Source: Diplonema japonicum
Lineage: Eukaryota; Protista; Euglenozoa: Diplonemea
DNA length: 64,000 bases
Reading direction: 5' to 3'
Assembly (NCBI GenBank): GCA_964019335.1
Contig: OZ025670.1
Span: 310,001 to 374,000, forward strand
Shown here piece after piece: positions 1-64,000 of the stretch. The notes below the pieces were generated by a model that was not told where the DNA came from, made no database searches, and worked only from the letters and a program-made list of their open reading frames with translations. A program made the translations under genes and the position numbers. Every line of letters begins with the position of its first letter. Within the stretch, counting starts at the first letter, position 1.

Positions 1-802
1 GAACGAAGAGCTGAGAGCGGCGAACGAAAAATACCAAGAGTTCGGGCATATGGAGGTGATGTGCGATCAGTTGAACAACATGCAGCTGGACCTGAACCAG
101 GCATTGCAAAGGGCAGCACGAGCTGAGGAAGCATTGGCTGCAAAATCCCCACCACTCAGATCTATTTCGCAACGATCAGATGCGGAGACAGGCCGGGTGG
201 AATCGGAGATCGCTTTGAAAAGCGCAGAAATGTCAAGGAAGGACACGCGTATCAAAGAGCTAGAGATGAAGTATGACCTGCAAGGACGGGAGCTTGAAAT
301 GGCGTTGGAACAAGTTGCACGGCATTATGATGAAATAAAACTTCGTGAAGAGCGTCTTGAGGTGTTCGCAAAAGACACGGTAACTCTGCAACGAAGGGTG
401 CAGGAATTACTCTCGGCGACATCAAACAGAAAGGAAACGGAGGAGATTGCAAGGCTGAAGGGCGACTTGCTCGAGGCGAAGGAGCAACACCGGCAGGTTT
501 CGATTAAGTGGAAAAGGGTAGCGACCACCCTTCAAGACGCCAAAAAGGAAGGTGACGAACTGCGAGATGCAATGAAAGTTGCAGCCAGAGAGATCACCGC
601 ACTACACCGATCGCGAGAAGAGTTTAAAGCTTTCTCCGATGACCAAAACGTGCGCGTTTCAACCAGATTGGAGGAACAGGAAGAAGAGAACAAACACCTA
701 CGCATGGAGATGCTCAAGGTTATCTCCGAGCGGAACATCTTGCACGAGGTATGATTGGCGAATGAGAAAAAAAAAAAAAAATAGGAACTAACTCGTCGCT
801 AG
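1..802 (+). CDS. Coiled-coil protein, 5'-truncated by window edge; intron 749-784
   Basis: Open frame rich in E/K/R/L heptads; GT...A-run-TAG intron, then last exon ELTRR-stop. Confidence 0.7.
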
Positions 803-1218
803 GATCATTTTTGTTACTATTAAAAAAAAAAAAAGTTGATATCTATTTCGTGTCAAGAGGTTTTTTTTTTCTTTTTTTTTTGTTCCCTATTTAGACAGGG
901 AGATCACACCTCCCCCCTATTTCATTTTTCCCTTTAGATAAAAAAAAAAATTAAGATTGTTGTTTCTGTAGAGAATTTATTATTCCTTTTCCCCCTTTCT
1001 CGGTACGTTTGTTTGTCACTACTATTAACAACGTGGCACGGTGCTTTTGCATTCTTCCCAGTGGGGGTGCGGTGGTTCGTATTGCCTTTTCTTTCTTCTT
1101 GTTTCCCATATTTTCTTTGGGTAGATTGTAATTTTGATATTTATTCTGACTTTGCTCTTTTGCTGCTTTGTCTTTAGCTCCTTTTTACAGTTTTTTATTT
1201 CCACACAAAACAAACACA

Positions 1219-2724
1219 ATGTCTGCCCAAATGATTGAAGTGCCGATGAAGTTCGAGCTTGTAAGGAACGGGGAAGTGGTGGAGACGCGGAGGACGCGCC
1301 TGGTGAACCCGTCGTTCGAGGCGGTGGCGGCAGTGGGGGCTGGATGGTCGAGGGGGAAGAGCACGACGCTGCAGTACGTGGACGACGAGGGGGACCTTGT
1401 GACGATGGACACTGAGGGGGAGTGGTGCGAGTGCATGCGCTTGTGGAGAGGAGAAGGGACGCTGAAGGTCCGTCTGGTGCTCCCCTCTCTTGAGGGTGGG
1501 AAGGGTCGTGGTCCCTGCTGGTGGAGGAAGGCTGAGAGGTGCAGGAGCAGATCTAGGAGCAGGAGCCGATCAGGGAGCAGGAGCCCAACCAGAAGGTGTG
1601 GCAAGAACTATGGTGTTGCCACGTGGTGGCAGAAATGGATGGGAGATACCACTGGTATGTGGGAGGAGTTCGGCGATGATAAGGAAGAAGACTCGTGTGA
1701 GGTGACAGCTACACAAGCCGTTGTGGTGGAGAAGATCCTGAAGAAGCTTCACGGAGAGGACACGATGGTGGCCCTTGCGAGCGGGACTGTTGACGCGAAG
1801 GCCCTCGGGTGCAAAGGGTGGCTTTCTGTGAAGGTTCTGGAGGACGGTGAAGTGGACCTGGACGTGAAGGTTCGGAAGCTGTACAACATGCTGCACCAGA
1901 AGGGCCTCGACTCCTTGCACTCGAAGGATGTTGAGGCTGTGGACTGGTTCACTCTGTGCACGGAGCTGGAGCCTTCTCGGTGTGTCGGTTGGTACAACCT
2001 TTCCTGTGCTCTGCTGGTGCTGCAGGTTCCCCTTCAGAAGGGAGAGGCGGAGAAGGAGCAGGTTGTGTCACAGGCTCTGGAGGCTTTGGAAGGGGCGGTG
2101 AAGAACGGCTACAGCAAGTGGCGCCACATGGCGACCGATCCTGACCTGGAGGAAGTGAGGAAGAACCCCAGGTTCCTTGTCCTCTTTCCCGAGAGGATCG
2201 GTAGCATGTATGCCAGGAAGCACTCCCTGAAGGGACACCACAAGCAGTGTGTGAAGCGCAGCGATGAGCACCACGGGCACAGCCAGTGCAAGAAGGGGAA
2301 GAAGGAGAAGGAACAGGTTGTGACAGGGGTCCCGTGCAGCAATGGGTGCGGGTTCGAGACAACAGGTGTCTTTAGAAACTATTGCTGCAAGAAGTGTTCG
2401 AAGGGGAAGGGGCATGGGAAGAAGTGTAGACAGCAGCTTGTTGCGCAGACTGCCCCCGAGACCGACTCGTCGGGCACTACCACTGAGCCCTCTTTGGTGG
2501 AACTTCCCGTGCCGGAGCTGTCTGCACCTGAGCCTGAAGTTATTCCCGTTCAAGAAGTGCCCGTTCCTGTGGAGGTGGCGGCACCTGCTCCTGCGGAGAT
2601 GGAGTACGCACAGCAGATCACCGCCCTGCAGGGGATGGGGTTCCCTGTCGACGCAGCCCTGCTTGCCGCCCTCAAGACACACAACGGCGACCTCATGGCA
2701 GTCGTGAACGGCATCCTCATGTGA
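1219..2724 (+). CDS. PB1-TPR-like-Cys/His module-UBA protein, p62/NBR1-like, copy A
   Basis: PB1 OPCA motif YVDDEGDLVTM; WYNLSC...GY...DPDL TPR-like cap; CCxxC...HGxxC module; C-terminal LQGMGF UBA-like motif. Confidence 0.8.
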   Translation: MSAQMIEVPMKFELVRNGEVVETRRTRLVNPSFEAVAAVGAGWSRGKSTTLQYVDDEGDLVTMDTEGEWCECMRLWRGEGTLKVRLVLPSLEGGKGRGPCWWRKAERCRSRSRSRSRSGSRSPTRRCGKNYGVATWWQKWMGDTTGMWEEFGDDKEEDSCEVTATQAVVVEKILKKLHGEDTMVALASGTVDAKALGCKGWLSVKVLEDGEVDLDVKVRKLYNMLHQKGLDSLHSKDVEAVDWFTLCTELEPSRCVGWYNLSCALLVLQVPLQKGEAEKEQVVSQALEALEGAVKNGYSKWRHMATDPDLEEVRKNPRFLVLFPERIGSMYARKHSLKGHHKQCVKRSDEHHGHSQCKKGKKEKEQVVTGVPCSNGCGFETTGVFRNYCCKKCSKGKGHGKKCRQQLVAQTAPETDSSGTTTEPSLVELPVPELSAPEPEVIPVQEVPVPVEVAAPAPAEMEYAQQITALQGMGFPVDAALLAALKTHNGDLMAVVNGILM

Positions 2725-3090
2725 AGCACCCATGGACCACTACTCGTGTTGTTTGGAAAGTAAGAAACGTTATTTTTTCTAAAAAAAAACGAAGAATAAT
2801 TTGTAAGAATGGCGGAGGAGGGGGGGGGGGGGGGATAAAGAAAACACACACCAATTTCTTTTTTTTTTTATACTCTGCTTCGTTTTCTTTCTCTTTTCTT
2901 CATCTTTTTCCTAGCCCCCTTTGTTTTTTTTTTATTATTTTGGAAGGAAAAAAAAAAGAATACCAAAACCTATTGGGAGAAAAAAAAAAAAAAAAAAAAA
3001 AAAACCTCTTTGTTTTCTATCCCAACATCCACATCTAATCAAAAAAAAAAAAAGAGAGAGGAGGTGGAAGGGGGAAGGAAGAAAAAAAAA

Positions 3091-3976
3091 ATGTTGGATG
3101 ACAGGTTGTCGAGCTTGTTTGGAAGCGAAAGGGGCAGCGAGTTAACCCAGCTGTGCAGGTCATATGGCGTTGACGACGAAGCAGATTTGGAGATGAAGAT
3201 AAAGGAAGACCTTCCAATTTTCAGCGAGGAGGAGCTGGATATTATGAAACGGGAGTTTGGGGGAGGACGGGAGAGACACCGACAGCGTAAAGAACACACT
3301 GTAATCAACAATGAACATCTTGACGGCGAAACAGAGGATATGATACAGAATTTCATAAACCAAGCCGACTCCGAGACTGACCGGGAACCCCTAGCTAACG
3401 CTCTGCGTGGCATTGGCAAACCAGACGCAGTCGCCGTAATGCGTAAAGACTACCGGGAAGCAAGGTGCTTCACAGCCCTCGCATTCACCACCATCGGCTC
3501 GTTTCGTACAAAACAGAGAGTCCGTAGATTTGTAGAAGAGAATCGGTTAGAAGGCGAAACCGATGTGGTCGATGCTTTGCACCGCTTAAAGCCCCGTGAT
3601 GTGGCAGGCTGTTTGAAACCCCTTACAGAGGCGCGGGACCCCATCGCGGTTATCCGAGCAAGGATTAACAGGGTTCTCAGGGAGCTGGGGAGACCCGTCC
3701 TCCGTAGCAACAACAGGGACAGGCGGGAACGTGATGTTGGTAGAAAACGCCGGCGATCGTCCTCAGAATCCCGAAGCGGGCGGGACCGGAAACGAACAGC
3801 ACGCCGACGTGCATCCTCTGAAAGCGTGTCATGTGACAGTCAGTATGGGAAAAAAAAAAAAAAAAAAAGAAAAAAACACCTCTTTCAGGGACATTGATCA
3901 GCACACTGCTCGGATCGATGAATTCGTGCGGGAAAATTGTAATGACGATGCTGTGGTATTTTTTTTGGGTGACAAC

Positions 3977-4007
<31 letters not shown>

Positions 4008-4348
4008 AGCGCACACTTCAAAACCTGAAGGAGCTCCCCATGCGTGCCGCGGTGAAGATCATGGCGAAGGACCTCAGCACTGCGAAGAACAAAACCGCTG
4101 TCATCTTCTCGAGGATCAACGACGCACGGTCTGCCGGGCCCAGGACCGCGGAGAGGATCGACGCGTACTGCCGGAAGAATAGACTCGACGACGACACCGA
4201 GGACAGGCTGCGATGCCTTCCCAAGTTAGAGGCACTGTACGTAATGGATAAGGACTATTCCCACCTGAAGGACCCAAACAGCATGGTGCTCGCAAGCTGT
4301 AAGAACGCGAAGGGTGCTGAGGACTATATTTCGAGGTACAATGCGGGG

Positions 4349-4379
<31 letters not shown>

Positions 4380-4765
4380 ACGATCGAGTAGAGAGTTTTA
4401 TTAAGGGCCTTGACATCTCTGAAGAGGAGGAGTCGGCCCTCAGAATAGCTGACTCGAAAACATTCAAAAAAATCATGAAGAAGGCAGACACCAATGATAA
4501 AAACGAAACGCTCAGCAGAATCAGCAAATACGTGAAAACTGTTACAGTGTGCAGGAATGAAGACGATCCGGTCATAGGTCTCGATTTTCTTCCATGCACC
4601 ACCATCATCAACAAAACAATGGATGGTACGCCTGCTGAACGGGCTGGGATCAGGAGTGGCTGGCGTGTGCTTGCTGTCAACGATCGGCCAATTCTGTCAA
4701 AAGAAGAAGCCGCAAATCTTGCCGGTACACTGCCAACCTTCACCATAACCCTGTCAACTGTTTGA
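3091..4765 (+). CDS. Protein with repeated small helical domains, RS-rich linker and C-terminal PDZ-like domain; introns 3843-3888, 3956-4006, 4336-4377
   Basis: Two ORFs joined by GT-AG introns; repeats such as IDAYCRKNRLDDDTEDRL...KD...DP; PDZ-like GTPAERAGIRSGWRVLAVND. Confidence 0.7.
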
Positions 4766-4813
4766 GATTTTTTTTTTTTTTTTTTAAACCAGCCCCCTTT
4801 TTAAGTGTGTGAT

Positions 4814-4859
<46 letters not shown>

Positions 4860-5379
4860 TAGAAAGAAAGAGAAATCGCTCCACCCCCCTTTCCTGGTTT
4901 TAGAAGAAGAAGAAGAAGAAAAGTGTTTGGGTGAAGAAAAAAAAAGGAAAAAAAAAAGAGGGAGATAACCCCGTACTCTCTCTCTGCCGGTTTAAGTATT
5001 TTTTTTAAAGGGGTGGGTCCTCAAGTGGGATTTGCCCCTTTAAAAACATCGCTTTTTTTTTTTAACTGGAACAAGTAAGCAAAACTTTGAAAGACACAAA
5101 TTTGTTTAATGCAAGAGTAGAGGGACAGCTTTGTCCGTTTAACAAACCCCTTCTGTCGATGAAAAACGGCCCGCACAAAAAGAAAAAAAAAAGAAAAAAA
5201 GAAAAAAAAAACAATCAGCCGACTCTTTTTCTTTTCTTTTTTTTTTTCTTCTTCTTCTTCGGAGTGTTCACTTTATTTTTTTCACCCTTACTCTTATTTT
5301 TTTTTTGTTCATTCGATGGATCACAGTGAAAACCCGAAGTGAGGCGACAAAAAAAAAAAGGAGGGAGGGGGGGGAAAAA

Positions 5380-7628
5380 ATGGCATTTTCTGACTCAGAC
5401 CACAGCATGGAAGAAGAGGTTAAAAGTGAAGAGTCGGACCATGATAAACTCTCGTGGACAGGGACAGGGACGGGTTCTGCCACCCCGCGGAGAATGCTAC
5501 GCCCGAGCAGAAGGTTGTCTCAGAGAAGCGACGGCAGCTCCACTTTGCGTAGAACGTCAATGCAAGCCAGCCCAATGAACGGAAAGGGCCACCGGCGAAC
5601 ATATAGCGCTCAGTCAAATTATTCAAACGATTTGGAAACAAATTCATTGGACGCTTCTGATAACGATTCCTCACCGCGCACACCATCGAATCACGCTTTG
5701 CCTCCAAAGGCATCACGGAAAGCTCAGGAAACAACTCCGGCACCGGTTCCGAAGCTCGATCTTAACCCAATATCCTCCCTCGGGTCACTCCGCATAGGTG
5801 GGGCAGCGGGCGCTGCAAAAATTCTTATCTCCCCACCAATGGGCCTTAAAAAACACGAGGATCCGAAACAAGGAGATGACGCATTGGTGTTCAGCCCACT
5901 GTGCGGTTCGACTACCACAGGAACGGCAACAGCACAGCATTCACCTCCTCTTTCAGTAAAGACACCTCAGTCGATGTTGTCGCCTTTTTCACCAGGGACA
6001 CCAAACATGCCTTCTCCTCATTCTCCCGCAACACCAGAGTGTCATGATGTGGAGCCGCCTGCTGTGGACGAGCCTGATGCGAATATCGATGAGACAGACT
6101 TGGCGAGTACAAGTTCTGGTTCGTCATGTGACGGTACAGGGGCTTTCAACGACACTGTTGGGGATAGTTTCATTGATTTCAGCGGCCCTGCCAGTCAAGC
6201 TACCATCCCTGTCGATACTAGCTTCTCTCAGGAAGGCTCCACCTTCTCCCAACTTCTGCGTGACCGGGCTGCTAAAGGCGGGCCTCGACAGGCGTTGTCC
6301 AAGCACAAACCCACCCCCGTTTCCCTTCCCGCCCCAGCTCATTCTCCCGAGAAAAGCCCTGACAACAACGTGTCTCACAACATGCCGTTTGACCCTTCCG
6401 ATTCCAGTCGCTTGGACGCTGCTTTGAAGAAAATCGCGGAACAAGAAGTATGTTGCGGGATTTTTTTTAAAAAAAAAAAATAATAATAATAAGAAAAAAA
6501 AAAATTTTTTTTTTGATCTACAGCGAATGATAGAACAGCTTACGCAAACGAATGGTGCGTTGACCAAGAAGGTTAGGACCGCGGAGGCGGACCTGCAGCG
6601 GGTTATCGCTCAGCAAGCGGACGTGATGGGGAGGCTGAATCATGAGATAGAGATTGAAAGATCGAAATCCCCGAGAGGCACACCGCGGGGGACACCGAGG
6701 GACGAGGTATCATGTTCTTTTTTTCTTTTTTTTTTTTTTTTTTTTGACGGCGACCAAGCTGAAAGGACTGAGAGAAGATTACCGGAAAGAAAGGATTGGA
6801 AGATATAGGCACGCCACCGCGGCGGGCCGTTGCTAACCACTTCGTTCCTATCATAGTGAATTTTTTTTTTTTTTTTTTTTGATGTTCCAAAAAAAAAAAG
6901 ATTAAAAAATAAAAATAAAACAGTCAAGAGCTTCGGACTTTCAAATAGCAGACTTGAAGATTACGATCGCTGATAAACAAGTGTGTTTCTCTTTTTTTTT
7001 TTTTTTCCCCTCCCAGGAAAAAAAAAAAAAAAAAAAAAAATAGAATGAAATCTGTGACTTGAAGGATGCTGTACAGCGCTTAAAGGCCAGAACTCATGAG
7101 GATGTCTCTGTAAGCGAGGAAAAACTCCAAAAAGCGAGATCAGAAATGGATGCATTAGAAGAGCGACGGAAAGAAGTCGAGAAGGAGCAGGTTGCGGCAG
7201 AGTGCCGCCGTGTTGACGCACAGCGTGAGTTCGAGGAGATGGAGGCCAAGGTGAAGAGTTTGAAGGAGAAGCATGGGAGGCTGGATGATGATGTGGCTGA
7301 TATGGAAAGGAAGCTCAAGAAGGAACGGTTGATGAATAAACAGAATAACAGGCAGCGAGAAGAAGAAGAACGGCGGTCATCTACTCCAAGAGTGAGCTCC
7401 GAGGCGGAGGCTGAATATCAGCGTGCGAACCACCGTCTTACTTCAGAACTAGCTGATATCAAAGCTTCTTATGCTTGGGCAGAGACATGCCTGGACCGAC
7501 TGGGCATACAGTCGTCAATGTGGAGCAACCCAGCAACCACCCCACCCCCTGCACTCCTTTCTTCTGCCCGCCTCCGGCAGGACCGGCTGGTCTGTGTTTC
7601 CCTTACATCCGAAAAACCGCAAATGTAG
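5380..7628 (+). CDS. S/T/P-rich disordered N-terminus plus coiled-coil protein; introns about 6448-6523, 6707-6774, 6856-6923, 6981-7043
   Basis: Adjacent ORFs reconciled with canonical GT-AG introns; the middle exon boundaries are uncertain. Confidence 0.65.
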
Positions 7629-7974
7629 CATAATAGAAGGAAAAAAAGTTTTTTTTTTCCCCTGTTCTCTAACCTTTACTTTGTTTCTCACCCTCCCATC
7701 CCCTCTCTCCCTTACCAAATAAAAAAAAAAAAGGGAAAAACTTTTTTATGTCCCCCCCTTTTTTTTTCCTCCTAAGTAGTTTAGCATGTTCTTTTTTTTC
7801 TTCTTTTCCCCTATTCTTCGTTTCTTCCTTTGTATTTTTCTCTGTTCTCAGACATCAGAGGAAAAAAAAAAGAATAAAAGATTATGTTCCCCCCAAGTAT
7901 CGCCGTCGTTTAAAAGAAGAAAAAGAAACATCCAGTGGGGGGAGGGGGCAAGAAGAAGGGGAAACAAAAATACA

Positions 7975-9303
7975 ATGCCGCCTGTGCCGCCGCCACCGCC
8001 GGGTGCTAAGGGAGGCCCACCTCCCCCTCCTGGGGGGAAAGGGGCGCCCCCACCTCCCCCTCCGGGGGGGAAAGGAGCCCCCCCACCCCCTCCTGGGGGG
8101 AAGGGTCCCCCCGCACCCCCGGGGGGTGCGGCACCTCCGCCTGCGCCAAAGCCAGGTGCTAAAAAAACAGTGAAAAAAGCGAACCCTGGTGCATTATTAG
8201 CAGAGCTGGCTGCAGGGGGGTTCAAATTAAAGAAGACAGTTACAGTGGACAAGTCAAAGAACTTACCTGATCCGCAGTTCATGGAAAAGAAACAGGTGGC
8301 TGCACCCCCACCACCCTCAGGTGGTCCCCCACCACCCCCTCCTGGGGGGAAGGGGCCCCCACCACCCCCGGGGGGTGCGGCACCTCCGCCTGCGCCAAAG
8401 CCAGGTGCTAAAAAAACAGTGAAAAAAGCGAACCCCGGGGCACTATTAGCAGAGCTGTCTGCAGGGGGGTTCAAATTAAAGAAGACAGTTACAGTGGACA
8501 AGTCAAAGAACTTACCTGATCCGCAGTTCATGGAAAAGAAGCAGGTGGCTGCACCCCCACCACCTGCAGGTGGTCCTCCACCACCCGCAGCTGCTCCTCC
8601 ACCTACAACTAGCCTTCCACCCACAGCTCCGCCTCCAAAGCACCAGACATTGCTGCCGGATACCAGGTTAAGCGGAAGAGGGTGGGAAGTGGCTATGATG
8701 GCCGAGTCGGCCGTCGAGCGGTTCAACAAAGACAGTGGGCTGCTTACGCAGACATTTATCAAGGAGCTGCTGTACATGGAAGCAGAGTGGCGCATGGACG
8801 TATGTCACGCCACCATCAAACACAACACACAGGCGGAGACCAAAGAGAGACGAGAGCGGAGAGAGCTCAGTATGGAAGAGCTGCAAGAGGTGGATGGCAT
8901 GCGGGCAGCTGAGTCCGTGAGCATAGGTGAGAAATTGGGAGGCTACAGCCCAAACGGGTCGGGTGAGCTAGCCTCGTATCTAAGAGCCGATGCACCGTAC
9001 GCAAGGCCGTCGACACGGGACAAAGGTTTCGAGCTGGCAGCCCTGATGGCACGAACACCGCCTGCTCCGCGGACTGACCACAGGGCCTCCTTCTACCGCC
9101 CCCAGGTACAGCAATCTTACAATGCAGAGCTTAGCGCGCTCCAATCAGCTATTTCCGCTGCCCGTGCCAGAAGCCCTCACACGTCCTTGCATGCTTATAA
9201 CCCCCCCTCAAACCATCCGCGGCCAGGCCTCCAGACCTACTACACCGCAGAGGGCGCACGCTACTTCTACGATCCTGTCTCGGGTGAGACGCGATGGGCT
9301 TGA
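7975..9303 (+). CDS. Proline-rich protein with two WH2 motifs and a C-terminal WW-like domain (WIP/verprolin-like actin regulator)
   Basis: ALLAEL.AGGFKLKKT occurs twice (WH2 LKKT motif); poly-Pro tracts; YYTAEGARYFYDPVSGETRW. Confidence 0.7.
   Translation: MPPVPPPPPGAKGGPPPPPGGKGAPPPPPPGGKGAPPPPPGGKGPPAPPGGAAPPPAPKPGAKKTVKKANPGALLAELAAGGFKLKKTVTVDKSKNLPDPQFMEKKQVAAPPPPSGGPPPPPPGGKGPPPPPGGAAPPPAPKPGAKKTVKKANPGALLAELSAGGFKLKKTVTVDKSKNLPDPQFMEKKQVAAPPPPAGGPPPPAAAPPPTTSLPPTAPPPKHQTLLPDTRLSGRGWEVAMMAESAVERFNKDSGLLTQTFIKELLYMEAEWRMDVCHATIKHNTQAETKERRERRELSMEELQEVDGMRAAESVSIGEKLGGYSPNGSGELASYLRADAPYARPSTRDKGFELAALMARTPPAPRTDHRASFYRPQVQQSYNAELSALQSAISAARARSPHTSLHAYNPPSNHPRPGLQTYYTAEGARYFYDPVSGETRWA
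8085..8580 (+). repeat. Intragenic tandem duplication, about 249 bp unit x2 (Pro-rich segment plus WH2)
   Basis: Near-identical DNA offset by 249 nt, e.g. aaaaaaacagtgaaaaaagcg at 8161 and 8410. Confidence 0.9.
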
Positions 9304-9479
9304 TTTCTTTATTCCTTCTTTCTTTTCTTTGTAAAATTTTTACTTTTTTGTGAACCCCTATGAACCCCCCCCCCTCCCCTCTTTCCCCCTTGCCTGCCCT
9401 GCGATTTCTGCTACATTATTACTTTTTTTGTGTTTGTTCCTGCCCGCATAACAAAAAAACCCCCCGCTTAGCCAATGAA

Positions 9480-11321
9480 ATGCGCCTCCCGACCCGTAGG
9501 GTCCCTGAGTTTCTATTGAAGGCATGCGAGGCAGATGTGAAGAAGGTGGCTGTGAAGATGCCGGACAGGATAAAGACGAAGCCGCCAGACCCGATGGGCT
9601 TGGACAACGTGTGGGAGATGGAAGACATGGTGGACAAGGTGAATACCTTGAAAGAGGTTCCGGTGAAGATCAAAGAAAGGGGCCAAAACATAAATGAACT
9701 GGGCTGCACGCAGAGCGAGACGGTACTGCTGGCGATCTTGACGAAAAACGAGGTGAGGCACAACGAGTCAGCGGAGGTGGCAACCGTCTTGAAATCGATC
9801 CAATCCATCCCGGGCGGCCTGTCCTTCAAGGGGTTTCAACAATGCTGCATTTCACTACTACGAATACGAACAACCCAGTACACCGACACCGTGACAGAGA
9901 TCATGCTGCAGAACATAAAAACCCACGTTCTATCAGACCGCGACAACAAGCACCCCAACGTACTCATTAACGCCATCTTGGTACTGACTTACTACTGTCA
10001 GCGGTCCGAGAATGTCGAGACGCTTTTGAAATATCTTGTGGAAACCCGTCTGATGTCGATCACTGACCCAGCAGCCTTCAACGACGACGGGAAGTTTCTA
10101 ATGGGGGTCCTCAAAGCGTTGAACAAAACAAAGCGAAGAGAGCTGTTCATAAAGCTGTACGAAAAGACGCTTCAAGAATGTCTTGACGGTGCGTACAAGA
10201 GCAAACGGCAGTGGGTTCTGTTGTTTGGAAGGATCATACCGCCGTCAGCACACGCAGATTACGCTAACCTTTTACTGACGCATTTGGAAGACGGGTACAA
10301 TGAGAACACTGCTTACCCGCTCGCCATCGCTTTTTACTACAACGAAAAAAACGAGACGCGAAAGAGAATGGAACACCTCATTATAAAAACGATTGAGGAT
10401 CACGCGAGAACGACGTTTTTAAAAGGGCACAACTGGGTGGTGGCGAAGGCCATCAACGCCCTTCACACAGGATTCGATTTGCACATTAAAAACCCGGCCT
10501 GGGTTATCCTCTTCGAGATCTTTCATCAAGTCCCAACAACAAACCCAGGTACACTCCCTGGTGTCCTCAGCGCAATGGCCAAACACCAATGGTACCCACA
10601 CCAGCTGAACGAAGCCATCGAGAAAAGCATTATGACAGACTTCCGGTGGGTAGAAAGATTGCCTAGCATACAGGACGCGGCGATCCTCTTGAAATCTATG
10701 AGAGCGCTCAACATTCTAAAAGGTTGTGTCTTGCATCGTGTTGTTGAACTGTACGGGCTCTTCGAAAAAATACAAAAAAGAAATAGTTGCGGTGAATTGA
10801 TAATTGTAGGAAGGTGCCTTGCAACCACAGAGGACAAGGATGTCAAGGATAAACTTTCGCCTGGTTTTTTGAAGTGTATTGGCAATGTTCGGAACCAGCG
10901 TGCTGCGTCGGCAGGTTCGTTATGCTCGATGATAGTCTCAAGCGTGCAGCTGAGTTATGAGAACCATGCTGTGTATGGTAAGCTTCTGGCGGAGCTTAAA
11001 ACCCGCAGAGACGTCCCGAATCATTTTTTCGCGAACATGTTGCCACATGTGCCTTTGTCGGTGTCAAAGGACATTCTGCCTTTTTTGAGCCCGGCCTCGC
11101 TGTCACCAAATCTTGCGTTTTCTCTTATACATACTTGTGCTTCATTGTCTGTTGATCATTCCCGTGAAACAGCACTGGCCTTGTTCGATAAGGCAGCGCG
11201 TGTGGAGTCCAAGTTTCTACGTCAGAATCTTCACCACGTCCAGCTTGTTGTAAAGGCCATGTCGCGGACGAGCCTCCCGCACCCGGAGTTGATTAGAAAG
11301 CTGTCGAGCGAGTATTTTTGA
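9480..11321 (+). CDS. Hypothetical alpha-helical protein, possibly mitochondrial
   Basis: Uninterrupted ORF of about 610 codons; basic N-terminus MRLPTRR; Leu-rich helical composition. Confidence 0.65.
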   Translation: MRLPTRRVPEFLLKACEADVKKVAVKMPDRIKTKPPDPMGLDNVWEMEDMVDKVNTLKEVPVKIKERGQNINELGCTQSETVLLAILTKNEVRHNESAEVATVLKSIQSIPGGLSFKGFQQCCISLLRIRTTQYTDTVTEIMLQNIKTHVLSDRDNKHPNVLINAILVLTYYCQRSENVETLLKYLVETRLMSITDPAAFNDDGKFLMGVLKALNKTKRRELFIKLYEKTLQECLDGAYKSKRQWVLLFGRIIPPSAHADYANLLLTHLEDGYNENTAYPLAIAFYYNEKNETRKRMEHLIIKTIEDHARTTFLKGHNWVVAKAINALHTGFDLHIKNPAWVILFEIFHQVPTTNPGTLPGVLSAMAKHQWYPHQLNEAIEKSIMTDFRWVERLPSIQDAAILLKSMRALNILKGCVLHRVVELYGLFEKIQKRNSCGELIIVGRCLATTEDKDVKDKLSPGFLKCIGNVRNQRAASAGSLCSMIVSSVQLSYENHAVYGKLLAELKTRRDVPNHFFANMLPHVPLSVSKDILPFLSPASLSPNLAFSLIHTCASLSVDHSRETALALFDKAARVESKFLRQNLHHVQLVVKAMSRTSLPHPELIRKLSSEYF

Positions 11322-11695
11322 TTTTTTTTCTTCTTTTTCTTTATATTGAGGACGTCGGGTTTGACATACTATTACCCCCTTTTTTTTTTAGTCTTTTTCC
11401 ACATGAAGAAATCTGTGCGGTTCGTGCACATGGAAGAAATACCGGTTTTGAAGGCAAAGCGGCACGGTGTGGTGCCGCCGCCGCCGCCTGTAGTTGACGG
11501 GGCGAATAGCGTTCCTCCTCCTCCACCACCACCACCACCGCCATCTGTTAGAATTGGGTGATCCACGTGTATTGAAAATACCCTTGCCCCCTCCACCTAT
11601 TTCGGGAAATGTGTCCCGCGGGGTATTCCCCCCTCCCACCCCCTCTGCCCCTGAAAAAAAAAAGGAAGGAATAAAAAAAAAAGAAGAAAGAAAAA

Positions 11696-12876
11696 ATGTC
11701 CGCCCTCAGAAGCACGGTTCTACGAAAAGCTGCAAGGAGGTATTGTAACGATTTTGAGAAGAGGGGGGAGAAGTTCGATCAGAAGGTATGTGTGGAGGAG
11801 GACAAGAAAAGAAAAGAAAAAAAAAAAGCAATTAATTAAAGGTAACGGATATACTGAAAGGAAGAGATCTGACAAAAGAGGACAAAGCGCGGGAAAAAAT
11901 CATGCTAAAAAAGGCAAAAGGCCTAGAGCAGTTCAACAAGATAGAAAAGGGCAGCGGCCCCGCAGGCTACGGAATGACAGAAGAGAAGGACCACGCCACC
12001 TACATGCGAAGCAAGAGGGAAAAATTCGGCGCCGCCGACGGCGCTCACGACATCGAGAAACAGCGAAGCAGCGAAAGACAGAAGAAAGCCAGGGACATCG
12101 CAATGAGCCTGAACCCCTTTGAAGGCACGGGCACTAATACCAATGCAGTGACAGGGTACACCACATAAATAACACAACACACAAAAAAAAAAACAGATTC
12201 ATGAATTACGTAGAAGACGAGCAAGACTACTATCAAAGAGGCCAGACAAACCACCAAGCGCTAGCATTATCGCGAGAAAAAGCAAGATCAGCTATTAAAC
12301 GATCTGCCGCAGAGGCACGGACATCCGAGATGCTTGGGCCTGATGTATGTCTACACAAAAAAAAAAAAAAAAAAAAAAAAAAAGGCGATCCACACCATCC
12401 GCGACGGCCGCAGCAGTAAATTCGACAAAAATAAGCTGATGATCAACAAATTTGACATGAACTCGTTCACGCTGAGCAACGGGGTGCGGGCGGTCGGCAG
12501 CATCATGATATTCAGGGACACCTTCTACCTCTGGGACGTCGCCTCAGCAGAAGAAGTTACGCTAGAAAAAATGACGCCAATAACCCATATGTTCCCCGTT
12601 CCCAAGTTCGTCGTTTTCGGTACTGGTGTCACACACGAGATCATACACCCTGACATCCATATGTACCTCAGACAGCGTGGTACCCGTCTCGACACCATGA
12701 GTACTGAAAAAGCAGTCTCTGTGCACCATCAATGCCGGATAGACGACTACCCCTTCGCTACCATTCTCCTCCCGATGGAACCCACCAACGGTTTCGACTA
12801 CTTCCAATACAACAAGTATTGGAAACAGATGAAAGAGGTTTCCCACGGGTTGGGTGGAGTCGGAACGAACAAGTAG
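11696..12876 (+). CDS. NDUFAF3: NDUFAF3/Mth938-domain protein with N-terminal extension; introns 11786-11841, 12156-12196, 12345-12384
   Basis: Presequence-like MSALRSTVLRKAARRYC; C-terminal FTLSNGVRAVGS...PKFVVFGTG...DTMSTEKA typical of the Mth938-like family. Confidence 0.65.
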
Positions 12877-12931
12877 TTTTTTTTTTTTCTTTTTTTTTTC
12901 GATGCCTGCAATTTTTTTTTAAAAGGGGGGT

Positions 12932-13366
12932 ATGGCCTGCTATGAGCTGTCATACCTTGACGGCGATACACTGGGTTTCCAAACGCAACAAGTAGGGCGT
13001 CGGTTGTTTGTGAAACATATTTTTTGGGGCGACCCAAATCGACCCTCGGCTGCAGCCAGAGCCCAGCTTTGCTTGGGCAGGATCTGCTCGGCTAACGGAG
13101 TTTCTGTCGAAACAGAAAGCGATTTACTGAAAGGGATAAAAGAGAAGCCCGGTACCTGCAAGCTAGTAATGGAGCCCGAAGAGACAGAAGATTCTGTGCA
13201 ACCTTCGCTGGAACACCTTGGCACAACCCTCCATGACCAAGCTGGTTATTTAAAATCCCTGGTGGACAGGTCTGTTGACTTCTACAGGACCCAGGACAGC
13301 AGCGACGCTGCAATGGGTGTGCGAAGAAAGGGGTTCGGGATGAACGGGAGGAGAGAAGCTCTTTAA
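12932..13366 (+). CDS. Small PDZ-like domain protein
   Basis: LGF...SAAARAQL...ICSANGVSV pattern resembles a PDZ domain. Confidence 0.5.
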   Translation: MACYELSYLDGDTLGFQTQQVGRRLFVKHIFWGDPNRPSAAARAQLCLGRICSANGVSVETESDLLKGIKEKPGTCKLVMEPEETEDSVQPSLEHLGTTLHDQAGYLKSLVDRSVDFYRTQDSSDAAMGVRRKGFGMNGRREAL

Positions 13367-13442
13367 TTTCCCTTCTTTTTTTTTCTTTTTTTTTTTCACC
13401 ACCACAAAATACACCAACTCTAGGCATTTTTTTTCTTCTTTT

Positions 13443-15533
13443 ATGCGGCGTTTGGCGTTGTCCGTAACAAGCAAGCTTCAATGTTTAAAGAATATTCGTG
13501 CCTTGTCGACTGAGATAGAAATACACCCTGTTAAAGGGGGAACGGTGATTCATTGTAGAACCAAAGAGACAAATGTCACAGAGGGTGTTTTGGAAAAAGC
13601 TTTGGAGGAATGCAGCTCGAATCTTATAAAAGCTTTGGAAGGACAGAAACCCGTTTTATCGGTAATGACGCATCTCCACCCGGGGCACTCAGGGTGGAGG
13701 GTTGCGGAAAAAGGCGGCCCGACGGAACTGTTCGAAAAGTTTCGCAAAAAAGTCAACAAGCTTCCGTCAGTTCTACTCGACACCTTGGTGGGCAGCGGTG
13801 CGACACACAGCTACTCATCTGCTGCGAGTAAACACCCGTTAGTTTTCGTCAATATCTCAACCCTGTTGTTGGAAAACACTGTTTCAGAAACAACCGTGGC
13901 CTACCGGAGTAAAGGATCTGTTCCACGACCGCCAACAAAATTTTCCATGAACACAGTTCCATTAGTTGTTGCGTTTGGAACGTCGCAACACAACTTCGCA
14001 GAACTATTTCATTCACGGACAAGCCAGCTGTATGGATCTGACTCTGCTGTGGCATGTCTGACGGTGATGTCGAATGCAGGGCGGGGGGTGGAATCCCCTG
14101 CTGTTTTCAGCAAAGGCGAAATTTACAAAAACGGTCTAGTATGCGCAGCAGTGTACACAGAGGCAAGACTGTCGAACTCCATCTTAAAGGAACTCGTCCG
14201 TGGATCTTCTGTCCTCGGAACCGTTCATCAGATTTTAGCAAACCCCGAAGTGAAGTCAATGCTGTACCTTCCTTCATCGTGTCCTGTACCAGCGGTTCCA
14301 TTGCTTGTTGTGCATTACGCTGAAAACGGGACACCTGCGTGGGAATGTGTCGACGTGCCTGCTCCTAAGAATAAACACCGTGGGAGGAAGTGTGCTGTAA
14401 CAACACACCGGGCTTTGAACAAAGACCGTGATTTAAGAAAATCCGTGTTGTGCGCAGTGTGCAGCCATCCGTTGGCGTCAACGAACAAAATACTATCACC
14501 CCCACCAAAACCCGGGAAGAAACGGTTGAAATGGGACCCCACGGATATGAACAGCATGGTGACGTTGGTTCAAAACGACACAGTGGTGGGGAATCTGTCG
14601 AAGACTCTGAGCTTCTGGGATGCCGATGTCATAATCGGCCACGAGACGAACATCACACCCGCTGCACATGGGTACAAATGCAAAATCTCGTATTGTTCCT
14701 GTTGCAAAAAGATGGTTGGGTTCGTCCACGCGTCTCAAAAACCCGGCGTAAAATCTTTCGCCACAATGCTTCTCTCCGCTGTCGTGCCCCCCAACGTCCC
14801 ACCATGCAAGGACGTTGAGATAGAAACAAAACCCCCCGATGCTGCACTCCACGTCCCATGGGCACAGCGTGGGCAAACAACACCTCTCGAAACCCTTAGG
14901 GAAACACCTCTAACCAACATCTTCAAAGCGAAAAACCCCCTTCCTATCATAAAAGTTACCACGGAGTGCGTCCTGCCCGGTTCCACATCAACCCATTTGC
15001 TGATTACACCATCTGAAATGGCGCTGCTTAAACAGTTAATGGAGGGGTCGTCACCAGTTGTTGGTGTCATGTGTGGGAAGGGTGCTGGCATTGTGATGAA
15101 GGTCACCCGTGCTACATTCATGAGAGAAGTGAGTAATGGGAACCTCAGGGCTCAGATTTGTCTTCATGGCATGGGCCGGTTCACGATTGGGGCCACTTCA
15201 CATGTTGCAGATGGTATTCCTTATCATTATGTGGACCAGCTTGTTGATAATCGTAATGTTAGTAAAAAGAAGAAACAGCAGATGCTTGCGCTGGCGTTGG
15301 ACACCACCTCACACCTCTCGAACTCCTGGGCAAAGGCTGCCGTTGCTAAGCTCCCGCAGTCCTCCATCTCGTCGTCGTCCTTGGAGGCCCTGTCCTTCGA
15401 GCTTTTTCAACACCTTTTAAAAGTTGTGCCCATACCCCTGCCCCAGGCAGCAAGGCACATCACCAGCACCTCGACCGCCGAGCGGCTTGAATTCATCGCA
15501 GCGAACTCAAAGAAACTCATTCAACATCCATGA
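13443..15533 (+). CDS. Putative mitochondrial protein with CULT/Yippee-like Zn domain followed by a LON N-terminal-like domain
   Basis: CAVCSHPL...GYKCKISYCSCCKKMVGF; VLPG...GMGRFTI...TSTAERLEFI; presequence-like MRRLALS. Confidence 0.55.
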   Translation: MRRLALSVTSKLQCLKNIRALSTEIEIHPVKGGTVIHCRTKETNVTEGVLEKALEECSSNLIKALEGQKPVLSVMTHLHPGHSGWRVAEKGGPTELFEKFRKKVNKLPSVLLDTLVGSGATHSYSSAASKHPLVFVNISTLLLENTVSETTVAYRSKGSVPRPPTKFSMNTVPLVVAFGTSQHNFAELFHSRTSQLYGSDSAVACLTVMSNAGRGVESPAVFSKGEIYKNGLVCAAVYTEARLSNSILKELVRGSSVLGTVHQILANPEVKSMLYLPSSCPVPAVPLLVVHYAENGTPAWECVDVPAPKNKHRGRKCAVTTHRALNKDRDLRKSVLCAVCSHPLASTNKILSPPPKPGKKRLKWDPTDMNSMVTLVQNDTVVGNLSKTLSFWDADVIIGHETNITPAAHGYKCKISYCSCCKKMVGFVHASQKPGVKSFATMLLSAVVPPNVPPCKDVEIETKPPDAALHVPWAQRGQTTPLETLRETPLTNIFKAKNPLPIIKVTTECVLPGSTSTHLLITPSEMALLKQLMEGSSPVVGVMCGKGAGIVMKVTRATFMREVSNGNLRAQICLHGMGRFTIGATSHVADGIPYHYVDQLVDNRNVSKKKKQQMLALALDTTSHLSNSWAKAAVAKLPQSSISSSSLEALSFELFQHLLKVVPIPLPQAARHITSTSTAERLEFIAANSKKLIQHP

Positions 15534-15785
15534 ATAAGAGAAACGATTTAATGGAGGGGGGGAGTGTATTTTTATTTTACTTTTTTTTTAAAAAAAAACC
15601 CCCCCCAAAGCGCCAAAGCGAAGAAAGTGTTTTTTTTTTTTTTTTCCCCTCTCTCTTTTTTTTTTTTTTTTTCCCTTTTTTGTATTTTGTTCTCCGTTTT
15701 TTTTTTTTTTTTCCCTTTCGAAATTATCAAGAGAAAAGGAGGAGGAAACAAAAAAAAAAAAAAAAAAAAAAAAGAAACTAACAAA

Positions 15786-16400
15786 ATGCCTAGACGTCAG
15801 TCACAAGCGTGGCTCAACAGCGGGGCAACTTTAAGGAGGCCTGGAGACTGGGTGTGTGAATGCCAGTGCAGAAATTTCAGATGGAGGGGAAACTGCTACA
15901 ACTGCGGAAAGGGTGCGAAAGAAACAGAGCAGCCGAGCGGGTGGGACCTGGCCCTAAAGGGGTGGAGGAGCAGCAGGCAGCGGCACCAACACGACCCACC
16001 ACAACCGCAAGCACAATCTCAGCTTGGACTTCAACAAGCACCAACAGTTGTGTACCAGCCGGTGTGCTTCGTACCAGTCCCAGTCGTTCCCATTCCTCCA
16101 CAAACTACCGCTATGAGCGAACTGGAAGAGGAAACAAAACTGATCCTTGCGCCAGAAGCTGGGGGCATGCAATGGCTCAGAAATCAATTGAACGGGGCTT
16201 ATGACGCAGAAGGGGACGAGAGCGATGAAGAGGAGGAGAGAGTGACAGAAGAACAAGATTCTTTGCGCGAAGCAACTCCAGGGCCTGTAACGCCCCAAGA
16301 GGAACCCACAAAGAGTACGGCCGAATTGAACAAGCTTTTTGCGGACCTCTTGAACTTGAAGTTAAGCGACGAGGTAGAAGAAGACGGGGTAGAAATATAA
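15786..16400 (+). CDS. RanBP2-type zinc finger protein
   Basis: RPGDWVCECQCRNFRWRGNCYNCG. Confidence 0.75.
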   Translation: MPRRQSQAWLNSGATLRRPGDWVCECQCRNFRWRGNCYNCGKGAKETEQPSGWDLALKGWRSSRQRHQHDPPQPQAQSQLGLQQAPTVVYQPVCFVPVPVVPIPPQTTAMSELEEETKLILAPEAGGMQWLRNQLNGAYDAEGDESDEEEERVTEEQDSLREATPGPVTPQEEPTKSTAELNKLFADLLNLKLSDEVEEDGVEI

Positions 16401-16406
16401 AAAGAA

Positions 16407-16453
<47 letters not shown>

Positions 16454-17006
16454 ACCTTTAGTGAGTCTTGAGTTTTTTTTTATTTATTATTTACTTCAAA
16501 AAGAAATGTGGTGTGTCAAACGTGTGTGTTATTCTTTTTTTTTTTTTGTTTTCTTTGAAAACATTTTTTTTTTTCTGGCTCTTTTTACCCACTTCTTCGT
16601 CCTTCTTCTCCCGTCTCACTGCGCCACTCCCTGTTCTTTCGCATCCTTCTTTATTTCTTTTTCGACATTGATCGAGGAAGTTTTTTTTAAAAAAGAAAAA
16701 AAAAAAGAAATGAGAGAGGGAAAGTAATAGTTTATAAAATTGTTGAAAGGACAGGGAGAGGTGGGGTGCGGCGGTGCTAGGGGGAACTACAATGAAGGGG
16801 GGAATAATAATTATCATTAAAAGAGCCTTTTCTTTTCGTTTTTTTTTTCTCTCCCTTCTTTTTTTTTCTTTTAAAGTTCGCTCGTTACGTTGCGAAAAGC
16901 TTTTATTTAAACTAATGGGAAGAGAAGGGGGGAAAAAAAAAGAAAATAAAATGGAAACCGATATCCTCTATTTTCTCTCTTTCTCTCTCTCTTTTTTTTT
17001 TCTTCT

Positions 17007-17046
<40 letters not shown>

Positions 17047-17796
17047 GCTATGAAAAGGATGATGGTAATGGGGAGAAAAAAAAAAAGGGAAGGGGCTTTA
17101 GCTGTACCAAAATGGACTATTTTATCTTCTTTTGGCGCTGCCCCTCCCCAGGTCGTCTTCCTAAATATGCTCTCTCCGCATTTTGCCGGGAAAAAAAAAA
17201 AGAAGAAAAAAAGATAACTTTACTATATGGTGAGGGGAGGGAGAACGAAAAAAAAGAAAAAAAATCAGGGGAAGAACGAATTTCTTCTTTTTTTTTTTTT
17301 TACTCTGCTCTTGAAAATCCTCTTTTCATGTTTTTCCAACAGAGTACCCCCCCCCCCCCCCCCCCCCCCCAACACCCCTCTATAGAACAGAGGGGGCGTG
17401 ATTTTCGTGGTCTCCCCCCCCCCCTATATATATTATATTTTTAAAGAGGGGAGGAAGAACAACCAGGGCCTTTATTCTCTATTTTTTTCTTTTTTTTTTT
17501 AACCCTCTCCTGCCACTTTTTTTTGGGGGGGTGTGTAACATGGTGTCCAGGCTTAACCGATCACCAGCGGGTCTAAGATTGGTGACAATCAATCGGGAAA
17601 ATTAAAAGTACAAAAACATAAGGTGAATGCACAATGAAAAAAGTGACTCACGTTGTGTGTTTTGGTTCCTGGATGTGGTGGTTGTGCCTCAATTTTTAAG
17701 TGAATGGAAAAAAAAGTTTTTTTTTTTTTCTGCCCTAATCACAGTGAATCGCCCCGCCCTCCCTCCCTTCTGTTTCTAGTTTCAAAAAGATATTTT

Positions 17797-17830
<34 letters not shown>

Positions 17831-18837
17831 AGAACAAGAAATTGAACAAAACACGTACTGGGCCCTGCTAAAGGAACAAGATTAGCTTCATCGAACCAAG
17901 GGAGGGGGGGGGGGGGGGGGAGAGAATCAGGGGATGGAGGGAAAAAAAAAAAGCAAATGTGTGGAAAAAAAAAGAAAGTGACCTTATCTTTTTTTTATTT
18001 CCCCCCCGGTTACGTATTTTCTTTTTTTAAATTTTTTTTCTTGGGCCCCGTAGCCCGGTTAAAAAACCTATGTATGAGGGAAAGAATAGGGAGGGGGGGG
18101 GAAAAAGAAAGAGAAAAAAAAAGAACAAAAAAAAACACATATATGCACACATCTTCCATCCCCTCTTTTTCTCTTTTTCTTTCTTTCTTTTCCTTTCTTT
18201 CCTTCGAAAATCACTGACAGCTGACTCTGACTCTAGCCAGCCTACTCCTTTCAACGGGATAATTGGCAATTCTTTTTTTTTTTTTAAAGGCGATCAGTGC
18301 GCGTGTTTCACGTATATTATTATTATAGTGAATTCTTTTTTTTTTTGCAGGAAAATCGAGAGGGGGGGGGGGGGGGGGGGGGACAAGAATGGAAGAAGAA
18401 AGAACGGGAAAGGGGTTTTTTGTTGTTGTTGTTGTTGCAGCGATCCTTTTTGTTACGAAAAGGAAGCTTGTCCCAGTTTGGACATCTCCTCTCTTGTCCC
18501 CCCCCCCCCTCCCCCCCTCCCCCTCCCCTTTGTTTTCCTTGTCTCTTCCCTGATTACATTCAGTGCGTGTTTCTATTTAACCACTAAACCCACAAGTCAT
18601 ATTTTTTATGACATAAAGAAAAAAAAGAAGGGGAAAAAAAAGAAAAAATACATAGACCTTTTGGTCAAATTGCGACTCCATTTCTCTTTTTTGTGCACGA
18701 TTTTCCCCCACTTTGTTTGGCTAAATGCTGCCCTTTTTAAAAGGCTAGAATCTGGAAAAAAAAGTGACAATGAGGAATACTCGACTCCAACCTAAAGGGG
18801 GCATCGCCGTTCACCACACTTTGTATGGGTAAATGCT

Positions 18838-18880
<43 letters not shown>

Positions 18881-20496
18881 AATTTCTTTTGAATTTTTTT
18901 GGGAAATTGACTTTTTCGGGTTTTTAGCCTGTGGGCTTAGTGGTCTAAAAAGAAAAAAAAAAAAAAAAAAAGAAAAAGGTACACGTTCACAACATAGATA
19001 TACTAATATCTCTTCTTGAGTGTTGAAACATATCTCCCCCCCCCCCCTTCTTAAAAACTTGTGTGGGGCTGCAATCCATAACGACTGCAAAACACCCCTC
19101 TCTGCTTTATGGTGCTCTTCGAAGCTGTGTCATTTTGAAATTGTGGCAAACCTTGGCATTAAAAAAGATAGGATTTTTTTTTTTCTTTTTTTTCTCTCTT
19201 TCTCTCCTTTTTTTTTTTTTTTTAAAGGTGGTAGGGATAAACATGGAGATATAAAAAAAAAAAAAAAAAAAAAAAAATACTTCAGATGTGTCATTTCGTT
19301 GTTTGACCTTATCATCGGTCATCACCGGTAGCACCCTAGTATTGCTTGATGTGCCGAGGTGCCCCTGTAATCAAGTACACACAGCTTGGCAGGGCACCAC
19401 CACACTGGCCTCTTTTTCATTTTTTTTTCTCTTTTTTCTTTCAATTCAGCTCTCACTGTGAAGTTTTTATTTTTATTTTTTATGAACTTAAATTTCACCC
19501 AGACGGTGACATTAGTTTGGTGTGCAGGTGGCCCTCCCCCCTTTTTTTTTCTTTCTTTTTTTGAGATGATGGGGTTGCTATCTTCACACCCTCACCTCTT
19601 TTCTTTTATATTTCGACATCACCATCACAGTGAATATTCTTTTTTCTCGGGGGGGGGGGGGGGGGGTTGTAAACTCCCTAATGTCCTAACTCTCTGCAGA
19701 TTTGCCGATTTTTTTTATTTTATTTAAATTATTTTACAGAAGAAGAACATAAACAAGAAAGGAAGAAAGAAAAAAAAAAAAGAAACGAGAAATAAAGTCT
19801 TGGATAACGCGGCCTATGGGGAGGAAAGAAGGTGAAAAGAAGAGGGGGAGGGGGGAAATTTTCTTCTTTTCCCTCTTCGTACTCCTTACCCCCCTTGGCC
19901 TAAGGCAATATGAACTTAGAAAACCTTTTTTTTTCCCCGAGGAAATGACGCCTTTTGTGCACCTTTTTTAACTTGTGCACGCCCTTTAAACGTTTTTCGC
20001 TGGGGAGGACACAGCGACTACAGGGAACCACGGAGTTCTGAAAAGTCTCTAGTATGCACTTCTCAGATCCAGTTGTGTCACCAAAGTTATAAAACTGAAT
20101 TTTCCTTAATCTTGAGCCAGTTTTATTGAAATAAAAATTATTATTTTTCTTTTGCCGTGTTGCATATCCCACTTTTTTTTTTTCTTGTTGTGTGCTTTCA
20201 CCCTCCTTTCTTCTTTTTTTTTTCCAACTCTCCATTTTTTTCTCCACCCCCCCCCCCCTGCCATCTCTTCTTTTTTTCATGAAGGAGAAAAGAAAAAGGA
20301 ATTGGCTTTACAACCACCCCCTCCCAAAAAAATGGAGAAATACGCAAACTTTTCCCCTTTTACCCCTCCCCCCCCCCGCCCCTTTTTATTATTTTATTTT
20401 TCTTCTTCTCCACACCTTTTTATTTAGTTTCATTTTAGTTTTATGCAAAAAAAAAAGAACACGTTCAAATATAAAAAGGCGAGGGAAAGGAGGAAA

Positions 20497-23274
20497 ATGA
20501 GTTTAACATGGGAAGATATGACAGACTCGGAAGGAGAGGAACAACAACAACAACAAGACACTGAAAAAGAAGCCCCAGAAGAGGAGGCCATAGAAGAAGA
20601 GGATGAGGAAGAATACCGCATCGACGAAAGCGACGGGCGGAGGTACTGCGAAAGAGAGTTCGAGGAGTGCTACGGGGGCAAAAAGGAATGGGAAGACGCA
20701 TGGGCGGTGGGAAAGGTCCCATGGGGCTGCAGCTACTGTGGAGTCACAGACGTGGGCTGCGTCCTGCAGTGCGAAGACTGCAACAAATGGTTCTGCAACG
20801 AGAAGACAGGGACACACGACGTGTCGCATGCTGCCGTGCATCTCATGCTGTCAGGGTCCAAGGTGATGACACCACACCCAAAAGCACCTTTACACGCAGC
20901 AGACCTATCATGCCACAGTTGTTCCTCGAAGAACTTCTTCCTCTTAGGGTACATACCCCATGCTACAGACCCGAATGCATCAGTCCTCCTTTGCCGTGAG
21001 CCGTGCCTTCACGCCTGCACCTCTGATATCATAGGTAACCGTGCAGAGTGGGTTCCTTTGATACAAGAGAAACGGCTGCAAACGTGGATCGCTGGGAACG
21101 ACGAGACGAGCACTGCAACATACACGCCCACCCTCAGGGAGGTCAAGGAGTTCGAACGATGCTTGAAGTCCGACCCCAGCACCACTATAAACGATGTGAC
21201 GCGTGCCAAGCGTGAGGAGGTTGAGTTGCCGCTTCACTTCAGCGATGGTGAGCATTATAAGGAGGTTATGTCTCCGCTGGTCGACCTCGAGGCCGCCACC
21301 GACAAGGAGCTTTGCGAAGAGCAGAAGCTCAACAAACTTGAGGTCACATGGAAATCCGCCGACAAGTGTGCTTTCATGATGTACTCGGGTGACGGGTCCG
21401 TACGCATTAGTCGCTACGACATCATCATGCTGCAGAACATGCAGCGCACGTGGAAAAAAGAAATGCGCATCACCAACGTCGAGGACAAACCGAACGGCTC
21501 CAAGCTCCTTGAAGCCGATTCCACCGGTAAGCCCTCCAAACCCGTCCCTGGCCCCTACATCCTATCCCTTGAGTGGAACGAAGCCCCGTTCTCTCGTGTC
21601 CGAGGTGCCATCAACATGTTCGCCACGTCCGAGACAGCCTGCTCTGAGGAAGTCTACCGCGTGCTGCTTGGCCACGGCAGTAGTAACTTTAGCGTCCCTT
21701 CTGTTAAGCCTGTGAAGCCCCCCGGCCTCCCTGAACTCAACCACTCACAGCTGTCAGCCATCTCCCATGCCTTGAAGAACCCCGTGTCCCTTATCCAAGG
21801 CCCGCCAGGTACGGGCAAGACAACGACGTCTGCTGCTGTGGCATACAACCTTGTGCAGCAGCATGGCACTCTTCTTGCCTGCACGCCGTCCAACACTGCA
21901 GCAGACCACTTGGCGGCCACCATCTCGCGGACAGGGTTGCGGGTTGTGAGGCTTCTTTCGAAAGTGAAGGAGATGGAGATGAGCAAAAGCGAGGCCGACC
22001 ACCTGAGCCTCAACAGGCAGCTTGCAGCGTTGGTCTCCGACGCACCTCCCGACAGTGAAGTTTCGCAGCTGTTAAAGCGGCGTGACAAAGGAAGGGGCCT
22101 GGACGGGAAGGAAGCACGGCGGCTGGATGTGCTGCAGGGTGACCTGCAGAGCGAGCTTATTGATAAGGCGGACGTTGTGGTGTCAACGTGTGTGTCAGCA
22201 GGTGACTATAGGCTGAAGGGGCACAAATTCGAGGCCGTGTTGATCGATGAGGCGACGCAGGCAACGGAGCCGGAGCTGCTGGTGGCCATCATGAAGGGTT
22301 GCACGCAGTTGGTACTTGTCGGGGATCACTGCCAGCTGGGACCGGTGGTTGTGTCTGACGACGCAAAGCTTCGTGGCTTGCAGCAGTCGTTGTTCGAGCG
22401 GATGATACGACTTGGCGTGGTGCCCGAGAGGCTGCTGGTGCAGTACCGCATGCACCCATCGCTGTCGACATGGCCGTCGGGAGCTTTCTACGACGGCGCG
22501 CTGCAGAACGGCGTAGCGGAGATGGAGCGCATGGACAGCCATGAGGTACCGTGGCCGAGGGCAGAGCACCCTTTACTGTTCCTGCACAGCACGTCGCCTG
22601 AGGAACTGGCATCAAGCGGGACATCATACGTGAACAGAGCAGAGGCGGTTGTGATCGAGAAGAGCGTGGCGACACTATTGCAGGTGGGCATCACACCGGA
22701 CTGCATCGGGATCATCACGCCGTACGAAGGGCAGCGATCGTACATCAATGCGGTATTCAGCAGAAGCTCCGTGCAGGGCATTCAATCCGTAGAGGTGTCC
22801 AGTGTCGATGCCTTCCAAGGACGGGAGAAAGAGTACATCTTGCTGTCCACTGTTCGGAGCAACGAAGGGCAAGGCATAGGATTCCTAACCGACCCTCGCA
22901 GGCTCAACGTCGCTCTGACCAGGGCGCGAAGGGGGCTTGTCGTTGTGGGTAATATAAAGTCCCTCGGTAGAAATGTGTTGTGGCACAGCTTCTTGCAGCA
23001 CCTGAGTGACCTGGGTGTAATCAGTGAGGGATGGCTTGCTGAAGGGGAGCTCCGTCCTTGCACTGTGTACATCCCTGAGCCACGCGCTCCTAGGCAAACA
23101 GGGGCGCTCCCCACATGGACCACCTGCGACCCTCCCCTGACTCCTCCAGCATCATCTATTGATATCATCTCGCAGCCCGAGCTCGATCTCATAAGTGAGT
23201 CCCTTTCTACCTTGTCTGCAGGACCGCCTTCGCTTGCGTCGTTCTCTACAAGGTCTGTGGTCAGCAAGCGGTGA
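20497..23274 (+). CDS. UPF1: UPF1/RENT1-like SF1B RNA helicase (nonsense-mediated decay)
   Basis: CH zinc domain (CSYCG...CNKWFCN...LLCREPC); ELNHSQ; QGPPGTGKT; IDEATQATEPE; QYRMHP; VDAFQGREKEY; RRLNVALTRAR. Confidence 0.9.
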   Translation: MSLTWEDMTDSEGEEQQQQQDTEKEAPEEEAIEEEDEEEYRIDESDGRRYCEREFEECYGGKKEWEDAWAVGKVPWGCSYCGVTDVGCVLQCEDCNKWFCNEKTGTHDVSHAAVHLMLSGSKVMTPHPKAPLHAADLSCHSCSSKNFFLLGYIPHATDPNASVLLCREPCLHACTSDIIGNRAEWVPLIQEKRLQTWIAGNDETSTATYTPTLREVKEFERCLKSDPSTTINDVTRAKREEVELPLHFSDGEHYKEVMSPLVDLEAATDKELCEEQKLNKLEVTWKSADKCAFMMYSGDGSVRISRYDIIMLQNMQRTWKKEMRITNVEDKPNGSKLLEADSTGKPSKPVPGPYILSLEWNEAPFSRVRGAINMFATSETACSEEVYRVLLGHGSSNFSVPSVKPVKPPGLPELNHSQLSAISHALKNPVSLIQGPPGTGKTTTSAAVAYNLVQQHGTLLACTPSNTAADHLAATISRTGLRVVRLLSKVKEMEMSKSEADHLSLNRQLAALVSDAPPDSEVSQLLKRRDKGRGLDGKEARRLDVLQGDLQSELIDKADVVVSTCVSAGDYRLKGHKFEAVLIDEATQATEPELLVAIMKGCTQLVLVGDHCQLGPVVVSDDAKLRGLQQSLFERMIRLGVVPERLLVQYRMHPSLSTWPSGAFYDGALQNGVAEMERMDSHEVPWPRAEHPLLFLHSTSPEELASSGTSYVNRAEAVVIEKSVATLLQVGITPDCIGIITPYEGQRSYINAVFSRSSVQGIQSVEVSSVDAFQGREKEYILLSTVRSNEGQGIGFLTDPRRLNVALTRARRGLVVVGNIKSLGRNVLWHSFLQHLSDLGVISEGWLAEGELRPCTVYIPEPRAPRQTGALPTWTTCDPPLTPPASSIDIISQPELDLISESLSTLSAGPPSLASFSTRSVVSKR

Positions 23275-23638
23275 TGAAAGGGAGCGGAAAGAGAGGGTTG
23301 AGGAGGTGGGGTTATCTAACCCCTTCCTTTTTTTTTTTCTTCTTTTTTTTCGGTTCTTCGTTTTGAAAAAGGTTCCTTTAAAAATTGTGGAACCCGTCTG
23401 GGAGACCCCTCCTCCTCTTGTCTTCTCTTCCCCCCCCTCTTTTTTTTTGCATAGCCACGACGGGATTTTTTTTATTGTGTCTGAGGGGGAAACAAAAAAA
23501 AAAGCTATCTAACATCATGTTTCTTTTCCCCCCCCTCTCCCTTTGTTTTGTCTTGCGTGCATCCTTCTTCATTTTTTTTTTTTTTTTACTGGACAAAAAA
23601 AAAAGGAAAAAGGGAAAAAAGAAAATAATAAGAAAGAA

Positions 23639-24510
23639 ATGGCAACACCTAGTTTCTCCCGTTTAATAGTGTTGAAGTACAGTGGGCCGCCGCCAAAGCC
23701 GGTAGAAGCTGTGGCGACACCTACCCCCGATGAGGAGTATGAGATTTGTATTGAGGAACAGAAGGCGAGGTCCGCTCAAGCACACGAAGACAGTGTAAAA
23801 GCAAGGGAAGAGGCTTCGAAAACCAAGTCTATGATGGGGAAGCTTGGGGGTTTTACAAAGGTTTTTTTTTTTTTTTTTTTTTTTCAAAACAACAAAATAG
23901 TCGGCTCTGACGACCATGGGTGACGCCGTTGACAAGGCCCATGCGTCCACTGAGTCGATGGCCAGGGGACAGCTTACCTCCAGAAATCAGCAGCAATTTG
24001 TTCAGGAGTTCCCAGCATTGGTATTCCCAGTGAAAATCTTTTCTTTAAAAAAAAATAAATAAAAAGGCCGAAAACTCGAAGTACGTGTGCGCATATGGGT
24101 GCAAAGTTATGCACAGCGGCCAGAAAATCGAAGGGACTGCATTTGTTTGCAGCACTGCTGTAGCGTTTACTAGTAAAATCGGCATTCGTGACACCTTCCC
24201 CCTGAACGAGATCGCGTCACTTTCCCCTTCCGTGGCGCTCCCCACATCTAAAGCAATGAATGGTAAGGAAGACAGCCCTCCTTACATCTTGCCCCTGCCG
24301 CACCCCAGTGTCCAAGGAAACTGTCTGCAGCTCTTTACCACCGACTCGAAAATCATTCAATTCCTTGAGTTCAACGACATGCTCGTCTCTGCCTCCAAGC
24401 AGGTCACCAGCTCTGTTAAGGGCACTGCATATGATAGGCTGTACAACTTCTTGGATCACGCATGGCGTGCGTATGTTCAAGTGCCTCTTGCAATTGATTA
24501 TCTGTCGTAA
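23639..24510 (+). CDS. GRAM/PH-like domain protein; introns 23861-23900, 24021-24066
   Basis: Spliced frame gives F...FP...YGCKVMHSGQKIEG...AVAF, a GRAM-like pattern, and ends YNFLDHAWR. Confidence 0.6.
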
Positions 24511-25025
24511 AATAAAATAAAAAAGAAAAAAAAAAAAAAAAGAGGGGAGGGAAAAAAAAATGGGGGGGGAGATATGAAGAATAGAAAAGAAGAAGAAAAG
24601 AAAGAAGAAAAAAAAAACCTGTTTCCCTCTTGTTTCTTACCTTCCCCAACCTCCTTGCCCCCCCCCCCATATTAAACTAATACATTTAAACAAAAAAGAG
24701 GGGGGAAAGATGGGGTTTTTTTAGGGGGGTAAAAAAAGAATCCCTTTCTGTTCATGTTCAAGGTGGTAAGTCTTGCGTTGGACGTGGAGGAGGGTCTTTG
24801 CACCAGGTTATCCATGTGTGCTTTTTTTTTTTTTTTTTTTTTTTTTTTTTCCCATGGTGCAGAGAAAAAAAAGAAGAAAAAAAAACAGAATTCTTACTCT
24901 TTTATTATTAAGAACACCCTGTCCCCCCCCCCCCCCCCCCCCCCTTCTTTTTTCTTCTTGTTTTTATGTTCGTTTTTAGTATTTCTTTTTCCCTGCCTTA
25001 ACACCAGAAAAAAAAAGTAGGAAGA

Positions 25026-25391
25026 ATGGGAATAAAGGCTATGCGGAACGCACCTCTGCTATTCAGCCTCTTGCTGGCGTGCTGCAAGTGTGCTGTGGGG
25101 GATGTGCAGTTTACTCTTGTAACGAGCCCCAGCTACTCTTTCACCTGCACCTCGACTTGTAGCTCCAGCAACTACATGACTACCAGCAACGGGGGGAGAT
25201 ATGATAGGTATATCTACGGCAATGCTGCAGAGGAGAATTTGAAGCAAATCCACGTTGTCCCCTCAGACATCACCTCCTCGTTCTGTGTTGGTGAGATCTC
25301 CACAGAAACCTTCTCTTTAGTCCTCCACAACCCAAGCGGTGACCGCTCAATCGTGACCTCTTTTTACTACACTTCATCCAAATTATCTTAA
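25026..25391 (+). CDS. Small putative secreted protein (or gene fragment)
   Basis: Hydrophobic signal-like N-terminus; 121 aa ORF in balanced-composition DNA. Confidence 0.4.
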   Translation: MGIKAMRNAPLLFSLLLACCKCAVGDVQFTLVTSPSYSFTCTSTCSSSNYMTTSNGGRYDRYIYGNAAEENLKQIHVVPSDITSSFCVGEISTETFSLVLHNPSGDRSIVTSFYYTSSKLS

Positions 25392-25759
25392 AAAAGTTGG
25401 CTTTTCCAAGTTAACACTGTCCTTCTTTTTTTTTTAAATTAATTATGTACCGCAAACCTGTTGTCGACAACATGCTTAAGCCGTCCCGTTCACGAAGCTT
25501 TGTTTTGTTATATACCTATATAACAATATAGTACAGAGTTCGAAGGAGTGATCTAGCCGGGTTACCAGGTGCTTATACCTTGTGGTTGTTGTTTTCCCGC
25601 AGGACAACTACTGCGAAAATAACGGGGGTATCTTTTTCGGGGTTTTACCCCCCTCCCTCCCCCCCCAGTCTGGACTTCTACGTAATAATAATCCCAAATA
25701 AGGTAAAACAGCTTTAACACAACTAACTACACGCGAAAATAAATATCCTGAGAGGAAAG

Positions 25760-26983
25760 ATGTCTATCCAAATGATTGAAGTGCCGATGAAGTTCGAGCT
25801 TGTAAGGAACGGGGAAGTGGTGGAGACGCGGAGGACGCGCCTGGTGAACCCGTCGTTTGAGGCGGTGGCGGCAGTGGGGGCTGGATGGTCGAGGGGGAAG
25901 AGCACGACGCTGCAGTACGTGGACGACGAGGGGGACCTTGTGACGATGGACACTGAGGGGGAGTGGTGCGAGTGCATGCGCTTGTGGAGGAGCGGGGTGG
26001 CGAACAAGGCCCTCGTGGTTCGTCTGGTGCTCCCCTCTCTTGAGGGTGGGAAGGGTCGTGGTCCCTGCTGGTGGAGGAAGGCTGCCGAGAGGTGCAGGAG
26101 CAGGAGCCGATCAGGGAGCAGGAGCCGGGAGGAGCAGGGAGCAGGAGCCGGGAGGAGTAGGGAGCAGGAGGCTGAGAGGTGCAGGAGCAGATCCAGGAGC
26201 AAGAGCCCTTGCAACGAGCGTCAGCAGACCGTCGAGAACCTTAGGGAGTGGGCGCAGCTCCCTACCTTCAGGTCTAAGGACATGGGGGCCGAAGCGGGAG
26301 AGCAATGCAAGGGGTGTGACTACATGACGACTGGTGTGGCACCTGGACACTGCTGCTGGGCTTGCATGAGCGGGACATCTCAGCACGGCCCCATGTGCAT
26401 GAGGCAGCAGCAGCCGCAGCAGCCTGAAAAGGCTCACACGGATGTTGTTGAGGGAGAGACGGCTGTTGAAGAGGCCCACATGGATGTTGTGGAGGAAGCA
26501 GTTCAGGAGCAATGCAGTGGGTGTAATATATCGCTCCCTGAGGGGGTGGCTGGAATGTGTTGCGAGCAGTGTGCGAACAACAACAAGAGGGAAGAGAAGG
26601 AGCCTGAACACCTTCTTTGGGTACCCGAGGTGCCCCCCCTGAGCCCTGTAGAAGCCCTGCTCCCCTTTCAGTCATCTGTCGCAGGGTCGTCTCCTGTGTT
26701 AGTAGATGTGCCTGAGTGCGAAGGGACATCGATCTGTGGTAGTATCGAATCTTTGACACATGAGCTAGTGGACCCTGTCCCAGCACCTGAACTTGAATTA
26801 GATGAACAGGATGAAGTGCCCGTTCCTGTGGAGGTGGAGGCACCTGCTCCTGCGGAGGTGGAGTACGCACAACAGATCACCGCCCTGCAGGGGATGGGGT
26901 TCCCTGTTGACGGAACCTTGCTTGCCGCCCTGAAGGTCAACAACGGTGACCTTGCGAAGGCTGTGAACATGCTGTTGATGTGA
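25760..26983 (+). CDS. PB1-Cys/His modules-UBA protein, copy B (lacks the TPR-like block)
   Basis: PB1 nearly identical to the other copies; expanded RS linker; one full and one partial Cys module; UBA-like LQGMGF. Confidence 0.8.
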   Translation: MSIQMIEVPMKFELVRNGEVVETRRTRLVNPSFEAVAAVGAGWSRGKSTTLQYVDDEGDLVTMDTEGEWCECMRLWRSGVANKALVVRLVLPSLEGGKGRGPCWWRKAAERCRSRSRSGSRSREEQGAGAGRSREQEAERCRSRSRSKSPCNERQQTVENLREWAQLPTFRSKDMGAEAGEQCKGCDYMTTGVAPGHCCWACMSGTSQHGPMCMRQQQPQQPEKAHTDVVEGETAVEEAHMDVVEEAVQEQCSGCNISLPEGVAGMCCEQCANNNKREEKEPEHLLWVPEVPPLSPVEALLPFQSSVAGSSPVLVDVPECEGTSICGSIESLTHELVDPVPAPELELDEQDEVPVPVEVEAPAPAEVEYAQQITALQGMGFPVDGTLLAALKVNNGDLAKAVNMLLM

Positions 26984-27521
26984 CCTGCTGGTCAACATTC
27001 CTTTCTTGCCTAGCTCCAATGGTGCACCAAAAGCTTACATACTAGAGAAAAAAAAGACGAAAAACGAAAAACTGGCAAACCAAACAGGGAATCGGCCCGC
27101 CATCTAGCCACGGGCAACTTTATATTACCTCAGCTTTTTTTTCCCCTTCCCCTGCCTTTTTAAAGAAAAGCAAGAGACTGCTTTAAAAAAAAAAAAAAGC
27201 AATTTACATTTTACAATTTTTTCATTTTTTTTTCAGAGCGCAACACGGGCAACAGCCCGCGAGAATGAGAACAGCCCCCCCCCCCCCCCCCCCCCCCACG
27301 TCCCTCTTGAGATCGCATTGATCTGATTTTACCGTTCCCCCCCCCCCCCATCTGCTTCATTTGAATGGTCACATTTTCTTTTTGGGTAGTAGTTGGGTCG
27401 TGTTGCGTTGTCTCTCCCTCCGTTCCTTCTTCCTTTCTTCCTATCCTATTTTTTTTTTTTTTTTTTTTTTTTTCCCCTTCTCCCCCGTGTCCATCCAGAG
27501 GGCTTTAAAAAAAAAAAAGAA

Positions 27522-28250
27522 ATGCTGAGCCCCGACGAGTCGCCTTGGTTAGAAAACCTCGTTGCGTACCATAACAAACACAAGACTGGGGCAAGTGTAC
27601 ATGATGTAAAGCAATTGTTAGTTGATCACAATGGCTTTGAAGAAGATTATTACAAGACACTGGAAGCAAAGTATGGCGAGAGGCCAGAGTGGCCCGAGAA
27701 TGTTCCACAGAGGGAGGAAGAAGATATGTGTCAGGGGACATCCGTCCAAGCAGGCCTTCTTGCTCAGCTAGCCATGACAAAATCTGTCATCGAAGACTTG
27801 GAAGATCAGCTCAAGTCAAACGGCTCTGATGAGGTATTAAGCTTAAGAAAGCTCCTCAGGGAAAGCCAAGAAAGGGAAAGGAAACAAATACGTCTGAATA
27901 ACCATCTTTCAGAAAGATTGCTCAACCTTACAGCCGCTCTTAGGGAACTGCAAAAGCAAGCCGAGGGTTCACAAGAACCTGAGAGCTTTGATGATGTTGG
28001 GGTAGATGAAATTGAGGCCCCACCGCAAACACGGTCCCTTCCAAGTAGTACTCCTGAGGAGCAAAATGAGGGCTTACAAGAACAGCCTCAGCCTCAGCCT
28101 CAGCCACACCCCACACCTGCTACCGAATACAAAAAGCAAATCGAGTCGCTACAAGGGATGGGCTTCCCTATAGACGACACCTTGTTGACTGCGCTTCGCA
28201 TAACGAGAGGAAACGTTGCCAGAACCGTCGAGATGCTCTTGGTGTTCTGA
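27522..28250 (+). CDS. Small helical domain-coiled coil-UBA protein
   Basis: C-terminal EYKKQIESLQGMGFPIDDTLL homologous to the UBA of the PB1 family; unrelated N-terminus (LEAKYGERP). Confidence 0.7.
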   Translation: MLSPDESPWLENLVAYHNKHKTGASVHDVKQLLVDHNGFEEDYYKTLEAKYGERPEWPENVPQREEEDMCQGTSVQAGLLAQLAMTKSVIEDLEDQLKSNGSDEVLSLRKLLRESQERERKQIRLNNHLSERLLNLTAALRELQKQAEGSQEPESFDDVGVDEIEAPPQTRSLPSSTPEEQNEGLQEQPQPQPQPHPTPATEYKKQIESLQGMGFPIDDTLLTALRITRGNVARTVEMLLVF

Positions 28251-28622
28251 TCCTCAGGGTGTTTCCTTCTTGCTCCACTCTATTTTTTTTTTTTTTTGTT
28301 GGGAAAAGTACTCTCCAAACCTGCTGGGACGCTAGTGGGAACCGCTGAAGGGTGCCTCTCGCCTGGAGAGGTCAGCACCTGGAGGAGTCGCGAGATTTGA
28401 CCGAAACTGAGAGATACCTAGTACTGGCCATACCCCCACCCCTTTTTTTAGGCATGCAGCTTTCGTTTCAGTGAGCTTGCATGTTAATTTGAGTTTTTTT
28501 GAACTCTTTTAATTCTATCCCCGCTTGCCCATACTCCCCCCTTTTTTTAGAGTAGTGCCGTTTTTTGCATTTGGAAAAGCCTCAGAGCACCACAGCTTTT
28601 ATTTCCACACAAAACAAACACA

Positions 28623-30329
28623 ATGTCTGCCCAAATGATTGAAGTGCCGATGAAGTTCGAGCTTGTAAGGAACGGGGAAGTGGTGGAGACGCGGAGGACG
28701 CGCTTGGTGAACCCGTCGTTCGAGGCGGTGGCGGCAGTGGGGGCTGGATGGTCGAGGGGGAAGAGCACGACGCTGCAGTACGTGGACGACGAGGGGGACC
28801 TTGTGACGATGGACACTGAGGGGGAGTGGTGCGAGTGCATGCGCTTGTGGAGGAGCGGGGTGGCGAACAAGGCCCTCGTGGTTCGTCTGGTGCTCCCCTC
28901 TCTTGAGGGTGGGAAGGGTCGTGGTCCCTGCTGGTGGAGGAAGGCTGCCGAGAGGTGCAGGAGCAGATCCAGGAGCAGGAGCCGATCAGGGAGCAGGAGC
29001 CCTTGCAAGAGGCGCCAGAGTCCCTGCCGAAGGGGGTGGGGCTTCATGATGGAGAGCATCGATGCAGAGGAACCAGAGAAGGCACCAACTGCGTCTCAGG
29101 CTGTTGTGGTGGAGAAGATCCTGAAGAAGCTTCACGGAGAGGACACGATGGTGGCCCTTGCGAGCGGGACTGTTGACGCGAAGGCCCTCGGGTGCAAAGG
29201 GTGGCTTTCTGTGAAGGTTCTGGAGGACGGTGAAGTGGACCTGGACGTGAAGGTTCGGAAGCTGTACAACATGCTGCACCAGAAGGGCCTCGACTCCTTG
29301 CACTCGAAGGATGTTGAGGCTGTGGACTGGTTCACTCTGTGCACGGAGCTGGAGCCTTCTCGGTGTGTCGGTTGGTACAACCTTTCCTGTGCTCTGCTGG
29401 TGCTGCAGGTTCCCCTTCAGAAGGGAGAGGCGGAGAAGGAGCAGGTTGTGTCACAGGCTCTGGAGGCTTTGGAAGGGGCGGTGAAGAACGGCTACAGCAA
29501 GTGGCGCCACATGGCGACCGATCCTGACCTGGAGGAAGTGAGGAAGAACCCCAGGTTCCTTGCCCTCTTCCCCGAGAGGATCAGGGACAGGGTGGCGGCA
29601 CGCCTTTCAGATGATGAGTCGCCTTTCTCCAAATGTGGTCGTGGACAGAGACGTGGACATGGGCACTGGCACGGACACGGACACAAACACGGACACCACG
29701 AAGGTCACGGTTGGGGTGGGATGCATGCCTTGAGAGGATTCATGGGTGGGATGTACAACTGTGAAGAAAACAAAGAAGCTGAAGTTCACCCTCTTGCCCG
29801 CTTGTTCGGAAAACGGATGGAGAAGGAGGAGGAACAGGTTATGACGCGGGTCAAGTGCAGTGGGTGCGGGTTCATGACAACAGGGCTAACTGCCGATTAC
29901 TGCTGCAAGGCGTGTGCGAAGGGGAAGGGACATGGGAAGAAGTGTGAACAGAAGTCATTTCTCAATATGGAAATGATGGAACCCGAGCCAACAATCCCCG
30001 TGCAATCTGAACCCGTTCTTGAGGTACCTCTTCGTGGGTGGGGGGAGGAGCCCTTGGTTTGTGAATCGGTTTCCGACCCTCTACCTTCTGCCCCTGCTGT
30101 GGACTGCCTCCCAAAAATACCTCTGGAACCTTCTATTCCTTGTTCTGAACCCCAACCTGTCATGATAGAGCAAGCGCCTGTTCCTGTACCTGAACTTGAA
30201 GAGATGGAATACGTAGAGCAGCTATCAGCCCTGCAGGGGATGGGCTTCCCTGTCAACGAAGCACTGCTTGCCGCCCTGAAGGTCAACAACGGCGACCTTG
30301 CGAAGGTTGTGGACATGCTCTTCGCTTAA
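28623..30329 (+). CDS. PB1-TPR-like-His/Gly-Cys module-UBA protein, copy C
   Basis: Same motifs as copy A plus a GHGHWHGHGHKHGHH tract. Confidence 0.8.
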   Translation: MSAQMIEVPMKFELVRNGEVVETRRTRLVNPSFEAVAAVGAGWSRGKSTTLQYVDDEGDLVTMDTEGEWCECMRLWRSGVANKALVVRLVLPSLEGGKGRGPCWWRKAAERCRSRSRSRSRSGSRSPCKRRQSPCRRGWGFMMESIDAEEPEKAPTASQAVVVEKILKKLHGEDTMVALASGTVDAKALGCKGWLSVKVLEDGEVDLDVKVRKLYNMLHQKGLDSLHSKDVEAVDWFTLCTELEPSRCVGWYNLSCALLVLQVPLQKGEAEKEQVVSQALEALEGAVKNGYSKWRHMATDPDLEEVRKNPRFLALFPERIRDRVAARLSDDESPFSKCGRGQRRGHGHWHGHGHKHGHHEGHGWGGMHALRGFMGGMYNCEENKEAEVHPLARLFGKRMEKEEEQVMTRVKCSGCGFMTTGLTADYCCKACAKGKGHGKKCEQKSFLNMEMMEPEPTIPVQSEPVLEVPLRGWGEEPLVCESVSDPLPSAPAVDCLPKIPLEPSIPCSEPQPVMIEQAPVPVPELEEMEYVEQLSALQGMGFPVNEALLAALKVNNGDLAKVVDMLFA

Positions 30330-30690
30330 GTTATCGCTTTCAACTTCTTCCGTTCTAGCTCTCAGACGCGTAGGGATGATGTGGTATAGGGGAAAATATA
30401 CCACGTTTCCACGTTTTAAACTCCATCGGTATTACCGTCCGTTTCTTTAACGCTGCTACTATTTATAATTTGCTGGCACTCTGGTTTTGGGATCCCATAC
30501 TTCTTTTTTTTCAGGCATCCTGACATACGGCAGGTAAATGTCTCTTTTTCTTTTCTTTTCTTCTCTTTATCTTGCCTCAACCTCTCTCTCTCTCTAGCCG
30601 TTTTTTTGTTTTTTTTGTCTTTCTTATTGCAACCCTAACACCTGCATATACAACAAAAACAAACACCACCACAGCTTCCGATCAAGAAAA

Positions 30691-31203
30691 ATGCCGAAGA
30701 ACAAAGGAAAGGGAGGAAAGAACAGGAAGAGGGGCACGAACAAGAACGAGCCTGAGAAGCGAGACCTGAACCTGAAGGAGGAAGGGCAGGAGTACGGGCA
30801 GGTGATCAAGATGCTCGGAAACGGGAGGCTGGAGGTGTACTGCTTCGATGGGACGAGGAGGCTGGGAGTGATCTGCGGGAAGATGAGGAAGAAGAGTTGG
30901 GTGAGCAACGGGGACATTGTGCTGGTGGGGCTGAGGGACTTCCAGGACAGCAAGTGTGACGTGATCATGAAGTACCTTCCTGACGAGGCGAAGCGTCTGC
31001 AGAAGATGAAGGAGATCCCGGAGCATGTGAAGCAGAACGAGGACGAGGACACGAGGCCGGGTGACGACAACATCGTCTTCGAGCATGGCTCTGACGACTC
31101 GGACGATGACGAGTACCAGCCGCAGGGCAACGCACGCTACCAGCCCGGCGACTCCGATGAGGAGTCAGGCGAGCTCGAAGACTTCAACGTCGATGACATC
31201 TAG
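30691..31203 (+). CDS. EIF1A: Translation initiation factor eIF1A, copy 1
   Basis: [15 protein letters not shown]; [18 protein letters not shown]; LRDFQD; acidic tail. Confidence 0.95.
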
Positions 31204-31750
31204 AGAGCCCTGGGGGGCCTGAGAAGGGTGGGGAGGATGGAGCAAGATAGGTGTCAAGTAGAAGAGACTGTAACGGCAGTATCAGCAGTACACAACACAT
31301 CACAGCGATTACGGAATGGGAACACACAATTTACTTGAACCCACTAAAGACGTGTTTATCAATTTTCTTGTTAGGTTCTTTGCCCCCACAGGCGGCAACC
31401 TGTGAGACTGGGCAGGAGAGCGAGACAGGTCAATCAACTTTCTCGCCCTTCGCTGGTCCTTGCCAGCAACCCTTCCAAGCGAGCACGTCCACAGTGAACA
31501 GAAAATAGAGGGTGTTGTTCCCGACAAGCAACCGAGAAGAAAGATTAGAAAAAAAAAAGAATTTAAAAAAAAAAAAGATTTAACAAAAAAAAAAACGTTT
31601 TCATCTTAATATGTATTGGAGGGAGGAGCCCCCCCAAGAAAAAAAGAGAAAGCCTACCCCCCCCCCCCCCCACCCGTCCACCTGTTATTTTCTGTTTTTT
31701 TTTTCCCATTCATATTAGTATCTGAGTGTTTTTGAAAGGGGGTGGAGGAG

Positions 31751-32571
31751 ATGGACGAAGAAAGCTCCCCAGGACCTCCTCCGGCACAAGGTTTATGCAG
31801 GGACTTGGAGTTATTCGTGGCGACCCCAGATGACCTGGTGTGTGAAATAGGAGGTGGTGTGATTATTGAACCTGTTGTGATAGATGTAGAAGGGTGCAGG
31901 CATGTGTTCTGTAAGGGGTGCATGGCTGCCTGGTCGGGTACGTGCCCTCTGTGTAAGACGCCTTATAGCAGCGAGAACCTAACGGCGTCGGTGGCTCACA
32001 AGCTGAGGGCGTTGGAGCTGACTGCGAAGTGCGACCACAAGAACAAAGGTTGTTCATGGGAAGGGAAACTAGCATTCCTTCACGACCACCTGCAGGAATG
32101 CCTTCACACCACAAAGGTGGAGTGCTACTATTGGATGTACGGGTGCTCCTACACGGGAACTGCTGAGGAACGAGAGCACCACCTCCTCGATCAAGCGCAA
32201 GAACACCTCCAACTTCTCTGCCAACGTCTTGAAGCCTATGGTGACAATGGTGAGTTCCCTGTCACTCCTGAAACCGATGCTGTAATTAAACACTCAGGAG
32301 GGCTTACTGATGACCAGTGTGACTTGTTTCGTGTGTCTGTCTCGCAGAGCCTTTCCCCTGTAGATATCTCGTCTAGGTTTCGGGAGCTTTACCCCACGCA
32401 GGCCTGGTCGGTGATGAAGTGCCTCCGTTCTGGTTGCGACCAACACGTTGAATCCTTGGTGTGATTTTTTTTTTTTTTTTTTTTTTTGAACTTCTTTTTA
32501 AACTCCATTAGGGCTTCGTCGAAATCGCTTACAGGCATCATCTCTGGACTCTCATCTCCAACAAGCTTTAG
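31751..32571 (+). CDS. RING plus TRAF-type zinc finger protein with a C-terminal extension; intron 32459-32511
   Basis: GCRHVFCKGC...CPLCK; CDHKNKGCSWEG...HLQEC; VECYYWMYGC...HL. Confidence 0.75.
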
Positions 32572-33050
32572 AGGTTTTTTTTTTTTTTTTTTTGTTTTTT
32601 TTTTGCAAACACATCGTAAAGCAACTTGAACATAGTTGGGTGGTTGGGGTTTTCCTTTGAAGTGGGGGGGGGGGGGGGGGGGGTGCCTTAGCTTACGGGC
32701 GAAAGAACAAAAAAAAAAAGATGTCATGGCATGCCGTGGGGTCATCTAGCAACCTTTTAAGCTCACACCGTGCGTATTCTTTTTTAAATCATTTTTCTAA
32801 CTGGCGCCTGTAGGTTGTATTGGACACTAAGATTTTCTTTTTTTTTTTAACAGGATGGAAATGAATGCTCTGTTCTTATTTTTTTTAATTACTTAAACTT
32901 CCGTTTACCCCCTTTTTTTTTTCTTTTTCCAACTGCTTTTAGCTAATTTTTTTTTGTATTTAACAAGTATCTGCTCAGTTCTTGTAAGAACAAAAAGAAT
33001 AGTAGTGGTAGCATGCAGTACTTATCCCAGGATTTGTACCGTGTGCACAG

Positions 33051-33296
33051 GCTCCGGACCCGTTAGTGACCCATCAGAAATCGCAATATGACGAGCTAAA
33101 AAAATTTCCAATTGCTTTTCAAGGGCTAGAATGGATTTATTTGCGTCTGGGGCCCGATGTGTGACATATGGATTTTCTAGAAAAAAGATTTCAGTGAGCC
33201 TTTGGACATTTTTTTTGATTTTCTCTTGTGTGACTCTCGGGGTTTCCCTGGAGTAACCACTATGGACAAGGCCGGGTCACTTAACGGATCCGAAGC
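33051..33296. mobile_element. MITE-like element with about 22 bp imperfect terminal inverted repeats
   Basis: gctccggacccgttagtgaccc (33051-33072) against gggtcacttaacggatccgaagc (33274-33296); no clear target-site duplication. Confidence 0.45.
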
Positions 33297-33403
33297 GTAA
33301 GTACCAACTCTTTTTTAAAAGTGCTTTTGTTTCTTGCTTTAATTGGAAACCATACACAGCTGTTCCTTTCCACACCACACACACACACACACACACTATC
33401 ACA

Positions 33404-35248
33404 ATGTCTGCCCAAATGATTGAAGTGCCGATGAAGTTCGAGCTTGTAAGGAACGGGGAAGTGGTGGAGACGCGGAGGACGCGCCTGGTGAACCCGTCGT
33501 TTGAGGCGGTGGCGGCAGTGGGGGCTGGATGGTCGAGGGGGAAGAGCACGACGCTGCAGTACGTGGACGACGAGGGGGACCTTGTGACGATGGACACTGA
33601 GGGGGAGTGGTGCGAGTGCATGCGCTTGTGGAGAGGAGAAGGGACGCTGAAGGTCCGTCTGGTGCTCCCCTCTCTTGAGGGTGGGAAGGGTCGTGGTCCC
33701 TGCTGGTGGAGGAAGGCTGCCGAGAGGTGCAGGAGCAGATCCAGGAGCAGGAGCCGATCAGGGAGCAGGAGCCCTTGCAAGAGGCGCCAGAGTCCCTGCC
33801 GAAGGGGGTGGGGCTTCATGATGGAGAGCATCGATGCAGAGGAACCAGAGAAGGCACCAACTGCGTCTCAGGCTGTTGTGGTGGAGAAGATCCTGAAGAA
33901 GCTTCACGGAGAGGACACGATGGTGGCCCTTGCGAGCGGGACTGTTGACGCGAAGGCCCTCGGGTGCAAAGGGTGGCTTTCTGTGAAGGTTCTGGAGGAC
34001 GGTGAAGTGGACCTGGACGTGAAGGTTCGGAAGCTGTACAACATGCTGCACCAGAAGGGCCTCGACTCCTTGCACTCGAAGGATGTTGAGGCTGTGGACT
34101 GGTTCACTCTGTGCACGGAGCTGGAGCCTTCTCGGTGTGTCGGTTGGTACAACCTTTCCTGTGCTCTGCTGGTGCTGCAGGTTCCCCTTCAGAAGGGAGA
34201 GGCGGAGAAGGAGCAGGTTGTGTCACAGGCTCTGGAGGCTTTGGAAGGGGCGGTGAAGAACGGCTACAGCAAGTGGCGCCACATGGCGACCGATCCTGAC
34301 CTGGAGGAAGTGAGGAAGAACCCCAGGTTCCTTGCCCTCTTCCCCGAGAGGATCAGGGACAGGGTGGCGGCACGCCTTTCAGATGATGAGTCGCCTTTCT
34401 CTAGACATGCCCGGGTCAGCCACGGTGGGTGGGGTGGCATGGGCGCCTTAAAACGATTCCTTGGTGCGATGCACCACCCTCCTCTTGGGCATGTACACTA
34501 CCACCAACAGTCCCCGATTTTCGTAGCAGGAGAGCAATGCAAGGGGTGTGACTACATGACGACTGGTGTGGCACCTGAGCACTGCTGCTGGGCTTGCACG
34601 CAGGGAGCTGTGAACCACGGCCCATTGTGCGCTAAGCAGAAGAAAGTCGTGGTTGTGGAGGAAGAGAAGGCTATCGTGGAACAAATTCAAGAGCAATGCA
34701 GAGGGTGTGGGTCTTCGCTCCCTGAGGGGGTGGCTGGAATGTGTTGCAAGCAGTGTGTGAAGCACAATGGTGAACGCCACGGAGCCCGTTGCTGTTTGTA
34801 CCCCAAGGAGAAGAAGCAGAAGGGAATTTTAACGGGAGTTAAGTGCAAAAATGACTGCAGGTTCGAAGTGACGGGGCTTGCTAACGGGTACTGCTGCAAA
34901 GCGTGTGCGAAGGGGAAGGGTCATTCGAAGAAGTGCGAACAGAAGCCATTTCCATCCCTCGATATTGAAAAATTAAAACCCATACTTGAACCTCTCCTCG
35001 AGATTGTCCCTGCATCATCACCTGTGACCTCCGATCACTCTGTGGTGGAGGAACCAGCAGAACCAGAAATGTCGGAACCAGAGCCAGTCCCCGTGGAGGT
35101 GTCAGTACCAGCGCCTGCAGAAATTGAGTACGCACTGCAAATTAAAGCCCTACAAGGGATGGGCTTCCCTGTTAACGAAGCGCTGCTTTCCGCCCTGAAG
35201 GTCAACAACGGTGACCTTGCGAAGGTTGTGGACATGCTCTTTGCATAA
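33404..35248 (+). CDS. PB1-TPR-like-three Cys modules-UBA protein, copy D
   Basis: Same conserved blocks; three CCxxC-H-C modules. Confidence 0.8.
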   Translation: MSAQMIEVPMKFELVRNGEVVETRRTRLVNPSFEAVAAVGAGWSRGKSTTLQYVDDEGDLVTMDTEGEWCECMRLWRGEGTLKVRLVLPSLEGGKGRGPCWWRKAAERCRSRSRSRSRSGSRSPCKRRQSPCRRGWGFMMESIDAEEPEKAPTASQAVVVEKILKKLHGEDTMVALASGTVDAKALGCKGWLSVKVLEDGEVDLDVKVRKLYNMLHQKGLDSLHSKDVEAVDWFTLCTELEPSRCVGWYNLSCALLVLQVPLQKGEAEKEQVVSQALEALEGAVKNGYSKWRHMATDPDLEEVRKNPRFLALFPERIRDRVAARLSDDESPFSRHARVSHGGWGGMGALKRFLGAMHHPPLGHVHYHQQSPIFVAGEQCKGCDYMTTGVAPEHCCWACTQGAVNHGPLCAKQKKVVVVEEEKAIVEQIQEQCRGCGSSLPEGVAGMCCKQCVKHNGERHGARCCLYPKEKKQKGILTGVKCKNDCRFEVTGLANGYCCKACAKGKGHSKKCEQKPFPSLDIEKLKPILEPLLEIVPASSPVTSDHSVVEEPAEPEMSEPEPVPVEVSVPAPAEIEYALQIKALQGMGFPVNEALLSALKVNNGDLAKVVDMLFA

Positions 35249-35407
35249 ATTAGTAGGTCGAAATGCTCGTGCTAGTTTTTTTTTATTTTCCCCCCCCTTT
35301 GATTCCATCTAGCCTAATTCCACTGTTTTCATATTCTACAATCTTTTTTCTTATTTTTTATTACTACAATTGACTTGTCTTTCAAAAAAGAAATGTTTTT
35401 TTTTTTC

Positions 35408-35535
35408 TTACCTTATGCAACTTGTGCCGAGCAACAGAAAAATAAAATAAAAAACTTTAGCAGCTTTTTCTAAATTTATTTTTTTTACTCGTGCGAAACA
35501 AAACAAGAAAGACATAAGTCATAAAGGATTTTTTT
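35408..35535 (+). repeat. Dispersed non-coding element, copy 1
   Basis: ttaccttatgcaacYtgtgccgagca ... ctcgYgcgaa ... aaagacataRgtcaYaa shared with 58352-58436. Confidence 0.75.
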
Positions 35536-35699
35536 CTTGAGTCTCACTTGCCAACGTGGGTTTCTGTGATTAGTATTTCATTTCAGTTCACTTGGTTCCC
35601 GTTCTGGTTTATCTATCTTTGAAGTAGCGTGATATATTCCGAACCACCTTTATTCCGCAAAAATGACCACCACAGCTATATCCACACAAAACAAACACA

Positions 35700-37550
35700 A
35701 TGTCTGCCCAAATGATTGAAGTGCCGATGAAGTTCGAGCTTGTAAGGAACGGGGAAGTGGTGGAGACGCGGAGGACGCGCTTGGTGAACCCGTCGTTCGA
35801 GGCGGTGGCGGCAGTGGGGGCTGGATGGTCGAGGGGGAAGAGCACGACGCTGCAGTACGTGGACGACGAGGGGGACCTTGTGACGATGGACACTGAGGGG
35901 GAGTGGTGCGAGTGCATGCGCTTGTGGAGGAGCGGGGTGGCGAACAAGGCCCTCGTGGTTCGTCTGGTGCTCCCCTCTCTTGAGGGTGGGAAGGGTCGTG
36001 GTCCCTGCTGGTGGAGGAAGGCTGCCGAGAGGTGCAGGAGCAGATCCAGGAGCAGGAGCCGATCAGGGAGCAGGAGCCCTTGCAAGAGGCGCCAGAGTCC
36101 CTGCCGAAGGGGGTGGGGCTTCATGATGGAGAGCATCGATGCAGAGGAACCAGAGAAGGCACCAACTGCGTCTCAGGCTGTTGTGGTGGAGAAGATCCTG
36201 AAGAAGCTTCACGGAGAGGACACGATGGTGGCCCTTGCGAGCGGGACTGTTGACGCGAAGGCCCTCGGGTGCAAAGGGTGGCTTTCTGTGAAGGTTCTGG
36301 AGGACGGTGAAGTGGACCTGGACGTGAAGGTTCGGAAGCTGTACAACATGCTGCACCAGAAGGGCCTCGACTCCTTGCACTCGAAGGATGTTGAGGCTGT
36401 GGACTGGTTCACTCTGTGCACGGAGCTGGAGCCTTCTCGGTGTGTCGGTTGGTACAACCTTTCCTGTGCTCTGCTGGTGCTGCAGGTTCCCCTTCAGAAG
36501 GGAGAGGCGGAGAAGGAGCAGGTTGTGTCACAGGCTCTGGAGGCTTTGGAAGGGGCGGTGAAGAACGGCTACAGCAAGTGGCGCCACATGGCGACCGATC
36601 CTGACCTGGAGGAAGTGAGGAAGAACCCCAGGTTCCTTGCCCTCTTCCCCGAGAGGATCAGGGACAGGGTGGCGGCACGCCTTTCAGATGATGAGTCGCC
36701 TTTCTCCAAATGTGGTCGTGGACAGAGACGTGGACATGGGCACTGGCACGGACACGGACACAAACACGGACACCACGAAGGTCACGGTTGGGGTGGGATG
36801 CATGCCTTGAGAGGATTCATGGGTGGGATGTACCACCACCAACAACACTTGCAAAATCAGCAGCCCGCAACCCACTTCACAGCAGGAGAGCAATGCAAGG
36901 GGTGTGACTACATGACGACTGGTGTGGCACCTGGACACTGCTGCTGGGCTTGCATGAGTGGGACATCTCAGCACGGCCCCATGTGCATGAGGCAGCAGCA
37001 GCCTGAAAAGAAGGCCCACATGGATGTTGTGGAGGAAGCAGTTCAGGAGCAATGCAGTGGGTGTGGTATGTCGCTCCCTGAGGGGGTGGCTGGAATGTGT
37101 TGCAAGCAGTGTGTGAAGCACAATGGTGAACGCCACGGGCCACACTGCCCCCTTCACCCCCGGGAGTGCAAGAGGGGGAAGAAGGGGAAGAAGGAGAAGG
37201 AACAGGTTGTGACGGGGGTCCCGTGCAACGGTGGGTGCGGGTACGAGGCAAGGCTTGCTGCCGGTTTCTGCTGCAGGGTGTGTTTGAAGGGGAAGGGACA
37301 TGGGACGAAGTGTGAACTGAAGCCATTTGTTCTCGAGATGGAAATGATGGAACCCGTTCCTTCTCCCCTTGTGGAATCCTCGCCTCCTCCCACCTGGGAA
37401 CCTCTTCCTGAACCTGCGGAGGTGGAGTACGCACAACAGATCACCGCCCTGCAGGGGATGGGCTTCCCTGTCAACGAAACCGTGCTTGCCGCCCTGAAGG
37501 TCAACAACGGTGACCTTGCGAAGGTTGTGGACATGCTTCTTCTAAGCTGA
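35700..37550 (+). CDS. PB1-TPR-like-His/Gly-three Cys modules-UBA protein, copy E
   Basis: First ~1.1 kb essentially identical to copy C; Cys modules shared with B, D and A. Confidence 0.8.
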   Translation: MSAQMIEVPMKFELVRNGEVVETRRTRLVNPSFEAVAAVGAGWSRGKSTTLQYVDDEGDLVTMDTEGEWCECMRLWRSGVANKALVVRLVLPSLEGGKGRGPCWWRKAAERCRSRSRSRSRSGSRSPCKRRQSPCRRGWGFMMESIDAEEPEKAPTASQAVVVEKILKKLHGEDTMVALASGTVDAKALGCKGWLSVKVLEDGEVDLDVKVRKLYNMLHQKGLDSLHSKDVEAVDWFTLCTELEPSRCVGWYNLSCALLVLQVPLQKGEAEKEQVVSQALEALEGAVKNGYSKWRHMATDPDLEEVRKNPRFLALFPERIRDRVAARLSDDESPFSKCGRGQRRGHGHWHGHGHKHGHHEGHGWGGMHALRGFMGGMYHHQQHLQNQQPATHFTAGEQCKGCDYMTTGVAPGHCCWACMSGTSQHGPMCMRQQQPEKKAHMDVVEEAVQEQCSGCGMSLPEGVAGMCCKQCVKHNGERHGPHCPLHPRECKRGKKGKKEKEQVVTGVPCNGGCGYEARLAAGFCCRVCLKGKGHGTKCELKPFVLEMEMMEPVPSPLVESSPPPTWEPLPEPAEVEYAQQITALQGMGFPVNETVLAALKVNNGDLAKVVDMLLLS

Positions 37551-37854
37551 TTACACCTCCCGCCTCACTACTTCTTTCTACTCTAGCTCACGGTGACGAT
37601 GAAGGCATTTTTAGGTGGTGTTGTGATGAAGATGATGAATAAACGCCCGCAACTCACTTTAGTTTCTCTATCCTTTAACGTTGCTCTTAAATCTTTATTT
37701 TTTATCTCTTTTTTCTATTTCTTTTTATTTTTCTCTTCCATTGCCTCTTGTGTTGTGTCCACTTCCTCTCAACCCTCTACCCTAACCTTGAGTGACGTCT
37801 TATTCATTCCCTTCCTTCTCGAACTTCACACCACCAAGCTTCCGATCAAGAAAA

Positions 37855-38367
37855 ATGCCGAAGAACAAAGGAAAGGGAGGAAAGAACAGGAAGAGGGGCA
37901 CGAACAAGAACGAGCCTGAGAAGCGAGACCTGAACCTGAAGGAGGAAGGGCAGGAGTACGGGCAGGTGATCAAGATGCTCGGAAACGGGAGGCTGGAGGT
38001 GTACTGCTTCGATGGGACGAGGAGGCTGGGAGTGATCTGCGGGAAGATGAGGAAGAAGAGTTGGGTGAGCAACGGGGACATTGTGCTGGTGGGGCTGAGG
38101 GACTTCCAGGACAGCAAGTGTGACGTGATCATGAAGTACCTTCCTGACGAGGCGAAGCGTCTGCAGAAGATGAAGGAGATCCCGGAGCATGTGAAGCAGA
38201 ACGAGGACGAGGACACGAGGCCGGGTGACGACAACATCGTCTTCGAGCATGGCTCTGACGACTCGGACGATGACGAGTACCAGCCGCAGGGCAACGCACG
38301 CTACCAGCCCGGCGACTCCGATGAGGAGTCAGGCGAGCTCGAAGACTTCAACGTCGATGACATCTAG
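37855..38367 (+). CDS. EIF1A: Translation initiation factor eIF1A, copy 2
   Basis: Protein identical to copy 1. Confidence 0.95.
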
Positions 38368-38781
38368 AGAGCCCTGGAGGTGCACACACACAACCTCAAC
38401 AACCCTTTGAAAACGATATCAACAGTAGTGTTTTTTTTTATTATTATTATTTTTTTCCCCTTTTATTTTTGTTGAAACCCCCCCCCACCCAATATTACTT
38501 TTTTTTCCATCAACTTTTTTTTTGAAGGCTGCCCATACTTGCCAGGAGGCCTCATCCCCCCCCGTTTTTTTTATAACCCATTCGTCCCCCCCCCACATTT
38601 TTATTGAACTCTACCCCAATTTTTTTTTTACCCCCCCACACCTCTTTGTTATTAAATAAAGTTGTTATGTGAATTTTGTTTACCCCGTAGATAACTTATA
38701 AAAAATAAAGGAGGGTGGTTGGTGTGGGGGGGGGGGTAAAAAAAGAAAGAAAAAAAAGAGAAAAAAATAAAGGGAAATAAA

Positions 38782-39693
38782 ATGAAGGAGGAAGAGTTCA
38801 AACCTCCCATCACGCGGTCAGACAACTGGACCGCAACCTCATTTTTCATTTTCGCGATGCTGGCAAATTGTTTCACGCTGAACTTCACACACGAGAGGAT
38901 GCCGGACCCGAAGCTGAACGCCCCATTGAGAGATGTGGGATTCGATATTATACCGATAGTTAGACTACAATGGGTATGTAAGAAAGAAAAAAAAAAAAAA
39001 AAAGAGAAAAAAATAGATCACGGATAGTATGTTAGGCTACTTCAACGTTGCTTGTATTGGATTGTGGCTTTACGCGCAATTTGTGGAGAACAACTTGCAG
39101 AGGGCGCGGGCGATGTGGTTGAAATATTTTGTATGATTGGGAAAAAAAAAAAAAAAAAAAACCACCCCAGATGGTCTGGGGCTACTGCATGATGATGCGT
39201 GCCTTAAGCATCTTCCTTACTTCTCTCCCCGCCACTGAAAACCACTGTCAAAACCCCAAGGAGATTACCAACATATGGTACAATACCATCATGGGCTTCG
39301 TCACCTTTGGGGGTAAGAATGTTCATTGTGGAGACCTTCTTTTCTCTGGGCACACCATCAACATTGTCAACGCGTTTTGGTACGTGTTCACCTATGGGAA
39401 AAGGTTTCCGGTTTTCATCGGGATGACCGGACTCTGCACCGCAATCTGTCTTTTCCTTATTATCGCATCACGATCGCACTACACCATTGGTATGAGAAGA
39501 ATGGGGAAAAAAAAAAAAAAAAAAAAAAAAAACAGACGTTTACATTGCATTCTGCATCACCACCCTCACCTCAGCAGCCACACCTGAAACCATCCCTCCC
39601 GCTCTGCAACCTGTGTCTTCTATGTGGGCAAAGGTGGTGAACAACAACGATATTCCCCCAAAGCGGAAGTGCGATGGAGGTGCATTGGTTTAA
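38782..39693 (+). CDS. Sphingomyelin/IPC synthase-family (PAP2-like) membrane protein; introns 38974-39016, 39131-39170, 39490-39535
   Basis: PLRDVGFD; CGDLLFSGHT; SRSHYTIDV formed across a splice junction. Confidence 0.85.
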
Positions 39694-39695
39694 GG

Positions 39696-39732
<37 letters not shown>

Positions 39733-40254
39733 GAAAGGGTACTTATAGAGGGGTGGGAACGAAGAAGAAAGAAAACAAATCCGGTTTACAAAATTGCTTT
39801 TTTTCTTTTTTTTTTTTTCTTCTTTTTTTTTCTTGCGGCCCGATCTTGATTCTTAGGATCCACAGTTCACGGTGGGCACCAACCAGCGCACCCGCAAAAA
39901 TAAAAATAAAAAAATAGATCGGTGGTTTCTTCCCCCCCCCCCCCCCCCCCCCCTCCCACCACCTTTTCCCTGTCTTCCAAAACGGCCTATCTGTAAGATT
40001 TTTTTTTGTTTCCTCTTCTTTCGTTTTTTTCTTTTTTTACGTCCCATATTATCAGTCAGAAAAAAAAAAGGGAAAGTACAAATAGCTCAAAAAGGACGGG
40101 TGGAGGGGGAGGGAGTTTTCTTTTTTTTTTTCTCTTTTCCGTCTCGGTTTTTCTCACCCCCTTTTTTTTTCCAAAAAACCCCAATGGAGTAAGGGGGAGG
40201 GAGGGGAGGAACGAACGGCAAAAAAAAAAAAAAAAAAAAAAAAACGTCAATACA

Positions 40255-40920
40255 ATGATGTACAACGGTCAGTGTTACACAAGCTTCCCAGCGCCACCAC
40301 AAGGGTTACCGACCTTGGAGCAACCCAAGGTAAAAAAACTGTCTCCTCAAGACACTGATGCGTGTCTAAAACGGTTGGCCTCTAAAAAGAACAGACGGAC
40401 AAGCTTGGAGCCACTGATAACCCCCAGGTACAGGACGAAAGGAGAAATCGACGCCACCAACTCGAGGCTTTATGCTGACGAGGTGAAAAAACGGCAGAAT
40501 CGACAAGCAAGGATAGAGGAGAGACTTAACGCCAGCGAAAAGAGTTGCAAAACAATGGAAGTTTCTTTCATCACAGAATCCGTCGAACGCCTTTACAAGC
40601 AAGGCCAACAGCACCAGAAGGACATCTCCACAAAGCTTGAGAACAAGTACAATGCAAAGGCCCTCGTGAAGCCTATCAACATAGATGACGTGAAGGCCTT
40701 GAACGAGCGTTTCTACGCTTCGCGAAAGGACACACAAAAAGAGAACATCGATAGGCTCGTGCAAAAGTATGTCTACGACCAGGAGACACCTAGAAAAGTG
40801 GTGACAAAGGAGCAACAGGTATGGTGGGGGAAAAAAAAAGGGGAAAAAAAAAAACGCCCCCCCCCTTTTTTTTCTTTTGAATAGAATGCAACCGTAGCGA
40901 GATTGTCGGCGAGAAATTGA
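40255..40920 (+). CDS. Hypothetical protein with repeated (S/E)RLY helical motifs; intron 40819-40884
   Basis: SRLY, ERLY and ERFY repeats; short last exon NATVARLSARN-stop. Confidence 0.6.
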
Positions 40921-41074
40921 AAGGAAAAAAAAGAAAAAGAAAAAAAAAAAAAAAAAAAACAGTTACCCCCTATTTATTTAGCTTTTTTTTTTATCCCTTA
41001 CACGGGAGAAAAAAAAAATCGCGAAAAAAGGGTTATTAAAAAAGGAGAAAAGGTTAAAAAAAAAAAAAGTAAGA

Positions 41075-41731
41075 ATGTGTCACATGGCCAGAACACTGCT
41101 CATCGCCTCGCTGAGCATCTATGCTGCAACAGGGGAAGGGCGGGAGGGACAGGACGAGAAGGTGCTGAGAAGCTTTACAAAGTACAGCTGCAAGAAGCAC
41201 ATCGACTACCTAGACGGATTCGGGAAGGAGGCGAAAGCGAACAAATGCAATTTCAGGGAAATCGAGGTTTTAGGAGGTGGGGTAGACATCGTACAAGGCT
41301 CAGACGGGGAGGTGGGAGCCAGAGTGAAGCTTAACGGTGTGATCGGCGAAGATGGGTTCGCAGGGGGCTATGAGATAGTGATGGAGCACGACGACACCGA
41401 AGAAACATACGAAGTCCGGGAGACGGACCCCGAAAGAGAGGGGAAGGGCGTCTCATTCTGCAAATCCTTCTTCCAGACTGAAGACGGCAGCGATGCTTGC
41501 CTTGCACACACACCCGACTCGACTTGGAAGGGCTCGCATTTCGTGCCCATTCCCAGCCCGGAGGAAGGTTGGTACACAGCCAACTTCTACATCCACGCTG
41601 ACTCAGGCAGTGTAATCGGGAAGATCAGCTTCGACTTTAAAATCTCAGCTGCCACCATGGGAAAGATCCGTAAAGCACAACAATTGGACTCCGGAGCTCG
41701 CAACTCAAATGGCACAGATACCGAACTGTAG
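41075..41731 (+). CDS. Secretory-pathway protein, probable ER resident
   Basis: Signal peptide; C-terminal DTEL, resembling a KDEL-type retention signal. Confidence 0.6.
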   Translation: MCHMARTLLIASLSIYAATGEGREGQDEKVLRSFTKYSCKKHIDYLDGFGKEAKANKCNFREIEVLGGGVDIVQGSDGEVGARVKLNGVIGEDGFAGGYEIVMEHDDTEETYEVRETDPEREGKGVSFCKSFFQTEDGSDACLAHTPDSTWKGSHFVPIPSPEEGWYTANFYIHADSGSVIGKISFDFKISAATMGKIRKAQQLDSGARNSNGTDTEL

Positions 41732-42004
41732 CCATTTTGTAACGGGGGGGGGGGGGGGGGGGGGGGGAAGCTAACTTTTCTTTTCTTTTTTAAAAGATTT
41801 CCCTTTTTCTTATTTTTGGGACAACTTCCAGACGTGTCTCAAAAAAAAAGAGAAAATGAAGGGGGAAGGAAAAAAAAAAAGTAAGAATCTCTCTATCTCT
41901 TTTCATTTTGATGTTCTCATCTTGGTATTAAAAAAAAAAAGAGAAACCATTTCTTTTTCTAATCCACAGCCGCAGAGGGGGGGCAGGGGGGAGGGTGGAG
42001 CACA

Positions 42005-45000
42005 ATGCAAGTACGGATAATCGGCTCGGCAGAGATGGTGCACAAGTCAGGCCTTGCCGACGGGCCCTTGTGGACGGTAGACCCTGAGAAACCGATAGGC
42101 GACGAAGCCCAGATCGACGAGCTGCGAAGGATGTTCGGCGTGCCCGGTGTACGGCTGTGGAACGTGGCCAACGGCATGCGAAGCGACGAGATCATGCAAG
42201 GCAGGACCCCTGCTCAGAACGCCATGACGAACCAGCTGTGGGTGGAGCCTCACAGCGAAGGCACCATGCACCCTACTGCAATGCTTCCCATGCATCCCGC
42301 TTTGGGAGGCTTTCGCCACCCTCATATGGTGTTCATACGAGTGGTGTCAAAATGGACTCAAAGAGGCCAACGGAAGCATAGGGTGTTGCTGCTAACTACG
42401 AAGTCTATCTACTTTGCGCACCCTGAAGGCCACACGTCTAGATGGCTGCGCTTCGCCGAGCTCATCGAAGCGATCATCCTCCCTGATGGTGAGGGTGACA
42501 TCGTTCTGCTCAAGAACGTCGCTCCCGAGCATGATCTTATGTTCCAGCTCATCGACCACCACCACAACCTCCCTTTGCACACCACCTCTGCCGAGCTGGC
42601 GTTTATCCTTAACAAGTCAGGCGTTAAGATTGTCCCTTGGACAGGTACTTCCGCAGAGCTTCAGAACCAAGCCCGTCTCATGAAGCAGAAAGGTTACATC
42701 AACCCTCTCAACAAACTTCGCGCCCTTCAAAAGGCCCCTCTCACATCCATCTCCGCCTCCCCTGACCGCTTCTCCTCCCGTCGCCAGTCTGCCCTCTCTC
42801 CTTACCTCGCAGAGCGAGACAGGGAAAGGGGAGAAGAACAGTTGCGAGAAGAAGAAATTGAGCGAGGACGTCTGCAGGAAAGAGAATGGGAAAGAGAACG
42901 AGAAGTGGAAAGGGAAAGAGAAAGGGAAAGGGAACGAGAGGAACAGCAGAGTCCAATCAAAGAGCTCATCGAGAAACAGGAAGGAGAGATCAACTCGTTG
43001 AAGGAGAACTTCGAAGTGTTGAAGGAGTCGGAGAACGAGAAGCGGCATAACATGCAAACCGAGATGGATAAGTTAAAGCAACAAAACCTGGACCTGGCTA
43101 AGACGGTGCTGGCGTCAGCCTCGGCAGCGTTGGGGGGTGGGCTCACTGCGTCGCCGCCAATAATGCCGCAGAGGCAGTACGAGCAGCCTGTGCAGGTGCC
43201 GGTGTTACCGCTTCCCATCAGCTTTCAGGGACTTTCGTCGCCTGCTGCTCCGGAGCCCGTGCGAGGGATTAAGAAAGCTGCCTTCGTGATGGTGAGCCAC
43301 TCTGGTGAGCTGCAGGGTGTCGTGTCGTCATTCAACGCTGTGCATAGCTTTGTGTCTGCTCTTGGCACGCAGAGCACCCGCATGCTGCGTGATGACGGTT
43401 TTGATTTAACATGTGAGACGCCAACCAAACCCAACATACTGGCAGCCATCAACTGGCTTGTGGAGAACCTTCGCACTGGCGAGGCAGTCATGCTTGCTCT
43501 CCTGTGCCCCAGCAAGAACGATGCATGGGTCGCAGCAGACAACAATGTCATCACCATCGACGAGATCCACGCCCACCTCCTCTCTCGCATCCCGCAGGGT
43601 GCGAAGCTCACCATCCTTGTTGACACCCTCCCATCCTCGCCCGGCCCTTCTCTGCAGTTCGGGCTCATGAAGACAAGTTCTTCTGTCCAGACTCTCACGA
43701 AGAACAGCGGCGACAAGGTGTACAATGTTCTTGGAGACGTCACCGTGCTAGGAGGGGCTGCAGACTCCAATCAGAAGATCAGTTCTGGCCAGCTTGCTGG
43801 TATTTTGTCACAGGCCTACGTCAAAGCGATGATGAAACTGCCTATGTCGTGTGAGGCTCTTCTTACCACTGTGTACCACACGCTGTGTGAAGGGGCACCG
43901 TCGCCCATCTTTCCAGTGCTGATGTCGAATATGAGGCCGCGGCCTGAAGGGGCTGTCACGCTGACGTGCCCTCCGACGTCGCCGGAAGCGCCGCCATCGC
44001 CTTCGCCCATGCAGGACCATGCATTGCCTCCGAAACAACTGCAAGCATCCCTCCCACAGCTCCCAGTGCCGTTGATGGGCCCGTTTGTTGCAGTGAACTC
44101 TCGCTGCACGGTCGAGCCACCACCGCTACAATCACAGGTATACATACACATACATAGCCAGCCACACGTCACAGGACCCTGAGTACTGGCGGAACATGGT
44201 GTGCCATGCATTCCTCGTCCCGACTGCTTTCAATGCACCGCACGTCTCCGTGAGCTCTTCGCATTCTGGGAAGGTAACAAACCAAATATAAAAACCCCCC
44301 AAAAAAAATAGGAACTCCGCCTGAATAAAGACTACGTGTCTGCCTTCGTGCAGCAGTGGCCCTTGAAGCACAGTCTGGTCATCACAGTCAACATGACAGG
44401 GACGGTTGGGTATGGGCTATCTTTTTGACACTCGAAACCCTTATGACAGGCAAACGGAAGTGAGACGGAGGTTCCAAGCATCAGAAGCGGTGTGGCAGCA
44501 CATCAAGCTGAAAATCAACGAGCTTTTGGGGCAGCGCGCAGTACAAAGATTGATGTACCCGCACTCGAAGTATGGCGACAACATTTCTCAAAAAAAAAAA
44601 AAAAAAAAAAAGGGACGCAAAGCGAACGGATAATTTCTACATTGTGGTGGAAGGGTGTGTGGTGCCGGAGGAGCCGATTTCGTGCAACGACGAAGATTGG
44701 CTGCAGGCGGTGCTGAGCTGGGAAGTGGACAACGGCTTCAGCTTCACAAAGACTTCATTACCGGTTCCTTTGATGCCGCCCTTTGAACTGGACGAGGTGA
44801 GGAACGGCGACCCTTACGACGCGAAGGTGGTGGAGTACCTAAAGGCCGAGCTATCTGGTGAGAATGAGACTGCTGCAAAGTCTGTCTCCTTTCAGTACGA
44901 CAGCGATCTTATAAGGAACTTGATGTTTCATGCGCGGCTGATGCCCACCGCAAGGCAACCCCCTTTCTTTGTTGTTGAGGACTCACAGATGTCACACCCT

Positions 45001-45453
45001 GTTATGGTGAACCAGCAGTTCCTTATGAAATACGTAAAAGCATGGGGGGAGATCAACCCCCACCTCATCTGGGTCCACAATGCCGATACCTGCACGCTTA
45101 TAGCAAAATGTCGAGTCACACCTGAGTTTTGGAGATTTTGCTGTACTCGCGGTTCTGCGCTTCAGGCTACGATGGGTGATGGGAACGTCCTGTCTACTAA
45201 AGATGCGAATGGGAAGGCCGTTTGTCGTCTTGCTATGCACAAGCTTGCTATTACTTCCTCCTCCACTCCCGAGACTCTTCAGCTCTGGGATGGTGTTTGG
45301 TGTACCGTTGTCGCTGAATGGCAGGCTAACCTTCCAAGAGCCGATCTTCCTTGGTCACCATCTAGAACCATGCGCCGAACGTCCCCTCCGCAAGCACCCT
45401 ACTCCCCTCTCCCTCCTCCGGGCCCTTTCACACCGGGCACTTACAATTTTTAG
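42005..45453 (+). CDS. Multidomain protein: PH-like domain, ER/EK-rich coil, degenerate metacaspase-like domain and C-terminal domain; introns 44138-44174, 44274-44311, 44410-44449, 44570-44612
   Basis: PTKPNILAAINWLV...G...LLSRIPQGAKLTILVD matches the type I metacaspase p20 pattern; spliced frame is continuous to 45453. Confidence 0.65.
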
Positions 45454-45827
45454 TTGTTCTTTTTTTTTTGTACCTTGTATGTCACTTTTTCTTTTGTTTT
45501 GTTTTCTCTTTCCGTTCGTTGTAAAGGCAACAAAAAAAAAAAAAAAAAAAAAAAAAAGAGGGAAATGATTGGATTTTTTATACTTAACGTTCTTGCCTTT
45601 CAAAAAAAAAAAATTAAGGAAAGGAAAAAAAAGAAATTTGTTTTGTTACGGCCTGCAGCTCTCGCGCGGAGTTTGCATGTGACATCGACTTTGTTTTTTT
45701 TTTTGCCTGCCGTTGTTGTTTTTTTTTTTTTTTTTCTCTTTCTTTTTCTGTTTCTTTTTTTTTTTTGTGCTTTTGTTTTTGCAATTTGAAAAAACCTTCA
45801 AACAACAGCGACACACACACGCGGATA

Positions 45828-46701
45828 ATGGCAAGGAAAAATTGCCAAATGCCAACCGGCAGGATAGAATTGGTGAATTGGCTAAACGACTTCCTCGAAG
45901 TCGAACTGACAAAGGTGGAGCAGTGCAGCGACGGGATCGCATACGCGCAGATAATAGATTGCGCCTCCGGGCTGAGAATACCGCTGTACAAATTTAACTT
46001 CGCGGCGAGGAACGAAGACGATTACGCAAGGAACCTGAACCTCCTACAAGTGGAGTTCAAAAAACTTTCCATCGAGCACCCTGTCCCGGTGGACAAGCTG
46101 AAAAAAGGGAGGTTCCAAGACAACAACGAATTCCTACAATGGTGCTTCGCGTACTTACACAACTGTGTCGATGAGCCATTGGGGAACTACGATGCTGCAC
46201 TTCGCCGACAGGAAGCTCTACAGCGACAAGTGCGCAGCAGAACACGCGGAATGTTCCCACCTCCTTGTATCAAGCCAGAACTAGCTTGTGGTGTTGATTT
46301 AGAGGCACCCATACCCCCTCCTCGCAGTAGTGGTACTACTGCAGGGCCTTCCCACTACGACCCTGGTACTGCTTACTCATCTCATCGGAGCCTTGGTGTT
46401 GAAGAACCTGATGCCGACCTCCTCATGCTTAGCACCGCACTCGCAGATGATTTATACCAGGAGCGGCTTAACCAAGCGCGGCGGAAAAAGGGGTTGGAAC
46501 GACTTGCGAAAGAGCGCAATGCAATGTGGCAGCAGCTTCGCACTGTATGTTTTTTTTTTTTTTTTTTTTTTCTTTTTTTTTCTTTCTTCGTTGTTGTTAT
46601 CATCTCAACAGATTGAAGAGCTGCTAGGCAATCTCATGAACAGCGAGTCGACAAACGTGATCAGCGAAATATTATTCGAACAAGACACAAGGCTGTCTTG
46701 A
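45828..46701 (+). CDS. EB1/MAPRE-like calponin-homology protein; intron 46545-46611
   Basis: GRIELVNWLN...TKVEQCSDGIAYAQI...PVDKLKKGRFQDNNEFLQW. Confidence 0.8.
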
Positions 46702-47110
46702 CCCCCCCCACCGTTCGCACAGGTCAGAAGTTCCTTAGTGTCCACAATAGGTTCCTATTAGGGATTCTTCTTAGCTTCATATTTGAGGCCGCCCAGCCCA
46801 GTGAACTGCCGCTGTTAGTGCGGTGCGCGTGCTCGTGCAGTTTTTGCATGCTAAGGGGCTGAAATTCGTCTAAAACAACAGCTTTTTTTGTGGAATTCTT
46901 GGGTCATAAGTTGAAAAAAGAAATGCCATTGTGGACAGCTTCTGCCCCCCCCCCCCCCCCCCCTTCATTAGAGTCAACTTCTTTTTTTTACAATATATGT
47001 TGTTGTTTTGTTCCGATGTTATTATTTCACTTAAGATTTTTCACTGCACACCTAAAACACCATCAGGTTAACCTTTGTTTTTTTCTTCCTCCACCGGAAA
47101 CCCGAAGAGA

Positions 47111-49105
47111 ATGATGATGTGGATGTCGTACCTGCTGCTGTTGTGGGGTGCTGTTGGGATTGCGGGAGTGGACCTGTGCGTGCTGGGACGGTCCCCGCAG
47201 ATGGACAACGTGGAGGTGGCAGTGGCTGAAGCAGGGGAGGTGGTGTACGCTGCAACGGGGCGCACAGGGTTTGTGGTGTTGAATGTGAGCGACCCTTCGC
47301 TTCCCACTCCTCTCGGGTGGTACCAGACACCTGACGCACGTTCCGTGGACGTTGTTGGCACTACGGCGTACGTCGCGGACCGGGAGAACGGAACCTACAC
47401 CTTCGACGTGAGCGTGCCATCGAAGCCCGTGCTGCTGGGGAGAGTGCCCGAGGCGGTGGGGCAGTACATCCGAGTGTCCCGCGACAGCGGGGTGGCGTAC
47501 GTTGTGGCAGAAAGAACGCGGGTGTTTGCCGTGAATGTGAGCGAACCCGCAAAGCCCTCCCTCTTGGGTATCTACAGTACCCCTGGTGTCCCCCTGCAGC
47601 TCTCCCCTGTGGGGAAACCGGAAGAGGTGGCAGTCTGCATCGCTGATAACAGCGGCTTGCTGGTGGTGAGCTTCGCAAACCCCGCCTCGCCTGCCCTGCT
47701 GAGCAGGGTCGACACGACCCGCTCCCTCAGCGTGTCGGTGGTTGGGGGGCTCGCCTACGTTGGTACCTTCGACAGCGGAGTGGAGGTCTACAACATGGAG
47801 GATGTGGCAGCACCCGAGCTCGTGGGCAGCTTTCCGGCTACTACTCCTATGGTCGACCTGCAGAAGTCCAAGGATGTTCTCTACGCCCTGTCGGAAAGCG
47901 GGGACATGCTGGTGCTGAACATGACGGCGAGGCCTGTGCTTGTGGGGCGCTTGAACAACACGAAGGCGAAAGGGCTTCGTGTCGGGGACAACCACCACAT
48001 CTACCTCTTCAGGGGGAGGGACGGGATGGGGGTAGTGGACGTTAGAACCCCTTCAAGCCCTGTGCTCGCAGGAACCTACAAGACGGCAAGGAACGCCTTG
48101 AAGGTGTCAGTGTCCGGGGACCTGGCATACGTGGCGGACAGGGACGAAGGTCTTCTGGTGTACGACGTGCGGAAGCCCGACGCCCCTGTTCTGGTGGGGA
48201 ACCGTTCCTTCCCGCAGGGCGCGCTGTCAGTGCAAGCAGTGGGGACAACTGTCTACGTTGGCGGGGCTGCTCTGTATGTGCTGGACGCGAGCGAGCCGTC
48301 GGACCTGAAGCTTCTCGGGAGCTACGATGGCTGGGCATACGGGGTGTACGCTGTGGAGACGACAGTCTACGTTGCTGGGGGCGGTGAGGGGCTGTCCGTG
48401 TTGGACGCGAGCACCCCCGCTAACGTGATCCCCGTAGGGAACATGAGCGCCAAGAACGGGCAGTTCTTCTGGGGGGTTACTGTCTCGGGGGAGGTGGCGT
48501 ACCTTGCGGACAGCAGCGACGACGGTTTTGTGGTGGTGAACGTGAGCAAGCCGTCTGAACCGGTTGCGGTGGCGGTCGGGGCTGAGGGGAAGAACCTGAC
48601 CTTAAAGAACGCGAGGGACGTGCAGGTGGTGGAGACGACGGCCTACCTCGCGGCAGACGAAGGGCTGATGATGGTCGACGTGAGCAACCTGTCAATCCCC
48701 CGAGTGGTAGGGATGCACGCCAAGAAGCTAGCTAGTGGGGTGCAGGTGGTGGGGACGACAGCTTATCTCGTCGGCGGCTTCAACAACGATGACGATGGCT
48801 TACAAATTATCGACGTGAAGGACCCGGCTGAGCCTGTCCTCATAGGGGGCTACGCCACCCCCGGGGAAGCGAAAGGCCTGCGCATCACTGACGAGGGGAA
48901 GATCTTTGTTGCGGACGTGGGTCTCTGGGTACTGGAGGAAGCACATGGTGACAACAACAACGACGACGACGATGACCTCAGCTACCTCTACGCCGTGATC
49001 CCTGCCATCATCGCCTTCCTTTTGATTGTCGGACTCGTTGCCTACTGCCTCGTCAAGAGGAAAGGCACCAGGAGTTCCTTTGACGACATGGAGAGGCAAA
49101 AGTAA
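47111..49105 (+). CDS. LVIVD-repeat (beta-propeller-like) type I membrane protein
   Basis: Many repeats of V.V.G..AYVAD...GL.V.DVS.P..P.L.G; signal peptide; C-terminal transmembrane helix. Confidence 0.85.
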   Translation: MMMWMSYLLLLWGAVGIAGVDLCVLGRSPQMDNVEVAVAEAGEVVYAATGRTGFVVLNVSDPSLPTPLGWYQTPDARSVDVVGTTAYVADRENGTYTFDVSVPSKPVLLGRVPEAVGQYIRVSRDSGVAYVVAERTRVFAVNVSEPAKPSLLGIYSTPGVPLQLSPVGKPEEVAVCIADNSGLLVVSFANPASPALLSRVDTTRSLSVSVVGGLAYVGTFDSGVEVYNMEDVAAPELVGSFPATTPMVDLQKSKDVLYALSESGDMLVLNMTARPVLVGRLNNTKAKGLRVGDNHHIYLFRGRDGMGVVDVRTPSSPVLAGTYKTARNALKVSVSGDLAYVADRDEGLLVYDVRKPDAPVLVGNRSFPQGALSVQAVGTTVYVGGAALYVLDASEPSDLKLLGSYDGWAYGVYAVETTVYVAGGGEGLSVLDASTPANVIPVGNMSAKNGQFFWGVTVSGEVAYLADSSDDGFVVVNVSKPSEPVAVAVGAEGKNLTLKNARDVQVVETTAYLAADEGLMMVDVSNLSIPRVVGMHAKKLASGVQVVGTTAYLVGGFNNDDDGLQIIDVKDPAEPVLIGGYATPGEAKGLRITDEGKIFVADVGLWVLEEAHGDNNNDDDDDLSYLYAVIPAIIAFLLIVGLVAYCLVKRKGTRSSFDDMERQK

Positions 49106-49775
49106 AGGCAGCACATGCAAGCAGGCTATCTCCCATCATCTAACCTCATTTCTATTCTTTTCTCTGTTATACGGGGTCTCAAAATAAAGTTGCTAAACGA
49201 ATATTACTTCCTCCCTCCTGCCTAGTATTTTCTTTTCCTTTTTTTTTTTTTTTTTTTTTCATCTTCGTGTGAAGATGAAACGATTTACTTTGACACTACT
49301 GATACTACTTTTGAACGATTTTTTTTTAACTTCCTGTAATGGCATCCTTTGCCGTGTCTCTTATGCGAATGTTACCTCTGCCATCCGAGGGTGCAGGCCC
49401 TGCTTGTGCCCTTGTTGGATTGCCACCTCGGCTCGAGATTCTCGAGGATTGAGTATCTGGTTTATTTTATCAATTTTTTTTAAAAGTTCTTTTTGTAGTA
49501 TTTTTCTTACCCTCCCCAATTTTGGTGGGGTTGGTTGCTGCCCATTTTCCTCCCTTCCGTCGGTCGATCTCTCTTAACTTAACTCTTCTCATTGAACCTT
49601 GAGGCCCTGCCTATCGAAGATATAAATTGAGTTTTTGTGTCTACTTTTCCGACCCTTCTAACTTCTCTCTATCTGACCTTTCTTCTTTTTGAATTTTTTT
49701 TTTTTTTTTTTCCCTTTTTCTAAAACGAAAGATTTAAAAAAAAACAAAAAGGGAAAAAAATAAAAATAAAAAGAA

Positions 49776-50924
49776 ATGATGTCAATCCTCCTAAGCGTGG
49801 TAGCAGTGGGAGCAACGCCCGTGCTGACGTCAAAACAGATTCTGTCGCAGTGCGACATGGATATACAGGAGGGAAGGCGGTTCGGCGGGGAGACGTTGGG
49901 GTTCGTGACCCCATGGCACCCTGCTGGCAAGGACGTAGCTGTCAAGATAAGCAAAAAGCTCGACTATGTAAGTCCGTTCTGGTTCCACATACGGCCAGAA
50001 CAGGTTGGTTCCGACTTGTCACAGTGGACCGTAATTGTAGAACCCGTGACAGAAACGGCCCCTGACATAAATTGGGTGCACACAATGCAAGCTTCAGGGA
50101 CAAAGGTTGTACCAGTCTTCGCGTTCTACGGCTGGCAACGATCTGCCATGAAACAGTTCTTCATGCATCCTGACAGTGGTGCCATCCAGCACAACGTCGT
50201 CAGGCAAATGATAGCACAGTGCAAAAAGTACAACTGCGATGGTTTAATGCTAGAATGGGGCGCGCTCCCTGTCAAGGAATTCTACTACGAGCTGTCCCCG
50301 TGGTTGCAACGTATTAAAGGAAGCATGGCGAAGTTCTTTACAAAACCAGCGAGCCTGATGCTGTCCGTGCATCCAGACCCCGATAAATTCGGAAGGGAGG
50401 AGTTTGAAGCCCTAGCACCCGTCATAAATAAATTTGTTCTACACCTTTACAACTTTACAAGCCCGGTGTTGGATGAAGGCCCTGCTGCCCCTATGGAATG
50501 GTTCGTTGACATGATCAAAGCATGGCAGCTTGACACTCGTCGCGATGCGGACAGCCTTGTCATCATCACCCTCAACACATATGGAAGGGAGTACCGCACT
50601 GGGCATGGTTTTGACGCGGAAGGGTACGAACTCGCTCAAGGGGAGCCCACAGACGAAGCAGGCCGTCCTACCCGATGGGACGTTACCGGTGAACAATACA
50701 CAACTATTCTCAATACTACAGACGTTACACATCAATGGGACCCTCTGCATCAGGAACACCATGTTTCCTTCACTACATTGGAGGGTGAGGATCATACTGT
50801 GTACTACCCTTCTCTCCGGTCTATCAAAGCCCGACTCGACCACGTCTCGAAGGGAACAAGCAAGATGGGCATCGGTCTGTGGAATTTGGGCACCGGCCTG
50901 GATTATTTTTACAACCTTTTGTGA
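49776..50924 (+). CDS. CHID1: Chitinase domain-containing protein (GH18 fold, CHID1-like)
   Basis: TLGFVTPW; YVSPFWF; CDGLMLEW; YYPSLRSI..RL; GIGLWNLGTGLDYFYNLL. Confidence 0.8.
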   Translation: MMSILLSVVAVGATPVLTSKQILSQCDMDIQEGRRFGGETLGFVTPWHPAGKDVAVKISKKLDYVSPFWFHIRPEQVGSDLSQWTVIVEPVTETAPDINWVHTMQASGTKVVPVFAFYGWQRSAMKQFFMHPDSGAIQHNVVRQMIAQCKKYNCDGLMLEWGALPVKEFYYELSPWLQRIKGSMAKFFTKPASLMLSVHPDPDKFGREEFEALAPVINKFVLHLYNFTSPVLDEGPAAPMEWFVDMIKAWQLDTRRDADSLVIITLNTYGREYRTGHGFDAEGYELAQGEPTDEAGRPTRWDVTGEQYTTILNTTDVTHQWDPLHQEHHVSFTTLEGEDHTVYYPSLRSIKARLDHVSKGTSKMGIGLWNLGTGLDYFYNLL

Positions 50925-51314
50925 CACTTTTTTTTTTTTTTTCCTTTTTTTTTTATGATTTACACTCTGCTTGGAAAAGGATAACTTTTTTTTTTCTCTT
51001 TTTTCTATTCCCCGTTTGCCTGAACCCCTTTTCTCACTGTCTTCTTTTTTTTTTTTTTTTTGAGAAAAAAAAAATTGAAATGGAAAATGGTGAAAGAGGG
51101 GGGGAAAGAGGGGGAGAGTTATCCCTTCCTTTTTTTTTTCTTCTTCTTTCTTTTAGTTCCTTCTCATAATTCGCCCTTTGTTTTTTTTTTTTTTCTTTTT
51201 TTTCTCTCTCCCTTCTCCCTCTTAACAAATTCTTTTTATTCCGCCTTTTTTCTTTCTTCCAATCAAATAAAAAATTCAGGGGGGAGGGGGCCAGCCTATA
51301 CACAGAATAAAAAC

Positions 51315-54300
51315 ATGGAGGGACGAGATGCTTTGAATAGAAAGATCTTCACATCTAAGGTGAAGGGCATCATTGAAGAAGCGAAGGCGGGCGACGAAAA
51401 AATCGAGGAGTTTCTGAAGGTTCTGCAGAAACTTCTGGTAAAAGAAGCAGGGGACAAGCTAAAAGCAAGCAAGGTCACATTGACAGGAAGCTACCTAGTG
51501 AACACGTGCGTAAAAGCAAACTTAAGAGCGGACTTATACGTCACAGTTCCGGTGTCATTATGCAGCGCGGATGATGTGAAGAAACATGGTTGGATCCATT
51601 CAAGGAACAAATATCTGACAGACCTATGCAAATTTCTCAGGGGGCACCAGCTAGTTGCGGAGGTCGAGGATCTTGCAGACAATTTCAACAAAAAGGTTGT
51701 GACCGTAAAAGGGCCGAAGACAGAAGACCCCAACAGCGAAGGCTGGGTGGTGTACATCCACGCGGGTATCGAACTTTCCCCATCGTGCACGGAATACCTT
51801 AAACAACCGGTAACGATTCGAAGGTCGCCGTTTTACTCCCAACTAGTTTTGGAAGACTTCATGACTGGGTCGTTGTACCAATCCCTCCACGCGTCCTTCG
51901 GTGCCAACCCCACCCTGTCCCCTGTGTCCGTTCTGTTAAAACTATGGGCGGCGAAGCAAGGCCTTACCGACATCCCGGACGGCCTTACCGACAATGTGAT
52001 CCATTGCATCCTGATGCACCTTGCCAATGTGGGAATGGTGTCTGATGCGTCGTCCTTGGACCAAGCATTCCGAGTGGCGTTGCAGTTCATCAGCGAGATG
52101 CCTGCGTTTATCAATGTGACGCCTACCTCAGACTCTGTCATGGCAGCGGACCATGTGTCCGATACGACCATTGCCAGGCACAACGAGCTCAAGGAGGAAC
52201 ACCCACAGGTTCTTGTGTATGATGGGTTGAACGTGTGGTACAACTCCACGGAGCATGCTGTCTCGGAGATTAAAATGATGGCGAAGAGTGCGATCAGTGT
52301 GCTGAACACGTTCAACGCAAACGATGCGATTGAGTCCCTGTTCAGGATCCCGACGCCGTTTTGGCTGAAGTTCGACCTCTTCGCGGTGCTGCCTTACCCC
52401 GAGTCCCTCCCTCGTGACGCGACAGCCAAACACGATGCCTCTTTCACCACCACTAAGGATTACTTAAAGCTCCTCCACACGAACCTGAAGTACGCCCTCG
52501 GCGACGAGCTGTCTCGGTCTCGCTGCAAGACCATTGACGGGAGGGCCGTCTTCGGAATCGGCTTGTACTCCTCCGACTCCCTCTCCGTCAACGAGTACAT
52601 CATCAAGGGCCCGCCCCTTGTCATCAACCACGAACGGAACACCGAAGCCATCAGCACCTTCGACGCCCTGTGGGGCCCACGCTCCAAGACGTGCCAGTTT
52701 GCCGACAACGTTGTTCGGAAGGCAGCCGCCTTCACAGAGGCTAAGAGCGACCATGAGTATGTGCAGCTCATGCTCCAAACCTTGCTGCGGAACCTTAAGC
52801 TGAAAGAGGAGATCAGGATGCTCGGGAAGGGTGCGGAACACTGCCTTGAAGTGGAGACCGAAGACGGGCTGAGATTCGACCCCATGCAGGCGTCGCGCTA
52901 CAGGGTCACTGGCTCACTGACGCAGCTGACTGAGTACCTCAGGAACCTGGATGATTTCCCGCTGCAGATCATATCAGTGGACGGGGCGCACCCAGCACTT
53001 CGCAACGCCGCCGTTGCACCTCCCACCCCACACTCATCGCTGCTCAGAGTGACTGACGAGCAAGTGCCAGAGCACCTCATCGGGTACGCCGACGGTGTGG
53101 AAGCAATGGAGGTCGTCATCGGTTTCTCGCGAACTAGCGCGTGGCCCGACCACAAGGATGCGGTTGACAACATCAAGGTGTCGATCTACTGCAGAATCGC
53201 AGCCAGGCTGAGGAAGGAGAGGAGGGTTGTGTGCATCCCCAGAAGAGACTGCGTCGACGTGTTGCTGAACGGGTACGTGTTCAGGCTGTACGCATACCAC
53301 CCGAAGGAGGTCACCCTCCTGAGGTCGCTGGGGATGGAAGGCGTCGCGCAGGCCTTGCACAAGCAGCTGTACCTCCTCCCGCTGCACAACGACATGGTGG
53401 CGGCATATGCAGGGGCCTTCGCGGCCTTTTCACCTGGTGTCAGGATGCTGAAGCGATGGGCGTCTGCGCACTACATGTCATCGTACGTCACAGAAGAGGC
53501 GCTAGAGCTGATCATGTGCAAAGTGTACTCCTACAGCTACCCCCCGAGGACGGGGCTGACCGCATTCACAAGGGTATGCATTGGCAACAAGCACAACGAC
53601 ATTGTTTTTTTCCTCACAGGCGCTGCACTTGATCGCGTCATGGTCGTGGGACTCGCTGGCAATGGCTGTGCCACCATTGTCGGGAGACACCAGCAACGTT
53701 GGGAGGAAGAGGGGGCAGGTATATTTAAAAAAAAAACCCTGAAAAAAAAAATCGATACACAAAAAGGGCCCCGCCATGTGGTTCAACACTACGTACGACT
53801 CACACACGACCTGCTTCTCAAGCGCAACGCCCAACGTCTCTCTCCTCAGGAGGTTCGTCGGCCTTGCAAAGGCCACTCTCCTAAGCTACTTCTCCCAAAT
53901 GCAGGACTTCGCCTCCCCGGAAACCTGGGATGGAAAATGGAAGGCCCTGTACACCACATCTCTCAAACCCTTCGATCTTGTCATCACCCTCAACAAGGAA
54001 GTTATCAAGAACGCCCAGTACGCCTTTACTGGGAAGAAGACCTTCGACAAAGACGCACACCCGAAGGGGTTCCTGTTCAGACCAGGATGCGAAACGAGAC
54101 GGGAGGAGCTACACAAAATGGTATGTGCTCACCATTTCAGAATTTCTGAATTTATTTTATTCACGCAGATCAATTATGACCCCGTGGATTGGTACATCTC
54201 GCAGCTGAGGAAAAATTTCAGGGAATTTGCAATGTTTGCCTACGACAAGTACGGTGGGGGGCACGTTGCGGTTGTTGGGTTGCAGCAATTTACATCTGAA

Positions 54301-54611
54301 GAAGCAAACAAGTTGGCAGAATTTTTCAACGTATGGATAATGGGAAAAAAAAGAGAAAGAAAACCATCAAATAACAGGGCATGGGTGAAGGCATTGTGAA
54401 GCGTGTTCAGGTTTCCGACGCCTTTCAACCTACCCCCGAACCTGCTTCCAAAAAACGGAAAGCATCAGTTGCCCAGTCCAAACCCCCTGCAAAGAAAACA
54501 AAAGCTGCGGAGGCAGAACAGGCGGCAGAAAAAGAATCACCGAAAGCAACACAGCAGCAGCCCCACAAACGAACTGTGAAGAAGAAGATTATCAAAAAGA
54601 AAAAAGTTTAA
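51315..54611 (+). CDS. NOL6: Nucleolar protein 6 / Utp22 (Nrap); introns 53574-53619, 53719-53766, 54121-54168, 54331-54377
   Basis: TGSY; KGP...F..LWG.RS; WPD...AV; GYVFRL; KRWASAH; YDPV; Lys-rich tail. Confidence 0.8.
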
Positions 54612-54800
54612 AAGAAAAGGGAACAAAAAAAAAAAAAAAAGAGAAAAAAGCAGACACACAAATATCAAAAGAGTGGGAGAATGCTTACTATCAAAAGGGC
54701 CTCATTAGTTATCATTCCGTATTTTTTTTCTTTTTTTTTTTTCTTACTCCTTTGCGATTCATACAGGACGGGGAGGGGTGTGGGGGACCTCTCGTAACGA

Positions 54801-57800
54801 ATGCCAGGGACACCTGAGAACCTGTACCCGAAGGTTGTCCCCCCGTCTGTCAGCGGGGCACGGAGCAACGGAAGCGCGCCGTCTGTTCTAGCAGGAAAGG
54901 GGAGCGCGAGGGTGGAGAAGGGACCGCCCTCCACGAGGCCCCCGTCGAGAGTGACAATAGCGAAGAGCCAGTCGCCGGCTGCGTCGGCTCGCCCTAAGGT
55001 GCCTTTTGGTAAACCGCAGGGCAGCATAGCCAAGACAGCAGTGGGGCCAGACGGATCAAAGTACCACTCGTATCAGTCGTCGCAGCCAGCTTCGATGGCC
55101 TCCTACTCGCCAGCAGCTTCCACAAAGAAGCCTCAGTACGCCTCAACAGCTTCGTACGGCGGCTACGACACACAACTGTCTTCTACAAGGCTCCAAGGCA
55201 GCGCCAAGCAGCCCGTTCATCCCGCACAGCGCGCCACAGCATGGTACGCAGTCGAGCAGGAACACATCGAGCCGCATGCCAGCCCCGCAAGGCGGGAGCC
55301 CACCTTCGCAGACACACACGTAAAACCGAACACCGACATGCCGCCCGAGTTCCTCGCGCAGCAATGGGGCGGTGGCGGCATCAACACCTCAGGCGGCTGG
55401 TGGCAGGGCGCGGCCCTCCAACCGGACATCGTTACGGGCACCTTCTACATCACATCTATGGATCTGAAACACGTTCCCAGCAGCAGGCACAAAATTATGG
55501 AAGAGAAAGCGGCCTTGGACATCGGCAGGCTCTTCGCACACCCCCCATGGCACGTCCAAGTCTCGCTCGCGGCAGGCAGCATGGTGCTTCGATACCGCTT
55601 GGAACTCCCAGAGTATGTGGTGCTTCGTTACAAGATAACCAAAACACAGGAACGGTCCGTCTGCGGTGACACTGCTGTCGCGTGTTGCCGCTGAGGTGGG
55701 CAAGCAGGCGATCATGCTGCCCGAGGTCGAGAAGGAGTACCGCATGGTAACGGGGTCGGACGCTCCGGCCATTATAGACTACGATAGGAGTGAGCCGCCT
55801 ATGACGATGCCCCGTGCGAAGCCTTTGGACTACACCCCCCCTGAAAACAATGGTTGGGGTGTCCCTCAGAATGCCCCTTTGGAGATTAAGGCAGTAGAGG
55901 GCACACGCAGGACGGAGGTCGTCGGCCCGCATATGTCATATGCTACCTCGAAGCCGTGGCTGGACCTTGATGTCGCGCCACCACTGCTTCCAGTCGAGAG
56001 GGATTGCACGCCAAGTGAAATGCGGTTCCCACAGCTTAGTGATGACCAGTTTTCGCAAGCTTCGCCTGTGCGGCCTGCCATAAGCCCTGTGAGGCCTAGC
56101 AAGCAGGTTGTGACGGTCAACGCGTGGGAACCGTCTCCCCCACCTCCCGCAGGGTATGGGCATGGGTTAATGGTTGGTGCCGAGCATCGGCGTTCGATCA
56201 GCCCCCCGCCCCCCGTGCGTACTACAAGCATTTCATCAGGCCTCTCTTTCTTCAAGCCCGAGCGGTCTGCGTCGTACACCACACACTGGCAGGGCAACGA
56301 GATAGTTGAGGTCAAACCAGGCAGCAGCTCCGACCTGGTGCGCCCGCCGTCCCCTCGTGCTGTTCATGGCGTGAGGGAGCAGCTCAAGCCCTTTCTAAAA
56401 GAACAAGAAGCTCGGTACCATGAGGCAGGCAGGCACAGAGATGTCGCCACGCAGTGCGCTATCCTCGGCGTGCTCGGTGCGAAGTACCACCACCACGGTG
56501 ACTATGGCAGCTCCATCTTGTATCATGGCAGGCAGCTGGAGATGCTGAAGACGCTGGAAACTCCTGAAAAGCTGACGGAGATGGCAAAGGTGTACAGCAT
56601 GCTGGGGAACGCGCACTGGGCAATGAATAACTGGGAGAAGGCCATCAGTCTGCACGAGAGGCGGTTGGAGATCGCAGAGCAGCAGCACGACAAACGCGGA
56701 ATGGGAGCTGCGTACGGGAACCTTGGGAACGTGTATCACGCAATGGGTGACCACAAGGCTGCTGTGAAGTACCACAAAAAGCACCAGAAGTACATCGAAA
56801 CAGGTGACATGGAAACTATGGCAGCTGTGTACCACAACTTGGGGCTTGCTCACTACGGAGCAAGAGAAACAGACGAGGCACTCGACTGCTTCAGGCACTC
56901 TATGGAAATCGCGCTCAGCCTTGGCAACCAGCCGCAGGTATGGAAACACCACGATAAACACCACCGCTCTAGGTTGCGAAGATTCACGGGAACCTTGCAA
57001 TGGCGTACAAAGCAAAAGGCAAGCTGCAAGAGGCGGTGAACGAGCTCCACCTCCAACTCAAGACAGAGATCAAGTGCAACGACCTGAGCAACGCAGGCAG
57101 CACAACCTTCAACCTAGGCAACATCTACGTGTCACAAGGGGACTACACGAACGCCTTGCAGTATGCTAAAGGAGAACAAAATGAAGCCAACCCACAGCTA
57201 CTACGAGCGAGGCATTGATTTATGCAACTGGCACGCACACGGAACGGGCACGAGCAACCGGAAACTGGGTGTGAAGCTTCTTATTGCAAGCGGGAGCTGC
57301 AAGTTCCACCTCAGTAGGCATGAAGAAGCTTTATCGGACTTGGAAAAGGTGTTTATTTAAGAAAAGAAATTCAAAAAAAAAAAAAAAAAAAAAATAGGCA
57401 CTCCACCTGTCAGAGCAGCTCAGGGACAATGAACTACTGGCGGCCACCACTAGTAACATGGGGCTGTGCTACGGAGCCCTGCGGGACTATGACAAGGCGC
57501 TGAAGAACCACATGGCGCATCTGGAGCTTGCGAGGATGTTGGTATGCAAATTTAAAAAAAAACAAAAACAAAAAAACCAGAACGACAAGACGGCTGAAGG
57601 CGCGGCACACGGCAACATCGGGAACACGTTCAAAGCCATCGGGCAGCATAACAAGGCGATCGACCACTACGAGAAGGACCTAAGCATCGCCATGGAGACG
57701 GGGGACCTTCTCGCACAGGGGCAAGCTTTTGACAATCTGGGGCTGTCCTGCCAGGCTGTTGGCGAATACACGCTGTCGATGGAGTACCACAGAAAAGCCT

Positions 57801-58315
57801 TAACGGTGATGAAGGAGTTAGGTTACAAAGCCGGCGAGGGCGAAGCCCACAGCCATTTAGGAAACGCTCACGGAAGGCTGGGGAACACCAAGAAGAGCAT
57901 TGAACACCACCACAACCACCTCGATATCTGCAAAGTAACGAAAGACATTGAAGGACAGTGCAGGGCCTACGGTGCCCTTGGTAAAGCTTGCTATGACATT
58001 GGCTTTCACGATAAAGCGGTAGAATACCAAGCTTCTAAGTTAAAGCTTGCAAGGCAGCTGAAGGACTACATTGGGGAAGCCCGGGCTTCAGGACACCTAT
58101 TCCTTGCTTACACTGCCCTTGGGGACCCTCGGAAGGCGGAGGATGCCAACAGACACCATCGGTCTCTTTGTGCTAAGCATAATCTGCATACGATCGAGGA
58201 GTCTGAGGATGGTGTGTCTCATATTCGCATGGAGATTGCAGAGGCGCTGCAGGACCCCGACACCCAGAGGCACACAACCCAAAGGCTGGCTCATATTGCG
58301 TCCAGACTTGGGTGA
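54801..58315 (+). CDS. TPR-repeat protein (TTC28/GPSM-type repeats) with a long low-complexity N-terminus; introns 55613-55649, 56938-56972, 57161-57197, 57349-57397, 57542-57580
   Basis: Repeated AYGNLGNVY...A..YH motifs; ORF pieces join through GT-AG introns. Confidence 0.8.
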
Positions 58316-58351
58316 GAATTTAAAATAAAAAAAAAAAAAGATGATTTTTTT

Positions 58352-58436
58352 TTACCTTATGCAACCTGTGCCGAGCATTTTTTTTTATTTTTTATTTGGC
58401 TCGCGCGAACACCAAAGACATAGGTCACAAGAATCT
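58352..58436 (+). repeat. Dispersed non-coding element, copy 2
   Basis: Three conserved blocks shared with 35408-35535. Confidence 0.75.
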
Positions 58437-58741
58437 TTTTTTTTTTTATTCAAAAAAAAAAAAAAATGCAATTTGCAAAAAAAGTTTTTTTTTAAAACCA
58501 TGTACACCTTGTATTAGATCTTTGTTTTTTTTTTTTTCTCTCTGCCCCCATCCCCTTTAGAGTACCGTTGTTAAAAAAAAAAAAAAAGAAAATCCACCGT
58601 ATCGGTGTTTGTTTTTTCTTTTCTCTGTTTCATTTGTTTCCCCCACTGCACAACCATACCTCTCCTTTTTTTTTGTTCTTCTTTTTTCCAACTTTGCCGG
58701 TCCGAGGTAGAAAAAAAAAAACAGGAAAAAAAAAAAAAGAA

Positions 58742-59883
58742 ATGAGGCGGTATAGCCCGAAGGTACCAAAGCCGAAACCCGTCACGGGCGGCACAAATGT
58801 TTGTCTTATAAAAGGGTTGTTGTTTGTGGGTATCAGCACCTTGATATTGAGTTTGATCCTTGCGATGTCGCGTCCCTCGTCGGTCATGCCGAGGAGGAAG
58901 CGGGCTGATGGGGAGGGGGAACTGAGGTTTATAAAGCCGTATGACGAGCACGCTACAGCAACAACAGAGCACAAGCAGGCCTCGAAAGCAGGCCCTGCTA
59001 ACAAAGAAGATGAGAAGAAACAAGAACACCCTGAACGGCATGTCATTGATCAGACAAAGTCCTCATCAAAGTTCCCCCCTGACAGGGTAGGCTACACCAC
59101 ACAAAGCGACCCATTCAACAAATGCGCCGTGGCCTTCGGTGGCGCTCTATACCTCTCAGAACACGGTGACAGATGCATCTTTCCGTTCAAAAAAAACGGA
59201 AAATGGATCCATGATGTCCGGCATGGGATCTGCGCTGTCTCCATCACAGGAACTGGCAACGCAAAATACGTTGCAAACGTTACAAAACAGCAAACAATCT
59301 CAGAAGACCAAGTTTGTGTGGCTGTTGAAAACCCAAAAACCTGCAATGGTGAACGGGTGGACGATGTCGATTGTCAAGCCACAATTGAAACAGGCACTTG
59401 CGTGTGTAAAGGAAAGCTTGGTGTGACAAAAGGCACCTTGGAGTGCAGGAGAATGTCCTGTGAAGCAGTGTGCCGCACCATCTTCGAGGACTTCATGTCC
59501 TCTTCCCACTCAGAGGACGCTTCGAAAAAATCGCTCCCTTACATTGAACTTATTTCGGACTTGTCGAAGAAGCACACTCCAGACAACATATCCGGGTGGA
59601 AGGCCTTTGTCGAGGCGCTTCCCCCTAAGGACGACGTTGCTGGGCAGTGGTGTGGGAAGGGCATTGCCATCATGGCGGGTTCTATCACCACGCTGCCGCA
59701 GGCGATTGCTTCTGTTGCGTTTATCAGGGGGCATCTTATCTCTGACGTTCCTGTTGAAATCTGGCAGACGGAAGACGAGGCTACGGACCACACAGATGAG
59801 TTCCACAACGGGTTGAGGCAGCTCAACATTAGACTGCGAACGCTTCCTGGAGGGGCGAAGTCGGCGACAACTAAGTATGAATG

Positions 59884-59916
<33 letters not shown>

Positions 59917-60000
59917 CAGCGAATTGTTCGCCTTGAAACCAGCGGTGATCTTGGCGTCGGCTTTCGACGTTGTCTTGTTCCTAGATGCCGATGCGGTGTG

Positions 60001-60032
<32 letters not shown>

Positions 60033-61072
60033 CAAATCGTTAGATCCCATTGGTCGACCCGCTTCAGATTTTCCAGCAACGGCAGAAGTCGTCTGCCGTC
60101 TTTTGGCCGGACTACTGGACATTATTGCACGACGCCAAGATCTGGGAGTCGATCGAGGGAGGTTGGCCGTTCCCGGACCGTGTCGCGGCGTCTCAAGACA
60201 GTGGTTTAATGGTTGTCTGCAAGTCCTGCGGCGCATGGAAACCGCTCACCCTCGCCTTCTACTTCAACTACCACAACAACGTGTTCTACCCCGCTATCTA
60301 CACAGGACACTTTTCAGAGAAACAGTGCCGCGCAAGTAAATGCAACTCCGGCCACTCCGTCCCGGGCATCGGCGACAAGGATACCTTCCAAATCGCATGG
60401 AGAGCACTCAATGAGCCGTACCACATGATGCCCCCCTCCGCACTGGGCGGCACCATGCTTCCAAAAAGATCGCTTCTATGTGGGACATCGTTTCTCCACA
60501 AAAGCCGCAACGGTGCGACAATAGCAATACATCACAACTCGAACAAGTGGTGGTACAAAGACTTCCTTACTGGGAAGTGGGCATCGTCAAGAACAGGGTT
60601 TCTGTTAACCCACACAACGTCTTACGTCAATGATGAGACAGCCTTCCATGCGGATGGGGTCAACCAGTGGAGAGCTGTTACGTACTCAGGTAGATTTGAT
60701 GCGGGGAAGCAAGCACCACCCGCGGGTGCCAGGTGGTGTATTGTGTACAAAGGTGATGTGCGGACTAGTACCATCGAAAGCGAGATGGGTTGGGACATTG
60801 AAACCATCTTGCTGACGTTTTACAGTAAGACCTACGCCGCTCCTTGGCTTTCCGACTGGGCGACCGACGCTCTTGCAAAGGATACACCGATTCAGAAATG
60901 CTTGCGTGCGAAGGGATGGGCTACCGTGAAGGAAATCGACACTGTCCGAGACGACGCGCTGAGGAATATTGTCATAAGTGCCCTTCACGCGCGGGGACAA
61001 GGTAAGGTCACAGTCCTCCAAGGACGTTCAGATGCTGGGCTGTCTGAACTGTGCTTGAAGCAAGAAACGTGA
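58742..61072 (+). CDS. Type II membrane alpha-mannosyltransferase (GT71/MNN2-like); introns 59875-59919, 59996-60043
   Basis: N-terminal transmembrane helix; KGIAIMAG; PVEIW; FALKP...VLFLDAD; FWPDYW; QDSG; GDKDTF. Confidence 0.8.
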
Positions 61073-61809
61073 GAAATTTGGGAGAAGAAAAAAAAAAGAG
61101 AAAAAAAAAAAAGTAATAATAATAGATACATATCACGTTTTTTCTTTTCTTTTTTTTTTTTTTTTTTTTCCCGTATACCGTCGACACCAAGGGTTGGGGG
61201 GAGGGGAGAAAAAAAAAAGAGGGGGAAAAAAAAGAGGGTCCCTCTCCCCCACATGTTATCTAATGGGTTTGTTTGTTCGTTGGTATAAACCAGGAAAAAA
61301 AAAAAAAAAAAAAAAAAAAAGACTCCCTTCCCGCCTTTACCGACACTGCTTCGATTATTTTGAATCTCCTCCCCCACCCACAGGTAGGGGGAGAAAAAAA
61401 AGGGGTCTTTTATAAAAAAGAACTATGGTTTAAAAAAAAATTAAAAAAAGTGTTTATAGGGCTTTATTAGATACGTGTGTGGGTAATCCCTTCATTTTTT
61501 TTTTCTCTTTTTTTTTTTCTCTTTCGTTCAAAGGGAAAAAGTTGGACCACTGATGTATACTCGGGAGGTCATGGAAAAAAAAAAAAAAAGGGTTTTTTTT
61601 TTAAACATAAAAATTGGTGCTGCTGTTGCCAGCAGTTCTTCTCCATCAGGAGTTTTAAAGCGGTGTTAAAAAAAAAAAAACTTTTAATTTTTATTTATTT
61701 TCTGGATTTCCGGGGTTTGCCTTTCAGTCATGGATGGCATCTGCGGTAACAACATCGCTCGCAGTCCCTCTAAGAAGGGAGCTGTTTGGGTGGACGAAAA
61801 CAGGGGCCA

Positions 61810-62065
61810 TGCGTCGCTGATGCACCCAGGTTCCTCAGGGAGTTCATCGAGTTCAGCCGCATCCGCACCAGAAAGCCCAGGGAGGCTGACATGATAACGT
61901 AGTTCGATGCCCTGTACAAAGGAGGGCTAAGCCGCCGAGCCTCTGGTCCCTTTATAGTCGCCTGAACCATACCATGGAGCAGAAGCACAAAACTGCAAGA
62001 CTGGCCCAGGTTGACTGCCATGCTGAAGGCGTGGACGAGCAGTGCAAGCAACCCCCTGTCTTAAT
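61810..62065 (+). pseudogene. Decayed coding fragment, possibly the core-binding domain of a tyrosine recombinase
   Basis: Coding-like GC island with in-frame stops: FLREFIEF...DMIT*FDALYKGGLS...WPRLTAMLKAW. Confidence 0.3.
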
Positions 62066-62144
62066 GTTATGTCAAATCCTGGACTTCCTGGTTTTGGGGG
62101 GTTTGGGAGTACCATCGGGAACCAGAAAATAAATAAAATTACGT

Positions 62145-62270
62145 ATTCATGAATTAAAGTGGACTTTACTCTTTCCCTTGGCTGATAATCTGTTCCTCGG
62201 AATCTGATTTTCACGAGCGAAGCGAGGGAAAATACCGCGGGAAATAAAGTCCACTTTATTTTTCATAAAT
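62145..62270. mobile_element. Palindromic MITE-like element
   Basis: taaagtggacttta (62155-62168) and taaagtccacttta (62245-62258) form a perfect inverted pair within ~35 bp imperfect arms; internal cacgagcgaagcgag hairpin. Confidence 0.55.
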
Positions 62271-63339
62271 CAATAGTTATTAAAAAAAAAAAAAAAAAAC
62301 TATGTTATTTGTTATGGTAGTTTGTTTGCCGTTCTTCTTTGGGGCAACAAGACCAAGGGTCTTCGGGCCTAGGTGCACTTGCCCCCCCCCCATTTTTTTC
62401 CCCTCATTTCTTTACGCTTTTCTCTGTGTATTGCTGAAAAGAGAAGGGGAAAATATTTGTTTGGAGAGAAAATCTAAAAAGAGACGTATGCCTTTTGCTT
62501 GGTAGATATACAAAAAAAAAAAAAGATTAAATGCGAAGGGGGTATTTTACGTTTCCTTGAAAGAACAAACCAGGGGGAAGGAAAGTTGCAATGAACGGTG
62601 CTTTGCACTTTTCATTTTTTGTTGCCTCCCTTTTTTTTTTCTTAGGTAGTGATAGCACACGAAACAGAAAACTTGAAATAGGTTTTTTTTTATTTCTTGT
62701 TCTTTTTTTCCGAAAAAAAAAAAAAGGTATCAAGTTTTAATTTTTTGTTCCCTTCTTTTTTTTTTTCCCCCTTCCTTCCTTTCTCTTGTCCCTTACCCTG
62801 TATTACAGTCTGGATATCGGTCTCTCATCCCATTTACAAAATGGGGAGGGGGAAAAAAAATCAACTAACTCTTCTTTCTTTTTTTTTCTTCTTTTTTTTT
62901 TTCCCTGCGCCAAGGAAAAAAAAAGTTTTAAAAAAAATAAATGAAAAGAAAGAAAAGAAAAAAAAAAGAGAAACTTACCCTGAAGACTGCTTTTTTTTTT
63001 TTATTCATGAATCAGCGGTGTTTTCTCTTATTCCCTCATTTTTCAAAAAAAAAAAACAATTTTTTTTATTTCAGCTTTTTTCTTCTTCTTTCCGTTTCTT
63101 ATTCTTTATTTTAAAGAAAGAAAAAAAAAAAAAAAAAAAAAAAAAAAACAGCAGATTCTATTAGAGAAAAATAATAAGAAAGGGAAATAGAAGGGTGTCA
63201 TAGGGAGAATGAAAGGGGGGAGAAGAAAAAAAAAATGCACCACTTTTTTCTTCTTCTTTTTCCTATTTTGTCTCCTTTTTTTAAAAGTTTTCTTAATTCC
63301 CCCCCTTCCCCTCCTTCTTCTTTTTTTTTACTTCCCTCT

Positions 63340-63380
<41 letters not shown>

Positions 63381-63709
63381 CGGATTTCTAATGTGAAGCC
63401 ATGCTTTGGGAACCCTGAGAAATTCCACAAGGGAAGGAATGCAATTAAGTCAAGTTTTATTTGTGCTATTTTTTTTTTTCTTTAATTTCTTTTATCTTTT
63501 TGATGCATTTGGCTGAAAAGTACTATACAAAATGAAGCGGCCTTTTCTAAGGGAAAAGTACCTCTTTAAAAAAAAGAAAAAAAAAAAGAAAAACGGCTTC
63601 TAATTAGAAATCCGAAAGGGTAAATCATTTAAAGAATGTTTTTTTTTCTTTCTCCCCCTCCCCCTTCTAATTTCACATTGTTCACAAAAGAAAGGGAGAG
63701 GGGAATAAA

Positions 63710-64000
63710 ATGTGTCAGCTATTCGGCTTTACGTTTATCCTCACTGTGGCTGCTCTGAGCTACGTGATGAACATGTGCCCTGAGGTTCTGTATCCCGACA
63801 CGGAAGAACCCACAGGGAAGGGCTTGGAACTGATCCCGGGCGGTGTGGAGGGGTACCTCAAGGTTCAGGAAGAGGCCCCCGTGAGCGTGTACGACGAAGA
63901 GGCCAAACGGTACAACTTCGGGAGGTTCAAGAAACCGTTCAAGAACGCCGCCACCCACAAACTGAACCCTGCACAGTACCTCACACAACACAAGGAATGG
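63710..64000 (+). CDS. Signal-peptide/anchor protein, 3'-truncated by window edge
   Basis: Open frame MCQLFGFTFILTVAALS...YNFGRFKKP...QHKEW runs to the end of the window. Confidence 0.6.
   Translation, partial: MCQLFGFTFILTVAALSYVMNMCPEVLYPDTEEPTGKGLELIPGGVEGYLKVQEEAPVSVYDEEAKRYNFGRFKKPFKNAATHKLNPAQYLTQHKEW

Follow-up and report, generated by a model that had tools for sequence, protein, structure and literature searches.

NBR1 is regarded as ancestral to eukaryotes, with most non-metazoans carrying a single NBR1, and p62/SQSTM1 is restricted to metazoans (PMC9582228). In the plant protein AtNBR1, the PB1 domain carries both a basic lysine and an OPCA motif, allowing self-polymerisation (PMC9582228). 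TPR repeats are combined with a PB1 domain in the plant Phox family and in p67phox/NCF2 (PMC7051960). For Euglenozoa, the literature searched contained no description of selective-autophagy receptors. Diplonemids are among the most abundant marine protist groups, and we analyzed a 64,000-nt window from one of them, Diplonema japonicum (contig OZ025670.1, positions 310,001 to 374,000), which encodes five members, all intact and transcribed, of a euglenozoan protein family not described before, here called paralogues A to E.

All five lie where the first-pass annotation had placed them, as uninterrupted, intronless reading frames co-oriented on the forward (+) strand. Only D and E carry the full set of parts. 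Paralogue E (35700..37550, 616 aa) starts with a PB1 domain (aa 1-92, 35700..35975) bearing K11, R24/R25 and an OPCA motif from Y53 to W69. There follow an Arg/Ser-rich tract predicted to be disordered (36030..36077), a helical and TPR-like domain (aa 157-335, 36168..36704, pLDDT >90), a His/Gly tract leading into the conserved motif GWGGMxALxxFxGxM (36732..36830), three Cys modules (36882..36995; 37041..37157, where the fifth Cys is followed by an additional His; 37212..37322) and a UBA with an MGF loop (37410..37547; Pfam UBA score 25.4 bits against a cut-off of 22.4). Paralogue D (33404..35248, 614 aa) has the same PB1, Arg/Ser tract and TPR-like block, a short variant of the His/Gly tract, modules 1, 2 and 3 (34526-34639, 34685-34804 and 34832-34945) and a UBA (35126-35245).

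The other three are shorter. Paralogue C (28623..30329, 568 aa) retains PB1, Arg/Ser tract, TPR-like block, His/Gly tract (29655-29711), a single module corresponding to module 3 (29844-29954), a long Pro/Glu linker and the UBA (30207-30326). Paralogue B (25760..26983, 407 aa) has two Arg/Ser tracts after its PB1, no TPR-like block, module 1 (26294-26407), a module 2 truncated of its His...Cys end, a tail of its own and the UBA (26861-26980), while A (1219..2724, 501 aa) combines PB1, an Arg/Ser tract, its own linker, the TPR-like block, half of module 2, module 3 (2323-2436) and the UBA (2602-2721). The genes do not form a pure tandem array: the 24.5 kb gap between A and B holds about nine unrelated open reading frames, and two eIF1A copies, one RING gene and a UBA-only gene are interleaved with the paralogues. 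The latter (gene F, 27522..28250, +) encodes, from its first ATG, a coiled-coil protein of ~242 aa without PB1 whose family-type UBA scores 24.2 bits, above the Pfam cut-off.

Both termini were identified by fold and by profile, in line with the PB1 and UBA domains proposed initially. The best Foldseek match of the N-terminal domain was the PB1 of NBR1 (2bkf, E 5e-4), VIA gave Z 12.1 with an rmsd of 1.9 over 83 residues (2g4s), and the family profile matched NBR1 PB1 at E 1e-5; the Pfam PB1 model scored under its cut-off in all five proteins. The basic lysine and acidic OPCA motif expected from the first reading are both there: the beta-1 lysine K11 is conserved at 90% or more, R24 is nearly invariant, and R25 and the OPCA residues Y53, D55, D59, E68 and W69 are invariant. 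With both faces present, the domain would probably form head-to-tail homo- and hetero-oligomers. The C-terminal domain, aligned as a conserved tail in all five paralogues, is predicted to fold into three helices (pLDDT ~90); its best solved relatives are ubiquilin UBAs (E 3e-3), and it probably binds ubiquitin.

The first-pass annotation had called these proteins p62/NBR1-like, a description that holds for the two ends and fails in between, with no ZZ, FW or conserved LIR found. The FW domain (NBR1 central domain, PF16158) was absent from the five proteins and from the whole genome. No ZZ domain was detected in the five proteins either, and none of the 11 genomic ZZ sites lies at a PB1 gene of the family. 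Outside the folded parts, no acidic [W/F/Y]xx[L/I/V] LIR motif is conserved across A-E, E alone having W-E-P-L before its UBA. The family thus shares with NBR1, plant AtNBR1/Joka2 in particular, an N-terminal PB1 with basic lysine and OPCA motif, the closest solved PB1 by both profile and fold, and a C-terminal UBA, but it carries a TPR-like domain and Cys modules in place of ZZ, FW and conserved LIR, and numbers 14 genes here instead of one. It resembles p62/SQSTM1 in its two-faced PB1, its putatively zinc-binding middle and its UBA tail, and K11 aligns with p62 K7 if the beta-1 strand is aligned ungapped. However, the ZZ, TB, LIR and KIR elements that form the p62 middle were not found in the family, whose host is a euglenozoan. 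By its domain content, the family is neither NBR1 nor p62.

Two further comparisons place the architecture. As in Phox proteins and p67phox, TPR and PB1 occur in one polypeptide, but there the TPRs are N-terminal, the PB1 comes after and a UBA is lacking, whereas this family has PB1 first and UBA last. Shuttle factors of the ubiquilin/Dsk2 type also join a beta-grasp head to a helical middle and end in a UBA, the ubiquilin UBA being nearest in sequence to that of the family; the family has a PB1 where they have a ubiquitin-like head, and STI1 motifs were not found in it. More generally, the N-terminal ubiquitin-like domain of UBL-UBA shuttle factors (ubiquilin, Rad23) is absent, the family N-terminus matching PB1 domains.

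We therefore read A-E as a family built from PB1, Arg/Ser tract, helical/TPR-like domain, zero to three Cys6His modules, Pro/Glu linker and UBA, whose members are NBR1-like ubiquitin-binding scaffolds, a reading to which we assign a probability of roughly 60%. By analogy with NBR1, the proteins would act as multivalent scaffolds collecting ubiquitinated clients, possibly for autophagy, with the TPR-like domain and Cys modules adding partner-binding surfaces. An autophagy-receptor role is plausible; receptor function, like cargo and metal specificity, is something we infer. The genome does encode ATG8, and it combines the lack of a detectable NBR1 central domain with 14 genes whose NBR1-like PB1 and UBA flank a core of another kind. 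If the family does the job of NBR1, a core quality-control adaptor would have been rebuilt and multiplied in diplonemids. A bolder version, which we regard as tentative and unlikely, holds that diplonemids and euglenids swapped canonical NBR1 for expanded PB1-TPR-UBA autophagy receptors, that in D. japonicum gene conversion keeps a shared PB1 for mixed polymers, and that a new zinc finger of variable copy number adds ubiquitin or cargo binding.

The genome-wide count of 14 genes, nine of them located away from A-E, bears out the expansion proposed initially. Relatives, all unannotated, occur in other diplonemids and in euglenids (tree inferred with FastTree), with one to four modules among those of other species. 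Diplonema papillatum has related genes and is genetically tractable, which makes it a possible route to the function of the family.

We considered whether the middle block could point to a chaperone- or proteasome-linked adaptor instead, the TPR-like domain docking Hsp70/Hsp90 tails as in CHIP, Sgt2 or HOP and the UBA passing clients to the proteasome in the manner of ubiquilin. The block (residues 210-335) was described from the start as TPR-like, and the predicted fold agrees, with three repeats and Z scores of 9-10 to Sti1 TPR2B, Sgt2, HOP TPR1 and PP5, which lie in the tool's ambiguous range for helical repeats; Pfam TPR models gave no match in A-E at E values up to 1. These best structural matches are EEVD-binding three-TPR domains, and the nearest solved UBAs are those of ubiquilins, both of which would suit such an adaptor. 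A carboxylate-clamp TPR was nevertheless rejected, the clamp positions varying across the family alignments, and the N-terminus is a PB1 with OPCA and not a proteasome-binding UBL. We consider this adaptor role quite unlikely beside that of an NBR1-like scaffold.

How the middles came to differ bears on another explanation, put forward by the first-pass annotation, in which cassettes are actively shuffled among paralogues in a programmed or adaptive receptor repertoire to yield new cargo specificities. Its table of parts was correct for A-E: every paralogue but B has the TPR-like block and module 3, C and E have the His/Gly tract, module 1 occurs in B, D and E, and module 2 is complete in D and E but partial in B. 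To this we add the second half of module 2 retained in A. The three discrete Cys cassettes, present where listed, turned out not to be separate kinds, modules 1-3 being homologous copies of one domain. Describing the cassettes as combinatorially swapped was also an overstatement: the order of parts is constant and strictly collinear across A-E, and the patterns are those expected if parts were lost internally from a D/E-like full set and the copies also underwent gene conversion. A, B and C are thus best read as internal-deletion derivatives of a D/E-like ancestor, their middles being collinear presence/absence variants. Frameshifted relics in B were ruled out, all tblastn matches being in-frame.

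Between the copies, DNA identity reaches 98-100% over ~1 kb, which excludes chance resemblance, and homology is confined to a stretch from about -27 nt through the stop codon. Synonymous divergence (dS) stays at 0-0.06 across the 5' kb but rises to 0.3-0.9 over the 3' part (modules and UBA), and omega is mostly 0.2-0.6 in paralogue comparisons. The 44 informative sites support 10 different split patterns, 561 of 946 site pairs fail the four-gamete test, and a 186-nt tract is 97% identical in a paralogue 107 kb distant. From these patterns we conclude that the copies are old duplicates and that repeated and ongoing gene conversion homogenizes their 5' ~1 kb, which extends from the splice acceptor through the TPR-like block; the 3' remainder diverges, with selection on it mostly purifying. 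Since homology begins at the splice acceptor, retroposed copies were also envisaged; this was ruled out, as the copies lack a leader remnant, share no 3' UTR and are not followed by a genomic A-tract.

The PB1 is indeed nearly invariant among A-E, residues 1-77 being identical but for A3I in B. Because synonymous divergence is close to zero there, this invariance reflects gene conversion and not only selection. Near-zero synonymous divergence is the mark of concerted evolution, so the identical PB1 domains provide no evidence that selection favoured the co-polymerization suggested initially. The cluster offers a clean case of partial concerted evolution within genes. Differing middles between shared ends, extensive recombination among copies and the one to four modules of relatives elsewhere are all compatible with a shuffled repertoire. 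Yet the invariant order, the broken half-module in A and the truncated one in B, such as deletions leave, and omega values mostly under 1, without a consistent surplus of amino-acid replacements, make active shuffling very doubtful, and for only five copies ordinary birth, deletion and conversion suffice.

The Cys module is a domain of ~35 residues (core ~31) in which six Cys and one His are invariant, found in at least 44 copies in the genome. It is also attached to a kinase and to a dioxygenase-like protein, and small proteins consisting solely of three modules are present as well. The predicted fold is a hairpin plus helix with regular ligand spacing, and the module probably binds zinc. No Pfam family matched it, known zinc fingers including A20, AN1, ZZ, MYND and TRASH/FCS having been compared; the region gave weak Pfam matches to prokaryotic metallothionein. 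Against the PDB, the best sequence match had E 1.4; with the predicted model, the best Foldseek match had E 1.6 and VIA returned no Z of 2 or above. An ESM Atlas search with a three-module protein gave nothing useful, and word-based homologue searches with this protein and with the module region of E returned self matches only. An A20-type ubiquitin-binding finger was the first guess, from the CxxC-G-F...C-x2-C pattern, and was ruled out: a genome scan with the A20 model came up empty, and in Foldseek an A20 structure ranked no better than E 7.6. An AN1 finger, suggested by the ligand pattern C2-C2-CH-HC, was likewise dismissed: hhalign gave it a probability of 1%, and the AN1 model matched five other genome sites, none of them a module. 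The Cys6His module is a candidate new domain family.

Such a ligand-rich domain could also serve in metal handling, His/Gly tract and Cys modules together buffering or sensing zinc, copper or nickel and the module-only small proteins acting like metallothioneins. Six invariant Cys and one invariant His per ~31-residue core, the His/Gly tract of C and E, the three-module proteins and the weak metallothionein matches would all fit. We find this very improbable, as the regular spacing and predicted hairpin-plus-helix resemble a structural zinc finger, the linkage to a kinase and a dioxygenase is usual for interaction domains, and the His/Gly tract is missing in three of the five paralogues.

That the cluster is an assembly artefact of chimeric repeat joins, or a set of pseudogenes, is scarcely credible: assemblers can be led astray by ~1 kb of identity, and Trinity isoforms combine pieces of different genomic copies (possibly assembly chimeras themselves), but none of the five frames is interrupted, the flanks are unique to each copy, the D- and E-specific junctions and the D-E spacer are reproduced with zero differences by contigs of three independent studies, and the D. 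japonicum assembly was built from 102-fold HiFi reads averaging ~9 kb by the paper's counts (PMC13598402). Trinity transcripts exist for family genes, and both transcription and trans-splicing were observed. For E, the trans-splice acceptor AG lies at 35673..35674 (+), and in an RNA contig the 3' end of the spliced leader runs directly into position 35675, 25 nt ahead of the ATG. The D mRNA ends near 35615, where an A-rich tail marks a probable poly(A) end.

Five uninterrupted open reading frames on the plus strand, at 1219-2724 (A), 25760-26983 (B), 28623-30329 (C), 33404-35248 (D) and 35700-37550 (E), encode paralogous proteins in which an N-terminal PB1 domain is followed by an Arg/Ser tract, a variable middle and a conserved tail with a C-terminal UBA. 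All five were present where the first-pass annotation had placed them, and an alignment of the proteins bore out its table of middle parts (a TPR-like block, a His/Gly tract and Cys modules 1-3). Residues 1-77 are the same in A-E, with A3I in B as the sole exception, and at residues 78-87 A and D read GEGTLKV where B, C and E read SGVANKALVV. Our analysis settles the identities of the domains and the existence of the family.

We modeled E with AlphaFold2 from 12 family sequences and obtained three confident domains. In the model, residues 1-92 adopt a beta-beta-alpha-beta-beta-alpha-beta fold whose top Foldseek match was the NBR1 PB1 (2bkf, E 5e-4), followed by the PB1 domains of aPKC, Par6, MEKK and p62. 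An independent aligner superposed the E and NBR1 PB1 domains with Z 12.1 and rmsd 1.9 over 83 residues, and a profile built from ten family PB1 domains matched the NBR1 PB1 with E 1e-5. The Pfam PB1 model scored under its cut-off on A-E and passed it for a metagenomic relative. At least 90% of family members keep K11, in the first strand; R24 is almost invariant, and R25 together with the acidic OPCA residues Y53, D55, D59, E68 and W69 is invariant. The PB1 domain therefore bears both faces required for head-to-tail assembly; polymerisation of this kind is predicted from the conserved residues.

The middle domain of E (residues 157-335) was modeled with pLDDT >90. Its residues 210-335 matched the three-repeat TPR domains of Sti1, Sgt2, HOP and PP5 at Z 9-10, a range that the aligner calls ambiguous for helical repeats, and Pfam TPR models gave no match to the middle domain. 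The match supports the description "TPR-like". Residues 572-615 form three helices in the model, and the isolated UBA segment of E exceeded the Pfam UBA cut-off (25.4 bits versus 22.4), its nearest solved structures being ubiquilin UBAs (E 3e-3). Fold and profile matches thus agree on PB1 and UBA termini, as first proposed, and the UBA of A-E would probably bind ubiquitin.

Cys modules 1, 2 and 3 can be aligned to each other as well as to modules from elsewhere in the family, and are one undescribed domain with the pattern C-x2-4-C-x11-15-CC-x2-C-x6-8-H-x3-C, in which six Cys and one His are invariant. Searches with the modules gave no consistent family in Pfam and a best E of 1.4 among PDB sequences. 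A single-module model from 29 sequences (mean pLDDT 76) has short hairpins followed by a helix; its best Foldseek match had E 1.6, and VIA returned nothing at Z ≥2. A20 and AN1 finger identities were also considered, and neither model matches. We accordingly treat the module as zinc-finger-like but unclassified; the ligand pattern by itself would suggest zinc binding. A module profile found 44 sites in the D. japonicum genome. Small three-module proteins outside the PB1 family are encoded on contigs 33 and 100, with three copies of equal score on contig 33 (near 210.8, 247.3 and 295.3 kb, spaced by 36-48 kb), and contigs 7 and 99 encode proteins that combine two modules with a C-terminal domain. 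The module also occurs in a protein-kinase open reading frame on contig 78, where a hydrophobic stretch was read as a membrane span, and in a PhyH-type dioxygenase-like protein on contig 61. A word-based protein search found no homologues of the small module-only proteins. The proteins of two or three modules encoded by the multi-copy small genes (contigs 33, 100, 7 and 99) are metallothionein-like in composition.

NBR1 is defined by PB1, ZZ, FW, LIR and UBA, and p62 branched off from it in metazoans (PMC9582228). A-E share PB1 and UBA with NBR1 but lack ZZ and FW. FW was undetectable across the whole D. japonicum genome and no LIR motif is conserved in A-E, so these proteins are not members of NBR1 or p62. 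E alone carries a W-E-P-L core, ahead of its UBA. ATG8 genes are present in the genome, and by analogy A-E may function in an NBR1/p62-like manner, with a putative role in autophagy. From the proposal of a p62/NBR1-like receptor repertoire with combinatorially swapped cassettes, the PB1 and UBA domains and the expanded family are retained, but not the combinatorial repertoire. Surveys of PB1 families describe kinase, Phox (TPR plus PB1) and NBR1 groups, a PB1-TPR-UBA group being absent (PMC7051960), and our literature search found no description of such a family. The D. japonicum genes add an undescribed protein architecture as well as an undescribed domain.

We further investigated the extent of the family. 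The PB1 profile found 14 clear and two weak members in the D. japonicum genome; in most of them a TPR-like domain and a UBA occur together with one or two Cys modules. In one, a VHL beta-domain instead lies after the PB1 and before the TPR-like block (Pfam E 1.3e-7; contig 73:232744-235959, minus strand, gene at 355-1752 of that stretch). When 1.84 billion representative proteins were searched with a profile, 9863 matched at E ≤0.001, including 51 at E ≤1e-30; many extend from PB1 to UBA, and many weaker ones cover the TPR-like part alone. Among 30 matches looked up, those with a named source were from diplonemids (Diplonema ambulator, D. papillatum, Rhynchopus, Flectonema, Namystynia, Artemidia and Sulcionema) and euglenids (Chasmostoma and Neometanema). 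Three NCBI records, from D. papillatum, are hypothetical proteins, and no function is named in the transcriptome entries. Related genes of D. papillatum include KAJ9461774.1, KAJ9455493.1 and KAJ9465047.1. Some relatives, in D. papillatum and Rhynchopus, lack the TPR-like block and have from one to four Cys modules. In a FastTree phylogeny, A-E formed one clade (support 97) adjoined by three further D. japonicum genes, with a D. ambulator gene sister to all eight (support 99); other D. japonicum paralogues clustered with genes from other species. As B is nested in the A-E clade, it has lost the TPR-like block secondarily. The similarity of A-E is inflated by conversion, so this tree cannot date the duplications.

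A-E have evolved in concert. Their DNA is alignable solely from about 27 nt 5' of the ATG, where homology starts at the AG trans-splice acceptor, through the stop codon, and the flanks beyond are unrelated. A, C, D and E share 98-100% identity (dS 0 to 0.06) over the stretch that runs from the splice acceptor through the TPR-like block, whereas dS among copies is 0.3 to 0.9 in the modules and UBA, with omega mostly 0.2 to 0.6. This difference in dS shows that the duplicates are old. The front halves have been homogenised recently by gene conversion, and the back halves are under purifying selection. The 44 informative sites of the five copies fall into ten split patterns, of which a single five-taxon tree permits two; 561/946 site pairs failed the four-gamete test, and a PHI-like permutation returned p = 0.034. 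At a paralogue 107 kb downstream of the cluster (contig 23:452693-455932, gene at 1498-2478 of that stretch), a 186-nt PB1 stretch is 97% identical to the cluster and the rest of the gene is unalignable as DNA, which points to long-range gene conversion. RNA and DNA contigs also run on from this common tract into the distant paralogue.

Deletion together with conversion accounts for the variable middles more simply than the swapping of cassettes. The order of parts is constant in A-E and the full set is found in D and E. In A, the part from the His/Gly tract up to mid-module 2 is missing and a half-module remains; modules 1 and 2 are missing from C; and B has a truncated module 2 and neither the TPR-like block nor module 3. 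No out-of-frame relics were found. With part order fixed, two complete copies and truncated modules in A and B, a combinatorial repertoire is not borne out.

Genes of the cluster are transcribed. Contigs of three studies (four runs) were aligned to 33300-37700, which covers D, the spacer and E. Zero-difference pieces span the D-specific modules and UBA (34753-35219), the entire D-E spacer and on into E (35209-35710; seen in two studies) and the E-specific join that leads from the TPR-like block via the His/Gly tract to module 1 (36049-36914). In one RNA-like run, a contig has the end of the spliced leader (...CAGTTTCTGTACTTTATT) fused to position 35675, and another finishes, past 35615, with a non-genomic A-rich tail, so that the 3' UTR of D is about 367 nt long. 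The spliced-leader acceptor of E (35673-35674) is only about 60 nt away from the point near 35615 where D is likely polyadenylated. A genome-wide count of the 3' half of the kinetoplastid/diplonemid spliced leader gave 232 occurrences versus 0 for a control pattern. EukProt transcriptome proteins hold B-, C-, D- and E-specific segments in combinations unlike the genome. These Trinity isoforms may be chimeras of de Bruijn-graph assembly, probably because the first kilobase is identical among copies, and users of the EukProt isoforms of this locus should be cautious.

The genome searched comprises 62.5 Mb in 132 contigs, with the window at 310001-374000 of contig 23; the published assembly (62.30 Mb, 102-fold PacBio HiFi reads) is still without annotation (PMC13598402). 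Nearly all long open reading frames in the window lie on the plus strand. Such one-strand gene order is expected under polycistronic transcription in euglenozoans. Between B and C, a plus-strand gene (27522-28250) encodes a coiled-coil protein without PB1, whose C-terminal UBA, with an LQGMGFP motif, is clearly related to that of A-E. Two eIF1A genes (Pfam eIF-1a, E 2.5e-22) follow C (30691-31203) and E (37855-38367) and are 100% identical across an aligned 300-nt repeat, which suggests segmental duplication, with C-eIF1A and E-eIF1A as the two units, or conversion of the eIF1A genes as well. Inside the cluster, between C and D, a RING-finger-type open reading frame (31742-32464; C3HC4, weak TRAF/Sina-like matches) possibly encodes an E3 ligase beside genes for predicted ubiquitin binders, a location that may be coincidence. 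A lies 24.5 kb upstream of B, and the interval holds unrelated genes, including an intronless UPF1-type RNA helicase gene (20443-23274; UPF1 zinc-binding domain and AAA_11/AAA_12). At 8078-8575, two 249-nt tandem units, 96% identical, lie within an open reading frame (7786-9303) with WH2 and WW motifs.
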